Positions 1-64,000 of a stretch of DNA of 64,000 bases are shown here, in pieces. Position numbers and translations under genes: made by a program. The notes under the pieces were generated by a model. That model was not told the origin of the DNA. It worked only from the letters and a program-made list of their open reading frames with translations, and did no database searches. Location of the stretch: contig RSEE01000058.1 in the NCBI GenBank assembly GCA_003971905.1, positions 62,001 through 126,000 on the forward strand, written 5' to 3'. This DNA comes from Moniliella sp. 'wahieum'. Lineage: Eukaryota. Position 1 is the first letter of the stretch. Every line of letters begins with the position of its first letter.

Positions 1-1140
1 CAACACCGACTATGCCCAGTCCCACGTCGTCACTGCGCAGTACTACCGCAACCCGCGTAGCCCTTCCGAGTTTGAGGGCTACCTGGCCCACAACCACTTT
101 TTGCTCGACATCAACAACGAGCTCGAGGTCAACGAGTCGTACAAGCGCCGTCTCTCCAGCCTGTCCAACTTCATCATGGTCGTCTTTTCCGAGGAGCAAA
201 CTGTGGTGCCCAAAGAGAGCGGCTGGTTCGCCGCCTACCCCCTGGCCGAGGCGGACGAACCCGAGGATCTTCCCCCCGTTCCGTTGCGGGAGAGTTCGAT
301 CTACAAGGACGACCGGCTTGGCCTCCAATCGCTTGATCGCCGCGGAGCGCTCGTCTTCGAGACGTGCGAGGGCCCGCACATGTCTATTGATCCGGCGTGC
401 CAAGATAAGATTCTAGGGCGCTGGCTGGGTACGCCCGCGTCGCAATTTGCCCAGTGGGAGGGGCGGCCAACGGCGAGTGTTCTGAGTCGTCTTGGGTGGC
501 CTGAGACTGGTTCTTGGCGCTGGCCACAGTGCACTTTCATGAGCAACCCAGATGGCTCTCGTCGTCTACGCATCGAGCCGGCTGCGTCCGCTCATGTAGC
601 CCACTCGAAGGAGCATGCCCCCTTCCCCCCCATCGACATTGACTATACCACGGCCGAGCTCGTTGCTGTGGTCATCCTTGTTGTCCTGATCTCGTTTCTG
701 TTCTGGAAAGCTGTGGTTGTGATTCTGATGGTTATCCTTACGGCCATTCTCTTCCCTGGGTTTGTGGTCGGTGCTGTTCTTGCCTTGCCGCTGGTCATGG
801 TCGCGTTCCTGGTGGGGTGCGTGATTTACCTCCCGTTTGCGCTGATTGCTTCCCTGGTCCGCCGAAGGACGCAGCCCCAAGGCATTCTGCTCCCCTACCA
901 TCCCGCATGGGAACCAAGGCGACCGACTACGTACGGTGCCGTCGGCCCAGCCGTCTTTGTCCAGGGCGTTCGTCCACCTCAGCCCGTCCCGCATCCTCAC
1001 CCAACTCCTGTTCCGTCCCATCCCCCCCCCCCCTAGCTCGTGCCCCTCAACCATCTTCGTCTACGGTTGCACCCGATGTGGAAGCCGCCCCTCCCAGCTA
1101 CGACGAGGTGGTCTGTTTCACCTCTTCTCCGCGCAAGTGA
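1..1140 (+). CDS. PPT1: Palmitoyl-protein thioesterase (PPT1 family), 3' part, with a C-terminal hydrophobic hairpin and Pro-rich/PPSY tail
   Basis: Frame 2 from base 2 reads YAQSHVVTAQYYRNP...FLLDINNE...YKRRLSSLSNFIMVVFSEEQTVVPKESGWF...YKDDRLGLQSLDRRGALVFETCEGPHM, typical of the PPT1 C-terminal half. The ORF stops at 1036 after a 12-C run; a frame change there continues to AAPPSYDEVVCFTSSPRK* at 1140. The 5' end lies outside the window. Confidence 0.85.
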
Positions 1141-2441
1141 ACCCCGTGACGTATGTCGGTCAGGGGGGGTGCTTGTCCAGCCGTCATCTCAGGGTTGGTT
1201 GGTCAAAGTGGTCCCCCCCTGTTCCTCTAGTTTGTTTGTTCGATGTGTTGTTCAAACCCCCCACTCCACCCCCCGTTCCAGCTATATTCACTTTGTCGAC
1301 ACGTTACATGGATTTTGTCCTCGCGATCCCATTCCCCAATGTCGTGACATGTGGCACTCCTCCACTGGCTTTCCTTACCGCTGAGGGCTGAGGACTGAGG
1401 CTGGTGACCACGGTCCTCGCCCCGAACCCATTCCCCGTTCGTGGTCTACGCTCCAGACGATACAGGCGAGAGCTTCTCTGCCGTTCTGGGCGGTGGCGCG
1501 ATTTGTTGTAGGATCAATTTCGTTTTTTCCCATCTAATCCCGCTCGCGGCGCGGCATGACCTCAGGCCAGAGCTCCTCCCTCGTAGTTTGGGGTCAGATC
1601 AGTTCCCATGGCTGCACGCTCGATGACGCGGACGCAGAATCGTTCTTGTACCCAAAGCAGAAGGCCGGTCGTCCACGTTGCGGCAGCATGGGGGGCAATG
1701 GTACAGAGGTAGTGTATGGACCGTAGAAGGTTGTAAGGTGTAAGCGGATAGCGAAACGCACGCTTCAGCCTCAAGCAGTTGAGCTTAGCTGCCACGCCGG
1801 GCCGTCGCCGCGGGAACGACTCGCCTATTGGTAGCCGGTACCGTTTCCTGCGGGTGTGTGTGCAATGGCACGGTAGACGAGGGGGAGCTGGTCTGGGGTG
1901 GGTCGGGAGCAGGTGGCTCGAGCTGGCCCATGCTGCGCCAAAGGCGGGGAACAGCCATTGCAAGGGGCACGGCGGGGCGATCTGCAACACTTGTACAGAC
2001 AGCTGGGATAACTAGCAACTAGGGGTGGCAGATTGGATCAGTTCTGCTTGAGCTTGAGCTTGCGCTTGCGCTTGAGCTTGTGAGAGCCTGGTACTGAACT
2101 TGAGCTGCTCAAACGACAACTTGGTTGGGGGCTTGAGCCCCGGCTGCAGCTTGAACCTTGAGCCTCCAACCTAGCTACGGACGTGCGACTGTGCTGGTAC
2201 GTCGCCCGACAGATCTGCATGCATTGTAACGAGGTGCTGTCGGGCAGGATGACAGGCAAGCTCTGATCCTGACCTTAACGTAACCTGCGGCCCTGGGCGA
2301 ACGGGTGGAAGAGCAAAATGGGGGGCTAAACAGCGAGACTCCACCCGCTGGGGAGCAGGCGGTTGGAAACCCCAAGAGGCCTGGGCGGGGGAGGAGGGAA
2401 GAGGAGGAGGGGAGGGGGGGTAAACAATGTCGAACCAACGA

Positions 2442-5400
2442 TTAGGTCACGATTCCATTGGGGGGCGCCTTGAGCCATGGCACGTTCGCGTAGTCCCGGG
2501 TATTCTTCATCACGTCTGTGCCCCACCAGCGCACCTGGATCGAGCCGTCCCGTGGCAGCTGCAAGGCAAGGAAGATGATGATGCTGGCGATCGCCGCGCC
2601 GGCATCAAGCGCGGCCGAAGTAATGTACTGGTACCGGTCCCAGAACTTGAAGGAAGTGTGGCGGACAAACCATTGGGTGAGGATGTTGGGAATGAAAGAG
2701 CACCACATTGACCGGTGTCGAGGAAGGGATAAAGGTAGCAGCCAGCAGCAAGACCGGTGCCGACACATACTCAATTTGCGGTCGGGTCTTGCCCACAAAC
2801 CAAATCGGGATGGGCAACAGTGCCCCACCCAACATCCACCAGTACAGCGACTGGTACAGCCCACTCCCGCCAAACAACCGTCGCGGCCCAATCGTGCCCC
2901 AGACAATCGAGCTGGTGTAGGCCTGCTGGGCACCGAGACAGATCATGCCCCCCTGCTGCTCAGGATTGCACAGGTCGTGCACTTTCCACATCAGGAATGA
3001 CTTGGTGCCGAATTGGACCGCGTACGTCCACAGCACAAACAGCGTCTGGGCCACAATCGACACGCGCGGCGGCACCTTAAGGTAGTGTCCCATTTTGAGC
3101 GCCGAGGCATAGAGCAAAGCAATGTTGTTGACCGAGATGCAAAACGTCTTGAACAGAATGTTGGTGGAAGCCGAGCCGGGGTGCATGTAGCCTGCCACCA
3201 AGTCTGCCAGGACATTGGTGAACGAAATAAACAGGTTGGTCTGAGCGAAGACGAGGCCGGCAGAAGAAGAAAAAGATGGCGCAGATGGAAAAGGCAACGA
3301 CCAAACTAAAGATTGGCATTTGTGTGTCCAGCCCCCGTACCGCCCCAATCCCAATCACAAATCCGACCGGCAGAAAGCAAAAGTACACCCATTCAGGCAC
3401 TTGCGGGTACTTGAACATCATCTTGGCGTGGATATCATCCTTCTCTGCCCGACCGTACTTGATCACACCCGCCACTGCGTTGTAGTAATGCAACACAAAG
3501 TGGACAAGGAGAGCCATGGGCATGGCAAGGCCAGCGCCATAGATGAGATAGAACCCGTAGGAAAGAAAGGCTGGGGAGTAGGCATCGTACTTTTCCTCGC
3601 TGTAGGGGCCATGGGGCCCATTCAGCAACCGGGTCACATCGTACGCGTGTGCGTATTTGTCGTACACACCGCTTCCCAACAGAGGGAAATAACCAAAGTT
3701 GAGGCTCTGTGTACACAGACAGGCAGGGTTAGTGTAAGGCGATGACCAACGGAGAGAAAAAAGAGTAAGTACACACGTTGGTGAAGAGCAAAACGGTGCC
3801 CAAAATAATCCAAAAGATGCAGTAAGCAATGGCCAGGTTCAAGCTGGTCCACCAAGGCGGGACCAAAGGCGATGTGATGGTAGAAATCTGTGTCCAATCG
3901 AGCGATATGGGGAACAGGGCCAACCCATTTTTGAACCCAAATATGTGGTTCACCGCGACCGAAGACGGATTGGTCCAGCATACCCAGTTGAAAAAACTCA
4001 ATGCGGTAGCCAAGTAGGTTGGGATGAACTGCCAACAGGACATGCCAACCATGAGGAACTTGAAATAGCGCAGACGAGTGAAGCCATTGATAGGTTCCTC
4101 TTCGGCGTGCAGGACATTGATAAGGAGAGAGATGGTCAAGTTGTAAGGCCAAATGGTGCTGGCTGCGCGAACGAGGAAGCGCTGGCTCAATCCAGCCAAT
4201 CCGATTCCAACAAACGCACTAGACCAGCTCACCAGCAGTCCCAGGGCAAAAGCGCCGCCTTTGACACGGTGGTCCCAAAAGTACTTGTTGTCGATCGAGG
4301 GAAGGATAAAGACGGGATAACTGGTGTAATTGTTAACAGTAACCATGCTCATCTGGGCCAGTAGACCATGCTCCTTCATTGTCCACTCGCCCGGGTTGAG
4401 GTCGACAGTGGCCCCTTCCCCGAACAGGAAGGAAGGTAAGGGAATCTTGACATGGGGCATGTGGCGCGCCCATGCTTTGCCCGTCGGCCAAGCAAACAAA
4501 ACCATCAGCGGCGCAGTCAATGTGGGAGAGGGGAAACGTAAGGTCCAATACGCATTGGCAGCGACCGAAATGGTGATGCAGGTGAAGGCAATAACCCAAA
4601 CCCGCAAAGTTTGCATGCTTCGTCCACGTCGTCGCTCTGGACACTAATCTGGACTTCGACATAGGGACTGTCTTCAGAATGTGGGTCTTGGAGTACGACA
4701 GTCTGCGGCCGGCGTTTGTTAGGATGGTTGTGGATGGAGAGGCTGGGGGGTTCGACGTGCACGTGCTCGCTAGGGAGTTGATGTGAAGGTCTGAACCTCA
4801 TCCCGCCCAGGTCGTACTTGATCTCAGACATTTCCGATTCCTCTCCATCACCAAGACCCGCTAGGGGCGAAAAGACATCGACAGAGTGCTGGGCGCTAGG
4901 ATAATGCAAGAACTGCGGCTTGACGGACGCAGCGGCCAGATTGGTCCCGCTCGAAGGGGCGGTAGGGGAACTGTGGGCGACAAAGGAGAGAGGGTGGTCA
5001 AAGGTAGAATCGGCAAAAGCTTGGTTGTAGGGGGTGATGAGCCGATGTGGTGCGCACAGCAGCTGGAGCACCAAGTTGCTCGTCCGTGTCGTCCGCGAGC
5101 GGGGGGGCTGGAAGGCGAAAACCTGGTCGAGGTCCTCTTCGTCCGAGTCCTCCTCACATTCCTCTCGGATACGCCGGAAGTGGGCGTCATCGCGCGGTGT
5201 TGCGACCATGAGGATTAAGGGCGATATCAGGGACGTGTGTGGGGCAATGGCGGAAGAGAAGGCGGAAGGAGTAGGATCGCCCCGGCCGCGCGTAGATGGG
5301 CGGAGGTTGGAGGTGCCGGGGCGTGCGCGGGGCCAGGCATTTGCAAACTCGTACGCCGAAACAGGCGCAGCACCGGTGGCAGCATGGAAGAAGGCGAAGG

Positions 5401-5628
5401 GGGCGTCGGCAGGGGAGAAGGCGGCGGCGGAGGCAGTGGCGGCAGAAGCAGCGGGATGGTGGCTGGTGCCTGGGCGGAAGCGAGGAGGGTCGGGGCGACC
5501 GCTGTGGCCGTGGCTGTGGCTGTGGCTCTCGCTGTCGGAGGCAGACGAGGGGCGGGATGGGGTGAGGGTGGGAGGAAGGCGAAGGGCGATGGGTCGAGCG
5601 CGCCCTCGTCGTCGAGCGAACCGGCCAT
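2442..5628 (-). CDS. OPT-family oligopeptide transporter (ISP4/OPT1-like), frameshifted in this assembly
   Basis: Signature segments EDSPYVEV, LNPGEWTMKEH, IWPYNL, DIHAKMMFKYPQVPEW, LKMGHYLKVPPR, IVWGTIGPRRLF and RYQYITSAALDAG are spread over ORFs 4517-6112, 3729-4616, 3077-3829, 2605-3354 and 2442-2933. Intron 3707-3776 has a GTGTGT donor, CTAAC branch and CAG acceptor. The start is uncertain (ATG 5628 or about 5209). Confidence 0.93.
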
Positions 5629-7180
5629 GGCGCCGGGCACGTGGGGGGGGAGGCGGCGCGAAGAGGCGGCCAGGAGACAGCGTGGGATGGGGTGGGTTGG
5701 AATGGGGCCCGGCAGGAGCGCCGCACGAGCTGGCCTGGCCTGGACTGGAGGTGGCCGAGGGTGGCCGAGGGTGGGCGGGATGGGGATGGACGGGATGGAC
5801 GGGATGCGCGATGGACGGGATGCGCTGGATGCGCTGGATGCTCTGGATGGGCAGGATGGGCGTGGGGATGGACGGGCATAGGCGCCATGTCCATGTCACA
5901 TGTGATGTGGGATGCAGTGTGAGGTCGGTCTGAGAGCCCCCGCGGTGTTCCTGAGGCATCACGTGACGTGTGACGCCACCCAGGCCAAGCACAATGGAGG
6001 CCCCACAGGGCCACTGTGTGGCTGGTGCAGCCGCCAATTGAAAGTTGAAATGCGCACCTCGGGCGCCGCGGCGCTGGATCGCTGCGCGTGGAGCAGGTCG
6101 ACCCAATCTCACCGGTCACCCATCCCCTCCATGCCACACGTCAAACCGCCGCAGCACAGCACCAGTCACCCGCCCATCCCGTCTTGTGCACCAAAAAAAT
6201 ACCAAGAAAAGAAACGATACCGCCGGCAGACCTACCGAACAGTGGACCATCAGTACAGTGGTTATGCCTGCCATACTGGCGGGGGCTGGCAGAGCCTATA
6301 GCCTGAAGCTGAAGGAAGGTGGGTGTCCCCCATATGCAATAGCCCTGCCGCCGAACCTGTCACCGAGAACCTAGCAATAAAAACTCGTAGCTTGTTTTGA
6401 ATCCCCACCGGCACCCTTGAACAATTCCCTACGCCACTCCTCTTCGAGGAACCCATCACTGACTCTCTCAGGGCATAGCAGTTGGCACCCAGAAAAGTTA
6501 GTTCCTTCCATAATGGAGTTGCTTTCCATCCAATCTTGGTCTTATACCGCATTGGCCTTGGACGCCAGGACGTCCTCTTTTAGTATTTGTGATCGAATCG
6601 CAACTCCTTTGGAGAGGTGCTTCTGCCTCTCAAATGAAACGGATTATTAGGTCTTCGGGCTTCTTTCCTTACGACAGGGCCGGGAGGAAGGGGACTGCTT
6701 ATCTCTTCTCCGCTCATCGTCGACATCAACTTTGCCGCCCGCTACTTCCTGCCCAACTCCGCCACTGTACCGAATTCACATATTCGCACCATTTTGTTCG
6801 CCTCCCCATCTTCCAGGCAAGCCACCCTTGACACAACCCTTCTACATCCTGACTTCCGCAAGCTCCGACCGCATAGTCCGCTCACTTAAACAAAGTCTCT
6901 GCATCTGCACCTCACACCCTGAACCAATTCAGTAGGCAGGTCGTGCAAGGGAGCCCTCCGGCTCGCCTTGCTGGATCTATGGGCGGAATCAACCGCGATT
7001 CGGTAGACTAGATGCATACAGTCGTTTTGATGCCATTGACGACCTCGGCCGGAATAGCAGCAGCCGGGAAGGGTAGGACGACCCCGTCCAGGAGAACAGG
7101 CAGGAAATCAAGGCAAGTTTCCCCAGCGGGAGGGATACCGACAATCTCTCGCGGTAGGGCATGCAGGGTGGGTGCCCAGT

Positions 7181-7756
7181 TTAATCTTCGTCCTGGACGA
7201 TCGTGCCCTTGGCCGAGACGTAGAGACCGTCCAAGAACTTACGGATATCCTTGTTGCGCACAAGGCAAGCACCGTGCATGTCGGCGGCCGACTGGGAGAC
7301 GGCGTTGATGTCATTGCCCTCGATCAGCACCTGGTCCTTCTGCGCCTTGTCCTCCGTGATGGTCACACCCTCACGCATGGGTACGTGGCGCACGCGCTCT
7401 CCCAAGAAGTTCCGGATCTCCACCGCCCGCTTGTCGCCGGCAATGATGAGGTTGACGGGGAAATGGGCGTAGACTGCGCGCACCTTGTACTGGAACCCCT
7501 TCGTCACCCTTGATCATGTTGGCCACAACCGAAGCTGCAGTACGCAGGCACGCAACGTGCTTACGTCCACCATGCCACACCACAAAGCGCACCTTGGTCC
7601 CCTTGGGGTCCTTGACCAGGCGGACCTCCATGTTGAGGTGCTTGAGCGACTTGCTCAGCTCGCCACGGGGACCCTTGACCCACACATCGCGCGAGGCCAC
7701 CTTCACCTCGACATCGGCCGGACGGGGATCTCAATGTCCTTGTAAATCTGCAGCAT
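7181..7756 (-). CDS. RPL9: 60S ribosomal protein L9 (uL6)
   Basis: [32 protein letters not shown]...[13 protein letters not shown]...NMIKG(V)[18 protein letters not shown]...RNFLGE...[13 protein letters not shown]. Two single-base frameshifts occur at about 7720 and 7507. Confidence 0.96.
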
Positions 7757-7769
7757 TGCGAATGGGTTC

Positions 7770-7962
7770 CTACAACGGGGAGAGGAGAAACGGGTTAGTC
7801 GGGCCAAGGTCCCGCACACGCCAAAACCCGCTGCAATGATCCGGCGGGGAAGCGGCAGCTGGCAAGAGGAGGGCAGGAGAAGACGCCGCTTCCAAGCGCG
7901 GGTGGGCGTCGATCCTCAGCGCATCCACCAGCGTGCCATCCAAGCCCAAAGAACCAGCTTAC
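7770..7962 (-). other. 5'-UTR intron of RPL9
   Basis: On the minus strand: GTAAGC donor at 7962, CTAAC branch at 7794-7798, a pyrimidine tract, and a TAG acceptor 13 nt before the ATG. Confidence 0.75.
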
Positions 7963-8644
7963 CTTGAGGCCGCCCGGCTGTCGTGCTTGGTGCGTGGATG
8001 AAGAGGCGGGGCCGGTGGCCGCCAGCCTAGAGGCCGTGCCGAATCGGAGAGGAGAACAGCGCTGCTAGACTGCCCAGTGCCCATTCGGGGTTTCCTCCAG
8101 TACGGGGTCGCTGTTGGCGCAATTATTCTTGGCTTTTCCCGCCAACCCTACCACCGCTACTTGACTATGGCAGCGAAGCCGAGCCGGGCCTTAACATGCC
8201 ATGGCCGCCGGAAGCCTCTGCCATGTTACCTGCAGCAGCACGATGCCACCACCAGGCCCGAATCTTCCATCAACGTCCAATCATCGACGTTCCACGTTTT
8301 TGCTGAGCCCCTCTATCCTTTCGGTCACGTTGCCCTTTCTTGGCCGCCCTAGTTTTCAGAATAGATGGACCTCTCGGCGCTGGCGTCCGCCACACAGCCG
8401 GGGCAGATTATATGCAAGTGATACTAAAAGCCCGCTGGTTATCAATACGCATCCCGCCCTATATGCGGGGGAATATAGTGAGTCCCAGGACTTCCTGCAG
8501 GGATCTATGGGTCCTATGGGACTATAGAGATGTGTATGATGCTTGGGATTGATCGAACACGTATCGGTCACCCAAGAGCCTTATCGTTCCTATAGCCACT
8601 TCCTTCAGGACTTACTCTTAAGACCGTGTCTCCCTGTTTGAGTG

Positions 8645-8680
8645 ATAGTAAACCACCGGCATATAGTAAACCACCGGCAT
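8645..8680. repeat. Perfect 18-bp tandem duplication (ATAGTAAACCACCGGCAT)x2
   Basis: Read directly from the sequence. Confidence 0.9.
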
Positions 8681-9726
8681 GCCAACATTTGTCCGGCTCT
8701 CCCATTTGTATCCTTCCTCTGTTCGAGCTGTTAAAGAGATCCCACCTCTTGGTATAGAAGTGCTATCTCTCTCTCTTTCCCCATCTTTCACAGGTTGAAG
8801 AGCTCTTTGATGGCCCACTGGTGTAGTGGCGCCGGTAGCTCAAGTCCGGAACGTTCGGGTTCAACGTGCATCTCCTTGGAATATTCCTTCCTGTCCAGCA
8901 GGAATATTCTCTAGCCTCAGCCTGTAGCCCACGCACTCATGTGCAATGCAATACATTATCAACTGTCTGCTCTCTAGTCTTCCACAAGCCCGCATCCCTC
9001 TTCATCGGCAGAGCTTTTTGCCTCGTCTTCCACGCTTGTATAGGGTGCAGCTTGCATGTGGGTGGAGGACTCTCCAGTGATACATAGGACACGTGGCATA
9101 GAAACAGGCGCAAGGTCAAACAGAAACAAAAGTCGGATTCCCAGTCAGAACATATTAGCGACTAGGATAAGTCATGTGACAAAGTCTGGTCGTTCTGGGC
9201 AGGCTAGCAAGCGGAACCATAGGGAAAAAGTGGGCGCAAAATGAAAGAAAATGCAGTTGCCGTGTTGGGAGACCAGCATAAAACCGGACGGGGGGTTGAG
9301 GATTTGTGGAATAATGCGGAAAGGCGCAAGAGACGAGATGGGAGTTGAGATACTACGCACTCGAGAACGGATGCGGGTGCGTGCTGGTCGAGTGTTGGAG
9401 TGATGGTGGGTTTTGAAGAGAGGATGATGGGGAGCAGCAAAGAAGGAACAGCAAAACCCCTTAGGGTAGAGATAGCGTCCCATGCAAAGAGCTGTATGCG
9501 TTGATCATGCCTGTGGCTTAAGGGCGAGGCATTGGAAGTACGCCGGCTTGGCCCGAGGCGCCGAGGAAGTCAAAGTGAGGTGCTTGTGGTTGTGGCTGTG
9601 GTTGAAGTGTTTGATCAGCTGTTGAAGGATGCGTTTTGAAAGACATGGATCTATCAGTGTACGTGTTGGGAGCGGAAGGGGGGGCACGAATTCCCCATGG
9701 AATCCCTGCATGGTAGTGTCCACAAG

Positions 9727-11004
9727 CTATGACAAGGGGGTTTCCGCAATCCCGGCTGGCGTGGCCGGAACGGAACCTCCACTCGAGGTCATGGAAAGGG
9801 TCGAATGGACGACTGGCGCGAAGGTTGGGTCCATCGCGTTGGTGGCGTGTGTGTGTGCAGGTGATTCGCTGAAGTCGACGGTCCCCGTCAAACCATCCAT
9901 GAAAATGGGTTCCTGTAACGCCGGGCGTGCCACATGGTCCAAGGCGTATTTCAGTACTAGGTTTGTGGCCCTAGCACGCTGAGGACTGGCGAATTTTTGG
10001 TTGAGCAAAGCAGAAGGATCGCCGGACAAACTCAGCACAAGGCGGTGTAGCAGGTCAAAGGCCGCCTTTGCCGTCCCAGTCGTAGTAGAGCGGACGTAAC
10101 TCTGGGCGTCCGTCATTCCACAGATGACTCGGGCAAGAGGATGAACAGCCGCTGCCAAATGTGCCGATGAAATACCGACAAATGCGCGATAATAGAGGCT
10201 AAGTTGGGCCAGATAGTGAGCCACCCATTCGACCTGGGGAGGCTCTTGAAGAGCTTGGCACTTGAAAGAAATCCAGTCGCTTACCGTCGGCTGGCCCAAG
10301 CTCCATGACAAAGTGCTAAGGATGTGCTGGCTCATCTGGATGAACGAATTGTCATCAAACGTGCCTTCGCACAGCTCACGGCATTGCTGTAACGAAGGTC
10401 GATGGGCCTTGGCGTTATCGTACTTGCTGGCAATGAGCAATGCACAGCATGCCATGAGCTGGCAGTGCTTACGCAGGACCACCCGTTTGGACATGTATCG
10501 ATCGACAATGTTGACCGCTTGGTACAGAACTGATTCGGTGCCCATATTGAAGCTCAAATGCACTTCGACCAAGAAGTCGATCAGGAAACGACGCATGCAC
10601 CACCCAACATGGGGCTGAGAATCGATCATTGCGACCTGAGGCACGCTGGCTGCCTGCACGTCCAAATGGGCAACGTCAGTAATCGGTCAACTGGATTGAG
10701 AAGACGAGAAGTAGATCTGTACCTCGAGCTGGAGCATGTGATTGATTGCATCCTCCTGGTATTCGTCTTCAAACATCCAGTCGGGCACGGTTGAAGCGAC
10801 TGGTGGCATGGAAGAAAGTGAGCGAGTGTGCTTCAGCTGTGCGTGATTATTATCAAGGATGGCCAGCGACGGCACCGAGACGGAGCGTGCCATGGTCACA
10901 GACGATGGCGCCGCTGCTTGCTCGGGCCCGGGAATGAGCTCCGGGCCTGTGCGGCCCATCTGCCAGCTGGGGCTCACTCGGCTCGGATGGGAGTGCGGAA
11001 ACAT
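9727..11004 (-). CDS. Cyclin (cyclin N and C boxes; probably the G1/S Cln1/Ccn1-like class)
   Basis: Exon 1 ends EDEYQEDAINHMLQLE. Intron 10654-10722 is GTACAG...CTGAC...CAG. Exon 2 reads IDSQPHVGWCMRRFLIDFLVEVH...AVNIVDRYMSKRVVLRKHCQLMACCALLIASKY...FIQMSQHILSTLSWSLGQPT. The C-terminus may extend to 9505 through a frameshift. Confidence 0.88.
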
Positions 11005-12574
11005 GCTGGGCGGCGTCTGGAAGGGTGGTGGGGGGGAGAGGCGAGTAGGCCGCCGACCGATGGACGATGTTCTGGCGCGGGCAACCGAGCCTTGGAGCTT
11101 GACGCAAGGATGCAGGCGACTGGCATGCGGAAGTCGGGACTGTGTGGTTGCCGAGTTAGATACGCCGATAGAAGGGTGCCGGTGATCATCGATCAGTTTG
11201 ATATATCGCAGAGAAGTTGCTACTCAACACGTCGGCGGCAGCAAGTACCAAGTGTTCTGCTGAAAACACGCTCAACACATAGCATAATGCAGGAACGCGT
11301 AACGCGTAACTAGTAGCCACCGGCTTCTGGCGTCTCCTCGGTCCTCAGTGTACTCAGTACTAGTTACTAGCGTTGCTTGCTACGGCCCCAACGAATTCAA
11401 CCAACGCACATTGTCACACAGCCGCCGCACGCCGGCCACCGTGGATTGCGGCAACTTAGCAAAACACCGTGCACACCCACATATTTGCTCAAAAGCTCTT
11501 GCCTCCACGTTTTTCCTTGCCGCCCACAGTTGCCGCCCACGGGTGGGTCGAGGGTGGGTCGGCCACCCACATATGCAGAGGTGGAAATGCACCATGGATC
11601 ACGCTCGATGCGTCCTGTCCGTGAGCCTCAGGCTGAGGCCTCAGGCTCAGAGTTTCAGGGTCTCGCTGCTCAAAAGCCTCAAAGTCAACACCAGGCACCG
11701 TTTCATGCCATTCCCGGCCATCGGCCATCCCACACGGGGGGTACCGCTACTCCGTAGAGACTATAGTGACTATTTGCCGGTCACTGGGTAACTAGTGACT
11801 AGTGATTTGAGGACTAACAGGGACCACTATAGGGACCAGATATCGATGGCCGGTGACCCGGTGACCGGTGAGCTCACCTATGGCCAGCGGTTAATGCATG
11901 ATCATCGATCAGGACTTCGTGAATTAATGCGAGCCTAGCCAGACGCGGCCCACCCTATAACCTTAGGCCTCTGAAATTGAGGTCTTAGCATCTTGGGCCC
12001 ACACTAGCGCTTGCCACGACGCTTCCACATGAGGTCAGTCTGGGATCTGAGTTAGAGGCGTCTAAGGCCCTAAGGCCCTAAGGCCTAAGCCTAACGCGTA
12101 ACGCCTGACTAATGAATGATTCTCCTCCGCAATGGTGCCGGTGATTACGAGTTACGCTAGTTACGGTTAACCTTTTCTGCGGCCTGAGGGCCTGAGGCCT
12201 GGCCTAAAGCTTGAGGTAGGCTTGAGATCCGAGAGAAACCCTTCAGCCGCTCAAGCTGAAGGCTTTAGCGTTTAACGTGTTTAACATTTAACGCGTTTAA
12301 CGCTCTTAAAGCGACTTTAGCTTTAACGTTTAACCCCTCATCCTCACAGGCTCTCTCACATCTCAGATCAGTTCTCGATCAGTATGATGCACGTTCAACC
12401 TGATTAAGATTAAGGTTCTCGAACATACTGATTACCGATTTACTGATGTTTCGATATCTCACGATCTCATCCGCCTTGGGGCAATGAATATTGAATCCGG
12501 GGCGTCCCAGTCCTCACATGGTCCCTACCGGTACCGGTTTCCTCCGGCAGCTAGACATACCATATCGGCCCAAC

Positions 12575-12753
12575 TGTAACAGTCGGGGCTAAACGAGGGA
12601 CCAAGGTCCTGTCAGAGGCGGGGGGAAAGGCAAGATCGTTCGTGGGAGGAAACAGAAGGCATCAGGCAGAGAACAGAAGCAAAAGGGAAGGGAAGAGCGA
12701 GAGACACAGGATGCGGAATTGGAAATTGGAGCGAGCTTAGTCATTCGGTGACA
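12575..12753 (-). repeat. 3' LTR of the gypsy element (179 bp)
   Basis: Differs from 18090-18267 only by a 2-bp and a 3-bp indel, by eye. Confidence 0.97.
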
Positions 12754-12763
12754 TTGCCCCCTT

Positions 12764-15700
12764 TCAGACCTCACCTCCCCGGCTTCGGAGGAGGCGGGCA
12801 AGGGCAATGCGACGGGAGCGGGAAACAGGCTTGTCGTGGTACATCGCATGGAAACGAACCACCGGGTCGGCGTCGTGGGACATGTCCGCGGCTGGCACCC
12901 ACTCCCGCTCGTGGACCGGGTAGCCTCGGAAATGGACAAAGTACTCGAGACGTCCACCGCGACCCTTACGGCGGGAGTCAAGAACCTCTTGGACCTCGTG
13001 ATGAACCGCCCCATCGTCGGCATACTCGGGAAGGGGGGAGGGGGCTCGACCAAGCGGTTAGAGACCTCGTCGCCTGGGCTATAGGCGCGCAACCGGGAGA
13101 CGTGGAACACATCGTGAATGTGAAGCCAATCAGACAAGCGAACCTGGTACGCAGCACGTCCGACAGCACGGACAATGGGAAAGGGACCAAGGTAGCGATA
13201 ATCCAACCCGTCGGAGGGACGTTGGGTGGATAAGTAGCCATCGCGCCGAACCAAAACCGGTTGATCAACTTCAAAGGTGTCGGCCTCGGTGCGATGCTGA
13301 TCAGCGTAGTGCCGATACCGCTCCTGGGCAGCGGCCAGCGTCTTCCGAGCTACGGCCTGGGCCGAGCGGAGGCCCTCGAGGTACGATGCAGCGTCCGGCA
13401 CGGCCGACGACGCAGCCGCCAACTCACCGCGGGGCGAGTAGCCATACGTAAGGAAAAAGGGGGACGCGCCTGTGCTGGAGTGGGGAGAAGAGTTGTAAGC
13501 AAACTCGGCCGTGGGAAGAAGATCAATCCAGTTTGACTGCTTCTCATCAGGTAGCAACGAAGGTACTGCTCGAGCACCTGGTTCACTCTCTCCGTCTCCC
13601 GTCCGATTGGGGTGTGATACGCCGTGCTGAGGCTCGAGTGGATGCCCAAGTCACTGCACAGGGCCCTCCAAAAGTGGCTCGTAAAGGTAGGACCACGGTC
13701 GCTGACCAAGTCGCGCGGCAACCCATGGTAGCGGAAAACGTGGTGAACAAACTGGTGGGCAAGCCGCGGCGCCGTGTCCGTTGTGTGGGCAGGAATGAAA
13801 TGCGCCATCTTAGTGAACCTGTCCACCACGACCAAGATGGCATCGAACCCCTTCGAGGGTGGAAGCTGGGTGATGTGATCCATCGTTAAATGAGTCCACG
13901 GGCCTTGAGGTGGGGCCAAGGGTTGAAGCAAGCCAGCGGGAGGACGCCGCGGCACTTTGGTCCGCTGACAACGGTCGCAAGAGCGCACATATGCCCACAC
14001 GTCGGCCGACAGGCGGGGCCACCAATACTGCGACCGCACACGCAACCGAGTCTTGTCCCGCCCTTCGTGTCCTGCCAGCGCGGAGTCGTGGCCTGGAAAA
14101 GGACAGCCGCGCGGAGAGGGGCATCGGGGGGGACATAGATCTGCTCACCATGCCACAGGAGGCCATCGCGAACGGTAAGAGCATGAGGGGGGGGTCGCGG
14201 GGAGATCGCAACGGCCCAACGGGGGTCGCGGGGCACCAAGTCGCGGATGCGCTGCTGGATCTCGTCGGCCGACAAGCGCGCCACCAACGGCGCGTCGGGC
14301 TGAGTGGACATGAGCTCGAGCACAGCAGCCGAACGCTCAGAGACAGGCTCCAGCAGGGTCTGGGGGCAGCCTCGGCAGGGCGAGAGCCGATGGAAAGATC
14401 GGGGCGACGGGACAAGCCATCAGCGGCAGCATTCTTCGTCCCGGAGCGATACACCATGAGTAACCGGTAGGGCGACAAGGTCTGACGCCACCGGCCCTGC
14501 CGGCGGTTCAGGAGGCGCGGCCGGCGGAAGGTAGCGATCGCCTCGTGGTCCGTAAGCACCTGGACCGTATCGACGCTCTCAACATAGTGGCGCCACACTT
14601 CGACGGCCGCCACAATGGCAAGCACCTCCTTCTCAGACGTGGTATAGTTGAGTTCGGCTGCGACAAGCTTGCGGGAATGGAAGGCGACAGGCCGCCAACG
14701 ACCATGTTCGTCCTGCTGGGCCAGCACGGCACCCAAGGCGGCATCCGATGCGTCAGTCTCAATGCGGAGTGGCCGACTGGGGTCAAAATGGCAAATGACA
14801 TGGGGAGAAGCGAAGGCCCTCTTGAGGTCGTCGAAGGCGCTTTGGCAGGCAGGCGTCCAATCAAACCGCTGTGTCTTGCGGGTGAGGTCGGAAAGGGGTG
14901 CCGAAATGCGGGCATAGGAGCGAATGAAGTGGCGATAGTAATTGGCAAACCCAAGGAACACCTGAACTTGGCGACTGGTCTTGGGCGTCGGCCATGCTTG
15001 GATCGCTTCCACCTTAGCAGGATCCATTCCGATCCCCGTGGGCGAAACGACATAGCCCAAATACTCAGTCTGGGATGTGTGGAACTGGCACTTGTCCGGA
15101 TTAAGGGAAACCTTGCGCGCTGCAGACGCCGCAACACCTCGGCAACATGCTCCTCGTGTGCCTTCTCGTCCGACGAGAATACCAAGATATCGTCCAAATA
15201 TGCCAGCACCGAGACGTCGAGGAGGTCCCGGAGGAGATCATTCATTATGGCTTGGAAAGTGGCGGGCGCGTTACAGAGACCGAACGGCATGACGAGCGAC
15301 TCAAAGTGACCATACCGGGTACGAAAAGCCGTCTTGTACTCATCGCCCTCCTTGACCCTCAAAAGGTTGTACGCCCCACGGAGGTCAAGCTTGGTAAAAA
15401 CGCGAGCCCCGGACAAGCGATCGAGCGAGTCACTAATCAAGGGGAGGGCCATACGATTCTTGATGGTAATGGAGTTGAGAGCACGATAGTCTACACACAG
15501 TCGGAGCGAGCCATCCTTCTTCTTAACAAAGAGAACACCCGCCCCAAACGGCGATTTAGACGGGCGAATGAACCCAGAGGCCAAATTTTCGTCAATCCAA
15601 CGGCCCAGGGCATCCATCTCGCCCGTAGAGAGGGGATAGAGACGAGTGAAGGTGGGAGTAGCGCCGGGCACGAGGTCGATCGAATGGTCGGCCGCACGAT

Positions 15701-16700
15701 GGGTGGGAAGCGTCTTGGCGCCAGACTTGGAGAAGGCATCAAGATAGGCATGGTAGCGGGTAGGCACCGTTTTCCGGACGTGGTCGACATACTCCGGGGT
15801 GTCAAACTCGTCAGGGAACACTGGCTCTGGACCCTCTGCAACGGAAACAGACGAAATGACCAAAGCTGGGTCACTGGGACGGGCAACGCATACCTCGGTG
15901 TGGGGATCGGCGGCCACCTCTCCTTCAAACTGTTCCAAGGAAAGGAGGTCAATCGGCACGCTAGGGGGAAGGGAGGACTGGGAAGGGGTGGTACCGGAGG
16001 GTGAGGAGCGAAGACGCGTACCTTGGGGAGGGGGGGACTGGTTTGAAGGTGGAGGCACAGACTGGTACGGAAGCTGAGAGGGGGACTGCGGCGGATGTGG
16101 GGGGGGGAACTGGTTGGGGAGATGCTGGTGCTGGTGCTGGTGCTGGTGCTGGTGCTGGTGCTGGTGCTGGTGCTGGTGCTGGTGCTGGTGCTGGTGCTGG
16201 TGCTGGTGCTGGTGCTGGCGGGGGCTGGTGCTGGTGCTGGTGCTGGTGCTGGGGTTGGGGTTGGCAATGCTCGCGGCACTGCGGTTTGTCGAAATGCAAA
16301 GTGTGCGAGGGGTAGTCGGTGGAAGGGTTGTGGGCCTCGAGAAAGGGGAGGCCAAGAATCAAGGGATGGTGGAGGGAGGTGAGGAAAAATTCCTCGGTCG
16401 ACACATGCGAGCCGACCGCGACGGATGCCTCCACCGCCCGGGTCACCAGACCCGAAGAGATGGGCGTCCGTCAACTACGCGGACTGACAAGGGCGACTCC
16501 AGCGGATGGGCAAGCAGGCCGTGTCGGTGAGCGAAGACACGATCCATAAAGACGCTGTTGGCACCAGAGTCAATCAGGGCAAGAACCGGGATCGGAGCTG
16601 GGGACGGGGACGAGGACGAAGAACCAGGGCGCAAGTGAACAAGTACCGTGAAAGAACCAGGCGAAGGCCGACTGGGCCCGACGGCCGCCTCAGACAGCAC
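12764..16700 (-). CDS. Gypsy pol polyprotein (protease, RT, RNase H, integrase, chromodomain), frameshifted in this assembly
   Basis: PR: ALIDSGA and [54 protein letters not shown]...[29 protein letters not shown]. Chromodomain: [36 protein letters not shown]. Confidence 0.93.
16123..16252. repeat. Hexamer microsatellite (TGCTGG)16+4 in the PR-RT linker
   Basis: 16 perfect units at 16123-16218 and 4 more at 16229-16252. It reads (QH)n in the RT frame. Confidence 0.95.
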
Positions 16701-17892
16701 CAGCCGTGGAGGAGTCGGACTGTTGAGGCGGGGGCGAGCTGGCAAGCGGGCAGCGGGCGATGCGGTGGTCACGGGAGCCGCAACAGTAGCAGGATCCTTC
16801 CGCCCTGCGCTCCCGATATCGTGCTGCTCTCTCTGTGGCCTGCGCCTCGGCTGCGCTAAGGTCCATGGGCTCGGGTTCGGCCGGCGAGGGCCGAAAAAAC
16901 TGGCTCCCGCTCGGAGCCTGAGAAGCCCTACTAACGCCGCGCATACCCAACGTCTGGGACTCGTCGATATCGATGGCCGCAGTGCGCAGCTGCTCAAACG
17001 ACAGCCGATTGACGTGTGTAGACTCACCACGAGCAGCAAGACCGTCTCGCACCTTGGGTTTCAGCCCATACAGAAAGTCCCAATAGTACTGCTCATGAGG
17101 GGCATTGGGGCTCCAGCATCGCAGCAGACGCACAAATTGAGCGGCATAGTCGGCAGCCGACCCGGTCTGAGTGAGCGCCCGATACTCCACATACGCTGAC
17201 TGCTGCGGGTTACGTTCACCCCATTCGGTCAAAAACGCAGTCCGAAAGGCAGGCCACGACTGGAGGTCAGGGGAGGTGCGCTGAGCCAACGGCAGTTCGG
17301 GCTCCGACCCGTACTGCCGGAGCCACCGAAGCGCCTCGCCTTGCATCAATCCCATGAACCGGTCAATCTTCTCCGCATCGTCGACGTGGCGACCGAGGGC
17401 GACGCGGGCGTAGATCTCAAAGGAAGTAACGACCTCTTCAGCCGAGATGCGGTCACTCTTGCTGGGGTGAGCACTGGAGGACGGACGGAAATGGACAGGC
17501 TCGAACATCTTGAGGTCGCGAGACGCGGGTGCCGGCTGGGACGGGGCGCTCTCGGAGGCGGAAAGGGCGGGGCCTTGCACGTTGGCGGAACCACCGCTAG
17601 CAGCAGCGCGCGCTTGCTCTGCCGTCTGTGAGAGCTGCAGCATCTCAACAGCCGCTGCAGCCTCCGCCCGTTTCTCCTCCAGCATGGCCTCCCCGGAACT
17701 GAGTGTGGGCGCGATCGACTCGAATCTTCTCGGCCTCGTGGGCATTGTCGTCGCGAATCTTCTCGGCCTCGTAGGCCCGTTCCTCGCGGAGCTTCTCCGC
17801 TGCAGCCGACGAGCCGCGCGAGCATCATTCAACTCGTCCAGCGCGATTGCAGAAGCGGGGGGTCCAGCCATGGAAGATGGGTCTTGGGCCAT
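16690..17892 (-). CDS. Gypsy gag
   Basis: Retrotransposon-gag-like ALRW...WPAFRTAFLTEW...LTQTGSAADYAAQF...FLYGLKPKVR, then EPMDLS and a CCHC knuckle (CYCCGSRDHRIARC). The start ATG is assumed (MAQDP). Confidence 0.88.
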   Translation of the reverse strand: MAQDPSSMAGPPASAIALDELNDARAARRLQRRSSARNGPTRPRRFATTMPTRPRRFESIAPTLSSGEAMLEEKRAEAAAAVEMLQLSQTAEQARAAASGGSANVQGPALSASESAPSQPAPASRDLKMFEPVHFRPSSSAHPSKSDRISAEEVVTSFEIYARVALGRHVDDAEKIDRFMGLMQGEALRWLRQYGSEPELPLAQRTSPDLQSWPAFRTAFLTEWGERNPQQSAYVEYRALTQTGSAADYAAQFVRLLRCWSPNAPHEQYYWDFLYGLKPKVRDGLAARGESTHVNRLSFEQLRTAAIDIDESQTLGMRGVSRASQAPSGSQFFRPSPAEPEPMDLSAAEAQATERAARYRERRAEGSCYCCGSRDHRIARCPLASSPPPQQSDSSTAGAV

Positions 17893-18089
17893 CGGAGCGG
17901 CGGGGGTGTACCATTCTGCCTCCTCGCCACCGCCAGCACCGCCGCCATCGCCGCCATCATCCGAGGCATCCAATGCGTAACGGCCACTGCGGCGCACGGG
18001 GGGGTTACTGGTAGGGTTGCTGAGATTCTGCTGGTCGGGGTCGCGGACATCTTGGTCGGGCTCGTCTGATTGGGGTTGACGAACGATAA

Positions 18090-18267
18090 TGTAACAGTCG
18101 GGGCTAAACGAGGGAGACCAAGGTCCTGTCAGAGGCGGGGGGAAAGGCAAGATCGTTCGTGGGAGGAAACAGAAGGCATCAAGAGAACAGAAGCAAAAGG
18201 GAAGGGAAGAGCGAGAGACACAGGATGCGGAATTGGAAATTGGAGCGAGCTTAGTCATTCGGTGACA
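18090..18267 (-). repeat. 5' LTR of the gypsy element (178 bp)
   Basis: Direct repeat of 12575-12753, followed on the minus strand by the PBS ATCGTTCGT (18087-18079). Confidence 0.97.
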
Positions 18268-19424
18268 CCAACATCTTGAAGTCTCGGGACGCGGTATGCC
18301 CCGGTATATGCCCTGGTGTGCCCTCTGCAAACCTTCAGCACATCAGCAAATGTCTTTGATCGAAGCTCTTATATTTTTGCGACACGTATAGAAGGCCACA
18401 ATAAGTACAGGTAAATAGGTATCACGTGCATCACAGACGTCACATGCGTCACTCGGCACACGGAAGCACCACGCGGCACCCTGGGGGCTATGCGACCCAC
18501 AGGCCATGTCAGCGCATCCGCGCCATCTGTGCATCAGTAGGCCTGAGCCTTAGGGCCATAGGCCATAGGCCCTCAGGCCTCAGGCCTCGGGAGCCGACGC
18601 AGAAGGCATACACAATCCAAGACAGGAGACATGAGACTGGGGATTGTGGATTGGTCCGGAAGGGAAGAGGCAATGTGGCATTGGGCCTTTTTGTTATTTA
18701 CTGGATCGATTGGTAAAGGCTCCCTTTGATGGTAGCAGCGGCAGCGCGGAGAGCAATTCGCAGAAGAACGGTGATGATCGATGATCGGTGATCTCTGACG
18801 ATAGCGGGGGAACCGGGAACGTCCGGACTGGTCCGGACGCACAGACGGTGGACCCACAACCCACCGGAGCCCACAGGTCGTACCAGTTCCTTGCTGAGTA
18901 CTTTGAGTGTACCGAGGTACTGATGGTACTAGTACTCGTCATAAACCGTGACGCATGCACGATGGAGTTAGGTTGAGCAATCTCTCCATCCTGTAGTGCA
19001 TGATGGATGACGATGACGTGTATACTGATGCGCATCCTCCCTCTTATCCACCCGGATACTCCGCGGCACCCTCGGCTAGATATCTTCCATTCACCTTCTC
19101 CTTCAGCATATACCAGCCTATAAGTGCCTTTGACAAACCATCATGAGCCTCACCTTGAGGATAATTGCCCTTGTAGTATCATCATTTAGTCTACTCACAA
19201 ACCTTGAAGATGGAGGACAGGGATATCGTTGCGGTGTTTTGAGCCAGAACGTGTGGGTCGTGCGTTTGTGGCCATGGTCCCTTCAGCTAGTCCCTCCCCA
19301 GGCCTGAGGGGCCGGTCTATATACTAACTGATGTTCTCTCGCCTCTGTTGTGTTCCTCGTTCTGCAGTCCACAGTCCCGTGGTGACTTGCAGCTTGATGC
19401 TCCTCTGTAGAGGTTATCGCGGTT

Positions 19425-19545
19425 ATCGTTCGTGAGGGAAAAGCAAGAGCAGAGGACATGGTACGAAGTGGAAAAGAAAGAGGTGGAGCGAGACGCTCGA
19501 GACGAAGAAATTGGAAATGGGAGCGATATCAGCCAAACTATGGCA
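19425..19545 (-). mobile_element. Truncated LTR of a sister gypsy family (U3 part)
   Basis: Closely matches the solo LTR over about 43422-43542 (shared GAGGACATGGT, GCGAGACGCTCGAGACGAAGAAATT, TCAGCCAAACTATG). Confidence 0.85.
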
Positions 19546-20575
19546 ACTAGCTTGTGATGCTTGAACGTATATCACACGAGTAGTGTCTTATGTTATAGTC
19601 ATCGGGTAGAGACAGAAGGGAGCGTCCAAGAGGCGGTTGAGAGCTGTATACGCAACGGAGGTGAAGGTGGGCTCCGATGAGTGGGGAGGGCAAGGGACCT
19701 GATCCAAAGGGTGGTTCATCTAGTAGGGATGTGTACCTAGAAGAAGTGGAGAGAGGGGAGAGAAATGGGGGGTGGCTTGGCCGTGACGTTGTGGGATTAA
19801 AGAACGGGCCGATTTTGTAAAAAAAGGGGGGGGGGGCGAAGGAGACATAGAGATGTCGAGAATACAGAGGGGAAACGAAGAAAGTCGGAACCTGGCGTAT
19901 AATAGTGTTGGCTTTTAGGCGGAGAGCAAGACGGAGACGAAGAGAAGAGATTTTTGTAGGTTCTTGGATTTTGTGATAGTACCGGGAGAGAAGCCCGAGT
20001 CGAGAGAGGGGAAAAGGGAAAGAAACGAAGAAAAAAAGCGAGTAGTGACGGGAAGAGAAGCCGAAAAGCGGGATCGACGATAATCGTTAATCGATAATGG
20101 GAAGAGAAGGATGTGTAATGCGTATCAAAGTCGGCCCGTGAAAGAGATGGAGAGGGATTAGGTGAGCGGATTTTATACCCTGCCCACCTGGGTCTCTACG
20201 ATGATGTCCACACAGTACCACCATGGTGGGGTGACACAGAAGGTAGGCTGTTGTTGGTAAGGACATGCTATATGATTGCTCAACAGGATAGTGGTGGAGG
20301 TTAATAAGAGTACCAACGGCGGGTTTTGTATATGGCTAATTGAGTGCTACTGGCATACATACTCCTGATATTATGGGGGATGGAAACATTCAGCCAGTGT
20401 GGGACCATACACTCTTAACCACACTTCCGGATATATATAGCCCCGTCCCCCGTCCACAACACTTTTCTTGTATCGATCACGTTCCGATCTTGGCAAAAGA
20501 TATAGAGCCGAGTGCATGTTGTACTGTATGAGCACAACACCACACAGGATCATGTGGACATGTTCCATACTTGCA

Positions 20576-20629
20576 TCCATATCATTGACAGAGCTTAAGG
20601 CTGGGACAGGGAAACGCTACGCCTGAACC
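20576..20629 (-). repeat. Dispersed repeat; inverted copy of 41951-42005
   Basis: Its reverse complement matches 41951-42005 with about 6 substitutions and 1 indel in 55 bp. Core: CCCTGTCCCAGCCTTAAGCTCT. Confidence 0.8.
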
Positions 20630-21463
20630 GACCCGTTCATCTTGTGTGTGCCGCTCGGTAGCGCCAACCCCGCTTAAGGAACCAGGGGAATCGCCAGGAG
20701 AGCAGGACCAGTTGGTGCCCCCGCCATCCGTTCACATACTATATTCACTATTTTGTGGCCCCCAAAAGTAACAGAGCCCTCGATACACAGTATACACACA
20801 TTCAGTCGACAGCGGAAGAAGCCCCTCATCAGGTATTACGGTGGGAAAAGAGGAATATGAAGCACAAACCAAGATCGGAGTGGTACTGATACGTGATGGG
20901 CAGTTGGTTCTCAATGTGTATATCTCGCTTGTTCCACCAAGGTTCAGAGGCTTCAAGGGGCGTCATCTGGACATTGGGCTTCACGCTACAGCCTGATGCC
21001 TCGGTTCCATGCGTCAGCCTGAGGGAAAGTTCCAGTACGCAGACTATGTCTGTGCGAGAAGACACCCAGATGCCAATTCAGAACGCAAAGGCACCCGTCT
21101 TTCGGTGATTATACGCACCCTTCTCTCTCGGTGTGGTACTGTGGCTAGATCTTAGCCCTCATTAACCTGATTGGGCTAACAGGGTCATAAAACGATTGCA
21201 CCGATTGCCGGCGGCATTAATCACCGATCCGATGCGGGATAGTTGATAGGGTTCGTTCAGCTTCGGATAGAGCACTGACCCCGTGCTGGATCCACCGCAG
21301 CAGGGATAAAACACACTGCTCTCTTGCGAGGCCTTTCGGATTGCGCCTGAGGGCGACACCCCCTGCGCCAGGCCTGCCGCATTGCCAGCGTCGAGCACCG
21401 AGCAGTCGGGACCGCCGCACACGACAGCCTGCTGTCCACCACCTTGAGCTGTCCACAGAGCAG

Positions 21464-21533
21464 GTAAGTCATGCTGCCGGAGTGTTTCCTTGTGGCCGAT
21501 GCCGAGCGCAGAATGCTGATGAGGCGGGGACAG
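21464..21533 (+). other. 5'-UTR intron of RPL37
   Basis: GTAAGT donor, GCTGAT branch-like site, and a CAG acceptor 2 nt before the ATG. Confidence 0.75.
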
Positions 21534-21535
21534 AA

Positions 21536-21802
21536 ATGACCCGGGGCACGACTTCGTTTGGTCTGCGCCACATCAAGGCGCACACGCTCTGCCGCCGGTG
21601 CGGCAAGCGCTCCTTCCACAAACAGCACAAGGAGTGCGCCTCGTGCGGTTACCCCTCGGCTAAGACGCGCTCGTACCAATGGGGCCAAAAGGCTATCCGG
21701 CGCCGTACTACTGGCACTGGCCGCATGCGCCACCTCAAGACGGTGGCGCGCAAGGCAAAGAACGGCTTCCGCTCGGGTGCCCCCAAGGCTGCCTCGGCCT
21801 AA
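21536..21802 (+). CDS. RPL37: 60S ribosomal protein L37 (eL37)
   Basis: [68 protein letters not shown], including the C4 zinc-binding motif. Confidence 0.97.
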
Positions 21803-23486
21803 GCTTGTCTGTGTCTACCTATATACTTCGTAGGCTGCACGCGGCGCGTACATGCTGTACCTCTCCAAAATATGGCAATTTTGAGCCTCAAGTCCAACCC
21901 GAACAGATCTATGGCTTGATGGGTTTGCATTGCTATATGAATGTCACTTGGACGAGATGCCGAAGAAAAGGATTGATCCCCGTGTTGCCAGGGTATCCAG
22001 CTACGACAAGTGCCATTTCGCATACGGGATGGACAACCACTGCAGTTTAAGCACATGCTGTCTCCTTGTCCCTGGCCTACTTTCATCAATCATCCAGCAT
22101 TGCGTAGGCTTCGCTAGTTTGGTTGTGCACAATAGGTGGTGGCATCTTCGGGACGAGTGGGATCATTTTGTGCTCACCTGCAACAGCGAGCAAACCTCGT
22201 AACCATGATGCATGCTGTATGATGTGGTAACTGAGATATCCCAGCCTCCGGTTCGGCCCTTCTCGGATAGAACTGTACTCCACGCGCCACGAGCCTCTGT
22301 TTTACGGCCTGACCGTGCAGGGTGAAGGTGCCAGGCTTTGGTTGGCATATCAGCTAAGAGAGACGATTATAAGGTTTTTTGTCGGGACGGCTTCCTTCGT
22401 GCAATTCCGTAAAATAAAGAGATCATGCAGATCATGACAGAATGTGCCGGACAAGAACATCATGCTCCTGCTGGAGAAAGGGGCATGAGTTGCGAAAGTG
22501 TGGTCGCCATTTTGGAGGGGACGCTAAGGCAAATTTGGTACTAATCGGTGTTGTTCTCTGTGACCAAATAGGTGAAAAGGAAAGCATTCCTATTAGGACG
22601 AGTAAGGTATGTATCGCGTTGGACTATTGGACACAGGACGCATTCGGCCTTACCACACATCAGAGAGTTGAGGGGGGTTTTATTGACGAAGAGAGGAGAA
22701 AACAATGAGAAGGGATCATTTTGGGTAGCGAGAGATGATGGTATGGTAAACAAACAAGGTCTGTTGACGAGACCGTTTATTGTTTTCCTACTTTTAAGGC
22801 GCAAAAGCTAGCTACACCCGCCCCCCGTCGCCTCTATGGTCTCCCATGCTATACAAAGAAAAACGTCAGTCGCTACCAACATCAACTCTTCAACGAGCGA
22901 AGAAGGAGGTGGCGAAGCTTCGCCTCAATGCAGTGCCACTCCACAGCAGAAAGCGCCCACGAAGGGCAATGCCATTTAACTTGAGCACATGACCCTCCAT
23001 TTGGTTCTCGTGCCTTGTCCAAGACTCACTCTGACCGCTGTCTTTTCCTCTCGAAGCACGTACCCACGACCTCGGTCACTTCTTCTCTCTGTTCGATCCC
23101 AGTCTCACTTCGTAGCTTGAGGGTGACGCAGGGTGTTATTCAGTTGATTCAAAGTCGCAGTCGCGGAGGAGTGACGCACGCTTCCGTGCCAAGTTTGGTA
23201 ATGCTGTGTAGGAACGCCGTCAGCAGATGCCCCGGGGCCCGCCTGCCTTTCCAAACGTCACGTCTCGCCTATATATTCTACGCAGAAAATTGGAGAAAAA
23301 AAGAGAGCGAAAGGGTGTATCCTGTCGGACCCCGTCTCCCAACTAGACATCCTCCAATCTTGATCCCATCCCATCTCAAGCAACCCAGAGCTGGGTGGAG
23401 ATGCCTCCATAGATCCACCATGGATCATGATCTCGCAGTAAAAAGATCGAACATTGATAGTATACTTCTTGGGAATGCACCTATGG

Positions 23487-24362
23487 CTATATATTGGGTG
23501 ATTTTGGCGCTTGGGTCGTCTCTATCATTGATTCGATAGCGAGCAGAGGGGAGAGGTCCGCTCGCGTAAAGAGTACCAGTACTGCGGGTGGAAGGGACTT
23601 GATCGCTGTCTCATCGCTCAGCCGTTGGATCGCCAGTGCCGTCAAAGTCGCACGCAAAACTGTCTCAGGTGGTCAGATCCGTAACTTGGGAGGGGAGGGA
23701 AGCGCGGACATACTCTACAGTATCAGCCAAGGGAGACCCAGGAGCTGGAGCAGTGGTGGCGTTGGCTCCCCGAGCGGCCGCAGTGGCGTCGATGCAGAAG
23801 ATGAGTGCATCCGCTTGAGAGAGGGAATCGAATGCGCGTCGGCGCAGACGTGGATGACCAGGGGTATCAATCAATCTCACTGCTGCCATGGAGCGTGGGG
23901 CTTTTTCAAGTAGTGCATTGGGGGCTCCCAGCACTGTCCGCCAGGTTGTATCGACCTGGGAAGTGTGGGTATTGGACACAACCCGTATACCAACGAGGAA
24001 ACAGCGCAGTCTTCCCCGTGTCAGGGGTCCGAGGAGAAGCGCAGTACGCGGGCCAGGCTTGCGGGTTGGTTCGGCCGGGGCTGGGGGTGTGCGAGAGGGA
24101 TGAAGCTCACGGCCAGCACAAAGAGCAAGGCGAGGAGGCCAACGGCGAGCACATCGACAATCGTGGAAGCAGGAGTGGTGGGCAGGAAAGTGTTTTGGAT
24201 AGTAGCGTAGGCGATCGATTGCGGGAGATAGGCATTGGTGGTAGGAAGAAGGACAAGGGCTACAGGAGAAGGCTACTAGTCGTTGGCTTACACGGCTAAT
24301 ACGCTAGCAGTCCTCGGGGCTAATGAGGCCCGAAGTGCATCGCCGTCGGAGAAGCCAGTCAT
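23487..24362 (-). CDS. Signal recognition particle receptor beta subunit (SRbeta/Srp102-like GTPase), frameshifted; both ends uncertain
   Basis: N-terminal TM segment VLAVGLLALLFVLAV, P-loop LLLGP-DTGKTALF, THTSQ, LIDTPGHPRLR, LIFCIDA, and G4-like VLVLFTRADL. Confidence 0.78.
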
Positions 24363-24421
24363 CGACGCAACACAAGCCAAAAGGTCAAACGAGCCAGTTA
24401 TTAGTCCCTCTAGCCGAGGTG

Positions 24422-25435
24422 CTAGGACGATTGGAAACAGTGATGGGGTGTGTATATATCAGAGAAGATTGTGAGTTGAAGGATGAAATGCATGTTCAGC
24501 GCGCGAAGAGGAAGCGAGGTATGTACAGATATCCATCGCAAAGCGGATGAGTAGTAGTGCGGCGAATGGGGTGAAAAAAAGGTGGGATCCCATTCAATCA
24601 ATAGACCCACTTGGGGTAGCCGGCGGTCGCTTCCAAATTTCCAAGGACGGTTGCCTCGGTACATATTAGAAGGGGGCGAGCGTTGCCTGGTCAGTGAATT
24701 AACATTCCTGTTAACAAAGGCCGAGAAACGTGATGAAGACGAGCCATGCTTTTGAGCGCAGGAACTTGTAACTGGGCCCTTAAAGGGGTCTTCTGCTGCA
24801 GTGGCATCCAATGCGATCGTAATTGAGTCTGCGGATGAGTTCTTAGGCAAATTATCCTCAGATTCCCAAGCAGCGGACGCATCCCCGTCCTTAACTGTGG
24901 GATGCTTCACGTCTTCGTCCCAGTCCCAGTCCTTTTCTCTCTTCTTCTCATTTTTCTGCCCCGCTTCTTCCTCTTGTTCCTCCTCTTCTCTGGCAGGGCT
25001 GCGAGGCACGAGGGTATGTTCCGGAAGAGGAGTGGAGGAAATTGGTGCTGGTTGTTCTTGCGAATTCTCTTCCACACCTCCATTCTGGGAAAAGAAACGG
25101 AACAGGCGCCAGACATATGCCAGGAGCAATCTCCAAACAAATAGCATAACCTCGGCAAACATGATGCCCGCCTCCTTAGCGTTGCGGGGGAATTCCAACG
25201 TTCCTCTTCGTTCGATGAGAAAGGTGTGTACGGGGGCGGAGATTCCTCCTCCTCAATGCCCGGCCAGTAGACGCGAAGTCGGGTGGAATGCACTTTGCCC
25301 TTTTTCGGTGGCTTATGGAACAACTGCCTGAGGGGCAAGGACGGGTCACGTAGACTCTCGGTGTGTTGAGCGCGATGCTGACCACCTTGAATTTGTGACG
25401 ATGCGACTCTTCCGGCGGCTCAACGTCATAGGCAT
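24422..25435 (-). CDS. Hypothetical protein with a PPPY motif, one hydrophobic helix and an acidic stretch
   Basis: Overlapping ORFs 24907-25338 (EEEESPPPYTP) and 24422-25198 (IMFAEVMLFVWRLLLAYVW, EEEEQEEE) can be joined by one frameshift. No family recognised. Confidence 0.5.
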
Positions 25436-25971
25436 GATGTGTGACTGATGGGGAGCAATGGGGGAGGGGGGGGAGGGGGATTATATTAGGGTCTGCTTGG
25501 GCAGCAACGACGGAAGGGGGTGGGGGGCCAACGTACCGATCATCTCAAGTGTGTCCCCCGGCGCAATTCGGGCTAAGCTGGGGTTGACAGCGTACCGGTC
25601 GGGCAAGGTGACCATCATCTTGATTGCGACGGGGAGGGTGAGGGTTGAATAGCTTCACCACTTGCGTGAGGTCCCGGGTCAATGGGCCTATGTTGAATGG
25701 CAGGGGTTATAGTGGGTGCGAGATCACAACACAGGGCTGATGAAAGAGAAGGGGGAGAGGAAGGAGAGACGTACGAGGGAAAAACAAGGCATGGTGGCTT
25801 GGCTTCACTACCTCAACCGACATGGTGGTGGTGGTGGTTGGTAGTCGGGAACGCGTGGGGTTGCTGGGTTCAAGCTTCAAGAATGGCTAAAATGAGCGCA
25901 ACAGCAGCCGCTGCGGCCAGCGCCGCAGCCACGCGGAACTCCGGGGCGTCTCCATACTTAGCGCTTTTAAT

Positions 25972-26053
25972 GACAGTCGCAGGATGCCATAACGTTATAT
26001 TCTACTAGCCATATTAGGCTCTGCCTGCACAGGTTCGAAGCCTGCCATTGTCG
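25972..26053 (+). pseudogene. Degenerate tRNA-Ser-like sequence (82 nt)
   Basis: The 3' half GGCTCTGCCTGCACAGGTTCGAAGCCTGCCATTGTCG gives a long variable arm, a T-arm with B-box, an acceptor strand and a G discriminator, followed by TTTCTTTTT. The 5' GACAGT pairs with ATTGTC. The D-arm/A-box and anticodon arm are not recognisable. Confidence 0.55.
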
Positions 26054-27660
26054 TTTCTTTTTGCGCATTTCCCATCGTAACCCACCCTTCTAATTCCTTC
26101 GTCGGCTGGTATACGCCTAGACGATATGATCGCCTAATTGAGATCAAATCCAATGCCTCTTTTCCTCCTCGCATGTTACGGGGCGCTCCCCGGTTATCTC
26201 CGGACGCTGAGCCCCGCATGTCGTAGACATCCCAGCCCAACATGCGTCAGTCCGGTTAGACTAGCGAAGCCCCTGTCTCTTCACTCGCCATGTGCAGTAT
26301 ATGGATCTAGATGACCAGACGAAGCCCGATTCCTCGCACCCTCGCCTACACTGTCCCAATGCTTCTGCATCGAACGCGGCTGGTACGCTCAGCACGTCCA
26401 CGAGCCACCACCATCCTCATTCCCACTCCTACTTTGATGATTAAAGGGCGGAAGAGTAGATGGATCAGAGTTCGACGAAAGTGACCCAGAGCTATGTCCG
26501 TCGCCGACGAGGAGATACCACGGTAGGACGTACGATACACTCTGTCGGCGGAAAAGGATGGCAACAATAGCTGGGCATTTCAACTGGACACACCTACCAT
26601 GTCGCCTCATGCGGTGTTGGCACCATAAGTGCATACGTGCTTCGGGCCTCAAGTCGTCATTGTGACAGATCCAACTCACATGACAGCCTCAGTCTCACAA
26701 CAGTACTCGTCAAAGGATTCAGATCGCACCAATGTCGTCACTTGCCGCGCCGGAGACGAAGGCGAAGGAATAGGAAGGACCTCGATCAGGTCTGACCTTA
26801 TCCTCCTTTTCAGTCTCATGCCTTTCCTTGGAATGTGCATGCTACCTGATTTGAGAAACCCTGCATTCGGATTTTGTTTGAGCACACCCCCACGCCCCCT
26901 TTAGTCATGTATGCTCCTTCTCCCCGACCCCATCGCCCTCTCACATTCCCACTCTGCATCCTCCACTTCCCTTTCCGTTCGCACCGTCTACATCCTCTGG
27001 CTCTTGTCATTAAACGCGGTTGTGATCGCCCGAAATGAGGGCACAGAGGGCATCAAAGTCATCAGACATGACCTGAACCATCTCTGTCGCGTCGCTTGGG
27101 GACCACAGCCCCCAAGAAGGTCGCTAAGGGCTCCAACAACATTGTTTACCCGCTCAATTTTGCCCTTCCCACTCTTAGTACCACAACTAAAAGCAGAGAT
27201 GGTGTTTCCTCCGCTCCATCTCTCTGCCTGCAATCCGGCAGTGGGATGTGAAGCTTGCAGGACAAAACAATCAGTAGTTCGATGAATACACTCCATTCTG
27301 ACTATACTTTCCCTTTCCTTTCTTCCTGACCTTGTGGCCACATGGTGCTGACACTGTTTGAGCACGCCAGCAATGTGCAGAGTAAGGCTGCACATGGGAG
27401 TGATTTCTGCATCAAGGGCGACCAAGTTGTCGAAAAGAGCAAAAAAGATTACGACTGTCGTCACCCTCAAGTCCATCCAGCACACCCTGAGGTTGAGACA
27501 ATTCGACGTTCCTAGATCAACCGGGATTCAGAGCCCCCATTAGCAACGTCTCTCCTCTATCTGCTCCTTGACCCTCATCGTGCTCCACAGTTGCTCTTGC
27601 GATGCATGCATTTTTGGACGTGGTACCCTCGCGTCCAAGAAGGGTTTCTCAGCCAGCACA

Positions 27661-28651
27661 TTACCCGATGACAAGCTTGCCATCCGCATCGTTGAAGCTG
27701 TAAGTAGGAATTTCGAGGTTGAGCGGAGCAGGGCCTTGCGAATACGGCCGGAAATGTCATAGTGAGAACCGTGGCAGGCGGGCAGAACCATCCACCATAG
27801 TCGCCCGCCTCACCAATGGGAACGCACCCCAAGTGCGTGCAGACGCCGAGCATGACAAGCCATTCGGGGCGCTGCACACGCTGTTCGCGACTCTGGGTCC
27901 CGAAGCGAGGCAACGTCCACCGATTCGGCCTCCTTGATCTCTTCGAGTACGGTGGCGGACAAAGACGGGCTTGCCACGCCATTTGATCACGGCATTCTTA
28001 CCCAGCGGAATCGAATTCAGTTCCACCTCTACCTTGGCCATGGGAGAACGTCGGCGGAAGGACTAAGAGTGGCCAGGTAATCGTGCACACGATTTGCCCC
28101 CCGCTGCCGTCAGCACACCCAAAGAGCCAATGACAAAGTACGACAGGGTCTGGTTCGCCTGCGGGTCCTTGACTCGCACATCGTCGTAGTCCGGCACCTT
28201 GGGCGCAACACTCTTGGTCGACGTAGACATGTACCGCTGCCCCCCCAGGCTGCGGGACGGTTGGTGTTGAGCGCAGTTTTAAACGCACCGCTGGAGTCAG
28301 GCTACTTGCCCATTGGGCGGCGCCTCGTGCCGGGGGCCCATGCTCCCCATGGGCGGCAGACGGCAGCTGCAGGGGCGTCGTCTTGGGAATACCAGTAGCC
28401 GTGGCAGCGACACTGGGCCTGTTGAACAGACACGGTCAGCATGGCGCATGGATACACAAGGCCGCAAGAGCAGGAAGGCGGCTGAGTAGGCGCCACAACC
28501 TCGGGCCGGACGCGCGAGAAGAGTCGGGGCCAGGCGGAAAACGCAGGGGCGGGTGCATCGCACCAGGGCATGCGGACAATAGGAGCAGGATGGGGGAGCA
28601 CGTACGCCAGGTGAGGGGCTTCTTGAGCACGAAGCGCGTGAGGCTGGCCAT
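27661..28651 (-). CDS. RIP1: Ubiquinol-cytochrome c reductase Rieske iron-sulfur subunit
   Basis: [75 protein letters not shown], ending KLVIG*. Intron 28419-28605 is GTACGT...CTGAC...CAG. There are many single-base indels. Confidence 0.95.
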
Positions 28652-30797
28652 CTTCTGGAGGGTAGCAGGAAGGAAGAAGCTGGGGCTGGCTTGCTCACCA
28701 ACGCCTGGTTGCTGCGTGCATGGCCGCTGGGTGCTGCTGCTGGCGCCCAGCGCTCCAGCAGCCGGCATCTCGGTGGGGCCGCAGGCAGCACGGCGCCTGT
28801 ATGGTCCCAGCTTACAAATTCCGGCCTCAGACCCCGTGCTTGGCCCCGTACTGCGCCGCTATCCCGTTTCTAATCCCGCGAACCAGTCCGATTTGAACAT
28901 TTGCGCTGCGAGTACTGAATTGATTGCATTGCGTACGTAAGACAGGTGACAGTTGAAGCTGCGGGTTGGTTGCTCCGCCTCGCGGCGGAATTGGACGTAG
29001 CAACCGACCACAACCTTTTTCCCAGGCACAAACCTCCAAGTACTTAGTCACTGGTGAATTTCGCGTGACGCGTGACGTCGTATCAATCGTCCCAGCGTCC
29101 CTCCGCGCTGATCTTCACCGCGCTTCTGCACACCACTCGTTTCGGCAGCTTAACGCTTACCTACGTAATCGCATAGTCGGCAAGTAATTCATTGATCTAC
29201 TCCAACACAGTACGTATGGAGAGGAGGATATAAGCCCGTGTATGTAACGGAGGCATGAAGCCGAAGATGGTGAAGATTGGATCGAGGACGACTCAGGCTG
29301 AGTACTGAGTAGGCCTTGTTGAGTACGCAGACCCAGTTGAGAAGGATCATACTGTGTCTTTTCATGCAGCAAACGCTGCGTCTAATACGCCCTGCGCAAA
29401 AGCGCAAAGCCAATGCAGAGCGCAGATCATTCGACCAACACGGAGTACAGAGAGCACTGCGGATCGAATGCACGAGCTAGCGCACCAGCATACCTGGACG
29501 TTGGCTCAGCCAGCGGGATTGAGACGGAGGGTGGGGGCGATGTCATGCGCGTCATGGGTCTGGGTATAGGATCTCTAGGGCCTCATACTTCTGGGCGTAA
29601 AATAGCCCCAAGAGGCCGCAATATAGGCAGCTGATATTGTCGAGGATCGTTCGTATCGCTTCAAACAGGGCCGCAGCCAGCTGTAGCACAGACAATGCGC
29701 CGGCACCTAACCGGCATCACCGGTCACCGGTGGCTAGTTGCTAGTAACTAGTAACTAGTAAAGCTTAAAGCCATTGCTAGACTAGTTAGCGCTTCGCGCT
29801 TATATTTACGCAACCACACTACATGGGGTTGCCTGGCATGCGTCGCGTCGCATGTCGCATGTCATGCATATCACAGGTTGTCACATGTGCTGTGGCGCTG
29901 TGCCTCCGGAGGCCTACGCACTATGGCGGCTAGACTAGAACGACGGCCCTCTATGTGGCAGCAGACAGACGAGGGAGAACTAGCTGAACTATCGACGATC
30001 GATGATCGCATATAAGGCGCTGGGTCGAAGCAGGCAGTGCGCTGGTGCCACAGGCGGATGCACTGGCCAGAACCCGGAGCGCTAGCGACGTCGATCCCCG
30101 AACGCCACATGCGGGCGGAAACCCAACAGGCCGCAGTAGGTCGCTCTGGGGAGCTGGAAGCTTGAACATCGTCCCGCTCGTCCCCGCCCGCTCGCCACTG
30201 TTCCGATGGACCGCCGATCACCAGACTGCAGCACAGCACCGGTGTGAATGCAGTTTTTTTGCCATCCGCATGGGGTCAGGACGTCGGCCGGCCGCTGCGC
30301 TTTGCTTCGCTTCCGCCCCGCACTGGAATCGGTGACCGTCATCGATGGTCAGGACGAGATGGGCAAGAGGCTAGTCAAGTGCTAGTGACGAGCACTGGGG
30401 ACGCGTGATGCGTGGCAAGGCACGGGGCGAGAGGTTGCAAGGGGCCCAACGACGCAGCGCGGCAGAGGAAGCGCTAATAACCAGTAGCTAGCAACTGCGC
30501 TCCCGCTCAGCGCTCAGCGTGAGCGCTGGCTCGGCTGAGCCCCCGTGCGTCCCGCCCCACTCCGCCCCGCAATCGGCAATGGAACAGTGGGCTGGTGCCG
30601 GGTCCGGTGGCTGGTGAGCTGTTCCCGCTGACCGGTGAGCGGCGACCAGTGGGCACAGCCAGACGCCCCCGCCAGTCTGAAAGACTTGGGCAGCGCCGAC
30701 TGCCTACCGCCTGCACCCCCATCCACCTTCTGCGTCGCCCACCACCACCACCGCGCCCCTCACTTCACCCCCTTCCCACGTTCTTTTGCTCGGCGCG

Positions 30798-32319
30798 ATG
30801 CGTGCTGTGCTGCCGCTTGCCCTTGTCCTCGCTGTCGTGCTGGCCGCCCTGGCTGCGGCCATGCCTTCGCCCGATGCCTTCGCCCAGCCCAACCGTGAGC
30901 CGAGGGCGTGCAGGCTGTCCGCCGCGCCTCGATTGCCCCCCGAGCGTCTAACAATGTGACCTACCCCCTCCCCACTCCGACCCCTTCTACCTCCGCCCGG
31001 CCAACATTAGTCTCTACAAGCCCGGCGATGTCATCCGCACCCGTGTCATCCAGCCCGAGTACCAGGTCAGCGGTGCCGGCCGTACCACCCAGATCCTCTA
31101 CCGCACCGCACCACCAACCCAGGGTCACCCCTCGGCCACCGTGACGACTGCCATCGAACCCGCCAGCGGCTCGCCCCCGCGCATGATGTCCTACCACATC
31201 TGGGAAGACTCGACCAACCGTGACTGTGCTCCCTCCTACACCATCCTCCTCGGCAACGATGCGCCCAACATCATGGTACTCGGTACGTGATCCCTCTCTC
31301 TTCCATTGCTGCCTTCATGCTAAATCATCTTCGGCTTGTAGGTGACGATGTGCCGGTGTGGTTCGACTTTTTGCTGTCGAAAGGCATCACGGTCGTCGTG
31401 CCCGACTATGAAGGCCCCAAATCTGCGTTGTTTGCCGGATTCCAGGCTGGCTATGCCATTCTGGACTCGGCTCGTGCCGTCAGGAACTACCTCAAATGGC
31501 CTGCAGACGCCAAGGTTACCATGACGGGCTACTCGGAAGGTGCACATGTGACCTGCTGGGCCGCCAACTTGGCCCCGTCGTATGCACCTGACCTCAACAT
31601 TGTTGGCACTTCGCATGGAGGCACGCCAATCGACATGGAGCTTACGCTGCGTCACTTTGACAACACGTCCTTCTCTGGATTCACGCTTGGTGGCATGCAC
31701 GGCATGATGGCTGCTTACCCCAAATTCAACCGTACCATTACCCAGCATGCTCAACAGCGCGTCCTCACCGACCTGGCCACCATCTACGCGCCTCCTGTCT
31801 GCCATGCGATCTTGCGTGGCGCCGCCTACGCCAACATTCCTTACATGGAAATGCTCAACCTGCCCAGTGGAGATCCCTACAACGATCCTGTCGTGCGTGC
31901 TGTTTTGAACCGGGAAACAATGTGGAGTAACAAGTCCTCCGTGGTGGTTGGATACCCCAAGTTCCCCGTATGATCTATCAAGGCCGGAATGACGATGTTA
32001 TCAGCTACGCTGCCGTCCAGGCCTACGTCGACCAACAGTGCCAGCACGGCGCTAACATTCAGTTTAACATTTACGAAGCCAACGCCCACACGGCTCCGCA
32101 ACTTGTCATTGGCGGAGACCTGAATGCCATGCTGTTCACGCTCCAGGTGTTGGAGTTGGACGGCCAAGTCTTCGTGCCCGTACCGTGTGGATCACCCTCA
32201 CCCACCTTGCTCAACCTGTTGACATTGGGCGTCGACGACCTGCTCGGTGGCAACATTCTTGCTGCCTTCCAACGCTTTGGAACCAAGGCCAAACCGTGCT
32301 GGGCAGCATTGGCTTGTAA
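30798..32319 (+). CDS. Secreted lipase, LIP/CalA family
   Basis: Signal peptide MRAVLPLALVLAVVLAALAAA; YQILYR; MMSYHIWEDSTNRDCAPSY; VVVPDYEGP; nucleophile motif GYSEG; APSYAPDLNIVG; PKFP; YQGRNDDVI. Intron 31283-31341. Several frameshifts. Confidence 0.9.
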
Positions 32320-32689
32320 TCCCGTTTTCTTTTTCTTCCTTTTGTTTGAACTGTATCCACTCCACCCTCTCTCGTAACACCCCCCTTGTTCTTGTTTCTT
32401 TTTGCTCTGCCTGTGCACAGCCACATTTTTATCCTTTTGGTCGTCTTGTCACATGTCATTGCTACTTCTCGAGTGGTCTATGCCTTCCATAGCCACCTCT
32501 GATGGTAGCTAGGGCTGAACTGCTGTTGGTTTATCCCTCGGACATTTGATTCAAATTAAAGCCAGTTTCTGGTTAACTGTATGAATGTGCGTGGACTTGG
32601 CAGATGATAACGAGAAGAAGTACCGCCTACCACTGTAGGCATTCTTGGGCAGCTCACTCGTTCACTTTGAAAATACTGACACGGAGAAA

Positions 32690-33270
32690 GTGTGCAAATG
32701 TTGTTGAGCCGACCTATAACCGAGCTGCCGCCCTACTATATGTCGGAAGAGAGCGGCACCCCGACCTCGTATGTGCTGGCTCATGCTGGGGTCGCAAGTA
32801 TTGCCACGGAGACGATAAAGAGAGTTGGGGCGTTTGATACAAACGCACCTTGCCAAATACAGTACGGCAGTGTCAGGAGACGGAGGTGGGGGCAGGGAAG
32901 CAGATGGATTACATACATCTATGGACGCAGAGGAGGTATATGACCTCCTCAGGAAGGGGGCACAGTCGAGAGGTGGACACAGGATCTCCCAACTGATAGG
33001 AGTCACGCCATAGTGCCCATACGGGCCTAGTGGGCAAGGGCCCCCTAGCACTGTATGATTCTGACAGGCAGCGATTGTTTGGCCGACGGGCTGTTCCGGT
33101 TGACTTCTGCAGAATGGTCGCACCCCCTCTCACACGCTGCCGCGTTTTCGCAGCATCGGATCTTGTTCGTAAATGGCCTCTCCGGCAAGTTCCAAGTCAT
33201 CTCCCCTCTCTTCTTAGGATGCGCCCTTCTGCTCTGCCCTCCGCTGTCGTGGTAACGTCAGAGAACATAT
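32690..33270 (+). pseudogene. Possible decayed kinesin-motor fragment
   Basis: GDGGGGREADGLHTSMDAEEVYDLLRKGAQSR is followed, after a frame change, by DRSHAIV (switch-I-like SSRSHAI). No intact P-loop or DLAGSE was found. Confidence 0.35.
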
Positions 33271-35400
33271 AAATCCCATGCTTTTCCTTCATAGTCTCTC
33301 GTGCAGTGTGTATCTCTCCTAAGAACAAAACAACTTTGATTCCCTCATTGCTCCAAAGGGCTTCGTCGGTCATACATGGAGAATCGGCTCGATAAAAATG
33401 GTGTGATCCGTGCAGGTACTCGCACTATATTCAATTTTAGGAGACCAACGCACCAGTGTGCCAACAGCAAAAGGAGATACGGATTTGGCCATTTGGCGAT
33501 GCCGGCCACACTAATGTGGCCTATACTTTGTGGTGGGCGTGGACTGCATCAGCAACTTGTTGGACGAGCCCTGCTGGGACATGTGACCTGCGCTTCCCCT
33601 GCCTTCCTACTCCCATAATTAACGCATCTCCCCGCATCAACAAGCTGTTGTTACTAGAGTGCGGCTTAGGAGCACTCGCGACCCTATGGATCGGCTGCAA
33701 AGCAGCCTTCAGACAAGGCGTGAAGGCAAAGTGGTGAGCCACAAATCTTCAAGCAACGTCTGAAGGGAAGGAGAAGGAGAGAGAGAAAAGGGATGGAGCG
33801 AGCAGGGCGTGCTCGGCCTGCTAGGGGAACTCTTCAGCCCGGCTAAGCGAGCATCACCGATCCACTGAGGACCGTGCAGGGGACCCCTAGCACTACCCTC
33901 TAACAGCTGTAGGAAGAGAGCTTCTTTCCGCGTGACTGTTGACAACCACACTTAACACAGTCAACAGATGTGTGGCTCTCGCAGCAAAGCCCGTGGCACG
34001 TGACGTTGCCCGTTGCCCACAGCGCATTTCTATAAGTCACTCGAAGCTTGATGTATGATGCATGGTGACTGTTGCCATCAATCGATGGGTTGGGCATCTG
34101 CGCCCCACCCTCGAGACTGTTGCAGGCGATGCTGGGATTCTTGGACCGCTGATCTAGACATCATGATACAGTCCACGACGGCGGGCTTGAACATTGTGAT
34201 CCTGTGACTCTCCCCATATCACTCACCATCAGCGGTGTGGGGTGGGTGACCGGTGAGGCCGAAGGCCGAAGGCCTGGCTAAGGCCTATAGCTAAGGTGTG
34301 CGCGACGTTTTAGCTTTGGCTATCGCATGCGCCGGAGACTGAACCTCGCCTCAGCGCCATCGCTCAGCCTGAGATGTTGTGCTGCAGCTGTGGCGGTCAC
34401 TGGGGCGATAATAGGCCTCCTCTGGGTCCTCTGCAGTGGATTTGGTGGACCCTACTGAGCACTACTATAACCTGTGGGCCGAACACGGGAAGGAGGATGC
34501 TGCGGCGTAGTGCCAGACACTGTATTTAAAAAAGGTGCGGAAGCGCTGCCTCGTTTCGGATGGGAGTAAACTAATGCCTGGCAGTATATAGGGCTTGACG
34601 AACAGCGCTATAGTGCTTCTGCTGCTTCGAATATGCCCCCGCCGCCTTTGAATTTCATGCAAGCACATGCCCTGTTGTGTTGGGTTGCGGTGCAAGCGTC
34701 GAAGAGAAACGCACAACAGTCCAACAGGACGGATGCACGCTGCTCTTCCGTGAGGAGAAGAGCAGACCCTATAAAGGGGGGACCACCGGACACTCAAGTG
34801 ACTACCTAAGGCCACGACAGGCAGGGCGACTAAGAGTGACTGGTGTTTGGCGGGCGGCGGGCGCAGACTGATGCCCCAGTGACATCATTATATTGATGTG
34901 AGTAGGCAAGGCAACATCGCAGAGAGACGCCACAGCCTACGCTCTCGTAAATGGCTCATTTAAAACCCAGCACCCTGTGATGCACATGCGAAGGCACCGT
35001 CTTGTTGCAGCACAAGGGCGCACACCCACGATGCTCTCCCAGCAGCAATGTGGTGATCCAGGTTGGTCAATGTGCGGGGAAGGGACGGGGCAGTACGGCC
35101 CTAATACCGTTGACAGCATCGTCCGGGCGGGGGCACAAGCACAGCTGCGTGAGCTTCCGTGGGCAACGGTTGGAGCCAAGGCAGACGCGGAGGGTCAGCG
35201 CTCAGCCTGGCTCCCGCTCAGGCCGCACCGTCCCGCCCCCCCTCCATATATTGGCAGTGCCAGATCAGTGCAGGCACCTCTCTCACTTGTAACACCACCA
35301 CCACCGCTTCCCGCTGCAAGAGCAATTCCCTGCCTTTGAACCAGTAGATCTAACGCCCCCAAGGCCGCCTCCCCCATCAAATACGATCCACTATCGAACC

Positions 35401-36960
35401 ATGGTGCCTGCCCACGGCCGTTTCACAGCCTTGGCCAAACCCCCTACGTCCCGATGGGAGACGACACCGGTCCCCACACAGTGAGGTGCGCTACATCCCC
35501 CAGCATCGCCGCCTTGGCCAGGGTGGATTCGGCACAGTGTCGCTCGCCAGGCGCTCGTCTGACCAGGCTCTGGTTGCGATAAAAAAAGTCCGCTTCGAGA
35601 CCCCCCAAGGCGGCTCTCCCGACAGCGAGGAGCGGGCGCGGCTCGAGTCCGAAATCCGGACACTCTATGCGCTGGCGCCGCACAAAAACATCATAGGCCT
35701 CAGTGCCACTTGGTTCAACCCTGCCACAAAGTAAGTCTGACTTCTCTGTCGCCCCGTGTCTCCTATAACGGGGAAATGGTTGTTGAATGCCAGCAGTTCG
35801 CCCCTCTCTCTTATGGATGAGTCGAAAGCTAACAGTATTACAGTGTCTGCTCCCTGTGTTCGAATATGCCTCTGGAGGGTCGTTAGATGGGCTTATTTCC
35901 GCGCATCGAAACCAAGCAAACGGGCACGCATTGGCCGGGCTGGATGTCAGTCTGGTGCGATCGCTGTTGCTCCAGCTCCTGCAAGCAATCGACGCTTGCC
36001 ACAACTACACCGATCCCATCACGGGCGAGCAGAGCGTCATCCTTCATTGCGATCTCAAGCCGGCCAACATCCTTCTGGACCAGCGCATGCGACTCAAGCT
36101 CGCTGACTTTGGTATGAGCTCTCGTACCCACGCGGCTGTCTCGGTGCCGCCTGGCCCGGTGGCACCGAATACTACCTTGCTCCGGAGCTGGTCGTTCCTC
36201 CGGCCAAGACGCAGAGGACCGCGACCCCGGCGACGGACATGTACGCGATTGGGTGCATCGTGTACGAAATGTGCACCTTCTCCCGCCTCATTCGTCCCGG
36301 CCCCGGTGGCAGAGCGGTGCGTGCCGAACCGGTCTTACCCAAAGGGTACCCACCCTGGTTGGTCGAGGTGGTACAGTACCTGGTGAAAAAGGAGGCAAGC
36401 CAACGTCCCCCCGCTCGCCAGATCTTGGCGCTGGAGGTGATGAAAGCAGAGGAACAACAACTGGCCCTCGTCCACGCCAAAGCCGATGCTGCAGACCAGA
36501 TTGTCAAATGGGAGAAAATGGGCCTTCTCCAGGAAAATATGTCCCCCTCTGCGACGCCCAATGTGCCGGTCCAGCGGCAAAAGAACGAGCAAGCGCTTCT
36601 TTGTTCGTCCCCGACAAGTGGAGCAGTGACTTCTGGGACTCTGCCTATGACAATGCGTCACTCACGGCCCTACGGCGCGAGCTTGCAAAGTACATTAAGG
36701 CTAATGACGATGTAGGGGAGGAGCTCAAGGCTCTGGACAAACTGAAGCAGGAAGTGGACGACGCTTACGAGGCCGTTGTCTCCATCGGACGCCGTGGTGC
36801 TGAATGGTTCCAAAGGGTCCGCACCCAGATGGACAAAGAACGGGCCCGAGCCGAGGAGGCGCTTCAGATGGACAAGATCATCCGCGGGATGTGCCACCGG
36901 CTCGACTGCATTGAAGTTAATGTACAGCAGAACGAACTTGCCCTGCCTGACGCCAACTAA
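35401..36960 (+). CDS. Ser/Thr protein kinase, NEK/NIMA-like, non-RD, with a C-terminal coiled coil
   Basis: LGQGGFGTV, VAIKK, HKNII, FEYASGGSL, ILHCDLKPANILLD, KLADFG, GTEYYLAPE, DMYAIGCIVYEMC, and a helical charged tail. Intron about 35731-35843 (GTAAGT...CTAAC...CAG). Frameshifted. Confidence 0.88.
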
Positions 36961-37382
36961 GCGTCCTTTTCCCATTCCCTCTTCTTACTACTACATATAC
37001 CACAAGGTTCGGTTTTGGCTTTGGCTCACTCTCGACATATGATTATATGTAAACTAAAACAACTAGTGTCTCTCTCGCCTCTCGATGATTGGAATCTGTA
37101 TCCCTTTTTTGTGACCGCACACGATGGTATTCTTACATAGCTGCTACTATATATGGTGTACTACTAGTTGTAAAAGTATGAGGGTTTGTAGATCATTGAG
37201 TATACACCACTATATTGTCGCTGCCTGTGGAGTGGGGCTCTCTTTCTCCAACAGGAAAGATGATGGTCTACTAGCATAATATCATAAGGAAGATGTATTT
37301 CGCCAGCAGTATTTTATACTAAGTCAAGAGGATTTAGTGATGGGAGTGTACACGAGTGAGAAATACGGATGTGGAAAGGAAA

Positions 37383-38024
37383 TCAGACGAGGGAACATTG
37401 ACTTCTTTTGAGTAGACTGAGTTTGAGATAAATGCCAAAAGCATGCCACAACAGTGCGAAGAGGAAGAGCCACAACACTCCGTTGTACAGGTCGAGATGG
37501 ACCGCAGGGGAGGTGATCCGATCGGTGACGGTTCCTTGGATTATTAGAAAGATGACCGCTGGCATGCCGACCGTAAGGATGTTGTCGCTGAGCTCCCACT
37601 TGCAAAGATATAATGTTGTATGGTCTGTATTCTTGCAGAAAAGTAAATATGAACACCAGGCAAACCCAAGGTTGGCACCAAGATAATCATGGCACCAAGG
37701 TTGTGGAAGGGGAGCAAGTACCACAGCCTTGACGGATGTGCAACCTCTGGAGCCCGTAGAATGCCCCGCATCAGCAACCAGATGGGTTTTACCGGTGCAA
37801 TGCACATCAGCAACGAGAGCGGGGTAGAGAGCACTCAAGATCAAGTCCTTCCCCTCAGCCCCACAACTTCTCCGTTCGCCTTGGCATCTTTTCGCGAGGG
37901 CGACCGTGATGTTGAGGCATGGAGTCCTGATGGTCATCGAGGGTGGTGCAATGACACGAGTAGTGGTGGTCGAAGCCAAAAACCAGAAAACACCTACAGG
38001 AGAACATAAACAGCTAGTCGCCAC
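37383..38024 (-). CDS. Possible hypothetical membrane protein or relic
   Basis: Overlapping ORFs 37383-38024 and 37544-37834 contain hydrophobic helices (ILTVGMPAVIFLII, VLWLFLFALLWHAFGIYL). No family recognised. Confidence 0.3.
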   Translation of the reverse strand: MATSCLCSPVGVFWFLASTTTTRVIAPPSMTIRTPCLNITVALAKRCQGERRSCGAEGKDLILSALYPALVADVHCTGKTHLVADAGHSTGSRGCTSVKAVVLAPLPQPWCHDYLGANLGFAWCSYLLFCKNTDHTTLYLCKWELSDNILTVGMPAVIFLIIQGTVTDRITSPAVHLDLYNGVLWLFLFALLWHAFGIYLKLSLLKRSQCSLV

Positions 38025-38271
38025 TAAGGGCTATAGATTGCGGAACAGGGAAAACTGAAGCCAAAAGAACACCGGGGCTCCTATACGCCGAGGAGAGCTT
38101 GAGAGCCTACTATGGAGCTTGTGGACGGACCTTCTGGCCAAACACGTGACCATCCGGTGCCTCAACAGACACCGTTTTTACTGTGTTCACACGTCCTGCT
38201 GCGACGGTTGCTTCGTGTCGACATTGCTCTCCTGAAAAGCGACGTCTGGTGGACGTTGTGGGGGTCGAGGT

Positions 38272-38357
38272 GTGTTTGGAGTTAGAGAGAGAGATGTGGT
38301 ACAACCCAGCGTCGGTGTTTGGAGTTAGAGAGAGAGATGTGGTACAACCCAGCGTCG
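38272..38357. repeat. Perfect 43-bp tandem duplication
   Basis: (GTGTTTGGAGTTAGAGAGAGAGATGTGGTACAACCCAGCGTCG)x2, read directly. Confidence 0.92.
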
Positions 38358-38667
38358 GTGCTGCTCTTCTGCGACACATGGAGAGCCACAAGGGATGCTC
38401 GGGAGAGGAGGCCAAGTGGGCACGCTTGCGCTTGGCGCACTGCACCAGTGTCGCATCCATGCCCCGCACATTCGGGGTTAAGCGCACGTTAAGCATGGCG
38501 CTTACAGACGGCGCTGCCCCATGGCCGAGCAGGGCCGAATCATTTAATCGTTAATCACAGATGAAATCATCGAAATCATCTCACAGGCAAGGGTGAATAA
38601 AGCCCGCCTGGGCCCGGCAATTCTCGATCCGGCACGCAACATCCCCACCTTGATCTCACCCTCCACA

Positions 38668-39860
38668 ATGGCGCCTACTATCCCGGCTACTCGACGCTCC
38701 TGGTATTTCGTCAAGTACGCCAATGGACCGCTTGACCCGGCCAAGTCATTCGAGCTGAGGCGGAACCCATCCCTGAGCTGAAGGAAGACGAAGTGCTGGT
38801 TGAAGTGGACTACTTGGCCGCCGAGCCGTCGATGCGCGGTACGATGCGTTCCACCGAGTCCTACCGTCCTCCTGCTCCACTCAATCAAGTCTTCTGGGCT
38901 CTGGGCACGGGAAAGGTCGTAGCTTCCCGCTTCGCCCCTCTGCCTGTGGGTACCTTCGTCTATGGCAACCTGGGCTTGACGACCCATGCGATTGTGAATG
39001 GACCTCAGGTCACCTCTCCCCGTGCGGGTGCGTTCGCCCTGCGTCCTGTTCCTACTCGCCCCACCAAGAATGGCACCACCCTGGACGCGAGGGAATTCAT
39101 GACTGCCTTTGGTCCTCCAGGGATGGCTGCCTACGTCGGCCTGCTCCACCCTCTGGTCGGAGCCCTGGGACGGTTCCGCGATACCAACTGGAGGACGAAG
39201 TGGTGCTCGTTACAGGCGCTGTGGAGCGACAGGGAACTATGTGATCCAGATTGCTAAGGCAAAAGGTGTCAAGAAAGTAGTGGGGATTGCCTCCAAAGGC
39301 AAGCGCGATGCCGTGCTCGCTTCCGTGCTGATGCTTTTGTCGCTTACGACGAACCCGACTTCCACCCAACTCTTCCAGGCAACCGAACGGAAGGGGACAT
39401 TGTAAGTACCCCTCATTTTGCTTCGGAAGGGTCGTCGACCGGCTGAGTGCTAATATTTTGAGGAACAGGTTATTCGAAAACGTCGGAGGTAAAGTTTTCC
39501 AAACCGCGCTGCTGGCCTTGGAGGAAAATCGGGTCGGGTGGCTCTTTGCGCCTGGTGAGCCAAATGACAGCCTGAAACCCGACGTAACTGTAGCGGCAAG
39601 TCTATCGTGGGGTATTGTTCTGTCGCGCCGGTTGACTGTCAACGGGTTCATTTGCAGTAACCCCATCTACCAAGACATCAAGCCCGTTGAAGGTCTTGCG
39701 GAGCTTTGATGAACAACCAGATCCACTCGACCTACTACGAATACCAACCTCCGGTATTGAGAACGCTGTGGATGCTATTTTGGCCATGCTACATGGGAAG
39801 AATGTGGGCAAGACCACAATTGCGATCCGGCATCCGTCCGCTGTGAATTCCAAGATGTAA
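38668..39860 (+). CDS. NADP-dependent MDR-family reductase (prostaglandin/2-alkenal reductase-like)
   Basis: LVEVDYLAAEPSMRGTM, GKVVASR, FGPPGMAAYVGL, VLVTGA-GATGNYVIQIAKAKG-KKVVGIA, FENVGG, GIENAVDAILAMLHGKNVGKT. Probable intron about 39402-39468. Frameshifted. Confidence 0.88.
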
Positions 39861-39888
39861 TATAGTCCCCCGATTGGTGCAAAACACC

Positions 39889-41543
39889 TCAAATGCATTT
39901 CTCTCCCGTGTGAAACTGTGACTCGTGGACTGCTTGTACATACTGCGCCGTGAGTGCCTCTAACGCAGCAAGGGTTTGGTCGTCAGCGCCTTGAACATCG
40001 CTGGGTTCCCGATCCCAAGGAGTGGACATGTCCGTCTCTACGGAAGGACCGTTGTAACTAGCACGTTGTCGCCCTGGGTCCGAACATGCCCAGTGGTGCC
40101 CTAGCATCGCCCACTCGTTCTTGTTCTCCAAGGTAAGAGGCGTTGCGCTTGAGAATGAAGGAGGAAATGAGCTTGAGGACGATACGAGAAACTTGGCCCA
40201 AGCCGCCCGAAAGGTTGGTGGTGGACGTATGCGCCACATGAGCTTACTCCATGTGTTTTGCTCCATCTTATGGGCAATGAGTTGTTGTTCGTCATCTGTT
40301 GGATCGGGGTGCCCGCGTGCGCCTGTTGGCAATGGCCGTTCCCGTCCCCGTACCAATTCAAACACCAAGCGCCCTATCCGCATCGGCTCGTCCACCACCA
40401 CCAAACTTTGCAAAGTAGGGGACGAAAGAAGAATGTGCAGCGTTGCCCTTGCCAGGTACAATCCACCAACCCCTTCCGGTCCATCCGGAATCACCCCTGG
40501 TGCCCCGCTCCAAACAAGTCGGGGTTACCCGCGGAAAAGATGCGCGAGAGAACAATGTGGGTCAAGCTGCTGAGTTGGGCCAGCGCGCTGACAGAGGCGG
40601 GTGTACATGTGCAACTGGGTCATCCATCAGCGCCTGTGTCTTTCTCGCGGGAGAAGGGGACTCACCTCAATTCGCTTGAGCGCAAGCAAATGGCCATGTT
40701 GCAACCGCATAATCAAGGGTGGTGGCAGCCGCATCCCCAGTGGCCGTACCAGTCCCGAAGGAGAGACGCCTTGGTTCGTTTGCTTGGCTTGGTAAGCAGT
40801 CGCTCGCTCCACCAGATCGTCCTCCTGACGCGATGCGAAGCCGGCCAGCGTCTCGGTGAGCGGATCGGAAGGATCAAAGAGGTAGCGTGGCCCAGCTTGA
40901 AGGGATAACTGATACGAGACTGCTCTTTCGGCGGCCAAATCGGGTCCGATCAGACACACTTCTTCCGCCTGGCCTAAACGGTAGGCTGCTCTTGTGGCTG
41001 ACGAGCCAGCGGGGCCGAGCAGCGAAGGGGATAAGAGGAGGTGAGTGATTGATGGCCCCACGCGGAAAAGAATGGCATCCACGTCGAGTGCATGCTGCGA
41101 CCCCACTGCTCCAGGAACCATGTACTCCCCCCCGTGATCTAGGAGTACGGCCGATCGAGTCCAGCGCGCTCGTTCTGTGCCCCTTGGCCCTTGCAGAGCA
41201 GAGCGAAAGAGGGAAGCCGCCCGCGTCCAACGATACGAACATGTCGATACAACACTGGCTCATACAACTCTCGCCACACAGAACCAAGGAGGCAAAGAGT
41301 AATCAGCGTCGGGCCGCGGCCGCAAGCCCTGGCGGGGCGAAGTCGAGGCGGGGTGGCCGCTCCGGCCGCGCTCCGCTCCTTATTCCCACATGCATCCTCC
41401 CATGTCGTAACACGAATCAAGGCATCGAAGATCTCAAGCAGCAGCTCAAACGGAAGATACGCAAACGGGTTGTTCACCATCCTGTCGTGGTCCTGTGGGA
41501 CATAGCACGTGGGGAAGGGACGGTGGCTGTGGGGGAGAGACAT
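39889..41543 (-). CDS. F-box-like hypothetical protein, frameshifted
   Basis: PFAYLPFELLLEIFDAL...LCLLGSVWRELYEPVLYRHVRI is the usual fungal F-box-like pattern. Coding-like frames continue in 40627-41121 and 39889-40494. Confidence 0.65.
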
Positions 41544-41950
41544 TGGAGATGGCAGCCCGATACCACTGATATCATACCCCTCCCCAAGGATCGAAATGAT
41601 CATGAGCCCCTCACGTAAGCCGCGCTGTGGGCCACCACGAAATGTGTCATTGCAACGTGAGGCGCATGTGCATGGTGGCGGATGATCGATGATCGATGAT
41701 CGATGATCGATATTCTCTTTGATCCGATGGCCATTCGTATGATGATTTGTGAGGCCCACCAGCTCACCGGGCTCACCACAATATTGATGTGGTAGCGTAA
41801 AAGCGCAAAAGACATGGGGGCGCGCAGGATTTTCCAGCGTGGCCTAAAGACTGGGAGAGAACTAGCGATCCACAAAATAATAAGAGGGAGAAATCCTCCA
41901 CAGCCCACGCTCCGGGAGGTCTGGAGGTATATATATTTCGGTTCTTACTA

Positions 41951-42005
41951 GGTTTAGACGTAGCGTTCCCCCTGTCCCAGCCTTAAGCTCTACCAATGAA
42001 ATGGA
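41951..42005 (+). repeat. Dispersed repeat; inverted copy of 20576-20629
   Basis: See the partner copy. Collinear patches (CCTGTGTGGTG, TATCTTTTGCCA, CGATACA) extend the match about 100 bp further. Confidence 0.8.
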
Positions 42006-43361
42006 CGAACTATAGAGAATGCCTGTGTGGTGAATATATTCTGTGGTCCCCGTTCATCCCCTTCTTCGCTATCTTTTGCCAGAGAGGCGACGATACAGAT
42101 GACACAAACCAAGAAGTGTACCAGCTCATTACAACAGTGCCTTGTACTCCCCTGAGGCTGTGGCTGATTGAGAGGTCGGTCAAGAAAATTCGCTCCTATA
42201 CAGCAGTCGAAACAGAGGCGGATGATTATGGTGAGATCAATGATGAGAGAGGTTACTACTTAATAGGGAGGGAAGACACATGATCTTGACAATGGACAAA
42301 CGGTGGCGGTATCGTTCGCTCAGGCCAAAAGCAAATCTATTACAGAGGCCATTACCGCTGTTTAGCAAGTCTCTCGCCAGATTGCCCACGCCAGTCACAA
42401 TAAGAAGAACGGTGGTGCACACACTTAGAATGAGAGGGAACGACACAGATTGAAAAGAATCATTCATTATCCGCCTCTCATCCTGGGAGGGAACGGCACC
42501 CGTAGGCAAATGGCGCTTTCGACTGGGACAGGTTCTTTTGTCAGAGAGGCACCCCCTCCCAATCAGACCGGGGCGACAGCCCCCTCTCTAGTAGGCTCCA
42601 TATGGCACGATGCTATATACTGCACATTGCTTTACCGCCGGCGCTACTCTTGATAGGTGACGGGGAGTAACCGAGCCTGGTCGAGCGCATCCTCTCCCCT
42701 TTTGTCTCCCTTACCTGGTTAGACCGACGTCAAAACTAGGCCGGCTTGTCTCGGAACGTTGAACGCGTTGAGCACGTTAAGCAAACCTATGCGCTCTGTT
42801 GTGTCCAATTTAAACGGAACTTGTTCCCATCGATCTATGCAACTAGTAGTAGGATCAAGTTCTTTTCCTACGGCCGAGGTGGCGCCTGCATGAGCTTCTC
42901 TGAGTCCATGTTTTAATGATCCTATTCGTCAATTTGGTCTCTTTGGCTTTGGACGCGAGTGTGCTCTAACTTGAGCCTCCGGATCTGGACGTCAGTTTCC
43001 TGATCTGAGCGTTCCTTCTCGTTGTGATGCTCCCCTCATGCCTTTTTTGCGTTTCTGCCTGAGGGCGGAGATCCTTTCCTTTACTTGGGCGGTTCTGATT
43101 TTGACTGTTCCTGTTCCTGGCTGAGTGTAGAGACATTTCCTTACTTGGTTTGCGCTCCTTTCTGAGAGCCACTTATCTCGATTCCGCCCCTCTTTCGTCG
43201 TCGTGTTTTGTCTATTCGTTTGTACCTGCCTATATATGGCCCTTGATCCGCGCATGATCCTTTTCCCCTCTACTGAATGGTCATTCTCCGTCTTTTTTCT
43301 TCTCATTTCGTCTTGCTTTTCGTCATCTTCTTCGTCATCTTCGTCGTCGTTTTCATTCGTC

Positions 43362-43542
43362 TGTCACAGTCGGGGCTAAGGCGAGGGAGACCAGGATCGG
43401 ACTAGGCCAAGGGGTGTAGCAATCGTTCGTGGGGAAGAAGCAAGAACAGAGGACATGGTGCGAAGTGGAAGGAACAGGGACGAAGCGAGACGCTCGAGAC
43501 GAAGAAATTAGAAATGGGAGCGAGATCAGCCAAACTATGACA
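43362..43542 (-). mobile_element. Solo LTR (181 bp) of a sister gypsy family, with 5-bp TSD
   Basis: TGTCA...TGACA termini. TSD TCGTC at 43357-43361 and 43543-43547. It shares ACAGTCGGGGCTAA, CGAGGGAGACCA, ATCGTTCGTGGG and GGAGCGAG with the full-length element's LTR. Confidence 0.93.
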
Positions 43543-46500
43543 TCGTCCTCCTTTCTTTTCCTCTTTCGTCCTTGTACAACATCCCTTACCAATCCATCCT
43601 TTTGATCCATCACACAGGCAACTCCTGTGTTACTTTTAATTTAGTTCACCATCACAGCAGTCCCACCGACTTTTGCTTCCAGCGACCATCTCTTGGTCTT
43701 CCAACATCCCTTCGACTGGGTATTCATTGCCGTCGATCCTCTTCCAGTCTCATCTGTACGGATCACATGGCGATCCTGCAAGAGAGTTAAATTGTTCTGT
43801 ACCAGGACAGGTCAAACCCTGTCTTTGCCTGCGTCAACCTTCCAGTCCGCACTTTAGGACCACACCACTACAGGCGTGCTATAGTCTTGCTCGTTCGGGC
43901 GCACACGCAACCTTGCCACCACGGGAGCGAACACTCAATGGAGAGGCCTCACCTCGCCTCTAGCTCCGTTCGGATCTGCCAGTATAGTGGTCGGGCTTGA
44001 TCAACCGTAAGAACCTCTGTCCTCCTCCAAGGGAAAGCACCCCTAAACTATAGGCCGGGCCCCAGTCCGGGATCCACCCATGACGGCGGCTCTCACCCAC
44101 TGAAGCAGAGCTGGAGATATATCAGTCAAGGATTGATGTTACGTTTGGCCCAGGCCACAGTACATGCCTCAGTCCTGTTTTCGATGCGAGAGGAATAGAT
44201 GAAATCGATGAAAGAGGAGACAGGAGCATTCGGTTACATTTGGCACTTTGGCGTTTATTAATAGAGGCGAAGAAGGCCGCGCATATAACCGTCAAGTATA
44301 CTATGACGAATGCATAGATCTCTCCATCGAGAGCTCTCTATGGCATCGTGGAGAGATGATAGCTTCTTCTGACAGACCCTCTGCGGTCCTGTAGGACACT
44401 CTGGGAAACGGGGGCCACATATCCTATAGATCAGGCCTATCAATATCAGACCTATCACATCCGGGCCGTCCATGGTTTGCTCACTTCACGTTCGACATCA
44501 ACAGTCCGGCCGGGCTGCCAACCCAGTGCCTCGCTCGTCCGGCAGGTTTGAAGCTTCAATATTCAAGCTTCAAGCTTCAAGAGCTTAGGCCTTCAAGCGC
44601 TAAGCTGTTTTAAGGTGGTACACAGGATTTCATATGGCCGAAGAGCATAAAGCACGATGTGTGGTGTGTAATGCATGATGCGTGATGGGGCACCCTTCTG
44701 TACCCTTCTGCACCCTAGTCTTCAATCTTCAAGCCGCCGGTCCGTGGCAATACTCGCAATTCGCAGCCCAAGGCAAGTAAAACTTCAATTACAAGCTCTG
44801 AGGGAGTCGGCAAGATGCGCTCATCGCTCAGGCGCTCAGGTCCTCAGGCGCTCAGCAAGCCGCGCGCCACGGTGGATGTGCGCCAGTACCCAGACTGAGT
44901 GTACTGAGGTACCACTGAGTGTGTACTGAGTACGACTCAGTGCTGCGGGCTGGACACTCTGTGACATGCCACCTACTCTTCACCGGTCACGCGTCGCCGT
45001 TGCCCCATACATCAAGATGGAGCAGAGGTGGATCGATGAACGTTGGAGACAAGCCAGTATAATATTTCGGTGGATATACGTTTACACTTTTTGATCCGTT
45101 CCGAATGTCGCAATGGGAGAATGTATGTAAGGTCGGAGGAACCCAAAAGGAATTGGGTGGAGAGCCTGTGAAAATAGAGCAAACCAAAGGCAATGGTGGC
45201 CCCATCAAGCCTTACGGGCTCAGGCGCTCAGAGCCTCTCATGCACATGCTACACACTTGGCAGAAACAGGGGTTCAAACCGCCAGCCAGATGTATACACA
45301 TGGAGGCTTCGAAGGCCAAGCTTGAAGCTTGAAGAAAGAGGGGACAAAAACGATTATGGTATGCGATAACTCGACCAGGCCTCAGGGCTCAGGAGCGTAG
45401 GCGCCTTGGCCTACGCACGGCCAACAAGACGGATCTTGGCCTGGGTTAGAACGAAGAAAGGAATGGCAGAGTACCTAAGAGGATCGGGACACGAATGCAT
45501 GTTGTGTGGCATGTGACAGACACCCTCACAGGTATTCAATTTTCAATGTTTAGTTAGCTCTTAGCGTTTATAAATTGTTCCAGGCCACTCGCTCTCGCTT
45601 GCTGGTAGTACATACTACGACCTGCCTGTCTCATGTCGGAGCCGATAATCTTGATGATCTGGATAATCGGAAACCAGATGGTCGGAGTGCGCGATTGGTG
45701 ATTTGTGATCGATGATCGATGATCGATGATCGGGGACGATGATGCATGTGACGAGAGTGATAAAGCTTAAAGCGACTAGAGGCTGGTGGGGAGGGGCTCC
45801 TGCTATGTTGGTAGTGAGTAATTGTACGTATTGGTGGGGAAGCTACAAATAATCTGACACATGTGATTCACAGGGCCTTAACTTCACGCATCATGCGCAT
45901 CATGCATCATAATGATCGATGCACTATGTCCATGTGCAACGTTCAAACGTTCATATTCTGAGCTTACCCGTTAGCGTTCCACGTTCCACGTTACGCCCGG
46001 GAGTGTCATGCATCACCCATTGCATCCCGCGCTGCTGGGCAGGCCCGTCGTCGCGTTGCGCATTCCAACGATGTCGGTGCCAGTATGGCCTCTATGTCCG
46101 CTGCGAACCGAGCACGAAGAAACCCGTTTTTGCCACGTGTGGGTGGGGGTGATGCAGGTGATGCTCAGGGCTCATTGTGGTAGCTGCAGTTAAGCTAGGC
46201 TGGTGCCAGCGACCCCGCTCCTCCGGCCTCTTCAGCACCTTTTTTGGTGGAGCGCGATGCACATTGTGCACGCTGGACACGATTCGGTGCCAGCGGTGGT
46301 GAGGCTGGTGAGGTTGGTGACTGGTGACCGGTGAGGCTCGAGGTGGGCGGGGCGGGCTTGGACCTTGGGGCGCCACACGCACATAGTGCAGAGTGCCTCT
46401 ATACGGTCTACGCGGGGCACACATTTGGGTACTGAACACGTTAAAACGTACTCAGTCTGAGTACTGAGTTCAGTACGTTCAGTAGTGAACGTTGAACGTT

Positions 46501-47206
46501 GAACTCACTGAGTACCGAATGCCAATAGCCCATGGGCTTTTCTGTTGGTCATCGAACAGTGTCATTCATGTCTTCATTGAATATTGAGTAGTGCACTATA
46601 CAGCCACTAAAGCCTAGTCACTGTGGCATGCGAATGTGACATGTGACAGATCACTGATTTTCATCATACGTCACGGGTCACGCGTCATAGCCACCAAGCA
46701 TCCCGGAAGAACCCTCACTTGATTGAAAATGGGTAATCGAAAATGGATCTAATCAGCACTCAGTAACTGAGTACTCACAGTAATTCAGTGGTGGCGGCGT
46801 GGGGGCTTGGGAGCTGAGGCGCAGCTGTAAAACTGGGCGGAGGCCCGCGGAGGCACTTGTCAGGCCTCAGGCCAGGTTTGAGGCCACTCCCTGAGGCCCA
46901 AATAAGACTGAGCTTCACAGGTAAGGCGCTGAGCCGCTCAGGCTGAGGGCGCTGAGGGCTCCCGTCAACGCTCAGCGACCGCCTAAGCCTCAGATCCTGG
47001 AGGCTATCTTGCAACGGGTGGCGCAACAGGGCCCACGTGCATCCTCTGTTAAGCTTTAGCAGGGCCTTGGACCGAACCGAGATACGCCAATGTTGTCCGA
47101 CTCAGTGCGCAGTCTCGACTAGCCTAGTAGCTAGTAGAGGGAGCAGCGACTAATAGTGAGCTAGTGACCTGACCTTGCGCTGCCCAGCAGGCCCTGTATT
47201 CAGCAA

Positions 47207-47420
47207 TGTTGGGACCCGTGGTCCCGTACTTAGGCCAAGGTGCCTCATCACCCTTCACCCCTGATTTGTCCTCCCAAGCCTCCACGTGTATACTCAGGCT
47301 TGTTTGAACCCCTGTCTCTAGGTGGCACAAGGCTTAGACCTCAACCACCACCATCGCGATTGCATTGCTCTACATCTCCAGAGGTTCTTCACCCAATCCC
47401 TTGGGTTCCTCCGTCTTACA
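47207..47420 (+). repeat. 5' LTR of the copia element (214 bp)
   Basis: Direct repeat of 52545-52757, with about 6 small indels and 1 substitution by eye. Confidence 0.97.
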
Positions 47421-47608
47421 GAGTTACAATCCTCTTGACGCTCATCAGCCCTGAGCCTTCCATTCACCCCTCTTCCACCCAACACCTACCTCCCCCTGGC
47501 AGGCTCTCAGGCTCAGGAGTCTTGGTTCAACTCCTCAACCCATACTTCGCCAACTGCCGCCGCAGAAGAGAGCAACACACTCCGTCGGAGTTGACCACGT
47601 CTCCCCCG

Positions 47609-50600
47609 ATGACACCATCACGTGAGTATACTCCTACACCTCAGCCCACCCCCGTGGGCACCGACAACACCGCGAACGAGGTCGCCACCCTCGCCGACCG
47701 CATTCGCGACATGTTCAAATTGTTTCCCGACACGTCACCCTCAAACAGCTACAGGATACTGGTAGCAACCTTGGGTACAGCGACAAGACGACCACAGAAG
47801 CCATTGTCATGTTATCATGTGAGAATCCACCCAAGACTAGCAAGAACGAAGGTGCCATATCGTCAACTCCGGCCATCGACGACAACCCGTGGGCCTTGAC
47901 TCCCGACAAGCTCCTCCGCAGTGCCACTCGCACCAACGTGCCGCACGAGCGTTTCCACAACAACAGCTCGTTTTGGTTGTGGACCCGGATCTTTCTCCCT
48001 CGTATCCAGATTATCCTGGAGCGCGTGAGCATCGGAACAGGGCAAGGCCCTGGACGGGTATAACGCATTACTGGACGCTCATTAGCCAACATTCTACTCC
48101 CGTGGATAGACTCCGACGTCGTCCAGCAGATCACCGGCGATGGCACGCCGGCTCTAGGGTCTGCATACTATCATGCTCTGCGTGATTTGTACGGCACCGT
48201 TTCAGACACTGAGGTCTGTAATATCCTCATAAAGATTCTCACCCTCAAAAGGGCACCAAGTCGGGCCGCCAATACCTGAATGAGTTCACTGTGGCGGTAA
48301 ACCAGTAAGAGATGACGTCCAAGTCCAAGCTGGACGAGATTGTCTAGCAAAGATGCTACGGAACGGCGTCATGATCAGGGGTGGTTGCACCTCCATCGTA
48401 ACAGCAGCTACGCCGAATTGCGCCGAGCAGTGAGCGAACTCGAAGGCTCCACTACGGTAGTACCTCCAGTTCAAGCCCAATTCCTTCCAGTACGACCCCT
48501 TCGGAAGCCACGTCGCACAGCCAAACAAACAGTACGGCTAAAGGCAGCGGACAAGGCCGAGGTGGCAGCGGATACAGAGGAGTCACCGTGGGGCCAAACG
48601 TGGCGGCCATGTTGGCCGGCGGCTACGACAGCCCAGACCACCTCATGTGCCATGCAGTAACCCTATGGCGCTCACTATACACCACCCGAGTCAGCTACAT
48701 CGACTGAAACGGAGTCTGTCGGTCCACAAACCCCTCCTCACCCCTACTCGGACAGCGCGGGAGGCCTTCCTCCAGCCAATCTCCCTGCGCAACACGATTC
48801 AGGTGCGAGACCATCGTATTCAATGAACGAAGTGCGTTATCAATCTTCGTCCCCACCGCGAGCCCATAGCAGTGGCAAACGGACAGATCGCCATACACTG
48901 AAGGCATTGGCACCATCTCTATGTACATTCAAACCCAGAACGGAGCCCCTATCCGCATCCACCTACCCGGCAGCTTGTACTGCCCCACCTTCCCGACCAA
49001 CCTGCTCAGCGCTTACCATCTATCTGTCGCAGGCATTGGCAGCTGGATCCTCCAGGTGGCCATGGTCTCTCGGACGACACGGCGAACCTTTTCGTCTCGC
49101 CGCCGACTCAAGCTATTCCCTTACTCTGGCGCCCAATACGACAGCCACAGCCAACAGCGCCACTTCGCTACTCAACCTTGATGCAACCCTGGTCAAGGTG
49201 AAAAACGCCCACATCCGATGGAATCATGCACCCCTAGATCAACTTTCATCCCTCACGTCGGACGACCCAGCATTCGAACGGGTCAACAGTGGCGACATCG
49301 CTTTAGTCCGGTCCTCGTGGCACTGTGCACCATGCGCATTAAGCAGAGCCACTGCCCCACCCCACGCCGCGACTGGACGCCCAATCCGATCCATTCGCCC
49401 TTTCTCTCTCCTCCACCTCGACGTCCTTGACATATCCCGCCAAGGCGGCGGGGGTCATACTTACGCCCTTATCATTGTCGACGACTTTACGCGGTATACC
49501 TGGACGCTACCCCTGGTGTCCAAGGGTGATGCCACAGCCGAACTTCAAGCCTTCATCCGGCGCGAGCATCGCCAACATCCCGACCGCCCCCTTCAAGCGG
49601 TCCGCTCTGACAATGCGCCTGAACTCACCACCGCAATGGACGAGTTTTACTGCGAACTGGGAGTAGTGAGCGAGCGCACCAATCCTGGCGAAAGTGCGTC
49701 CAATGGGGTCGCCGAACGCGCCATAAGATCGATTACGGATCGCGCTCGACTCATGGTAGTCGCAAACCGATTGATTCCCGACGAGTGGTGGGAACACAGC
49801 TTATTGGCAGCCACGTATGCACACAACCAGTCGCCGCCGAAGGCACTGGGTGGAGACAGCCGATTTGTCCGGTACCATGGCTTCAAACCCTCCCTTCGCA
49901 TGCGCGGTTTTGGCACCCTTGCTTACCTGCACCTACCGCCCAACCAACGCGAGGGCGGCAAACTTGGTCCGCGGGCGGTCCCAGCTATGTTGGTGGGTTA
50001 CGGGCACGGCCGCGGGTCGAAGGGGTGGCTCTTTGCCATCCACCAGGATGACGGCCAAGTTGGATTCCGTTGGAAAAAGCCGTCCACCTGGACACATGTC
50101 CCGTACACCACCGAGTATCCCACGCACTTCCATCTGGACCCCCTTGTTCCTTCTGGTGGCGGAGATGTGCGGGGGGCGGAGAGATGGGTGCTGGTGGGAA
50201 GTCAGGCAGCTCCCCCCCCGGCGTGTGCGTTTTGCGATAGATGAACTGACCCGCGATACTAATGGTAAGAAAGAAATGCCCCCATGGAAAAGAAAATTAA
50301 AAGAACGAAAAACAGAGGCACATCGCCCGGCTCAAGCCAACGAAAATGAGAATTCAGAGCCTGGCCCCACTCCCACCAACTCCAACCCCCCACATGTACC
50401 CCCCAACCTGTTGCATCTGACCCCGCAGGCATGGCACAACGCCAGGCAAAGCAAGCCGAAGAAAATGAAACTATCACAGAAGATGCCGTTGACACTGGCC
50501 ACCAAGTCCTGCCTCCCCTCCCTCTTCCGCTCCACTTCCCCTCCCTCCCCCCTCATCCCCTCCTCTCCCCCACCGACACGCTCGCCCCCGTGACCGTGCC

Positions 50601-52479
50601 CCTGACCGATACAGCGTCCCCGCACTCGTGCGTCGCAATCCCGTTCGCCAAGCGCGTATCAACGCTCCACCCCTCGACCTGTCCATTCCAGCCAACGACA
50701 ATTGCGCGATGGCACTTTTCCCTGCTCGTCAACAAGGCCCCTAGCATCTTTGGCAACCCGGCCGCTCTCCGCCCTAGGAATGCAGGCTTTGGTGAGTATT
50801 TTCGGACCACCGCGCCGGACACTCCATGCCCGCTTCGGAGCCAAGCACCCCCCATCGCACTCGCAATCGAATCCGCGGCAAGTGACACCGAGGTCATACT
50901 GACCACCGATGGGGTCCCGGTGGCCCCCAAGAACATCAAGAAGTTGGTGGGTCACCCTGCCTTTGATGGCGTACTCGAGGCAATGCGCCTCGAGCTTCGG
51001 CGTTTTGACGAGCGTGACGTGAAGGAAGTTGTACCCATCCCCCCAGGGATCAAACCCCTTCCCGGCATGTGGGTCTAGGTACTAAGACGGATGCGGATGC
51101 TAACTTCCTCAAGTACCGTGCCCGCTACGTTGTGGGAGGGCACCGGCAAGTTCCTGGCACATGGGCGAAATCTTTTGCTCCTGCCGTTCGTACTGCTGCC
51201 GTCAACACGCTAATTGCGTTGGCCGAAGCTGATGGCCTCCACTTATTTCTGCCGATGTGGAAGCTGCCTACCTCTATGCCGATATCAACGAGCTCGTCTA
51301 TGTTCGACCACCCCCCTTCTTCCCAGAAGCGCCCGGTCATTGCTGGAGACTCAAGAAAAGTCTCTATGGCCTGCACCAGAGCGGGGCCAACTTTGGAGAT
51401 TGGCTCCGCACTTTCCTTTGCGACCGACTCCACTTCACTAGCCTAAAATCAGAGCCTTGCCTGTTCATACGTCGCACCGAACCTCTTGGCCTGATCCTAA
51501 TCGCCGTCCACACTGACGACTTTTTGGTCGCGTGTCGGTCCCAAGAAGCGTATGATGAATTCTTAGTGGAATTAAGGCGCAGCATCCAAATTAAGTCCAA
51601 CGGCCCCTACGTTTCCATCTCGGCTGCCAATACGACCGTATCGATGGACGACTGTACATCAGCCAACCCAAATTCATCGCTGAGACGCTTGCCGCGCATG
51701 ACATATCACCTCACCGGCCCCGCTACCTTCCAATCGGCCACCAACTTCCGCCTCCCAAGCGACCCGAACACGAAAAGCGTGCCACTCGAGACGAGCACCG
51801 TGCCTACCGTTCTATTGTCGGATCCAGCTTGTGGGCGGCTCGTATGTCCCGGCCTGATGCCCTCTTTGCGGCTACCTTTTAGCGCGGTTTATGGACGACC
51901 CGTCCGCCGCCCACCGACGCGCAGCGGAGGACCTATTACGTTTCTTCGCCGGTACGTCTGACTACTCTTTGTGCCTCACACCCAACGATCTCGCCCTCTA
52001 CTCGAGCTGCACACCGATGCCTCCTTTGCATCAGACAAGAGCAACTCTCACTCCGTTTCGGGCCATGTTGTTTTTGTTTTCGGTGTGCCTGTATCCTGGG
52101 GCTCCAAGTCCCAAATCAAGGTGTGAGCAACACAGCAGCATCTGAATACCTAGCCATGGGAGATGGCCTTCGAGATGCTCTATTCATTCGCAACATACTG
52201 TTTGAACTTGGTGTCTGCAAGGCTAATCACCCGATTGAGCTCTTTGTTGACAACACCGCTGCCAAAGCGTTGGCCGAAAAGCTCGGCAGCCTAGGCAAAA
52301 TACGGGAGATTGACGTCTCGTACCACGAGGTGCGGGAACGCATCCACCGAGGCGAAATTAAAGTCCACTACACTCCAGGTGCACACCATCTCCCTGACTG
52401 GTTCACCAAACCTCTTTCTCTTCCCAAGATCATTTCTGCGCGTAACAATTTCGATTTGGCTTCTCTTTCTTCGCGCTGA
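47609..52479 (+). CDS. Copia gag-pol polyprotein, frameshifted in this assembly
   Basis: IN: HIRWNH...CAPC, LLHLDV, IVDDFTRYTW, VRSDNAPE, SNGVAERA. RT: KYRARYV, AYLYADI-E-VYV, LKKSLYGLHQSG, VHTDD. RH: ASEYLAM, VDNTAA, PDWFTKPL. Confidence 0.93.
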
Positions 52480-52544
52480 TCCCCTTTCTACTTTTCTTTT
52501 GTTGATGGCCAACGGGCTTCTTTCGTTCCCTTGGCCCGGGGGGG

Positions 52545-52757
52545 TGTTGGGACCCGTGGTCCCGTACTTAGGCCAAGGGCCTCATCACCCTTCACCCCTG
52601 ATTTGTCCTCCGAAGCCTCCACGTGTATACTCAGGCTTGTTGAACCCCTGTCTCTAGGTGTGGCACAAGGCTTAGACCTAACCACCACCATCGCGATTGC
52701 ATTGCTCTACATTCCAGAGGTTCTTCACCCAATCCCTTGGGTTCCTCCGGTCTTACA
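52545..52757 (+). repeat. 3' LTR of the copia element (213 bp)
   Basis: Direct repeat of 47207-47420. Confidence 0.97.
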
Positions 52758-53583
52758 AGCAATTCGATACAGATCGATGATCATCAATCTCGATGCATGT
52801 CTGCCCCATGGAAACCACGTACACCCCGTACTTAATCACTTTAATGCTCGCTCTCTTCTTTTTACGTGTTGCTGCGTTCTGAACGACGCACTAACCATGT
52901 TCAAAACGCCTTGCGCTTAACCCCGCCTTCGGCGCAGTCCAGCAAAAGGCAAGCAATTGCCCCCAGCTTGGCCCACGCCCACGCCAGCGCCTGCGCCTCA
53001 GCGCCAACAGCATCACCGCGGGCGTCGCTCGTCGTTTTTAAGAGAGAGGAGCCCATATACGCAGTACGGATGGGCATATCAAGCCCGTGTGACGGGTGGC
53101 GCTGTCGGTCAGAGAGTGTGCCAGCAACGCCACCAACGCCACCAACGTTAGCAACGTTAGCAACGCCCCTGCGTGCGTTGGCAGCACAGGCACAGCGTAG
53201 CGCCCCCCAGGCAGCACGACGCAGCCGCACGCAGCCCCCAACGCACTCCGTTCCCAGCCCAGGCAAGGAAAGCACGCCTGTGCGAGTGGAACGAGGCGCC
53301 GTCTGCTGCTGTCTGCTGCCACGCTGGGCAGCTCTGCCACCGCGCATCCTGCACCCTGCATCATGCACATGCATCATCGATCGTTGTTCACGCATCACAC
53401 ATCATGCGTCACTGCATCACTGGTCACCGGTCACTAGCTTCACTAGCATTACTAGATCACGAAGTCACCAGCTAGTCACTAGCACTAGTCACTAGCACTA
53501 GTCACGGGTCCCTAGTCCCAGGCTCTGTCCCAATCGCTAAGCCTAGGCCCTCGTTGCTCGTCACGTGTCGCATGTCATGCATG

Positions 53584-53642
53584 TCATGCATCATGTATCA
53601 TGCATCATGCATCATGCATCATGCATCGTGTATCATGCATCA
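53584..53642. repeat. Heptamer tandem repeat (TCATGCA)~8
   Basis: Eight units in register, two of them carrying substitutions. It is the longest of the palindromic heptamer arrays. Confidence 0.92.
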
Positions 53643-54021
53643 CAACACCCGCCGCTCCGGCCGAAGACAGACTGACCCTCTGCCACGGCCTGCAACGGGA
53701 GCCACGCATGTCAATATTCATTTTGAACTCGCAGCACCACTGTGCCCAGGCCAGCGCGACATACACCCTGGTCGCGCATGGAGCCCCCATCGGCCATTGC
53801 CTTCTGACAAACCGACATGGGCGCTTGGCCACAGCCACCTGCCCACCCTCTCCGCCTTCTCCATCCTCTCCACCCATCCGCCTTCTCCATCCTCTCCACC
53901 CATCCGCCTTCTCCATCCGCTCCAGCCTCTGTGCCCTCATCCTCTTCATCCTCTTCATCCTCTTCATCCTCTCCACCGGCACCCTCTCCCGTACCACGCC
54001 AGCCTCTCTGCCCTGCCCCCC

Positions 54022-55823
54022 ATGCGTCCCGTCGCAAGGCTACCCAAGCCGCCTGCCAGCGTGCCCAGCAGCTCCAGCAGCTCCCACCGCACCGCCGGCG
54101 CCCCCGCCACGTCCCCTGCGCTCGCCGGCACCTACGACCCCACGCTACAAGACCGTTATGACCACCCCATCCCCCTGTTCCCGCCGTCGCCCCCTCCTTT
54201 CTGGGCTACTGCAGCACAGGCGACAAGCCTTGCTATCCCTCCGCACGCTCTCCCCCATCCGCGCCACCCTGCTCGGCTCGAGCGCCCCCAAGACCTGGCA
54301 TCCCTCGAGGCGCAGCGGCTCGACTCGTATGCCCAATTCAAACACTTTCTCGGTCTTGAAAAGGACGCGGACTTGCCCCCCGTATGCTCCCCAAGCGCTC
54401 TCGTGAACGGGATGGTTGCGTTACCGGCCCAGGTCAAGGCCCCGTCCCAGGCTTCGGGCTTGGTATTTCCACCTTCTGGCGTCTCTCCGCGTTCAAGTCT
54501 GCCTGACGGGGCCCCGGCGCATCCAAACGCCAATCCACAAACTTCTGTCCCACCTGCTTCACTCAGTCTCGATCGTCTGACATTCAGCTTCGATCCCTCG
54601 GGCGCCGACTTGGCCCCTGTTGTTCTGGCTGGTAGCCAACCCGTGTTTACCACCCAAGCGCTCCCCCTGGTCACAGCGCCACCGCCCCCCTGCCTTCCAG
54701 CGCAAGACTGCAAAAGTGCCGAAGGGGCTTTTCGGCCCGGACGCGATGAGCGCTCCGTTTCTCACATGCCGGTTGGCAAATCGACTGGCTCGCGCCGCTC
54801 GCATCCATACCGCTTGGATACCAAGAACCACCGCCGCAGCCCCTCGAACGTTTCAGACCGGTCTGATTTGAGTCCAAAGGCATCTCCCCTTGGCGGGAAG
54901 GCGGCTACGCTTCCCGTACTTGCTCCGCATTCACCCATAAGCACAACCTCAGGCTCAGAGCAGTCCCGAGCCGAAAGTGCACTTGACTCACCGGCAAGCC
55001 AGACGCCCAGCGTCTTATCTCCTCCGCAGTCGGCCGGTGAAGCATCTACGGACCGCCGCCTCTCGCACCTGTCCACCTCGGATACCGGATTGGCAGAATT
55101 GGGGTTGTCTAACAAGCCGATCCATAACCTCCAAGTGACCACGGCCAAGACCAAGGCTGCCTCGGTGTCGCGTCGAAAAGCAGCGGCTCCCTTCAAGTGT
55201 CCTGTTCCTGGCTGTGAGAGCTCGTTTACGCGGGCTCTCAACTTGCGTGGTCATCTCCGCTCCCACACGGACGAACGTCCATACTCATGCCGATACTGCG
55301 AGCGGTCCTTTGCCCGTGCTCACGATAAGCGACGGCATGAGAAGTTGGTGCGTTTCCCCTTGTGTCTTGTTTTTCCTCAGCCAAACTGACATCCTCCCGG
55401 AAGCATTTGAATATCCGTCCTCATACCTGTGAAAGTTGCGGCAAGATGTTTGCGCGTGTAGATGCCCTGAACCGCCACCACCGCCAAGAAGGGGAGGTGT
55501 GCGTTCCTCGGTCCGAGAGCGGTACTTCCCCAATGCCTACAGGACCGACTCCCATGGCCCCTTCGCCCGTGGGTCAGATCTTGACCCCTACCCTACCCTA
55601 TCCCCCACCACAACTGTCCTATGCCTCATTCGGCTCTGCATCATCAGCAAGCAGCCCTCTGGCACCGCCCACTATGCCAACGACGGAGCTGCTCGTGCCG
55701 CACCTTCCCACGTTGGCCGACTGTAACCCCGCCGGACCGCCTATGGCCTACGTTCCTCTTGTGCCCGATGGACTTTCGGACCAAGCGATCTGGGCCCCGC
55801 GCTTTGCTGGCCACGTGTTGTGA
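54022..55823 (+). CDS. C2H2 zinc-finger transcription factor (three fingers; Crz1/Ace2-Swi5-like)
   Basis: FKCPVPGCESSFTRALNLRGHLRSHTDERPYSCRYCERSFARAHDKRRHEKL|HLNIRPHTCESCGKMFARVDALNRHH, with intron 55348-55403 (GTGCGT...CTGAC...AAG) and a long S/P-rich N-terminus. The start ATG is assumed. Confidence 0.9.
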
Positions 55824-58800
55824 TGACAAACTGCTTACTGGTCCTTTTCCTTTCCCTTTTCCTTTTCCGTTTCCTTTTCCTTGTTCCTCTGTCGCACCCC
55901 AGTTACCTATTGGCTTGCCCTGATATATGATCACCCTATATATTTCTGTCCTCCCCTCCTCGCTCGCCCCTCAAACCACTCCCCTGCGTGCTGGCCTTCG
56001 GCTTGCGGCTTTGTCTTCATTCCCTTGGAGATGCCGCCTTACTGTCCTAGCTGCCCCCTCCCTTCTACCTCTTTCGGCTCCTACAACTCAGTTTCGACGT
56101 TGGCAGGGCGAGGGGAGAACTCTATGAGAACTCAAGGCAAGGGGGGGCGGGGGAGCTGAATACTTCTGTTGCTGTTTGGGGGGCCAACGGCCACCAGCGC
56201 ACGTTCACACGTTCACACGCGAAAGCGCATCTAAACATTACTTCTACGCTCTCGCGCTCATCATGATGGCCTGCGTGTGGGTGTTGCTGTTATCAGGTAC
56301 TGGTATAGGGAGCGTGCCGAGACCACATACTCGTACGGCCATGCCGATGCTCATGAACGATTGACTGCATGGCTGGCCGTCGACGTCTCAGCTGAGACGC
56401 TGAGGCTGAGTGCTCCTGACACATAGCTTGCTCACTGTGGGGTTTCTGCGGAGGCATGTGGGACAAAGTGAGGCCTGAGGGCCTGGGGAAGCGCTAAGCT
56501 GAGCTCGCGTCGTCCCCGCCGTCCCCACGCTGGCTAGTTGACTAGGACTAGTCGAGAGACTACGCTTGCGCAGGTCGGTCGGGGCTAGGGGGTGGCTGAA
56601 AGCTTAATACCCAGGCTCAAACTACAGCTGGCTAGCAGCGTGCACCATGCGGTTGTTGGCGAGTGTTGCGGTGGGTGCACTTTGATCGATCATCGATCCA
56701 TGCTCGGTGACCGGTGACCGGTGACCCCGTGGGGGCTAGGCACTAGGGGGGGGGTGGGGCGGTCCCATACATGCCCCCGCGAAGCCCGGTACAACTGACT
56801 AGTGGCTAGGATATAGTGCGTATGACATCACAGTGAAGCTTGAAGCTGGAGGTCACGCTCACGACTTCTCAAGTGCCCTTGTTCCCAGGCGCAGCCTTGC
56901 GGGCATCTCGAGATTCCCATCTACTCTACCAGATCCATTGTCCGCCCGCGCTCCCCAGTTCGACATTTGAGTTTTGGACGTTAGACTGACCAACCCTCGG
57001 CCTCATTAATCATTTCGGCCCCCGCGCGATGGGGGGCATCGATGACGATGACTATAGCGAGGCGGAAAGAGACGCAGCTGTATGTGGACACGGATGCATT
57101 TCGGTGCTGCTGTGGCTCTCGCGGGGGGCCGGTGAGTTCACCTGCTTGTGGAATATGGAATGCTTGTGCGTGGAGGCCGGAGGGGACGCGTGTTGCATGT
57201 TGTCGCACGTCGTACGGGTAATGTATGTATCGGATGCATGACTCAATGATGAACAATTCGCAGGAAAGCGTTTTTGGTTAGAGCTTTTTTATTCGTCGGT
57301 CTCGGAGTCTGCCGACCCGGCCGCGCCGACCAGCAACTGCCGAACGCAGCGGAGCATCGGCCGAAAGAATCCTCAAGACACCCCCCACACTAGGGCCGTA
57401 TACTAGGCGGGGAGACGCTGCTCCACCTACATAGCCTTGTTCCAAAAGGTAGTCTCGTGTCTCTTTCAATGTCTCAGGCATCGATCATCCCATCATCGAT
57501 CCCTCTCCCCGTCGGGTCCCGAGGGACTATAGGGAGCACCATCCCCGCCTTGCATCTTCCTCTCTCCCCTTTCTCCTCCGTCGCTTCGGTCGTGTCGGCC
57601 ATTGCATGAAACCTATGTATAGTAGCCCTCCGATTCCGGAGGCGACGATCGATGATCGGTGAAATACCAGCGTCTTGTGGGTGTGTGTGTTGGTCAAAAC
57701 GGTAGGGATTTTTTACACAACACAACACTATTATATACGGTGTTGGGGAACTTGATTGGCTGTGGCTAGATATAGCTGACTATAGTGAGTGGCGCATACA
57801 GATGCATACCACGTGCTTTTTTGTTTGTACCAGGAGAACCCCATTGTTTACCAACGGTAACTTCTCCAGAACAAAAAGATCAAGCGCCTAAAAAAGTCAC
57901 GAAAAGTGAAGAGCGGACGCCAGTCTCCGTCGACCCAACTCGTAGCATACTCAGTGGGGAAGATGGTCGGATGACCGCGCGACAGTACTCAGTACTCAGT
58001 GTTAATAGACGCTGTTCTATCTTCCTCCCAGGTTCAAGCTTCAAGCTTCAAGCTTCACTAGCACGATTCGAACACCGAACCATCTCTACTCCATACAGAA
58101 ATTCAAAACGGGGTGTGCACCACTCTTTACATCAGCATCGCGTAAGCCACCGGGAGCGCAGCCAGCCACGCCAGCCAGCGCGTATCGGTGATATTGTTTT
58201 CCAGCGTGGATGGGTTCCAGCGTGGAATGGTGGCTACGGTGGCTACGGTGGCTAAGGTGGCGACGCAGCACCAAGCTGGGGCGAAGCCCCAGCCGACCGG
58301 GCCGTAGGCCCGGTGGTCCTCCTCGTTGAATTTATCGGACAACCTACTTTTGTGAGCTGAAGCTCTGAAGTCCCCTATAGCCAACAGGCCTTTTCAGTTG
58401 CCGAGGCACGAGCAGAAAAAGTTATGTAGTAGTTTTCCCTCTGCCCCTTAGCGTCGCGTCAGACCTCATCGATGGCCGATCATTTATGGTCACACGCGTC
58501 ACATAACGCCGTTGAGCTCTGTCTGTGCCTTTGTGTTTCACCCCATTCTTGCTGCCGGTAAGACTGGTGTACGTTGCGAAGACTTACTCATAAACGACCT
58601 GCAGCGTACTAAGGAGATCCCGAGAGACGCAAAGAAGATGAGACAACGGGGGATCCTCGATCCGAGGACTATAATAAGTAGGCGAGACGAGGAAGAAATA
58701 TTTGTTTTTTTTGTGTGGTTTCTGCCGATGCCCGTTTGCTCCTCCGGCCACAGGCCACCTCAGGCCGGCCTTAGGCTTGAAGTGGTAAAAGCTTAAGAAG

Positions 58801-59093
58801 AAAGACTACACTGTATGCATGTGCTATCCAGGGGACTGGCACCTAAGGCCTAACATCGCGTTGTTATTATATGCTGAAACCATAACTACCTGCAAAAAGC
58901 CAATATCCAACCGCAAGGGTCAAGTAGAAACGAAAATGAGGTGTCGCTGCTCTGAGTAGGAACGGTAAAAGGGCACAACAACAATTTTGAGCCCACCACA
59001 GCCGCATCATATCATACCAAGGATGTGGGCTTTGAGAAAAAAAAAAAAAAAGTGTAGGTGACGGAGCCTTCCCTTCAAGCTGCGTCAGCTTGT

Positions 59094-61120
59094 TCAAGGC
59101 AGGGCCGCCGCCCGAGCCGAAAGCTGACGAACTTCTGAGCCACCGAGAAGTGTGGCATTGTCGAACCGTTGAATCCCCTGGGCGGTCGAGCCACCCGGAG
59201 CAACATAGGTGATGTTGTGGCCGACCTCAGTGAGGAAGGCAGCGGTTTGATTGGAAAAACCAACCCAGCCCGGGATGACTGGGTCGGATTCGGCCCATTC
59301 CAGTTGCGTGGTATCCGGAGAGAGTTGGTTGTGCCAGCGTGGTTGGGCGAGCGACTGCTGAACATTAATTTCGCCCTTGCTCGAGAGAAGGTTGAATCCG
59401 TTGATGATGTTGGCCGTGATGATTTTCGACCCGCCCGCCGAGCCAATCGCAAAGAACAGTTCCCCCGTCGTCGCGTTTTCCCCAATCGTGGGTGAAATGG
59501 AGGAGAGAGGCCGTTTTCCGGCCGCAGGTTCGTTTGCGGGCGAAGGGGCGTACCCAAACGAGTTGGCGCCCGGCACGGCAAAGTCGTCCATCTCGTCGTT
59601 CAGCAGAATTCCATCCGACGTCCACACCTGACTACCCCAAATCAGGTTGACCGTCGTGGTCAGCGTCACAGCGTTGCCCTGGGCATCGACTGCTACCAAC
59701 TCGGACGTGCCCGCTTCCTTGTGGCGGGGAGGTAGGCGGAAGGGTTGTATTCAGCCGCGGGAAGAACAGAGGTATCATTGATCAAGGCTGCCTTCCGCGC
59801 TGCATCCTCAGGGCTGATGAAGATTTTTTGAATGTCGGTTGCGTTCTTAACAAAAGCGGGGTCACCCAGTTCTGTACGCTCGCCATAGGCAAACTTGGTA
59901 CTCTCAATCAACCGATGCAAGGTCACGTTCGAGTTGGGAGAGGTGGTGTTGATAGCATCAATGGTAGCCAAAGCAGAGAGCACAACGGTGCCCGAGCTTG
60001 GTGCGACAGAAGAGAAGACATTGTAGGACCCATTGGCAAAGGAAATGTTGTTGGCCTCGCGGACGATGGCAGTATAGTTAGCCAGGTCACCAAGGGAAAG
60101 AATGCCACCCGTAGCCTGAGCTGCAGCCACCGTATTGATCGCAATTTCGCCCTTGTAGAACGCATCGGCACCCTGTTGTTGGATGGTACGAAGAGTTTGA
60201 GCGTACCGCGGCTTCTTGATAATGTCCCCCTCCTTGGCCGCCTGGCCCGTGGGGCAGTAAACCTCCCGGGCGTACGGCAAGCCACAGAGCGTCTCGTTGT
60301 AAGCAGCGATCTCGACGCCCAACTGGGACGGGACGCGGAACCCGCCCTCGGCAATCTCGATGGCCTGTTCAAACAGGGTGGCCCAGGGCAACTTGCCATG
60401 CCGGCTATGGAGTAGCTCCCATCCCCTCAGCTCTCCGGGCACGCCCACTGCCAAACCACCAACGGTGGATGCATCCGGGTTGGAATTGTTGCTGTAAATG
60501 GTAGAGTTGCCGAGGGCAGGTAGCGATTCGCGGAAGTCAATCGTTTCGTACGTGGCATTGATGCGGGCAGTGGGGTCGGAGCTATTGGTTCCTTCTGGTA
60601 CAGAGCGCACGAGCATAAATCCGCCCCCACCAATGTTGCTGTGGAAGGTGTCAATGACGCCCACACAAAGAGCGGCACCAATGATCTATAATCAGCGTTC
60701 AGGCTGGTTAGTCAAGCCCACTGTTCCTTAACAAATAGACTGCAAGAAGATACGCACTGCGTCGGCGGCGCTCCCGCCTTTACTGAGCAAGTCAGCGCCC
60801 ACGTTGCTGCAGACGTCCACTTCAGTGCTCACTGCCCCGCCCGCACCTTGCACGGCATGCTCGGGAGCAAACCCCTGGGATTTTGCCTTAATGGCAGGCA
60901 GATCAGTGTCGTTGAGAGTGGTGTAGTTGCCCGATGGCAAGGGTGAGGCACTGGGATAGAAGACAGGGGCACTGCTGCTGGTCGTGGCCGAGGTGGAAGA
61001 GGCTGAGACGGATGTGGGAGCGGCGGAGCTTTGGGCTGAGGCTTCGTTCACATAGGGCAAGGGCGTAGCCTGGACGGTAGAGGCGGCCAGGAGCAGCACC
61101 GTGGACAAGACGGCGCGCAT
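59094..61120 (-). CDS. Gamma-glutamyltranspeptidase with N-terminal signal peptide
   Basis: GAVSTEVDVCSNVG..LLSKGGSAADA; intron 60686-60757; SNIGGGGFML, IDFRE, GGLAVGVPGELRG, HRLIESTKFAY; small subunit GTSELVAVD...TTTVNLIWGS, LLNDEMDDF, GKRPLSSISP, GSAGGSKI. One frameshift at about 59720. Confidence 0.95.
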
Positions 61121-63183
61121 GCTGGGCGGGGGAGGGGGGCTGGTGGGAAGAGACGAGGAAGAGAGGCGGCTGGACGGGTACTTTTTAAGTCGGCAAGGCG
61201 GAGAAATTGCGTCATGGGAGAGTGATCGACGGAACTGCTGTTGATAGCAATGCACTGACCAAGCGGGCAGATATCGTATCCCCAGGGCGGGACCAGTCCG
61301 ATCAGGCACTCGTCAGAGCCCCCAGAAGACGGAGGGCGAAGGAAACAGGAGGTCCGTCAGCGCTCAGCGTCATCGACATCGACATCGTTCAGTACGTGCA
61401 TCGATCATCGATCATAGGGAAAACGAGCGTTAGGTTTCTTCCTGCCTGTGTGGGCCCTCGGGGTAAAGGGGTGTAGTTTGGCGTAGTAGGGACGCTATAA
61501 GCGCCTAGCGGCTACCTATCTTACCAATGCCGCTATCAGCCACTCCCATCTGGCTGCGCACGGCCCACCCTCAGGCCTCAGGCCCGCTGCTGCTGTTCTT
61601 GTGTGCCTTCGCGTTCGTTCTTGCGTTCGTTCGTTCGTTCGTGCGCTCTGCGCTGCGACGGCTGTCGATGTCGAGCATGCCGATTTCATCGATCATCGAC
61701 ATCATGCATCACAGATCATTGTAATCATTCGATGATCTGTGCGCATCCCAACCAGCACCACGGCAGTCGGAGGGGCACAGCGCCACAGCGCCACCGCGCG
61801 CCTGCTTGGCGTGCCTGCACGCAGCGCTTCTGCTGGCCCCGTGCCTGCTGCATTCACGCCATCCACATCCCTTCTCTGCCTCGCTGCAGCCACACGGCCC
61901 AACCAATGCGAGAGTCACATCGACTGTCTGCGTTGCAGCCACTACCGCCACTGCGCAGCCCGGCGCCGATGTGCCGCGGCCCGCCTCTCGGCTTTTGTCT
62001 GTCTGCCTCGTCTGCCTATAACTGTCTTTTCAGATCTTATCGCGTTATCGCTTCCCGCCCGCCGTACCACGTGCACCATGCCCCCCCCATCTCTATTTCC
62101 GAGACGACGGAACTGATCTGGGGAGAACACTCGCCCTTCTCCCGGAGACCCTTCCTCCTCCCCTGGCGGCTACACCAACTCAACGGCTCCATCGTCTGGC
62201 CCTGGCCCGATGGGCTCCTTCGCCATGACGCGGAGCCCGTTTGAACGTCTTTTCACGCTCCTCAGGAAGGGTACCAGCATATGTATGAACGCGAGGTCTT
62301 TTTCAGAACAACATGGCCCTCAAAACACAGCAATAACTCCCCCAAAAGAGACCACCTCGGAGGCACAACGCATGTCCCCCCATAGGGTCTCACCACTTGA
62401 CAGCTGCGACGATCAACACGATACCCGGCATCGCCGAGCGGATCACGCGCAAGGGCAACAACTATCGACGGCTGTTGTGGGGTCAAAAAGCAGCATATAC
62501 TTCTTCTATGGCTAACCCCAACACCGATCCCCCACGTCCCTACACTAGCAAACTGATTGTTTTGAGAGTAGGCCGTCTCAAGACCTCGCTTTCCTGAACC
62601 GAGACTTCGGGCGACGGCAGCCAGAGTGCCGAGACCTTCTTCTCCACCGAGTTGATCCCGCTCTCTTCCCGGAGCGCCGTCAGAGGTGGGAGGAGATGCG
62701 TTAAAGGGCAAAAATCTCCGAATACACTACAGACTGTAGGTGCCAACCACTGATTTGGTCGGAACTTGTGTTCCTACTCGCCCCGTCCCCCACGTCTACT
62801 ATATAGCCCCCCAATATACGACCACTGCATTCAGCTGGCAGACGCAGGCCTGCTTTCGTCAATGATCTTAAAATGATTAGCGAGGCCAAAGATGGGCAAG
62901 TTCGCGTAAGAGTCGGAACCTTTAAACACCACAGACATAAGAGCGAGTGCGACTGTGCTACAAACCGACTTGCAAGTTCCAGGACCACTGCCACTGCCGC
63001 ACAACCGACTGCGGCCAGCCAAAAGACTCCTGGCGTGAAGTGTGTATTCAGAGAGAATATGAATCTGTGGCATTTCCCCTTCTATACCACACGCTAACAA
63101 CACGTGGCCACGAGCATCGTGACGAAGCATACTGCAAGGTAATCGTTTCGGTAAACACGCATGTACTTTGCGATCACACGCGA

Positions 63184-63565
63184 TTAAAGACCAGGCAGGT
63201 TCTGGCCCGTGAGCGACTTGAAGCCCGACTCGATACCGTTGCTGATCTCCTGGGTCTGGTTCTGGCTCAGGTCGTGGCCGAGGACCTGCTGCTCGCCGTA
63301 CTCAACAGCCTTGTCAACGTAGTCGTTGGTGAAGCCACCCTGCTGGCCCTGCTGCTGGCCTTGCTGGCCTTGCTGGTTGCCCTGGGGCTGTTGCTGTTGC
63401 TGGATTGGGATGGAGAGGACTGGAAGATGGGAGATGGGGTTAGCTTTTCGTACTTCAAGGAGTATGCCTTGTGTGGGGCCATGCATCGTGCCTCAGGGAC
63501 GCATCCGCAATCGGTGACGGCAGGAGAGAAGAGGGGGAAAGGTGCAAAATAAGACGTACGTCCAT
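63184..63565 (-). CDS. Small (~73 aa) Q/G-rich hydrophilic protein with a 6-nt first coding exon
   Basis: ATG GAC (63565-63560), then intron 63400-63559 (GTACGT...GCTAAC...CAG), then QQQQPQGNQQGQQGQQQGQQGGFTNDYVDKAVEYGEQQVLGHDL...EISNGIESGFKSLTGQNLPGL*. Confidence 0.72.
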
Positions 63566-63627
63566 GATGTTAGAGTTGACAGTAACGTTGGTGGGGGTAA
63601 TCAAGAAGGAGGAGGAAGACAGAGGCG

Positions 63628-63636
63628 TTTTATATA
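63628..63636 (-). promoter_or_regulatory. TATA box of the small Q/G-rich gene
   Basis: TATATAAAA on the minus strand about 62 nt upstream of the ATG, followed by a CT-rich tract. Confidence 0.6.
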
Positions 63637-64000
63637 CCCGCCAGACCAGCAGTTTCCGCTGTGGATGGAAGGATGCACATGGCACGTGTGCAGTGGACGG
63701 ATAAGGAACGGCGTTCGGGTGGGTGGATGGCTTGGCTTGCCACAGACAGGCGCTCGCCTTGCTCGCCACACCGAACTGCTCGAATGTTCGTTGGACGGAC
63801 ATGGTGCAGGCACAGCACTGGTACAGTCGCCTGCCTCGCCCTGGCTGCGTATGCGTGATGCTGATGCATGATGCACCGCTTTCCAGTTGCGAGTGACTAA
63901 GTGACTCGTCCCTTGCCCGCGCGTCACTAATCATGGTCGCTTTGATTCACCCCCATAACAGTGGCATGCGACACCTTCATTGTCATGTATCATGCATGTC

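Follow-up and report, generated by a model that had tools for sequence, protein, structure and literature searches.

Period-7 palindromic repeats centred on T-N-A in Moniliella sp. 'wahieum': probable excision footprints of a hairpin-forming transposon

Hairpins formed on the DNA that flanks an excised element, together with P-nucleotides and deletions at the joint, are known footprint chemistry of the hAT, Transib, MULE and RAG systems (PMC5873905; PMC5499845). Footprints of the Ac/Ds type (hAT), described in plants, budding yeast and Candida albicans, show the target duplication on both sides of the joint, short inverted P-nucleotide insertions with small deletions, and a few predominant joint types beside rarer ones, and have been explained by flank hairpins that are opened by a host nuclease and resolved by end joining (PMC5873905). 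In V(D)J coding joints, the blunt, even flank hairpins made by RAG are opened by Artemis:DNA-PKcs a few nucleotides 3' of the tip, giving self-complementary 3' overhangs and P-nucleotides; opening 1–4 nt 3' of the tip yields overhangs of 2–8 nt (PMC2175297). Fungal hairpin opening is attributed to Pso2 or other enzymes (PMC5873905). hAT families with 7-bp duplications occur in basidiomycete rusts (PMC12730594), and the hAT superfamily uses flank hairpins (PMC5499845).

A 64-kb window of contig RSEE01000058.1 from Moniliella sp. 'wahieum' (the whole stretch of DNA that was analysed, with coordinates counted from its first base) carries many short repeats which we consider to be, probably, the excision footprints of a cut-and-paste transposon that forms hairpins on its flanking DNA. 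They share with Ac/Ds-type footprints all three features named above, and the even hairpins, site of opening, self-complementary overhangs and P-nucleotides that we propose are those of V(D)J coding joints. The latter differ in that they lack a target duplication, belong to the vertebrate immune system and depend on a different nuclease. The Ac/Ds events come from a reporter, whereas those described here are natural scars that occur about once per kb of the window.

A sequence-only reading had pointed to an excess of period-7 repeats built from a hexamer palindrome plus one base. The excess is real, as 45 perfect tandem repeats with a period of 7 and two or more units were found where about 3–4 are expected; 30 simulations under each of three Markov models (orders 1, 3 and 5) gave means of 3.5, 3.0 and 4.3 and a maximum of 8. 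Palindrome-plus-one units account for 29 of the 45 and, apart from one exception (TAGCTA+G), the proposed A...T ends hold for these (28 of 29). At least eight different hexamers had been claimed; we count 14 different 4-bp cores. All eleven arrays quoted were recovered at their positions. Two are (ATCGAT+G) arrays, one at 41681–41711 that can be written as (GATGATC)x4.4 or as a TGA-TCGA lattice, the other at 45706–45732 with 27 bases identical to 41683–41709. The longest is an (ATGCAT+C) array of 8.4 units, some of them point-mutated (53584–53642). AAGCTT is used three times, with C next to a TCA-ATAT-TCA unit (44551–44581), with G in two units (45318–45334) and with C in 3.6 units (58033–58057). 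The others are (ACCGGT+G) with 3 units (56705–56726), (ACTAGT+A) with 3 units (29741–29761), (AGTACT+C) at 57983–58000, (AACGTT+G) at 46486–46504 and (AGGCCT+C) at 18571–18588, the last directly after a (GGCCATA) repeat (18554–18571) that is free of T-N-A.

The informative centre of the pattern is the T-N-A around what had appeared to be a spacer base. Two T-N-A triplets with the same N on either side of a 4-bp palindrome occur 72 times in the window against 1.9 expected, while only 5 cases (1.2 expected) have complementary N, so the triplet is duplicated directly and not inverted. Odd palindromes with 5-nt arms are likewise in excess when centred on T-N-A (53 vs 12.8 expected); in the same test ANT, CNG and GNC centres match expectation, and no central pair gives an excess of even palindromes. 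When units were required to match their flank, T-N-A gave 62 cases (0.3 expected) and each of the other 15 centre classes between 0 and 7.

The 4-bp palindrome is not a free sequence but mirrors the flank on one side. Among 52 minimal units with two T-N-A triplets, the right flank alone is mirrored in 19, the left alone in 15, both in 8 and neither in 10; thus 42 of the 52 mirror at least one flank, although by chance about 88% would be expected to mirror neither. This dependence on the flank implies that the palindromic core does not derive from fixed transposon termini. A minimal one-sided event is TCACC GG TCACC at 6109–6120, a 5-base repeat around two inverted bases. In a de novo search for 5 bp, two inverted nucleotides and the same 5 bp, 45 of 69 and 38 of 63 matches had T-N-A where it is predicted.

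The most telling sites are eight that are non-palindromic and one at which both putative overhangs were kept; we regard these as the key evidence. In the eight, two copies of a 7-mer enclose two nucleotides that are the reverse complement of the adjoining two, and in every one the 7-mer has the form nnTNAnn. They are [TTTAACG]CG[TTTAACG] (12287–12302; a full 7-bp duplication with two P-nucleotides), [GATCATG]CA[GATCATG] (22421–22436), [AATCATC]GA[AATCATC] (38565–38580), [GCTCACC]GG[GCTCACC] (41762–41777), [GGTGATG]CA[GGTGATG] (46148–46163), [GATGAAA]TC[GATGAAA] (44198–44213), [GCTGAGG]GC[GCTGAGG] (46942–46957) and [AGTTACG]CT[AGTTACG] (12150–12165), the last of the mirror class, where the right copy is the source of the P-nucleotides. 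In joints of the common type, a 5-bp portion of this 7-mer is retained. The ninth site, GT TAA GCGC ACGT TAA GC (38477–38494), has both 4-nt palindromic overhangs and a net gain of 11 bp.

These observations are explained by one model that combines a 7-bp duplication, flank hairpins and end joining, and that covers all variants. The element would integrate through a staggered cut of 7 bp with T-N-A in the middle (target nnTNAnn), leaving a 7-mer pqTNAxy on both sides. On excision each flank would be sealed as a blunt, even hairpin, and a host nuclease would open each hairpin 2 nt 3' of the tip, giving self-complementary overhangs of 4 nt (left flank xyy'x', right flank q'p'pq). End joining would mostly retain one overhang whole and drop the other, so that the joint reads pqTNA-xyy'x'-TNAxy or its mirror image, with a net gain of 7 bp and a palindrome whose P-nucleotides are copied from one flank. 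Such a joint would place the new T-N-A in a perfect odd palindrome, from which the next round of insertion and excision would produce two fully complementary overhangs and a gain of exactly 7 bp. Each re-use of a palindromic T-N-A would thus add one unit, which would account for the growth of period-7, palindrome-plus-one arrays.

The spectrum of joints was compared with this model by overhang class (a,b), with expectations taken from 20 simulations. Classes (4,0) and (0,4) were observed 45 and 38 times (0.1 expected for each), and the mixed joints, in which both ends are kept in whole or in part, are all represented: (4,2) 8 times, (3,3) 6 times, (4,1) 3 times and (4,4) once, with none expected; (2,4) 5 times against 0.1; and (1,4) 5 times against none. 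With ANT, CNG or GNC as control centres, small counts of up to 10 lie on the diagonal a+b=4, and no cell beyond it (a+b above 4) exceeds one. Stepwise removal resolved 86 intact events that together amount to 641 bp (+7 in 63, +8 in 9, +9 in 13 and +11 in 1), against 0–4 events in ten simulations and about 1 expected. Duplication length, T-N-A centre, flank-copying inverted nucleotides and the range of joint variants can all be read directly from the sequence. A dedicated mutational process had been suggested before, and this part is borne out; a replication error by fold-back or template switching, which had been offered as its nature, is not, as flank-copying P-nucleotides and 7-bp duplications fit transposon excision.

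The transposon origin, the superfamily and the nuclease that would have opened the hairpins are inferred from these features. The duplication is 8 bp in Ac/Ds and 7 bp here, and the target nnTnAnn is unlike the hAT consensus nTnnnnAn. Standard hAT elements are a poor fit also because the palindromes at our sites are even (xy|y'x', as in the site at 22421), whereas those of Ac/Ds are offset by one base, being centred on the complement of the element-adjacent base (PMC5873905); with classes (4,2), (2,4) and (4,4) present, a model of odd-centred hairpins fails. Within the hAT superfamily, where 8 bp is the rule, a 7-bp duplication matches only the hAT7 group, which resembles our case in its basidiomycete hosts, the rust fungi (PMC12730594). 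However, hAT7 was described in Pucciniomycotina, while the fungus studied here is nearest to Tilletiaria (Ustilaginomycotina), and a hAT7-like element was not found in the 64-kb window. The accessible parts of the text and supplement of the hAT7 account contain neither a target consensus nor footprints (PMC12730594).

Galileo of Drosophila (P superfamily) also has a 7-bp duplication, with the odd-palindromic consensus GTAGTAC (PMC2775673). Its centre is A-N-T, in contrast to T-N-A here. Moreover, P-type excision leaves remnants of the transposon ends and not flank-derived palindromes, whereas the inserted bases in the window differ by site and copy the flank, and we reject a Galileo-like source. 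PIF/Harbinger elements, whose target is TWA, resemble the sites here in having three bases of T-N-A type at the centre of the target. They duplicate 3 bp (PMC12730594), and are rejected in view of the 7-bp direct repeats ([7-mer]NN[7-mer]) and of TNATNA, which occurs 45 times where 46 are expected. Kyakuja (KDZ) of Laccaria combines a basidiomycete host with 7-bp duplications as seen here, and has CA..TG termini without inverted repeats (PMC12730594).

For an element that is not visible in the 64-kb window, the scars are very dense, and this counts against the excision reading. A test of 1789 pairs of identical nnTNAnn 7-mers for inverted termini returned only array-to-array matches. Pfam comparison found no transposase family in the 96 ORFs of at least 130 aa in the window or in 112 ORFs of 60–129 aa from six non-coding stretches; 10 further ORFs have retrotransposon domains only, and none of the 218 ORFs of the window matched a hAT dimerisation or BED domain. 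With neither element nor transposase found there, the scars might be due to a hairpin-forming transposase that the host has domesticated and that moves a handful of small non-coding elements, or to a hyperactive element of very low copy number. Copies with one mismatch (112 vs 8.65 expected) roughly equal the perfect copies (83) in number, as would be left by long and steady activity and not by a single burst, and this would suit such a source. We nevertheless consider it unlikely: the 7-bp duplication still requires that something was inserted and then removed, and an autonomous element of which the genome has only a few copies would escape a survey of about 64 kb. Were it true, the scars would record a standing, lineage-specific mutational process and would not be what an ordinary transposon family has left behind.

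All inserted bases have their source no more than 7 nt from the site, part being copied directly and part inverted, and this, with the failure to find a transposon in the window, would also suit a transposon-free process in which a nuclease or topoisomerase-like enzyme cuts at T-N-A and, as the ends are joined, polymerase snap-back or templated synthesis adds short copies of the flanks in both orientations. We think this quite improbable, as templated insertions vary in length, while a gain of exactly 7 bp is seen in 63 of the 86 events and one fixed overhang scheme accommodates the others. Exact 7-mer repeats around two inverted nucleotides are what target duplication with P-nucleotides should leave, and products of simple fill-in are not enriched in the window, where TNATNA is at expectation and an exclusive plain 7-bp duplication occurs once.

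Hairpin-prone microsatellites that arise and grow through replication slippage would explain the few longer arrays, and period-8 arrays such as CTAAGGCC do require unit-wise amplification of a variant unit. Of the 45 period-7 repeats, 16 are not palindrome-plus-one (about 4 expected by chance) and T-N-A occurs in only 3 of them, so that, with 13 repeats free of T-N-A, an additional process must act, for example slippage or the use of near-cognate targets. As the origin of the pattern, however, slippage is very unlikely. While arrays exist, as had been described, most sites are single events, since 56 of 69 chains have two T-N-A triplets, 7 have three and 6 have four. The commonest runs of identity at offset 7 are 5 and 6 bases long (103 and 51 vs 40 and 10 expected), below one unit, whereas a microsatellite would grow by whole units regardless of flank and sequence. 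Nor can slippage make inverted copies of one flank or choose T-N-A, and the earlier view that it does not suffice for period 7, palindromes and A...T ends together is upheld.

The loci are dense at 11.2–12.5, 28.9–30.6, 41.7–47.1, 53.4–53.7, 55.9–58.1 and 61.3–61.7 kb. They cluster in some intergenic regions, many of them upstream of genes (for example those for the cyclin, lipase, kinase, C2H2 factor and GGT), as would be expected of selected cis-regulatory or chromatin elements, either dimer binding sites or a cruciform or hairpin code. We give this explanation little credence, and the structural code envisaged in the sequence-only reading is not sustained. Each of the 14 cores is dictated by the local flank and therefore varies by site, mutated copies are plentiful, and the arrays fold into weak hairpins only (-4 to -11 kcal/mol, z-scores -0.5 to -3.0). 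At 55.8–59.1 kb two genes converge, and about nine loci occupy the space that separates their 3' ends. Cut-and-paste elements prefer open promoter DNA, and this preference would yield the same clustering. The cell may nonetheless make secondary use of some scars.

An assembly or sequencing artefact is extremely improbable, as the copies show mutational decay, obey a strict flank-dependent rule and avoid both retrotransposons and Pfam-matched coding segments. Transposon excision remains the reading that we favour. Of the 58 loci with T-N-A on both sides of a 4-bp palindrome, all but the one at 6109 lie within 11186–63871, and none is inside a Pfam-matched segment or between the LTRs of the retrotransposons (12575–18267 and 47207–52757), in line with the scarcity noted earlier for coding sequence and retrotransposons. 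The split between coding and non-coding DNA is only rough, since 19 of the 58 fall in stop-free stretches of at least 130 codons without a family match. A weaker period-9 signal is also present in the window and belongs to the same process as the period-7 signal.

The period-7 palindromic pattern in the window is real and very strong. Every array quoted in the sequence-only reading is present. Perfect repeats with a period of 7 and a length of 14 bp or more number 45, against an expectation of 3.0–4.3 (simulated maximum 8; first-, third- and fifth-order Markov models, 30 simulations for each). A hexamer palindrome plus one base makes up 29 of the 45, and the proposed rule that such units begin with A and end with T holds for 28 of these 29 (A-NNNN-T). 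The remaining 16 do not fit this description, and T-any-A trinucleotides (TNA) are present in only 3 of them.

The symmetry centre of the arrays is T-N-A. Of the 16 X-N-Y classes, TNA alone shows strong recurrence 7 bases away (144 cases vs 27–60 at distances 3–6 and 8), with a second peak in TNA-TNA spacing at distance 9 (n = 82). Odd palindromes with 5-nt arms are enriched when centred on TNA (53 vs 12.8 expected), while in the window neither odd palindromes centred on ANT, CNG or GNC nor even palindromes sorted by their centre show any enrichment. Two TNAs with an equal middle base are separated by 4 nt in 144 cases (33 expected), and by a palindromic 4-mer in 72 cases (1.9 expected). Units of the latter kind with complementary middle bases number just 5 (1.2 expected), and hence the TNA is a direct rather than an inverted repeat.

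The palindrome between the two TNAs commonly mirrors one of its flanks. When the core, xyy'x' (primes denote complementary bases), was compared with the dinucleotides that follow the second TNA and precede the first, 19 of 52 two-TNA units matched on the right flank only, 15 on the left only, 8 on both and 10 on neither, an outcome expected by chance in about 88% of units. Identity runs at offset 7 have 5 and 6 bases as their commonest lengths (103 and 51 cases vs 40 and 10 expected). Where exact 5-base runs surround an inverted dinucleotide, TNA lies at the outer end in 6 of 9 cases of the right type and 7 of 9 of the left type, and a search for five bases, two inverted bases and five bases that did not presuppose TNA nevertheless had the trinucleotide in this position in 45 of 69 matches of one type and 38 of 63 of the other. 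Flank-matched units are centred on TNA in 62 cases (0.3 expected) and on each of the other 15 classes in 0–7, some of these being the same arrays read in another register.

The best explanation, which we consider probable, is that these units are excision footprints (scars) of a transposon that forms hairpins on its flanks, duplicates a 7-bp nnTNAnn target and has its hairpins opened at 2 nt. A target pqTNAxy would be duplicated whole, with one copy on each side of the element; each flank copy would then be sealed as a blunt hairpin and opened 2 nt 3' of the tip, giving a left overhang xyy'x' and a right overhang q'p'pq. We tested this by asking whether the sequence between TNAs of the same N can be assembled from a bases at the start of the left overhang and b bases at the end of the right, denoted class (a,b), with expected counts from 20 simulations. 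Observed and expected counts were 45/0.1 for (4,0), 38/0.1 for (0,4), 8/0 for (4,2), 5/0.1 for (2,4), 6/0 for (3,3), 5/0 for (1,4), 3/0 for (4,1) and 1/0 for (4,4). With ANT, CNG or GNC as the centre, counts were small on the a+b=4 diagonal (maximum 10) and at most 1 in every cell with a+b above 4. When classes were made exclusive, 21 palindromic sites were compatible with every a+b=4 class, 17 belonged to (4,0) only and 7 more to (4,0) and (3,1) in common, while 12 belonged to (0,4) only and 5 more to (0,4) and (1,3) in common.

The decisive class for the 7-bp model is (4,2)/(2,4), represented by eight non-palindromic sites in which a 7-mer, 2 nt and the same 7-mer follow one another. The 7-mer has the form nnTNAnn in all eight, and the 2 nt in the middle are reverse-complementary to the two bases next to them, as in [TTTAACG]CG[TTTAACG] at 12287 and [GATCATG]CA[GATCATG] at 22421. 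These sites also account for the period-9 signal. At one site both overhangs were kept (GT TAA GCGC ACGT TAA GC at 38477). Plain duplications of 7 bp that lack inverted bases are rare, with 1 exclusive case, and TNATNA is not enriched in the window (45 vs 46 expected). The inferred target sites show little preference beyond TNA, the middle base being C or G in 81% of them vs 72% of all TNAs in the window, with some extra complementarity at the TNA-adjacent positions in 31 of 69 sites.

Of several other explanations, a 5-bp asymmetric duplication with 2 P-nucleotides accounts for the main class, yet we replaced it because [7-mer]NN[7-mer] sites exist, and the symmetric 7-bp duplication fits better. 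A hand-worked model of an Ac-like hairpin, with an odd apex and a duplication of 8 bp, can yield neither even palindromes nor the same-N rule. A core derived from transposon termini (a 3-bp TNA duplication with 2+2 terminal nt) was rejected, as a core that mirrors its flank rules out fixed transposon ends as its source.

Footprints of the 7-bp type could also grow into arrays. The first event would leave the new TNA inside a perfect odd palindrome, where a repeated insertion and excision would produce two fully complementary 4-nt overhangs, and such overhangs imply the gain of exactly one 7-bp unit with its middle base unchanged. Stepwise removal of insertions that conform to the model gave 86 events with a total of 641 bp (63 with a net gain of 7 bp, 9 of 8 bp, 13 of 9 bp and 1 of 11 bp), compared with 0–4 events in ten simulated sequences. 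Of 69 chains, 56 were single events.

Five perfect period-7 repeats of a 4-bp palindrome plus a 3-base spacer that is not TNA are unexplained by the footprint model, unless they represent near-cognate targets or mutated units amplified by slippage: GGCC+ATA (18554–18571), GGCC+ATC (11715–11729), GGCC+GAA (34256–34274), CATG+TCG (29847–29863) and ACGT+TCC (45975–45992). The units of two period-8 arrays, TAA+GGCC+C (12062–12089) and TCA+G+GCGC (44817–44855), fit the joint variant that gains 8 bp, but their repetition needs recurrent identical joints or slippage.

Perfect 12-nt patterns occur 83 times (0.15 expected), those with one violation 112 times (8.65 expected) and those with two 259 times (108 expected). 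That intact scars are about as numerous as once-mutated ones suggests a long, steady activity rather than a single burst. At steady state, the event rate per base would very roughly be 3–5% of the per-site substitution rate, taking 12 constrained positions per scar, 22–30 kb of non-coding DNA under a crude coding split, and neutrality. This would be a plausible jump frequency, even with a low-copy element. A set of 121 metagenome loci (409,064 bases) holding three units of the ATCGAT+G array contains 29 other units of TNA, 4-bp palindrome and TNA, or 0.07 per kb vs about 0.9 in the window; no relative with the same scar habit was found among these loci, which serve as a negative control on unrelated DNA only. 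Four arrays folded as single strands are predicted to form small hairpins in which TNA is the loop (-4 to -11 kcal/mol, z-scores -0.5 to -3.0), a folding that would be no stronger than that of any short palindrome.

These events resemble excision through flank hairpins by hAT, Transib and MULE elements and the related RAG recombinase, which is known to leave target duplication, inverted P-nucleotides and small joint deletions (PMC5873905, PMC5499845), with hairpins opened 1–4 nt 3' of the tip to give 2–8-nt overhangs (PMC2175297). A 7-bp target duplication is unusual. It has been reported for the recently described 'hAT7' families of rust fungi and for Kyakuja elements in Laccaria (PMC12730594); a supplement of that paper gives consensus sequences without target sites. 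Ac/Ds footprints are described as centred on the complement of the element-adjacent base (PMC5873905), in contrast to the even palindromes seen here. The latter are like RAG-type hairpins, and the agent is therefore not assigned to hAT. Footprints of Galileo and the P superfamily keep element ends. The 7-bp target given for Galileo, GTAGTAC, is an odd palindrome with a centre unlike the TNA found here (PMC2775673).

The main gap in the transposon-footprint explanation is the unseen element. No identical nnTNAnn pair flanks inverted termini among 1789 pairs in the window, a scan for inverted termini with identical nnTNAnn 7-mers or TNA flanks returned array-to-array matches only, and Pfam detected no DNA-transposase domain in 218 window ORFs (10 + 96 + 112). 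In the literature searched, to which subscription journals do not belong, we found no description from fungi of palindromic 7-bp scars or arrays with a TNA centre, and one paper examined for target duplications (PMC9942834) was not relevant.

The scars are notable for their density, their regularity and the birth of palindromic microsatellites. If our reading is right, excision scars, normally a rare curiosity, contribute insertions to a compact fungal genome on a major scale and with high regularity, with 86 intact events in 64 kb and a clear excess of copies with one or two mismatches. This would explain concretely how an odd class of microsatellite (palindrome plus one, period 7) arises, and would make target choice, stagger length, hairpin geometry and opening position of an unseen transposase and the host repair readable from genome sequence alone. 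It predicts an element with 7-bp nnTNAnn duplications in the full genome or in a close relative. The scars could serve as polarised markers of strain history, and they call for caution in promoter-motif searches in these fungi. A bolder proposal, which we hold only tentatively and think rather unlikely, is that the agent is an undescribed hairpin-forming transposon family or a host-kept transposase, whose target is the 7-bp nnTNAnn and whose flank hairpins are blunt and RAG/Transib-like, and which has long been moving into and out of the intergenic DNA of this lineage. A rough steady-state estimate would put its rate at a few per cent of that of substitutions per site. It would then be among the chief sources of non-coding sequence, would make palindromic heptamer microsatellites from nothing, and would continually seed promoters with new dyad-symmetric sites.

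The window, nuclear DNA from a basidiomycete, carries ordinary genes (OPT transporter, ribosomal proteins, cyclin, secretory lipase, kinase, C2H2 factor and gamma-glutamyltranspeptidase, GGT). The nearest named protein to this GGT is its counterpart in Tilletiaria anomala (64% identity). Dense scar stretches lie at 11.2–12.5, 28.9–30.6, 41.7–47.1, 53.4–53.7, 55.9–58.1 and 61.3–61.7 kb. The earlier impression that arrays are dense upstream of genes holds for many of these, but about 9 of the 58 loci with a TNA, 4-bp palindrome and TNA fall between the C2H2 and GGT genes, whose 3' ends face each other, so that 'promoter-specific' would be overstated. As to their supposed scarcity in coding sequence, none of the 58 falls within a Pfam-matched segment, but 19 lie in stop-free stretches of at least 130 codons without a family match, such as the early portion of a long frame ending in C2H2 fingers, and the division of the window into coding and non-coding DNA is crude.

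Scarcity in retrotransposons was confirmed, with none of the 58 loci inside either element, though both are too young to be informative, as their LTR pairs are nearly identical (one substitution and a few 1–3-bp indels). An intact-looking Ty3-type element on the minus strand (12575–18267) has gag, RT, RNase H and an integrase SH3 domain. A duplication of 5 bp, CCAAC, borders the element, and its LTRs of about 179 bp differ by one 2-bp and one 3-bp indel only. Its gag-side ORF contains a hexamer repeat, (TGCTGG)x22, at 16123–16252. The copia-type element on the plus strand (47207–52757) has LTRs of about 215 bp with 96% identity, differing by one substitution and several 1–2-bp indels, differences that may in part reflect sequencing errors. 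Dispersed short repeats (about 120 bp, 87–89% identity) at 43422–43539 and 19425–19542, and at 41951–42005 vs 20576–20629 (inverted), look similar to the LTR of the Ty3-type element and probably represent remnants of solo LTRs. Alignment of the LTR pairs and two solo-LTR-like repeats for 7-bp events after duplication revealed only 1–3-bp indels.

The region richest in scars (15 loci) is a 5.4-kb stretch at 41844–47206 that contains no ORF of at least 130 codons and 43 shorter ORFs without a Pfam match, and such a stretch is unusually long where a fungal genome is compact. The arrays at 41681–41711 and 45706–45732, separated by 4 kb, are identical over 27 bases and bracket DNA without an ORF of at least 130 codons, in which neither inverted termini nor a coding remnant was found. 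Elsewhere in the window, a 43-bp perfect tandem duplication is present in 2.1 copies at 38272–38360.
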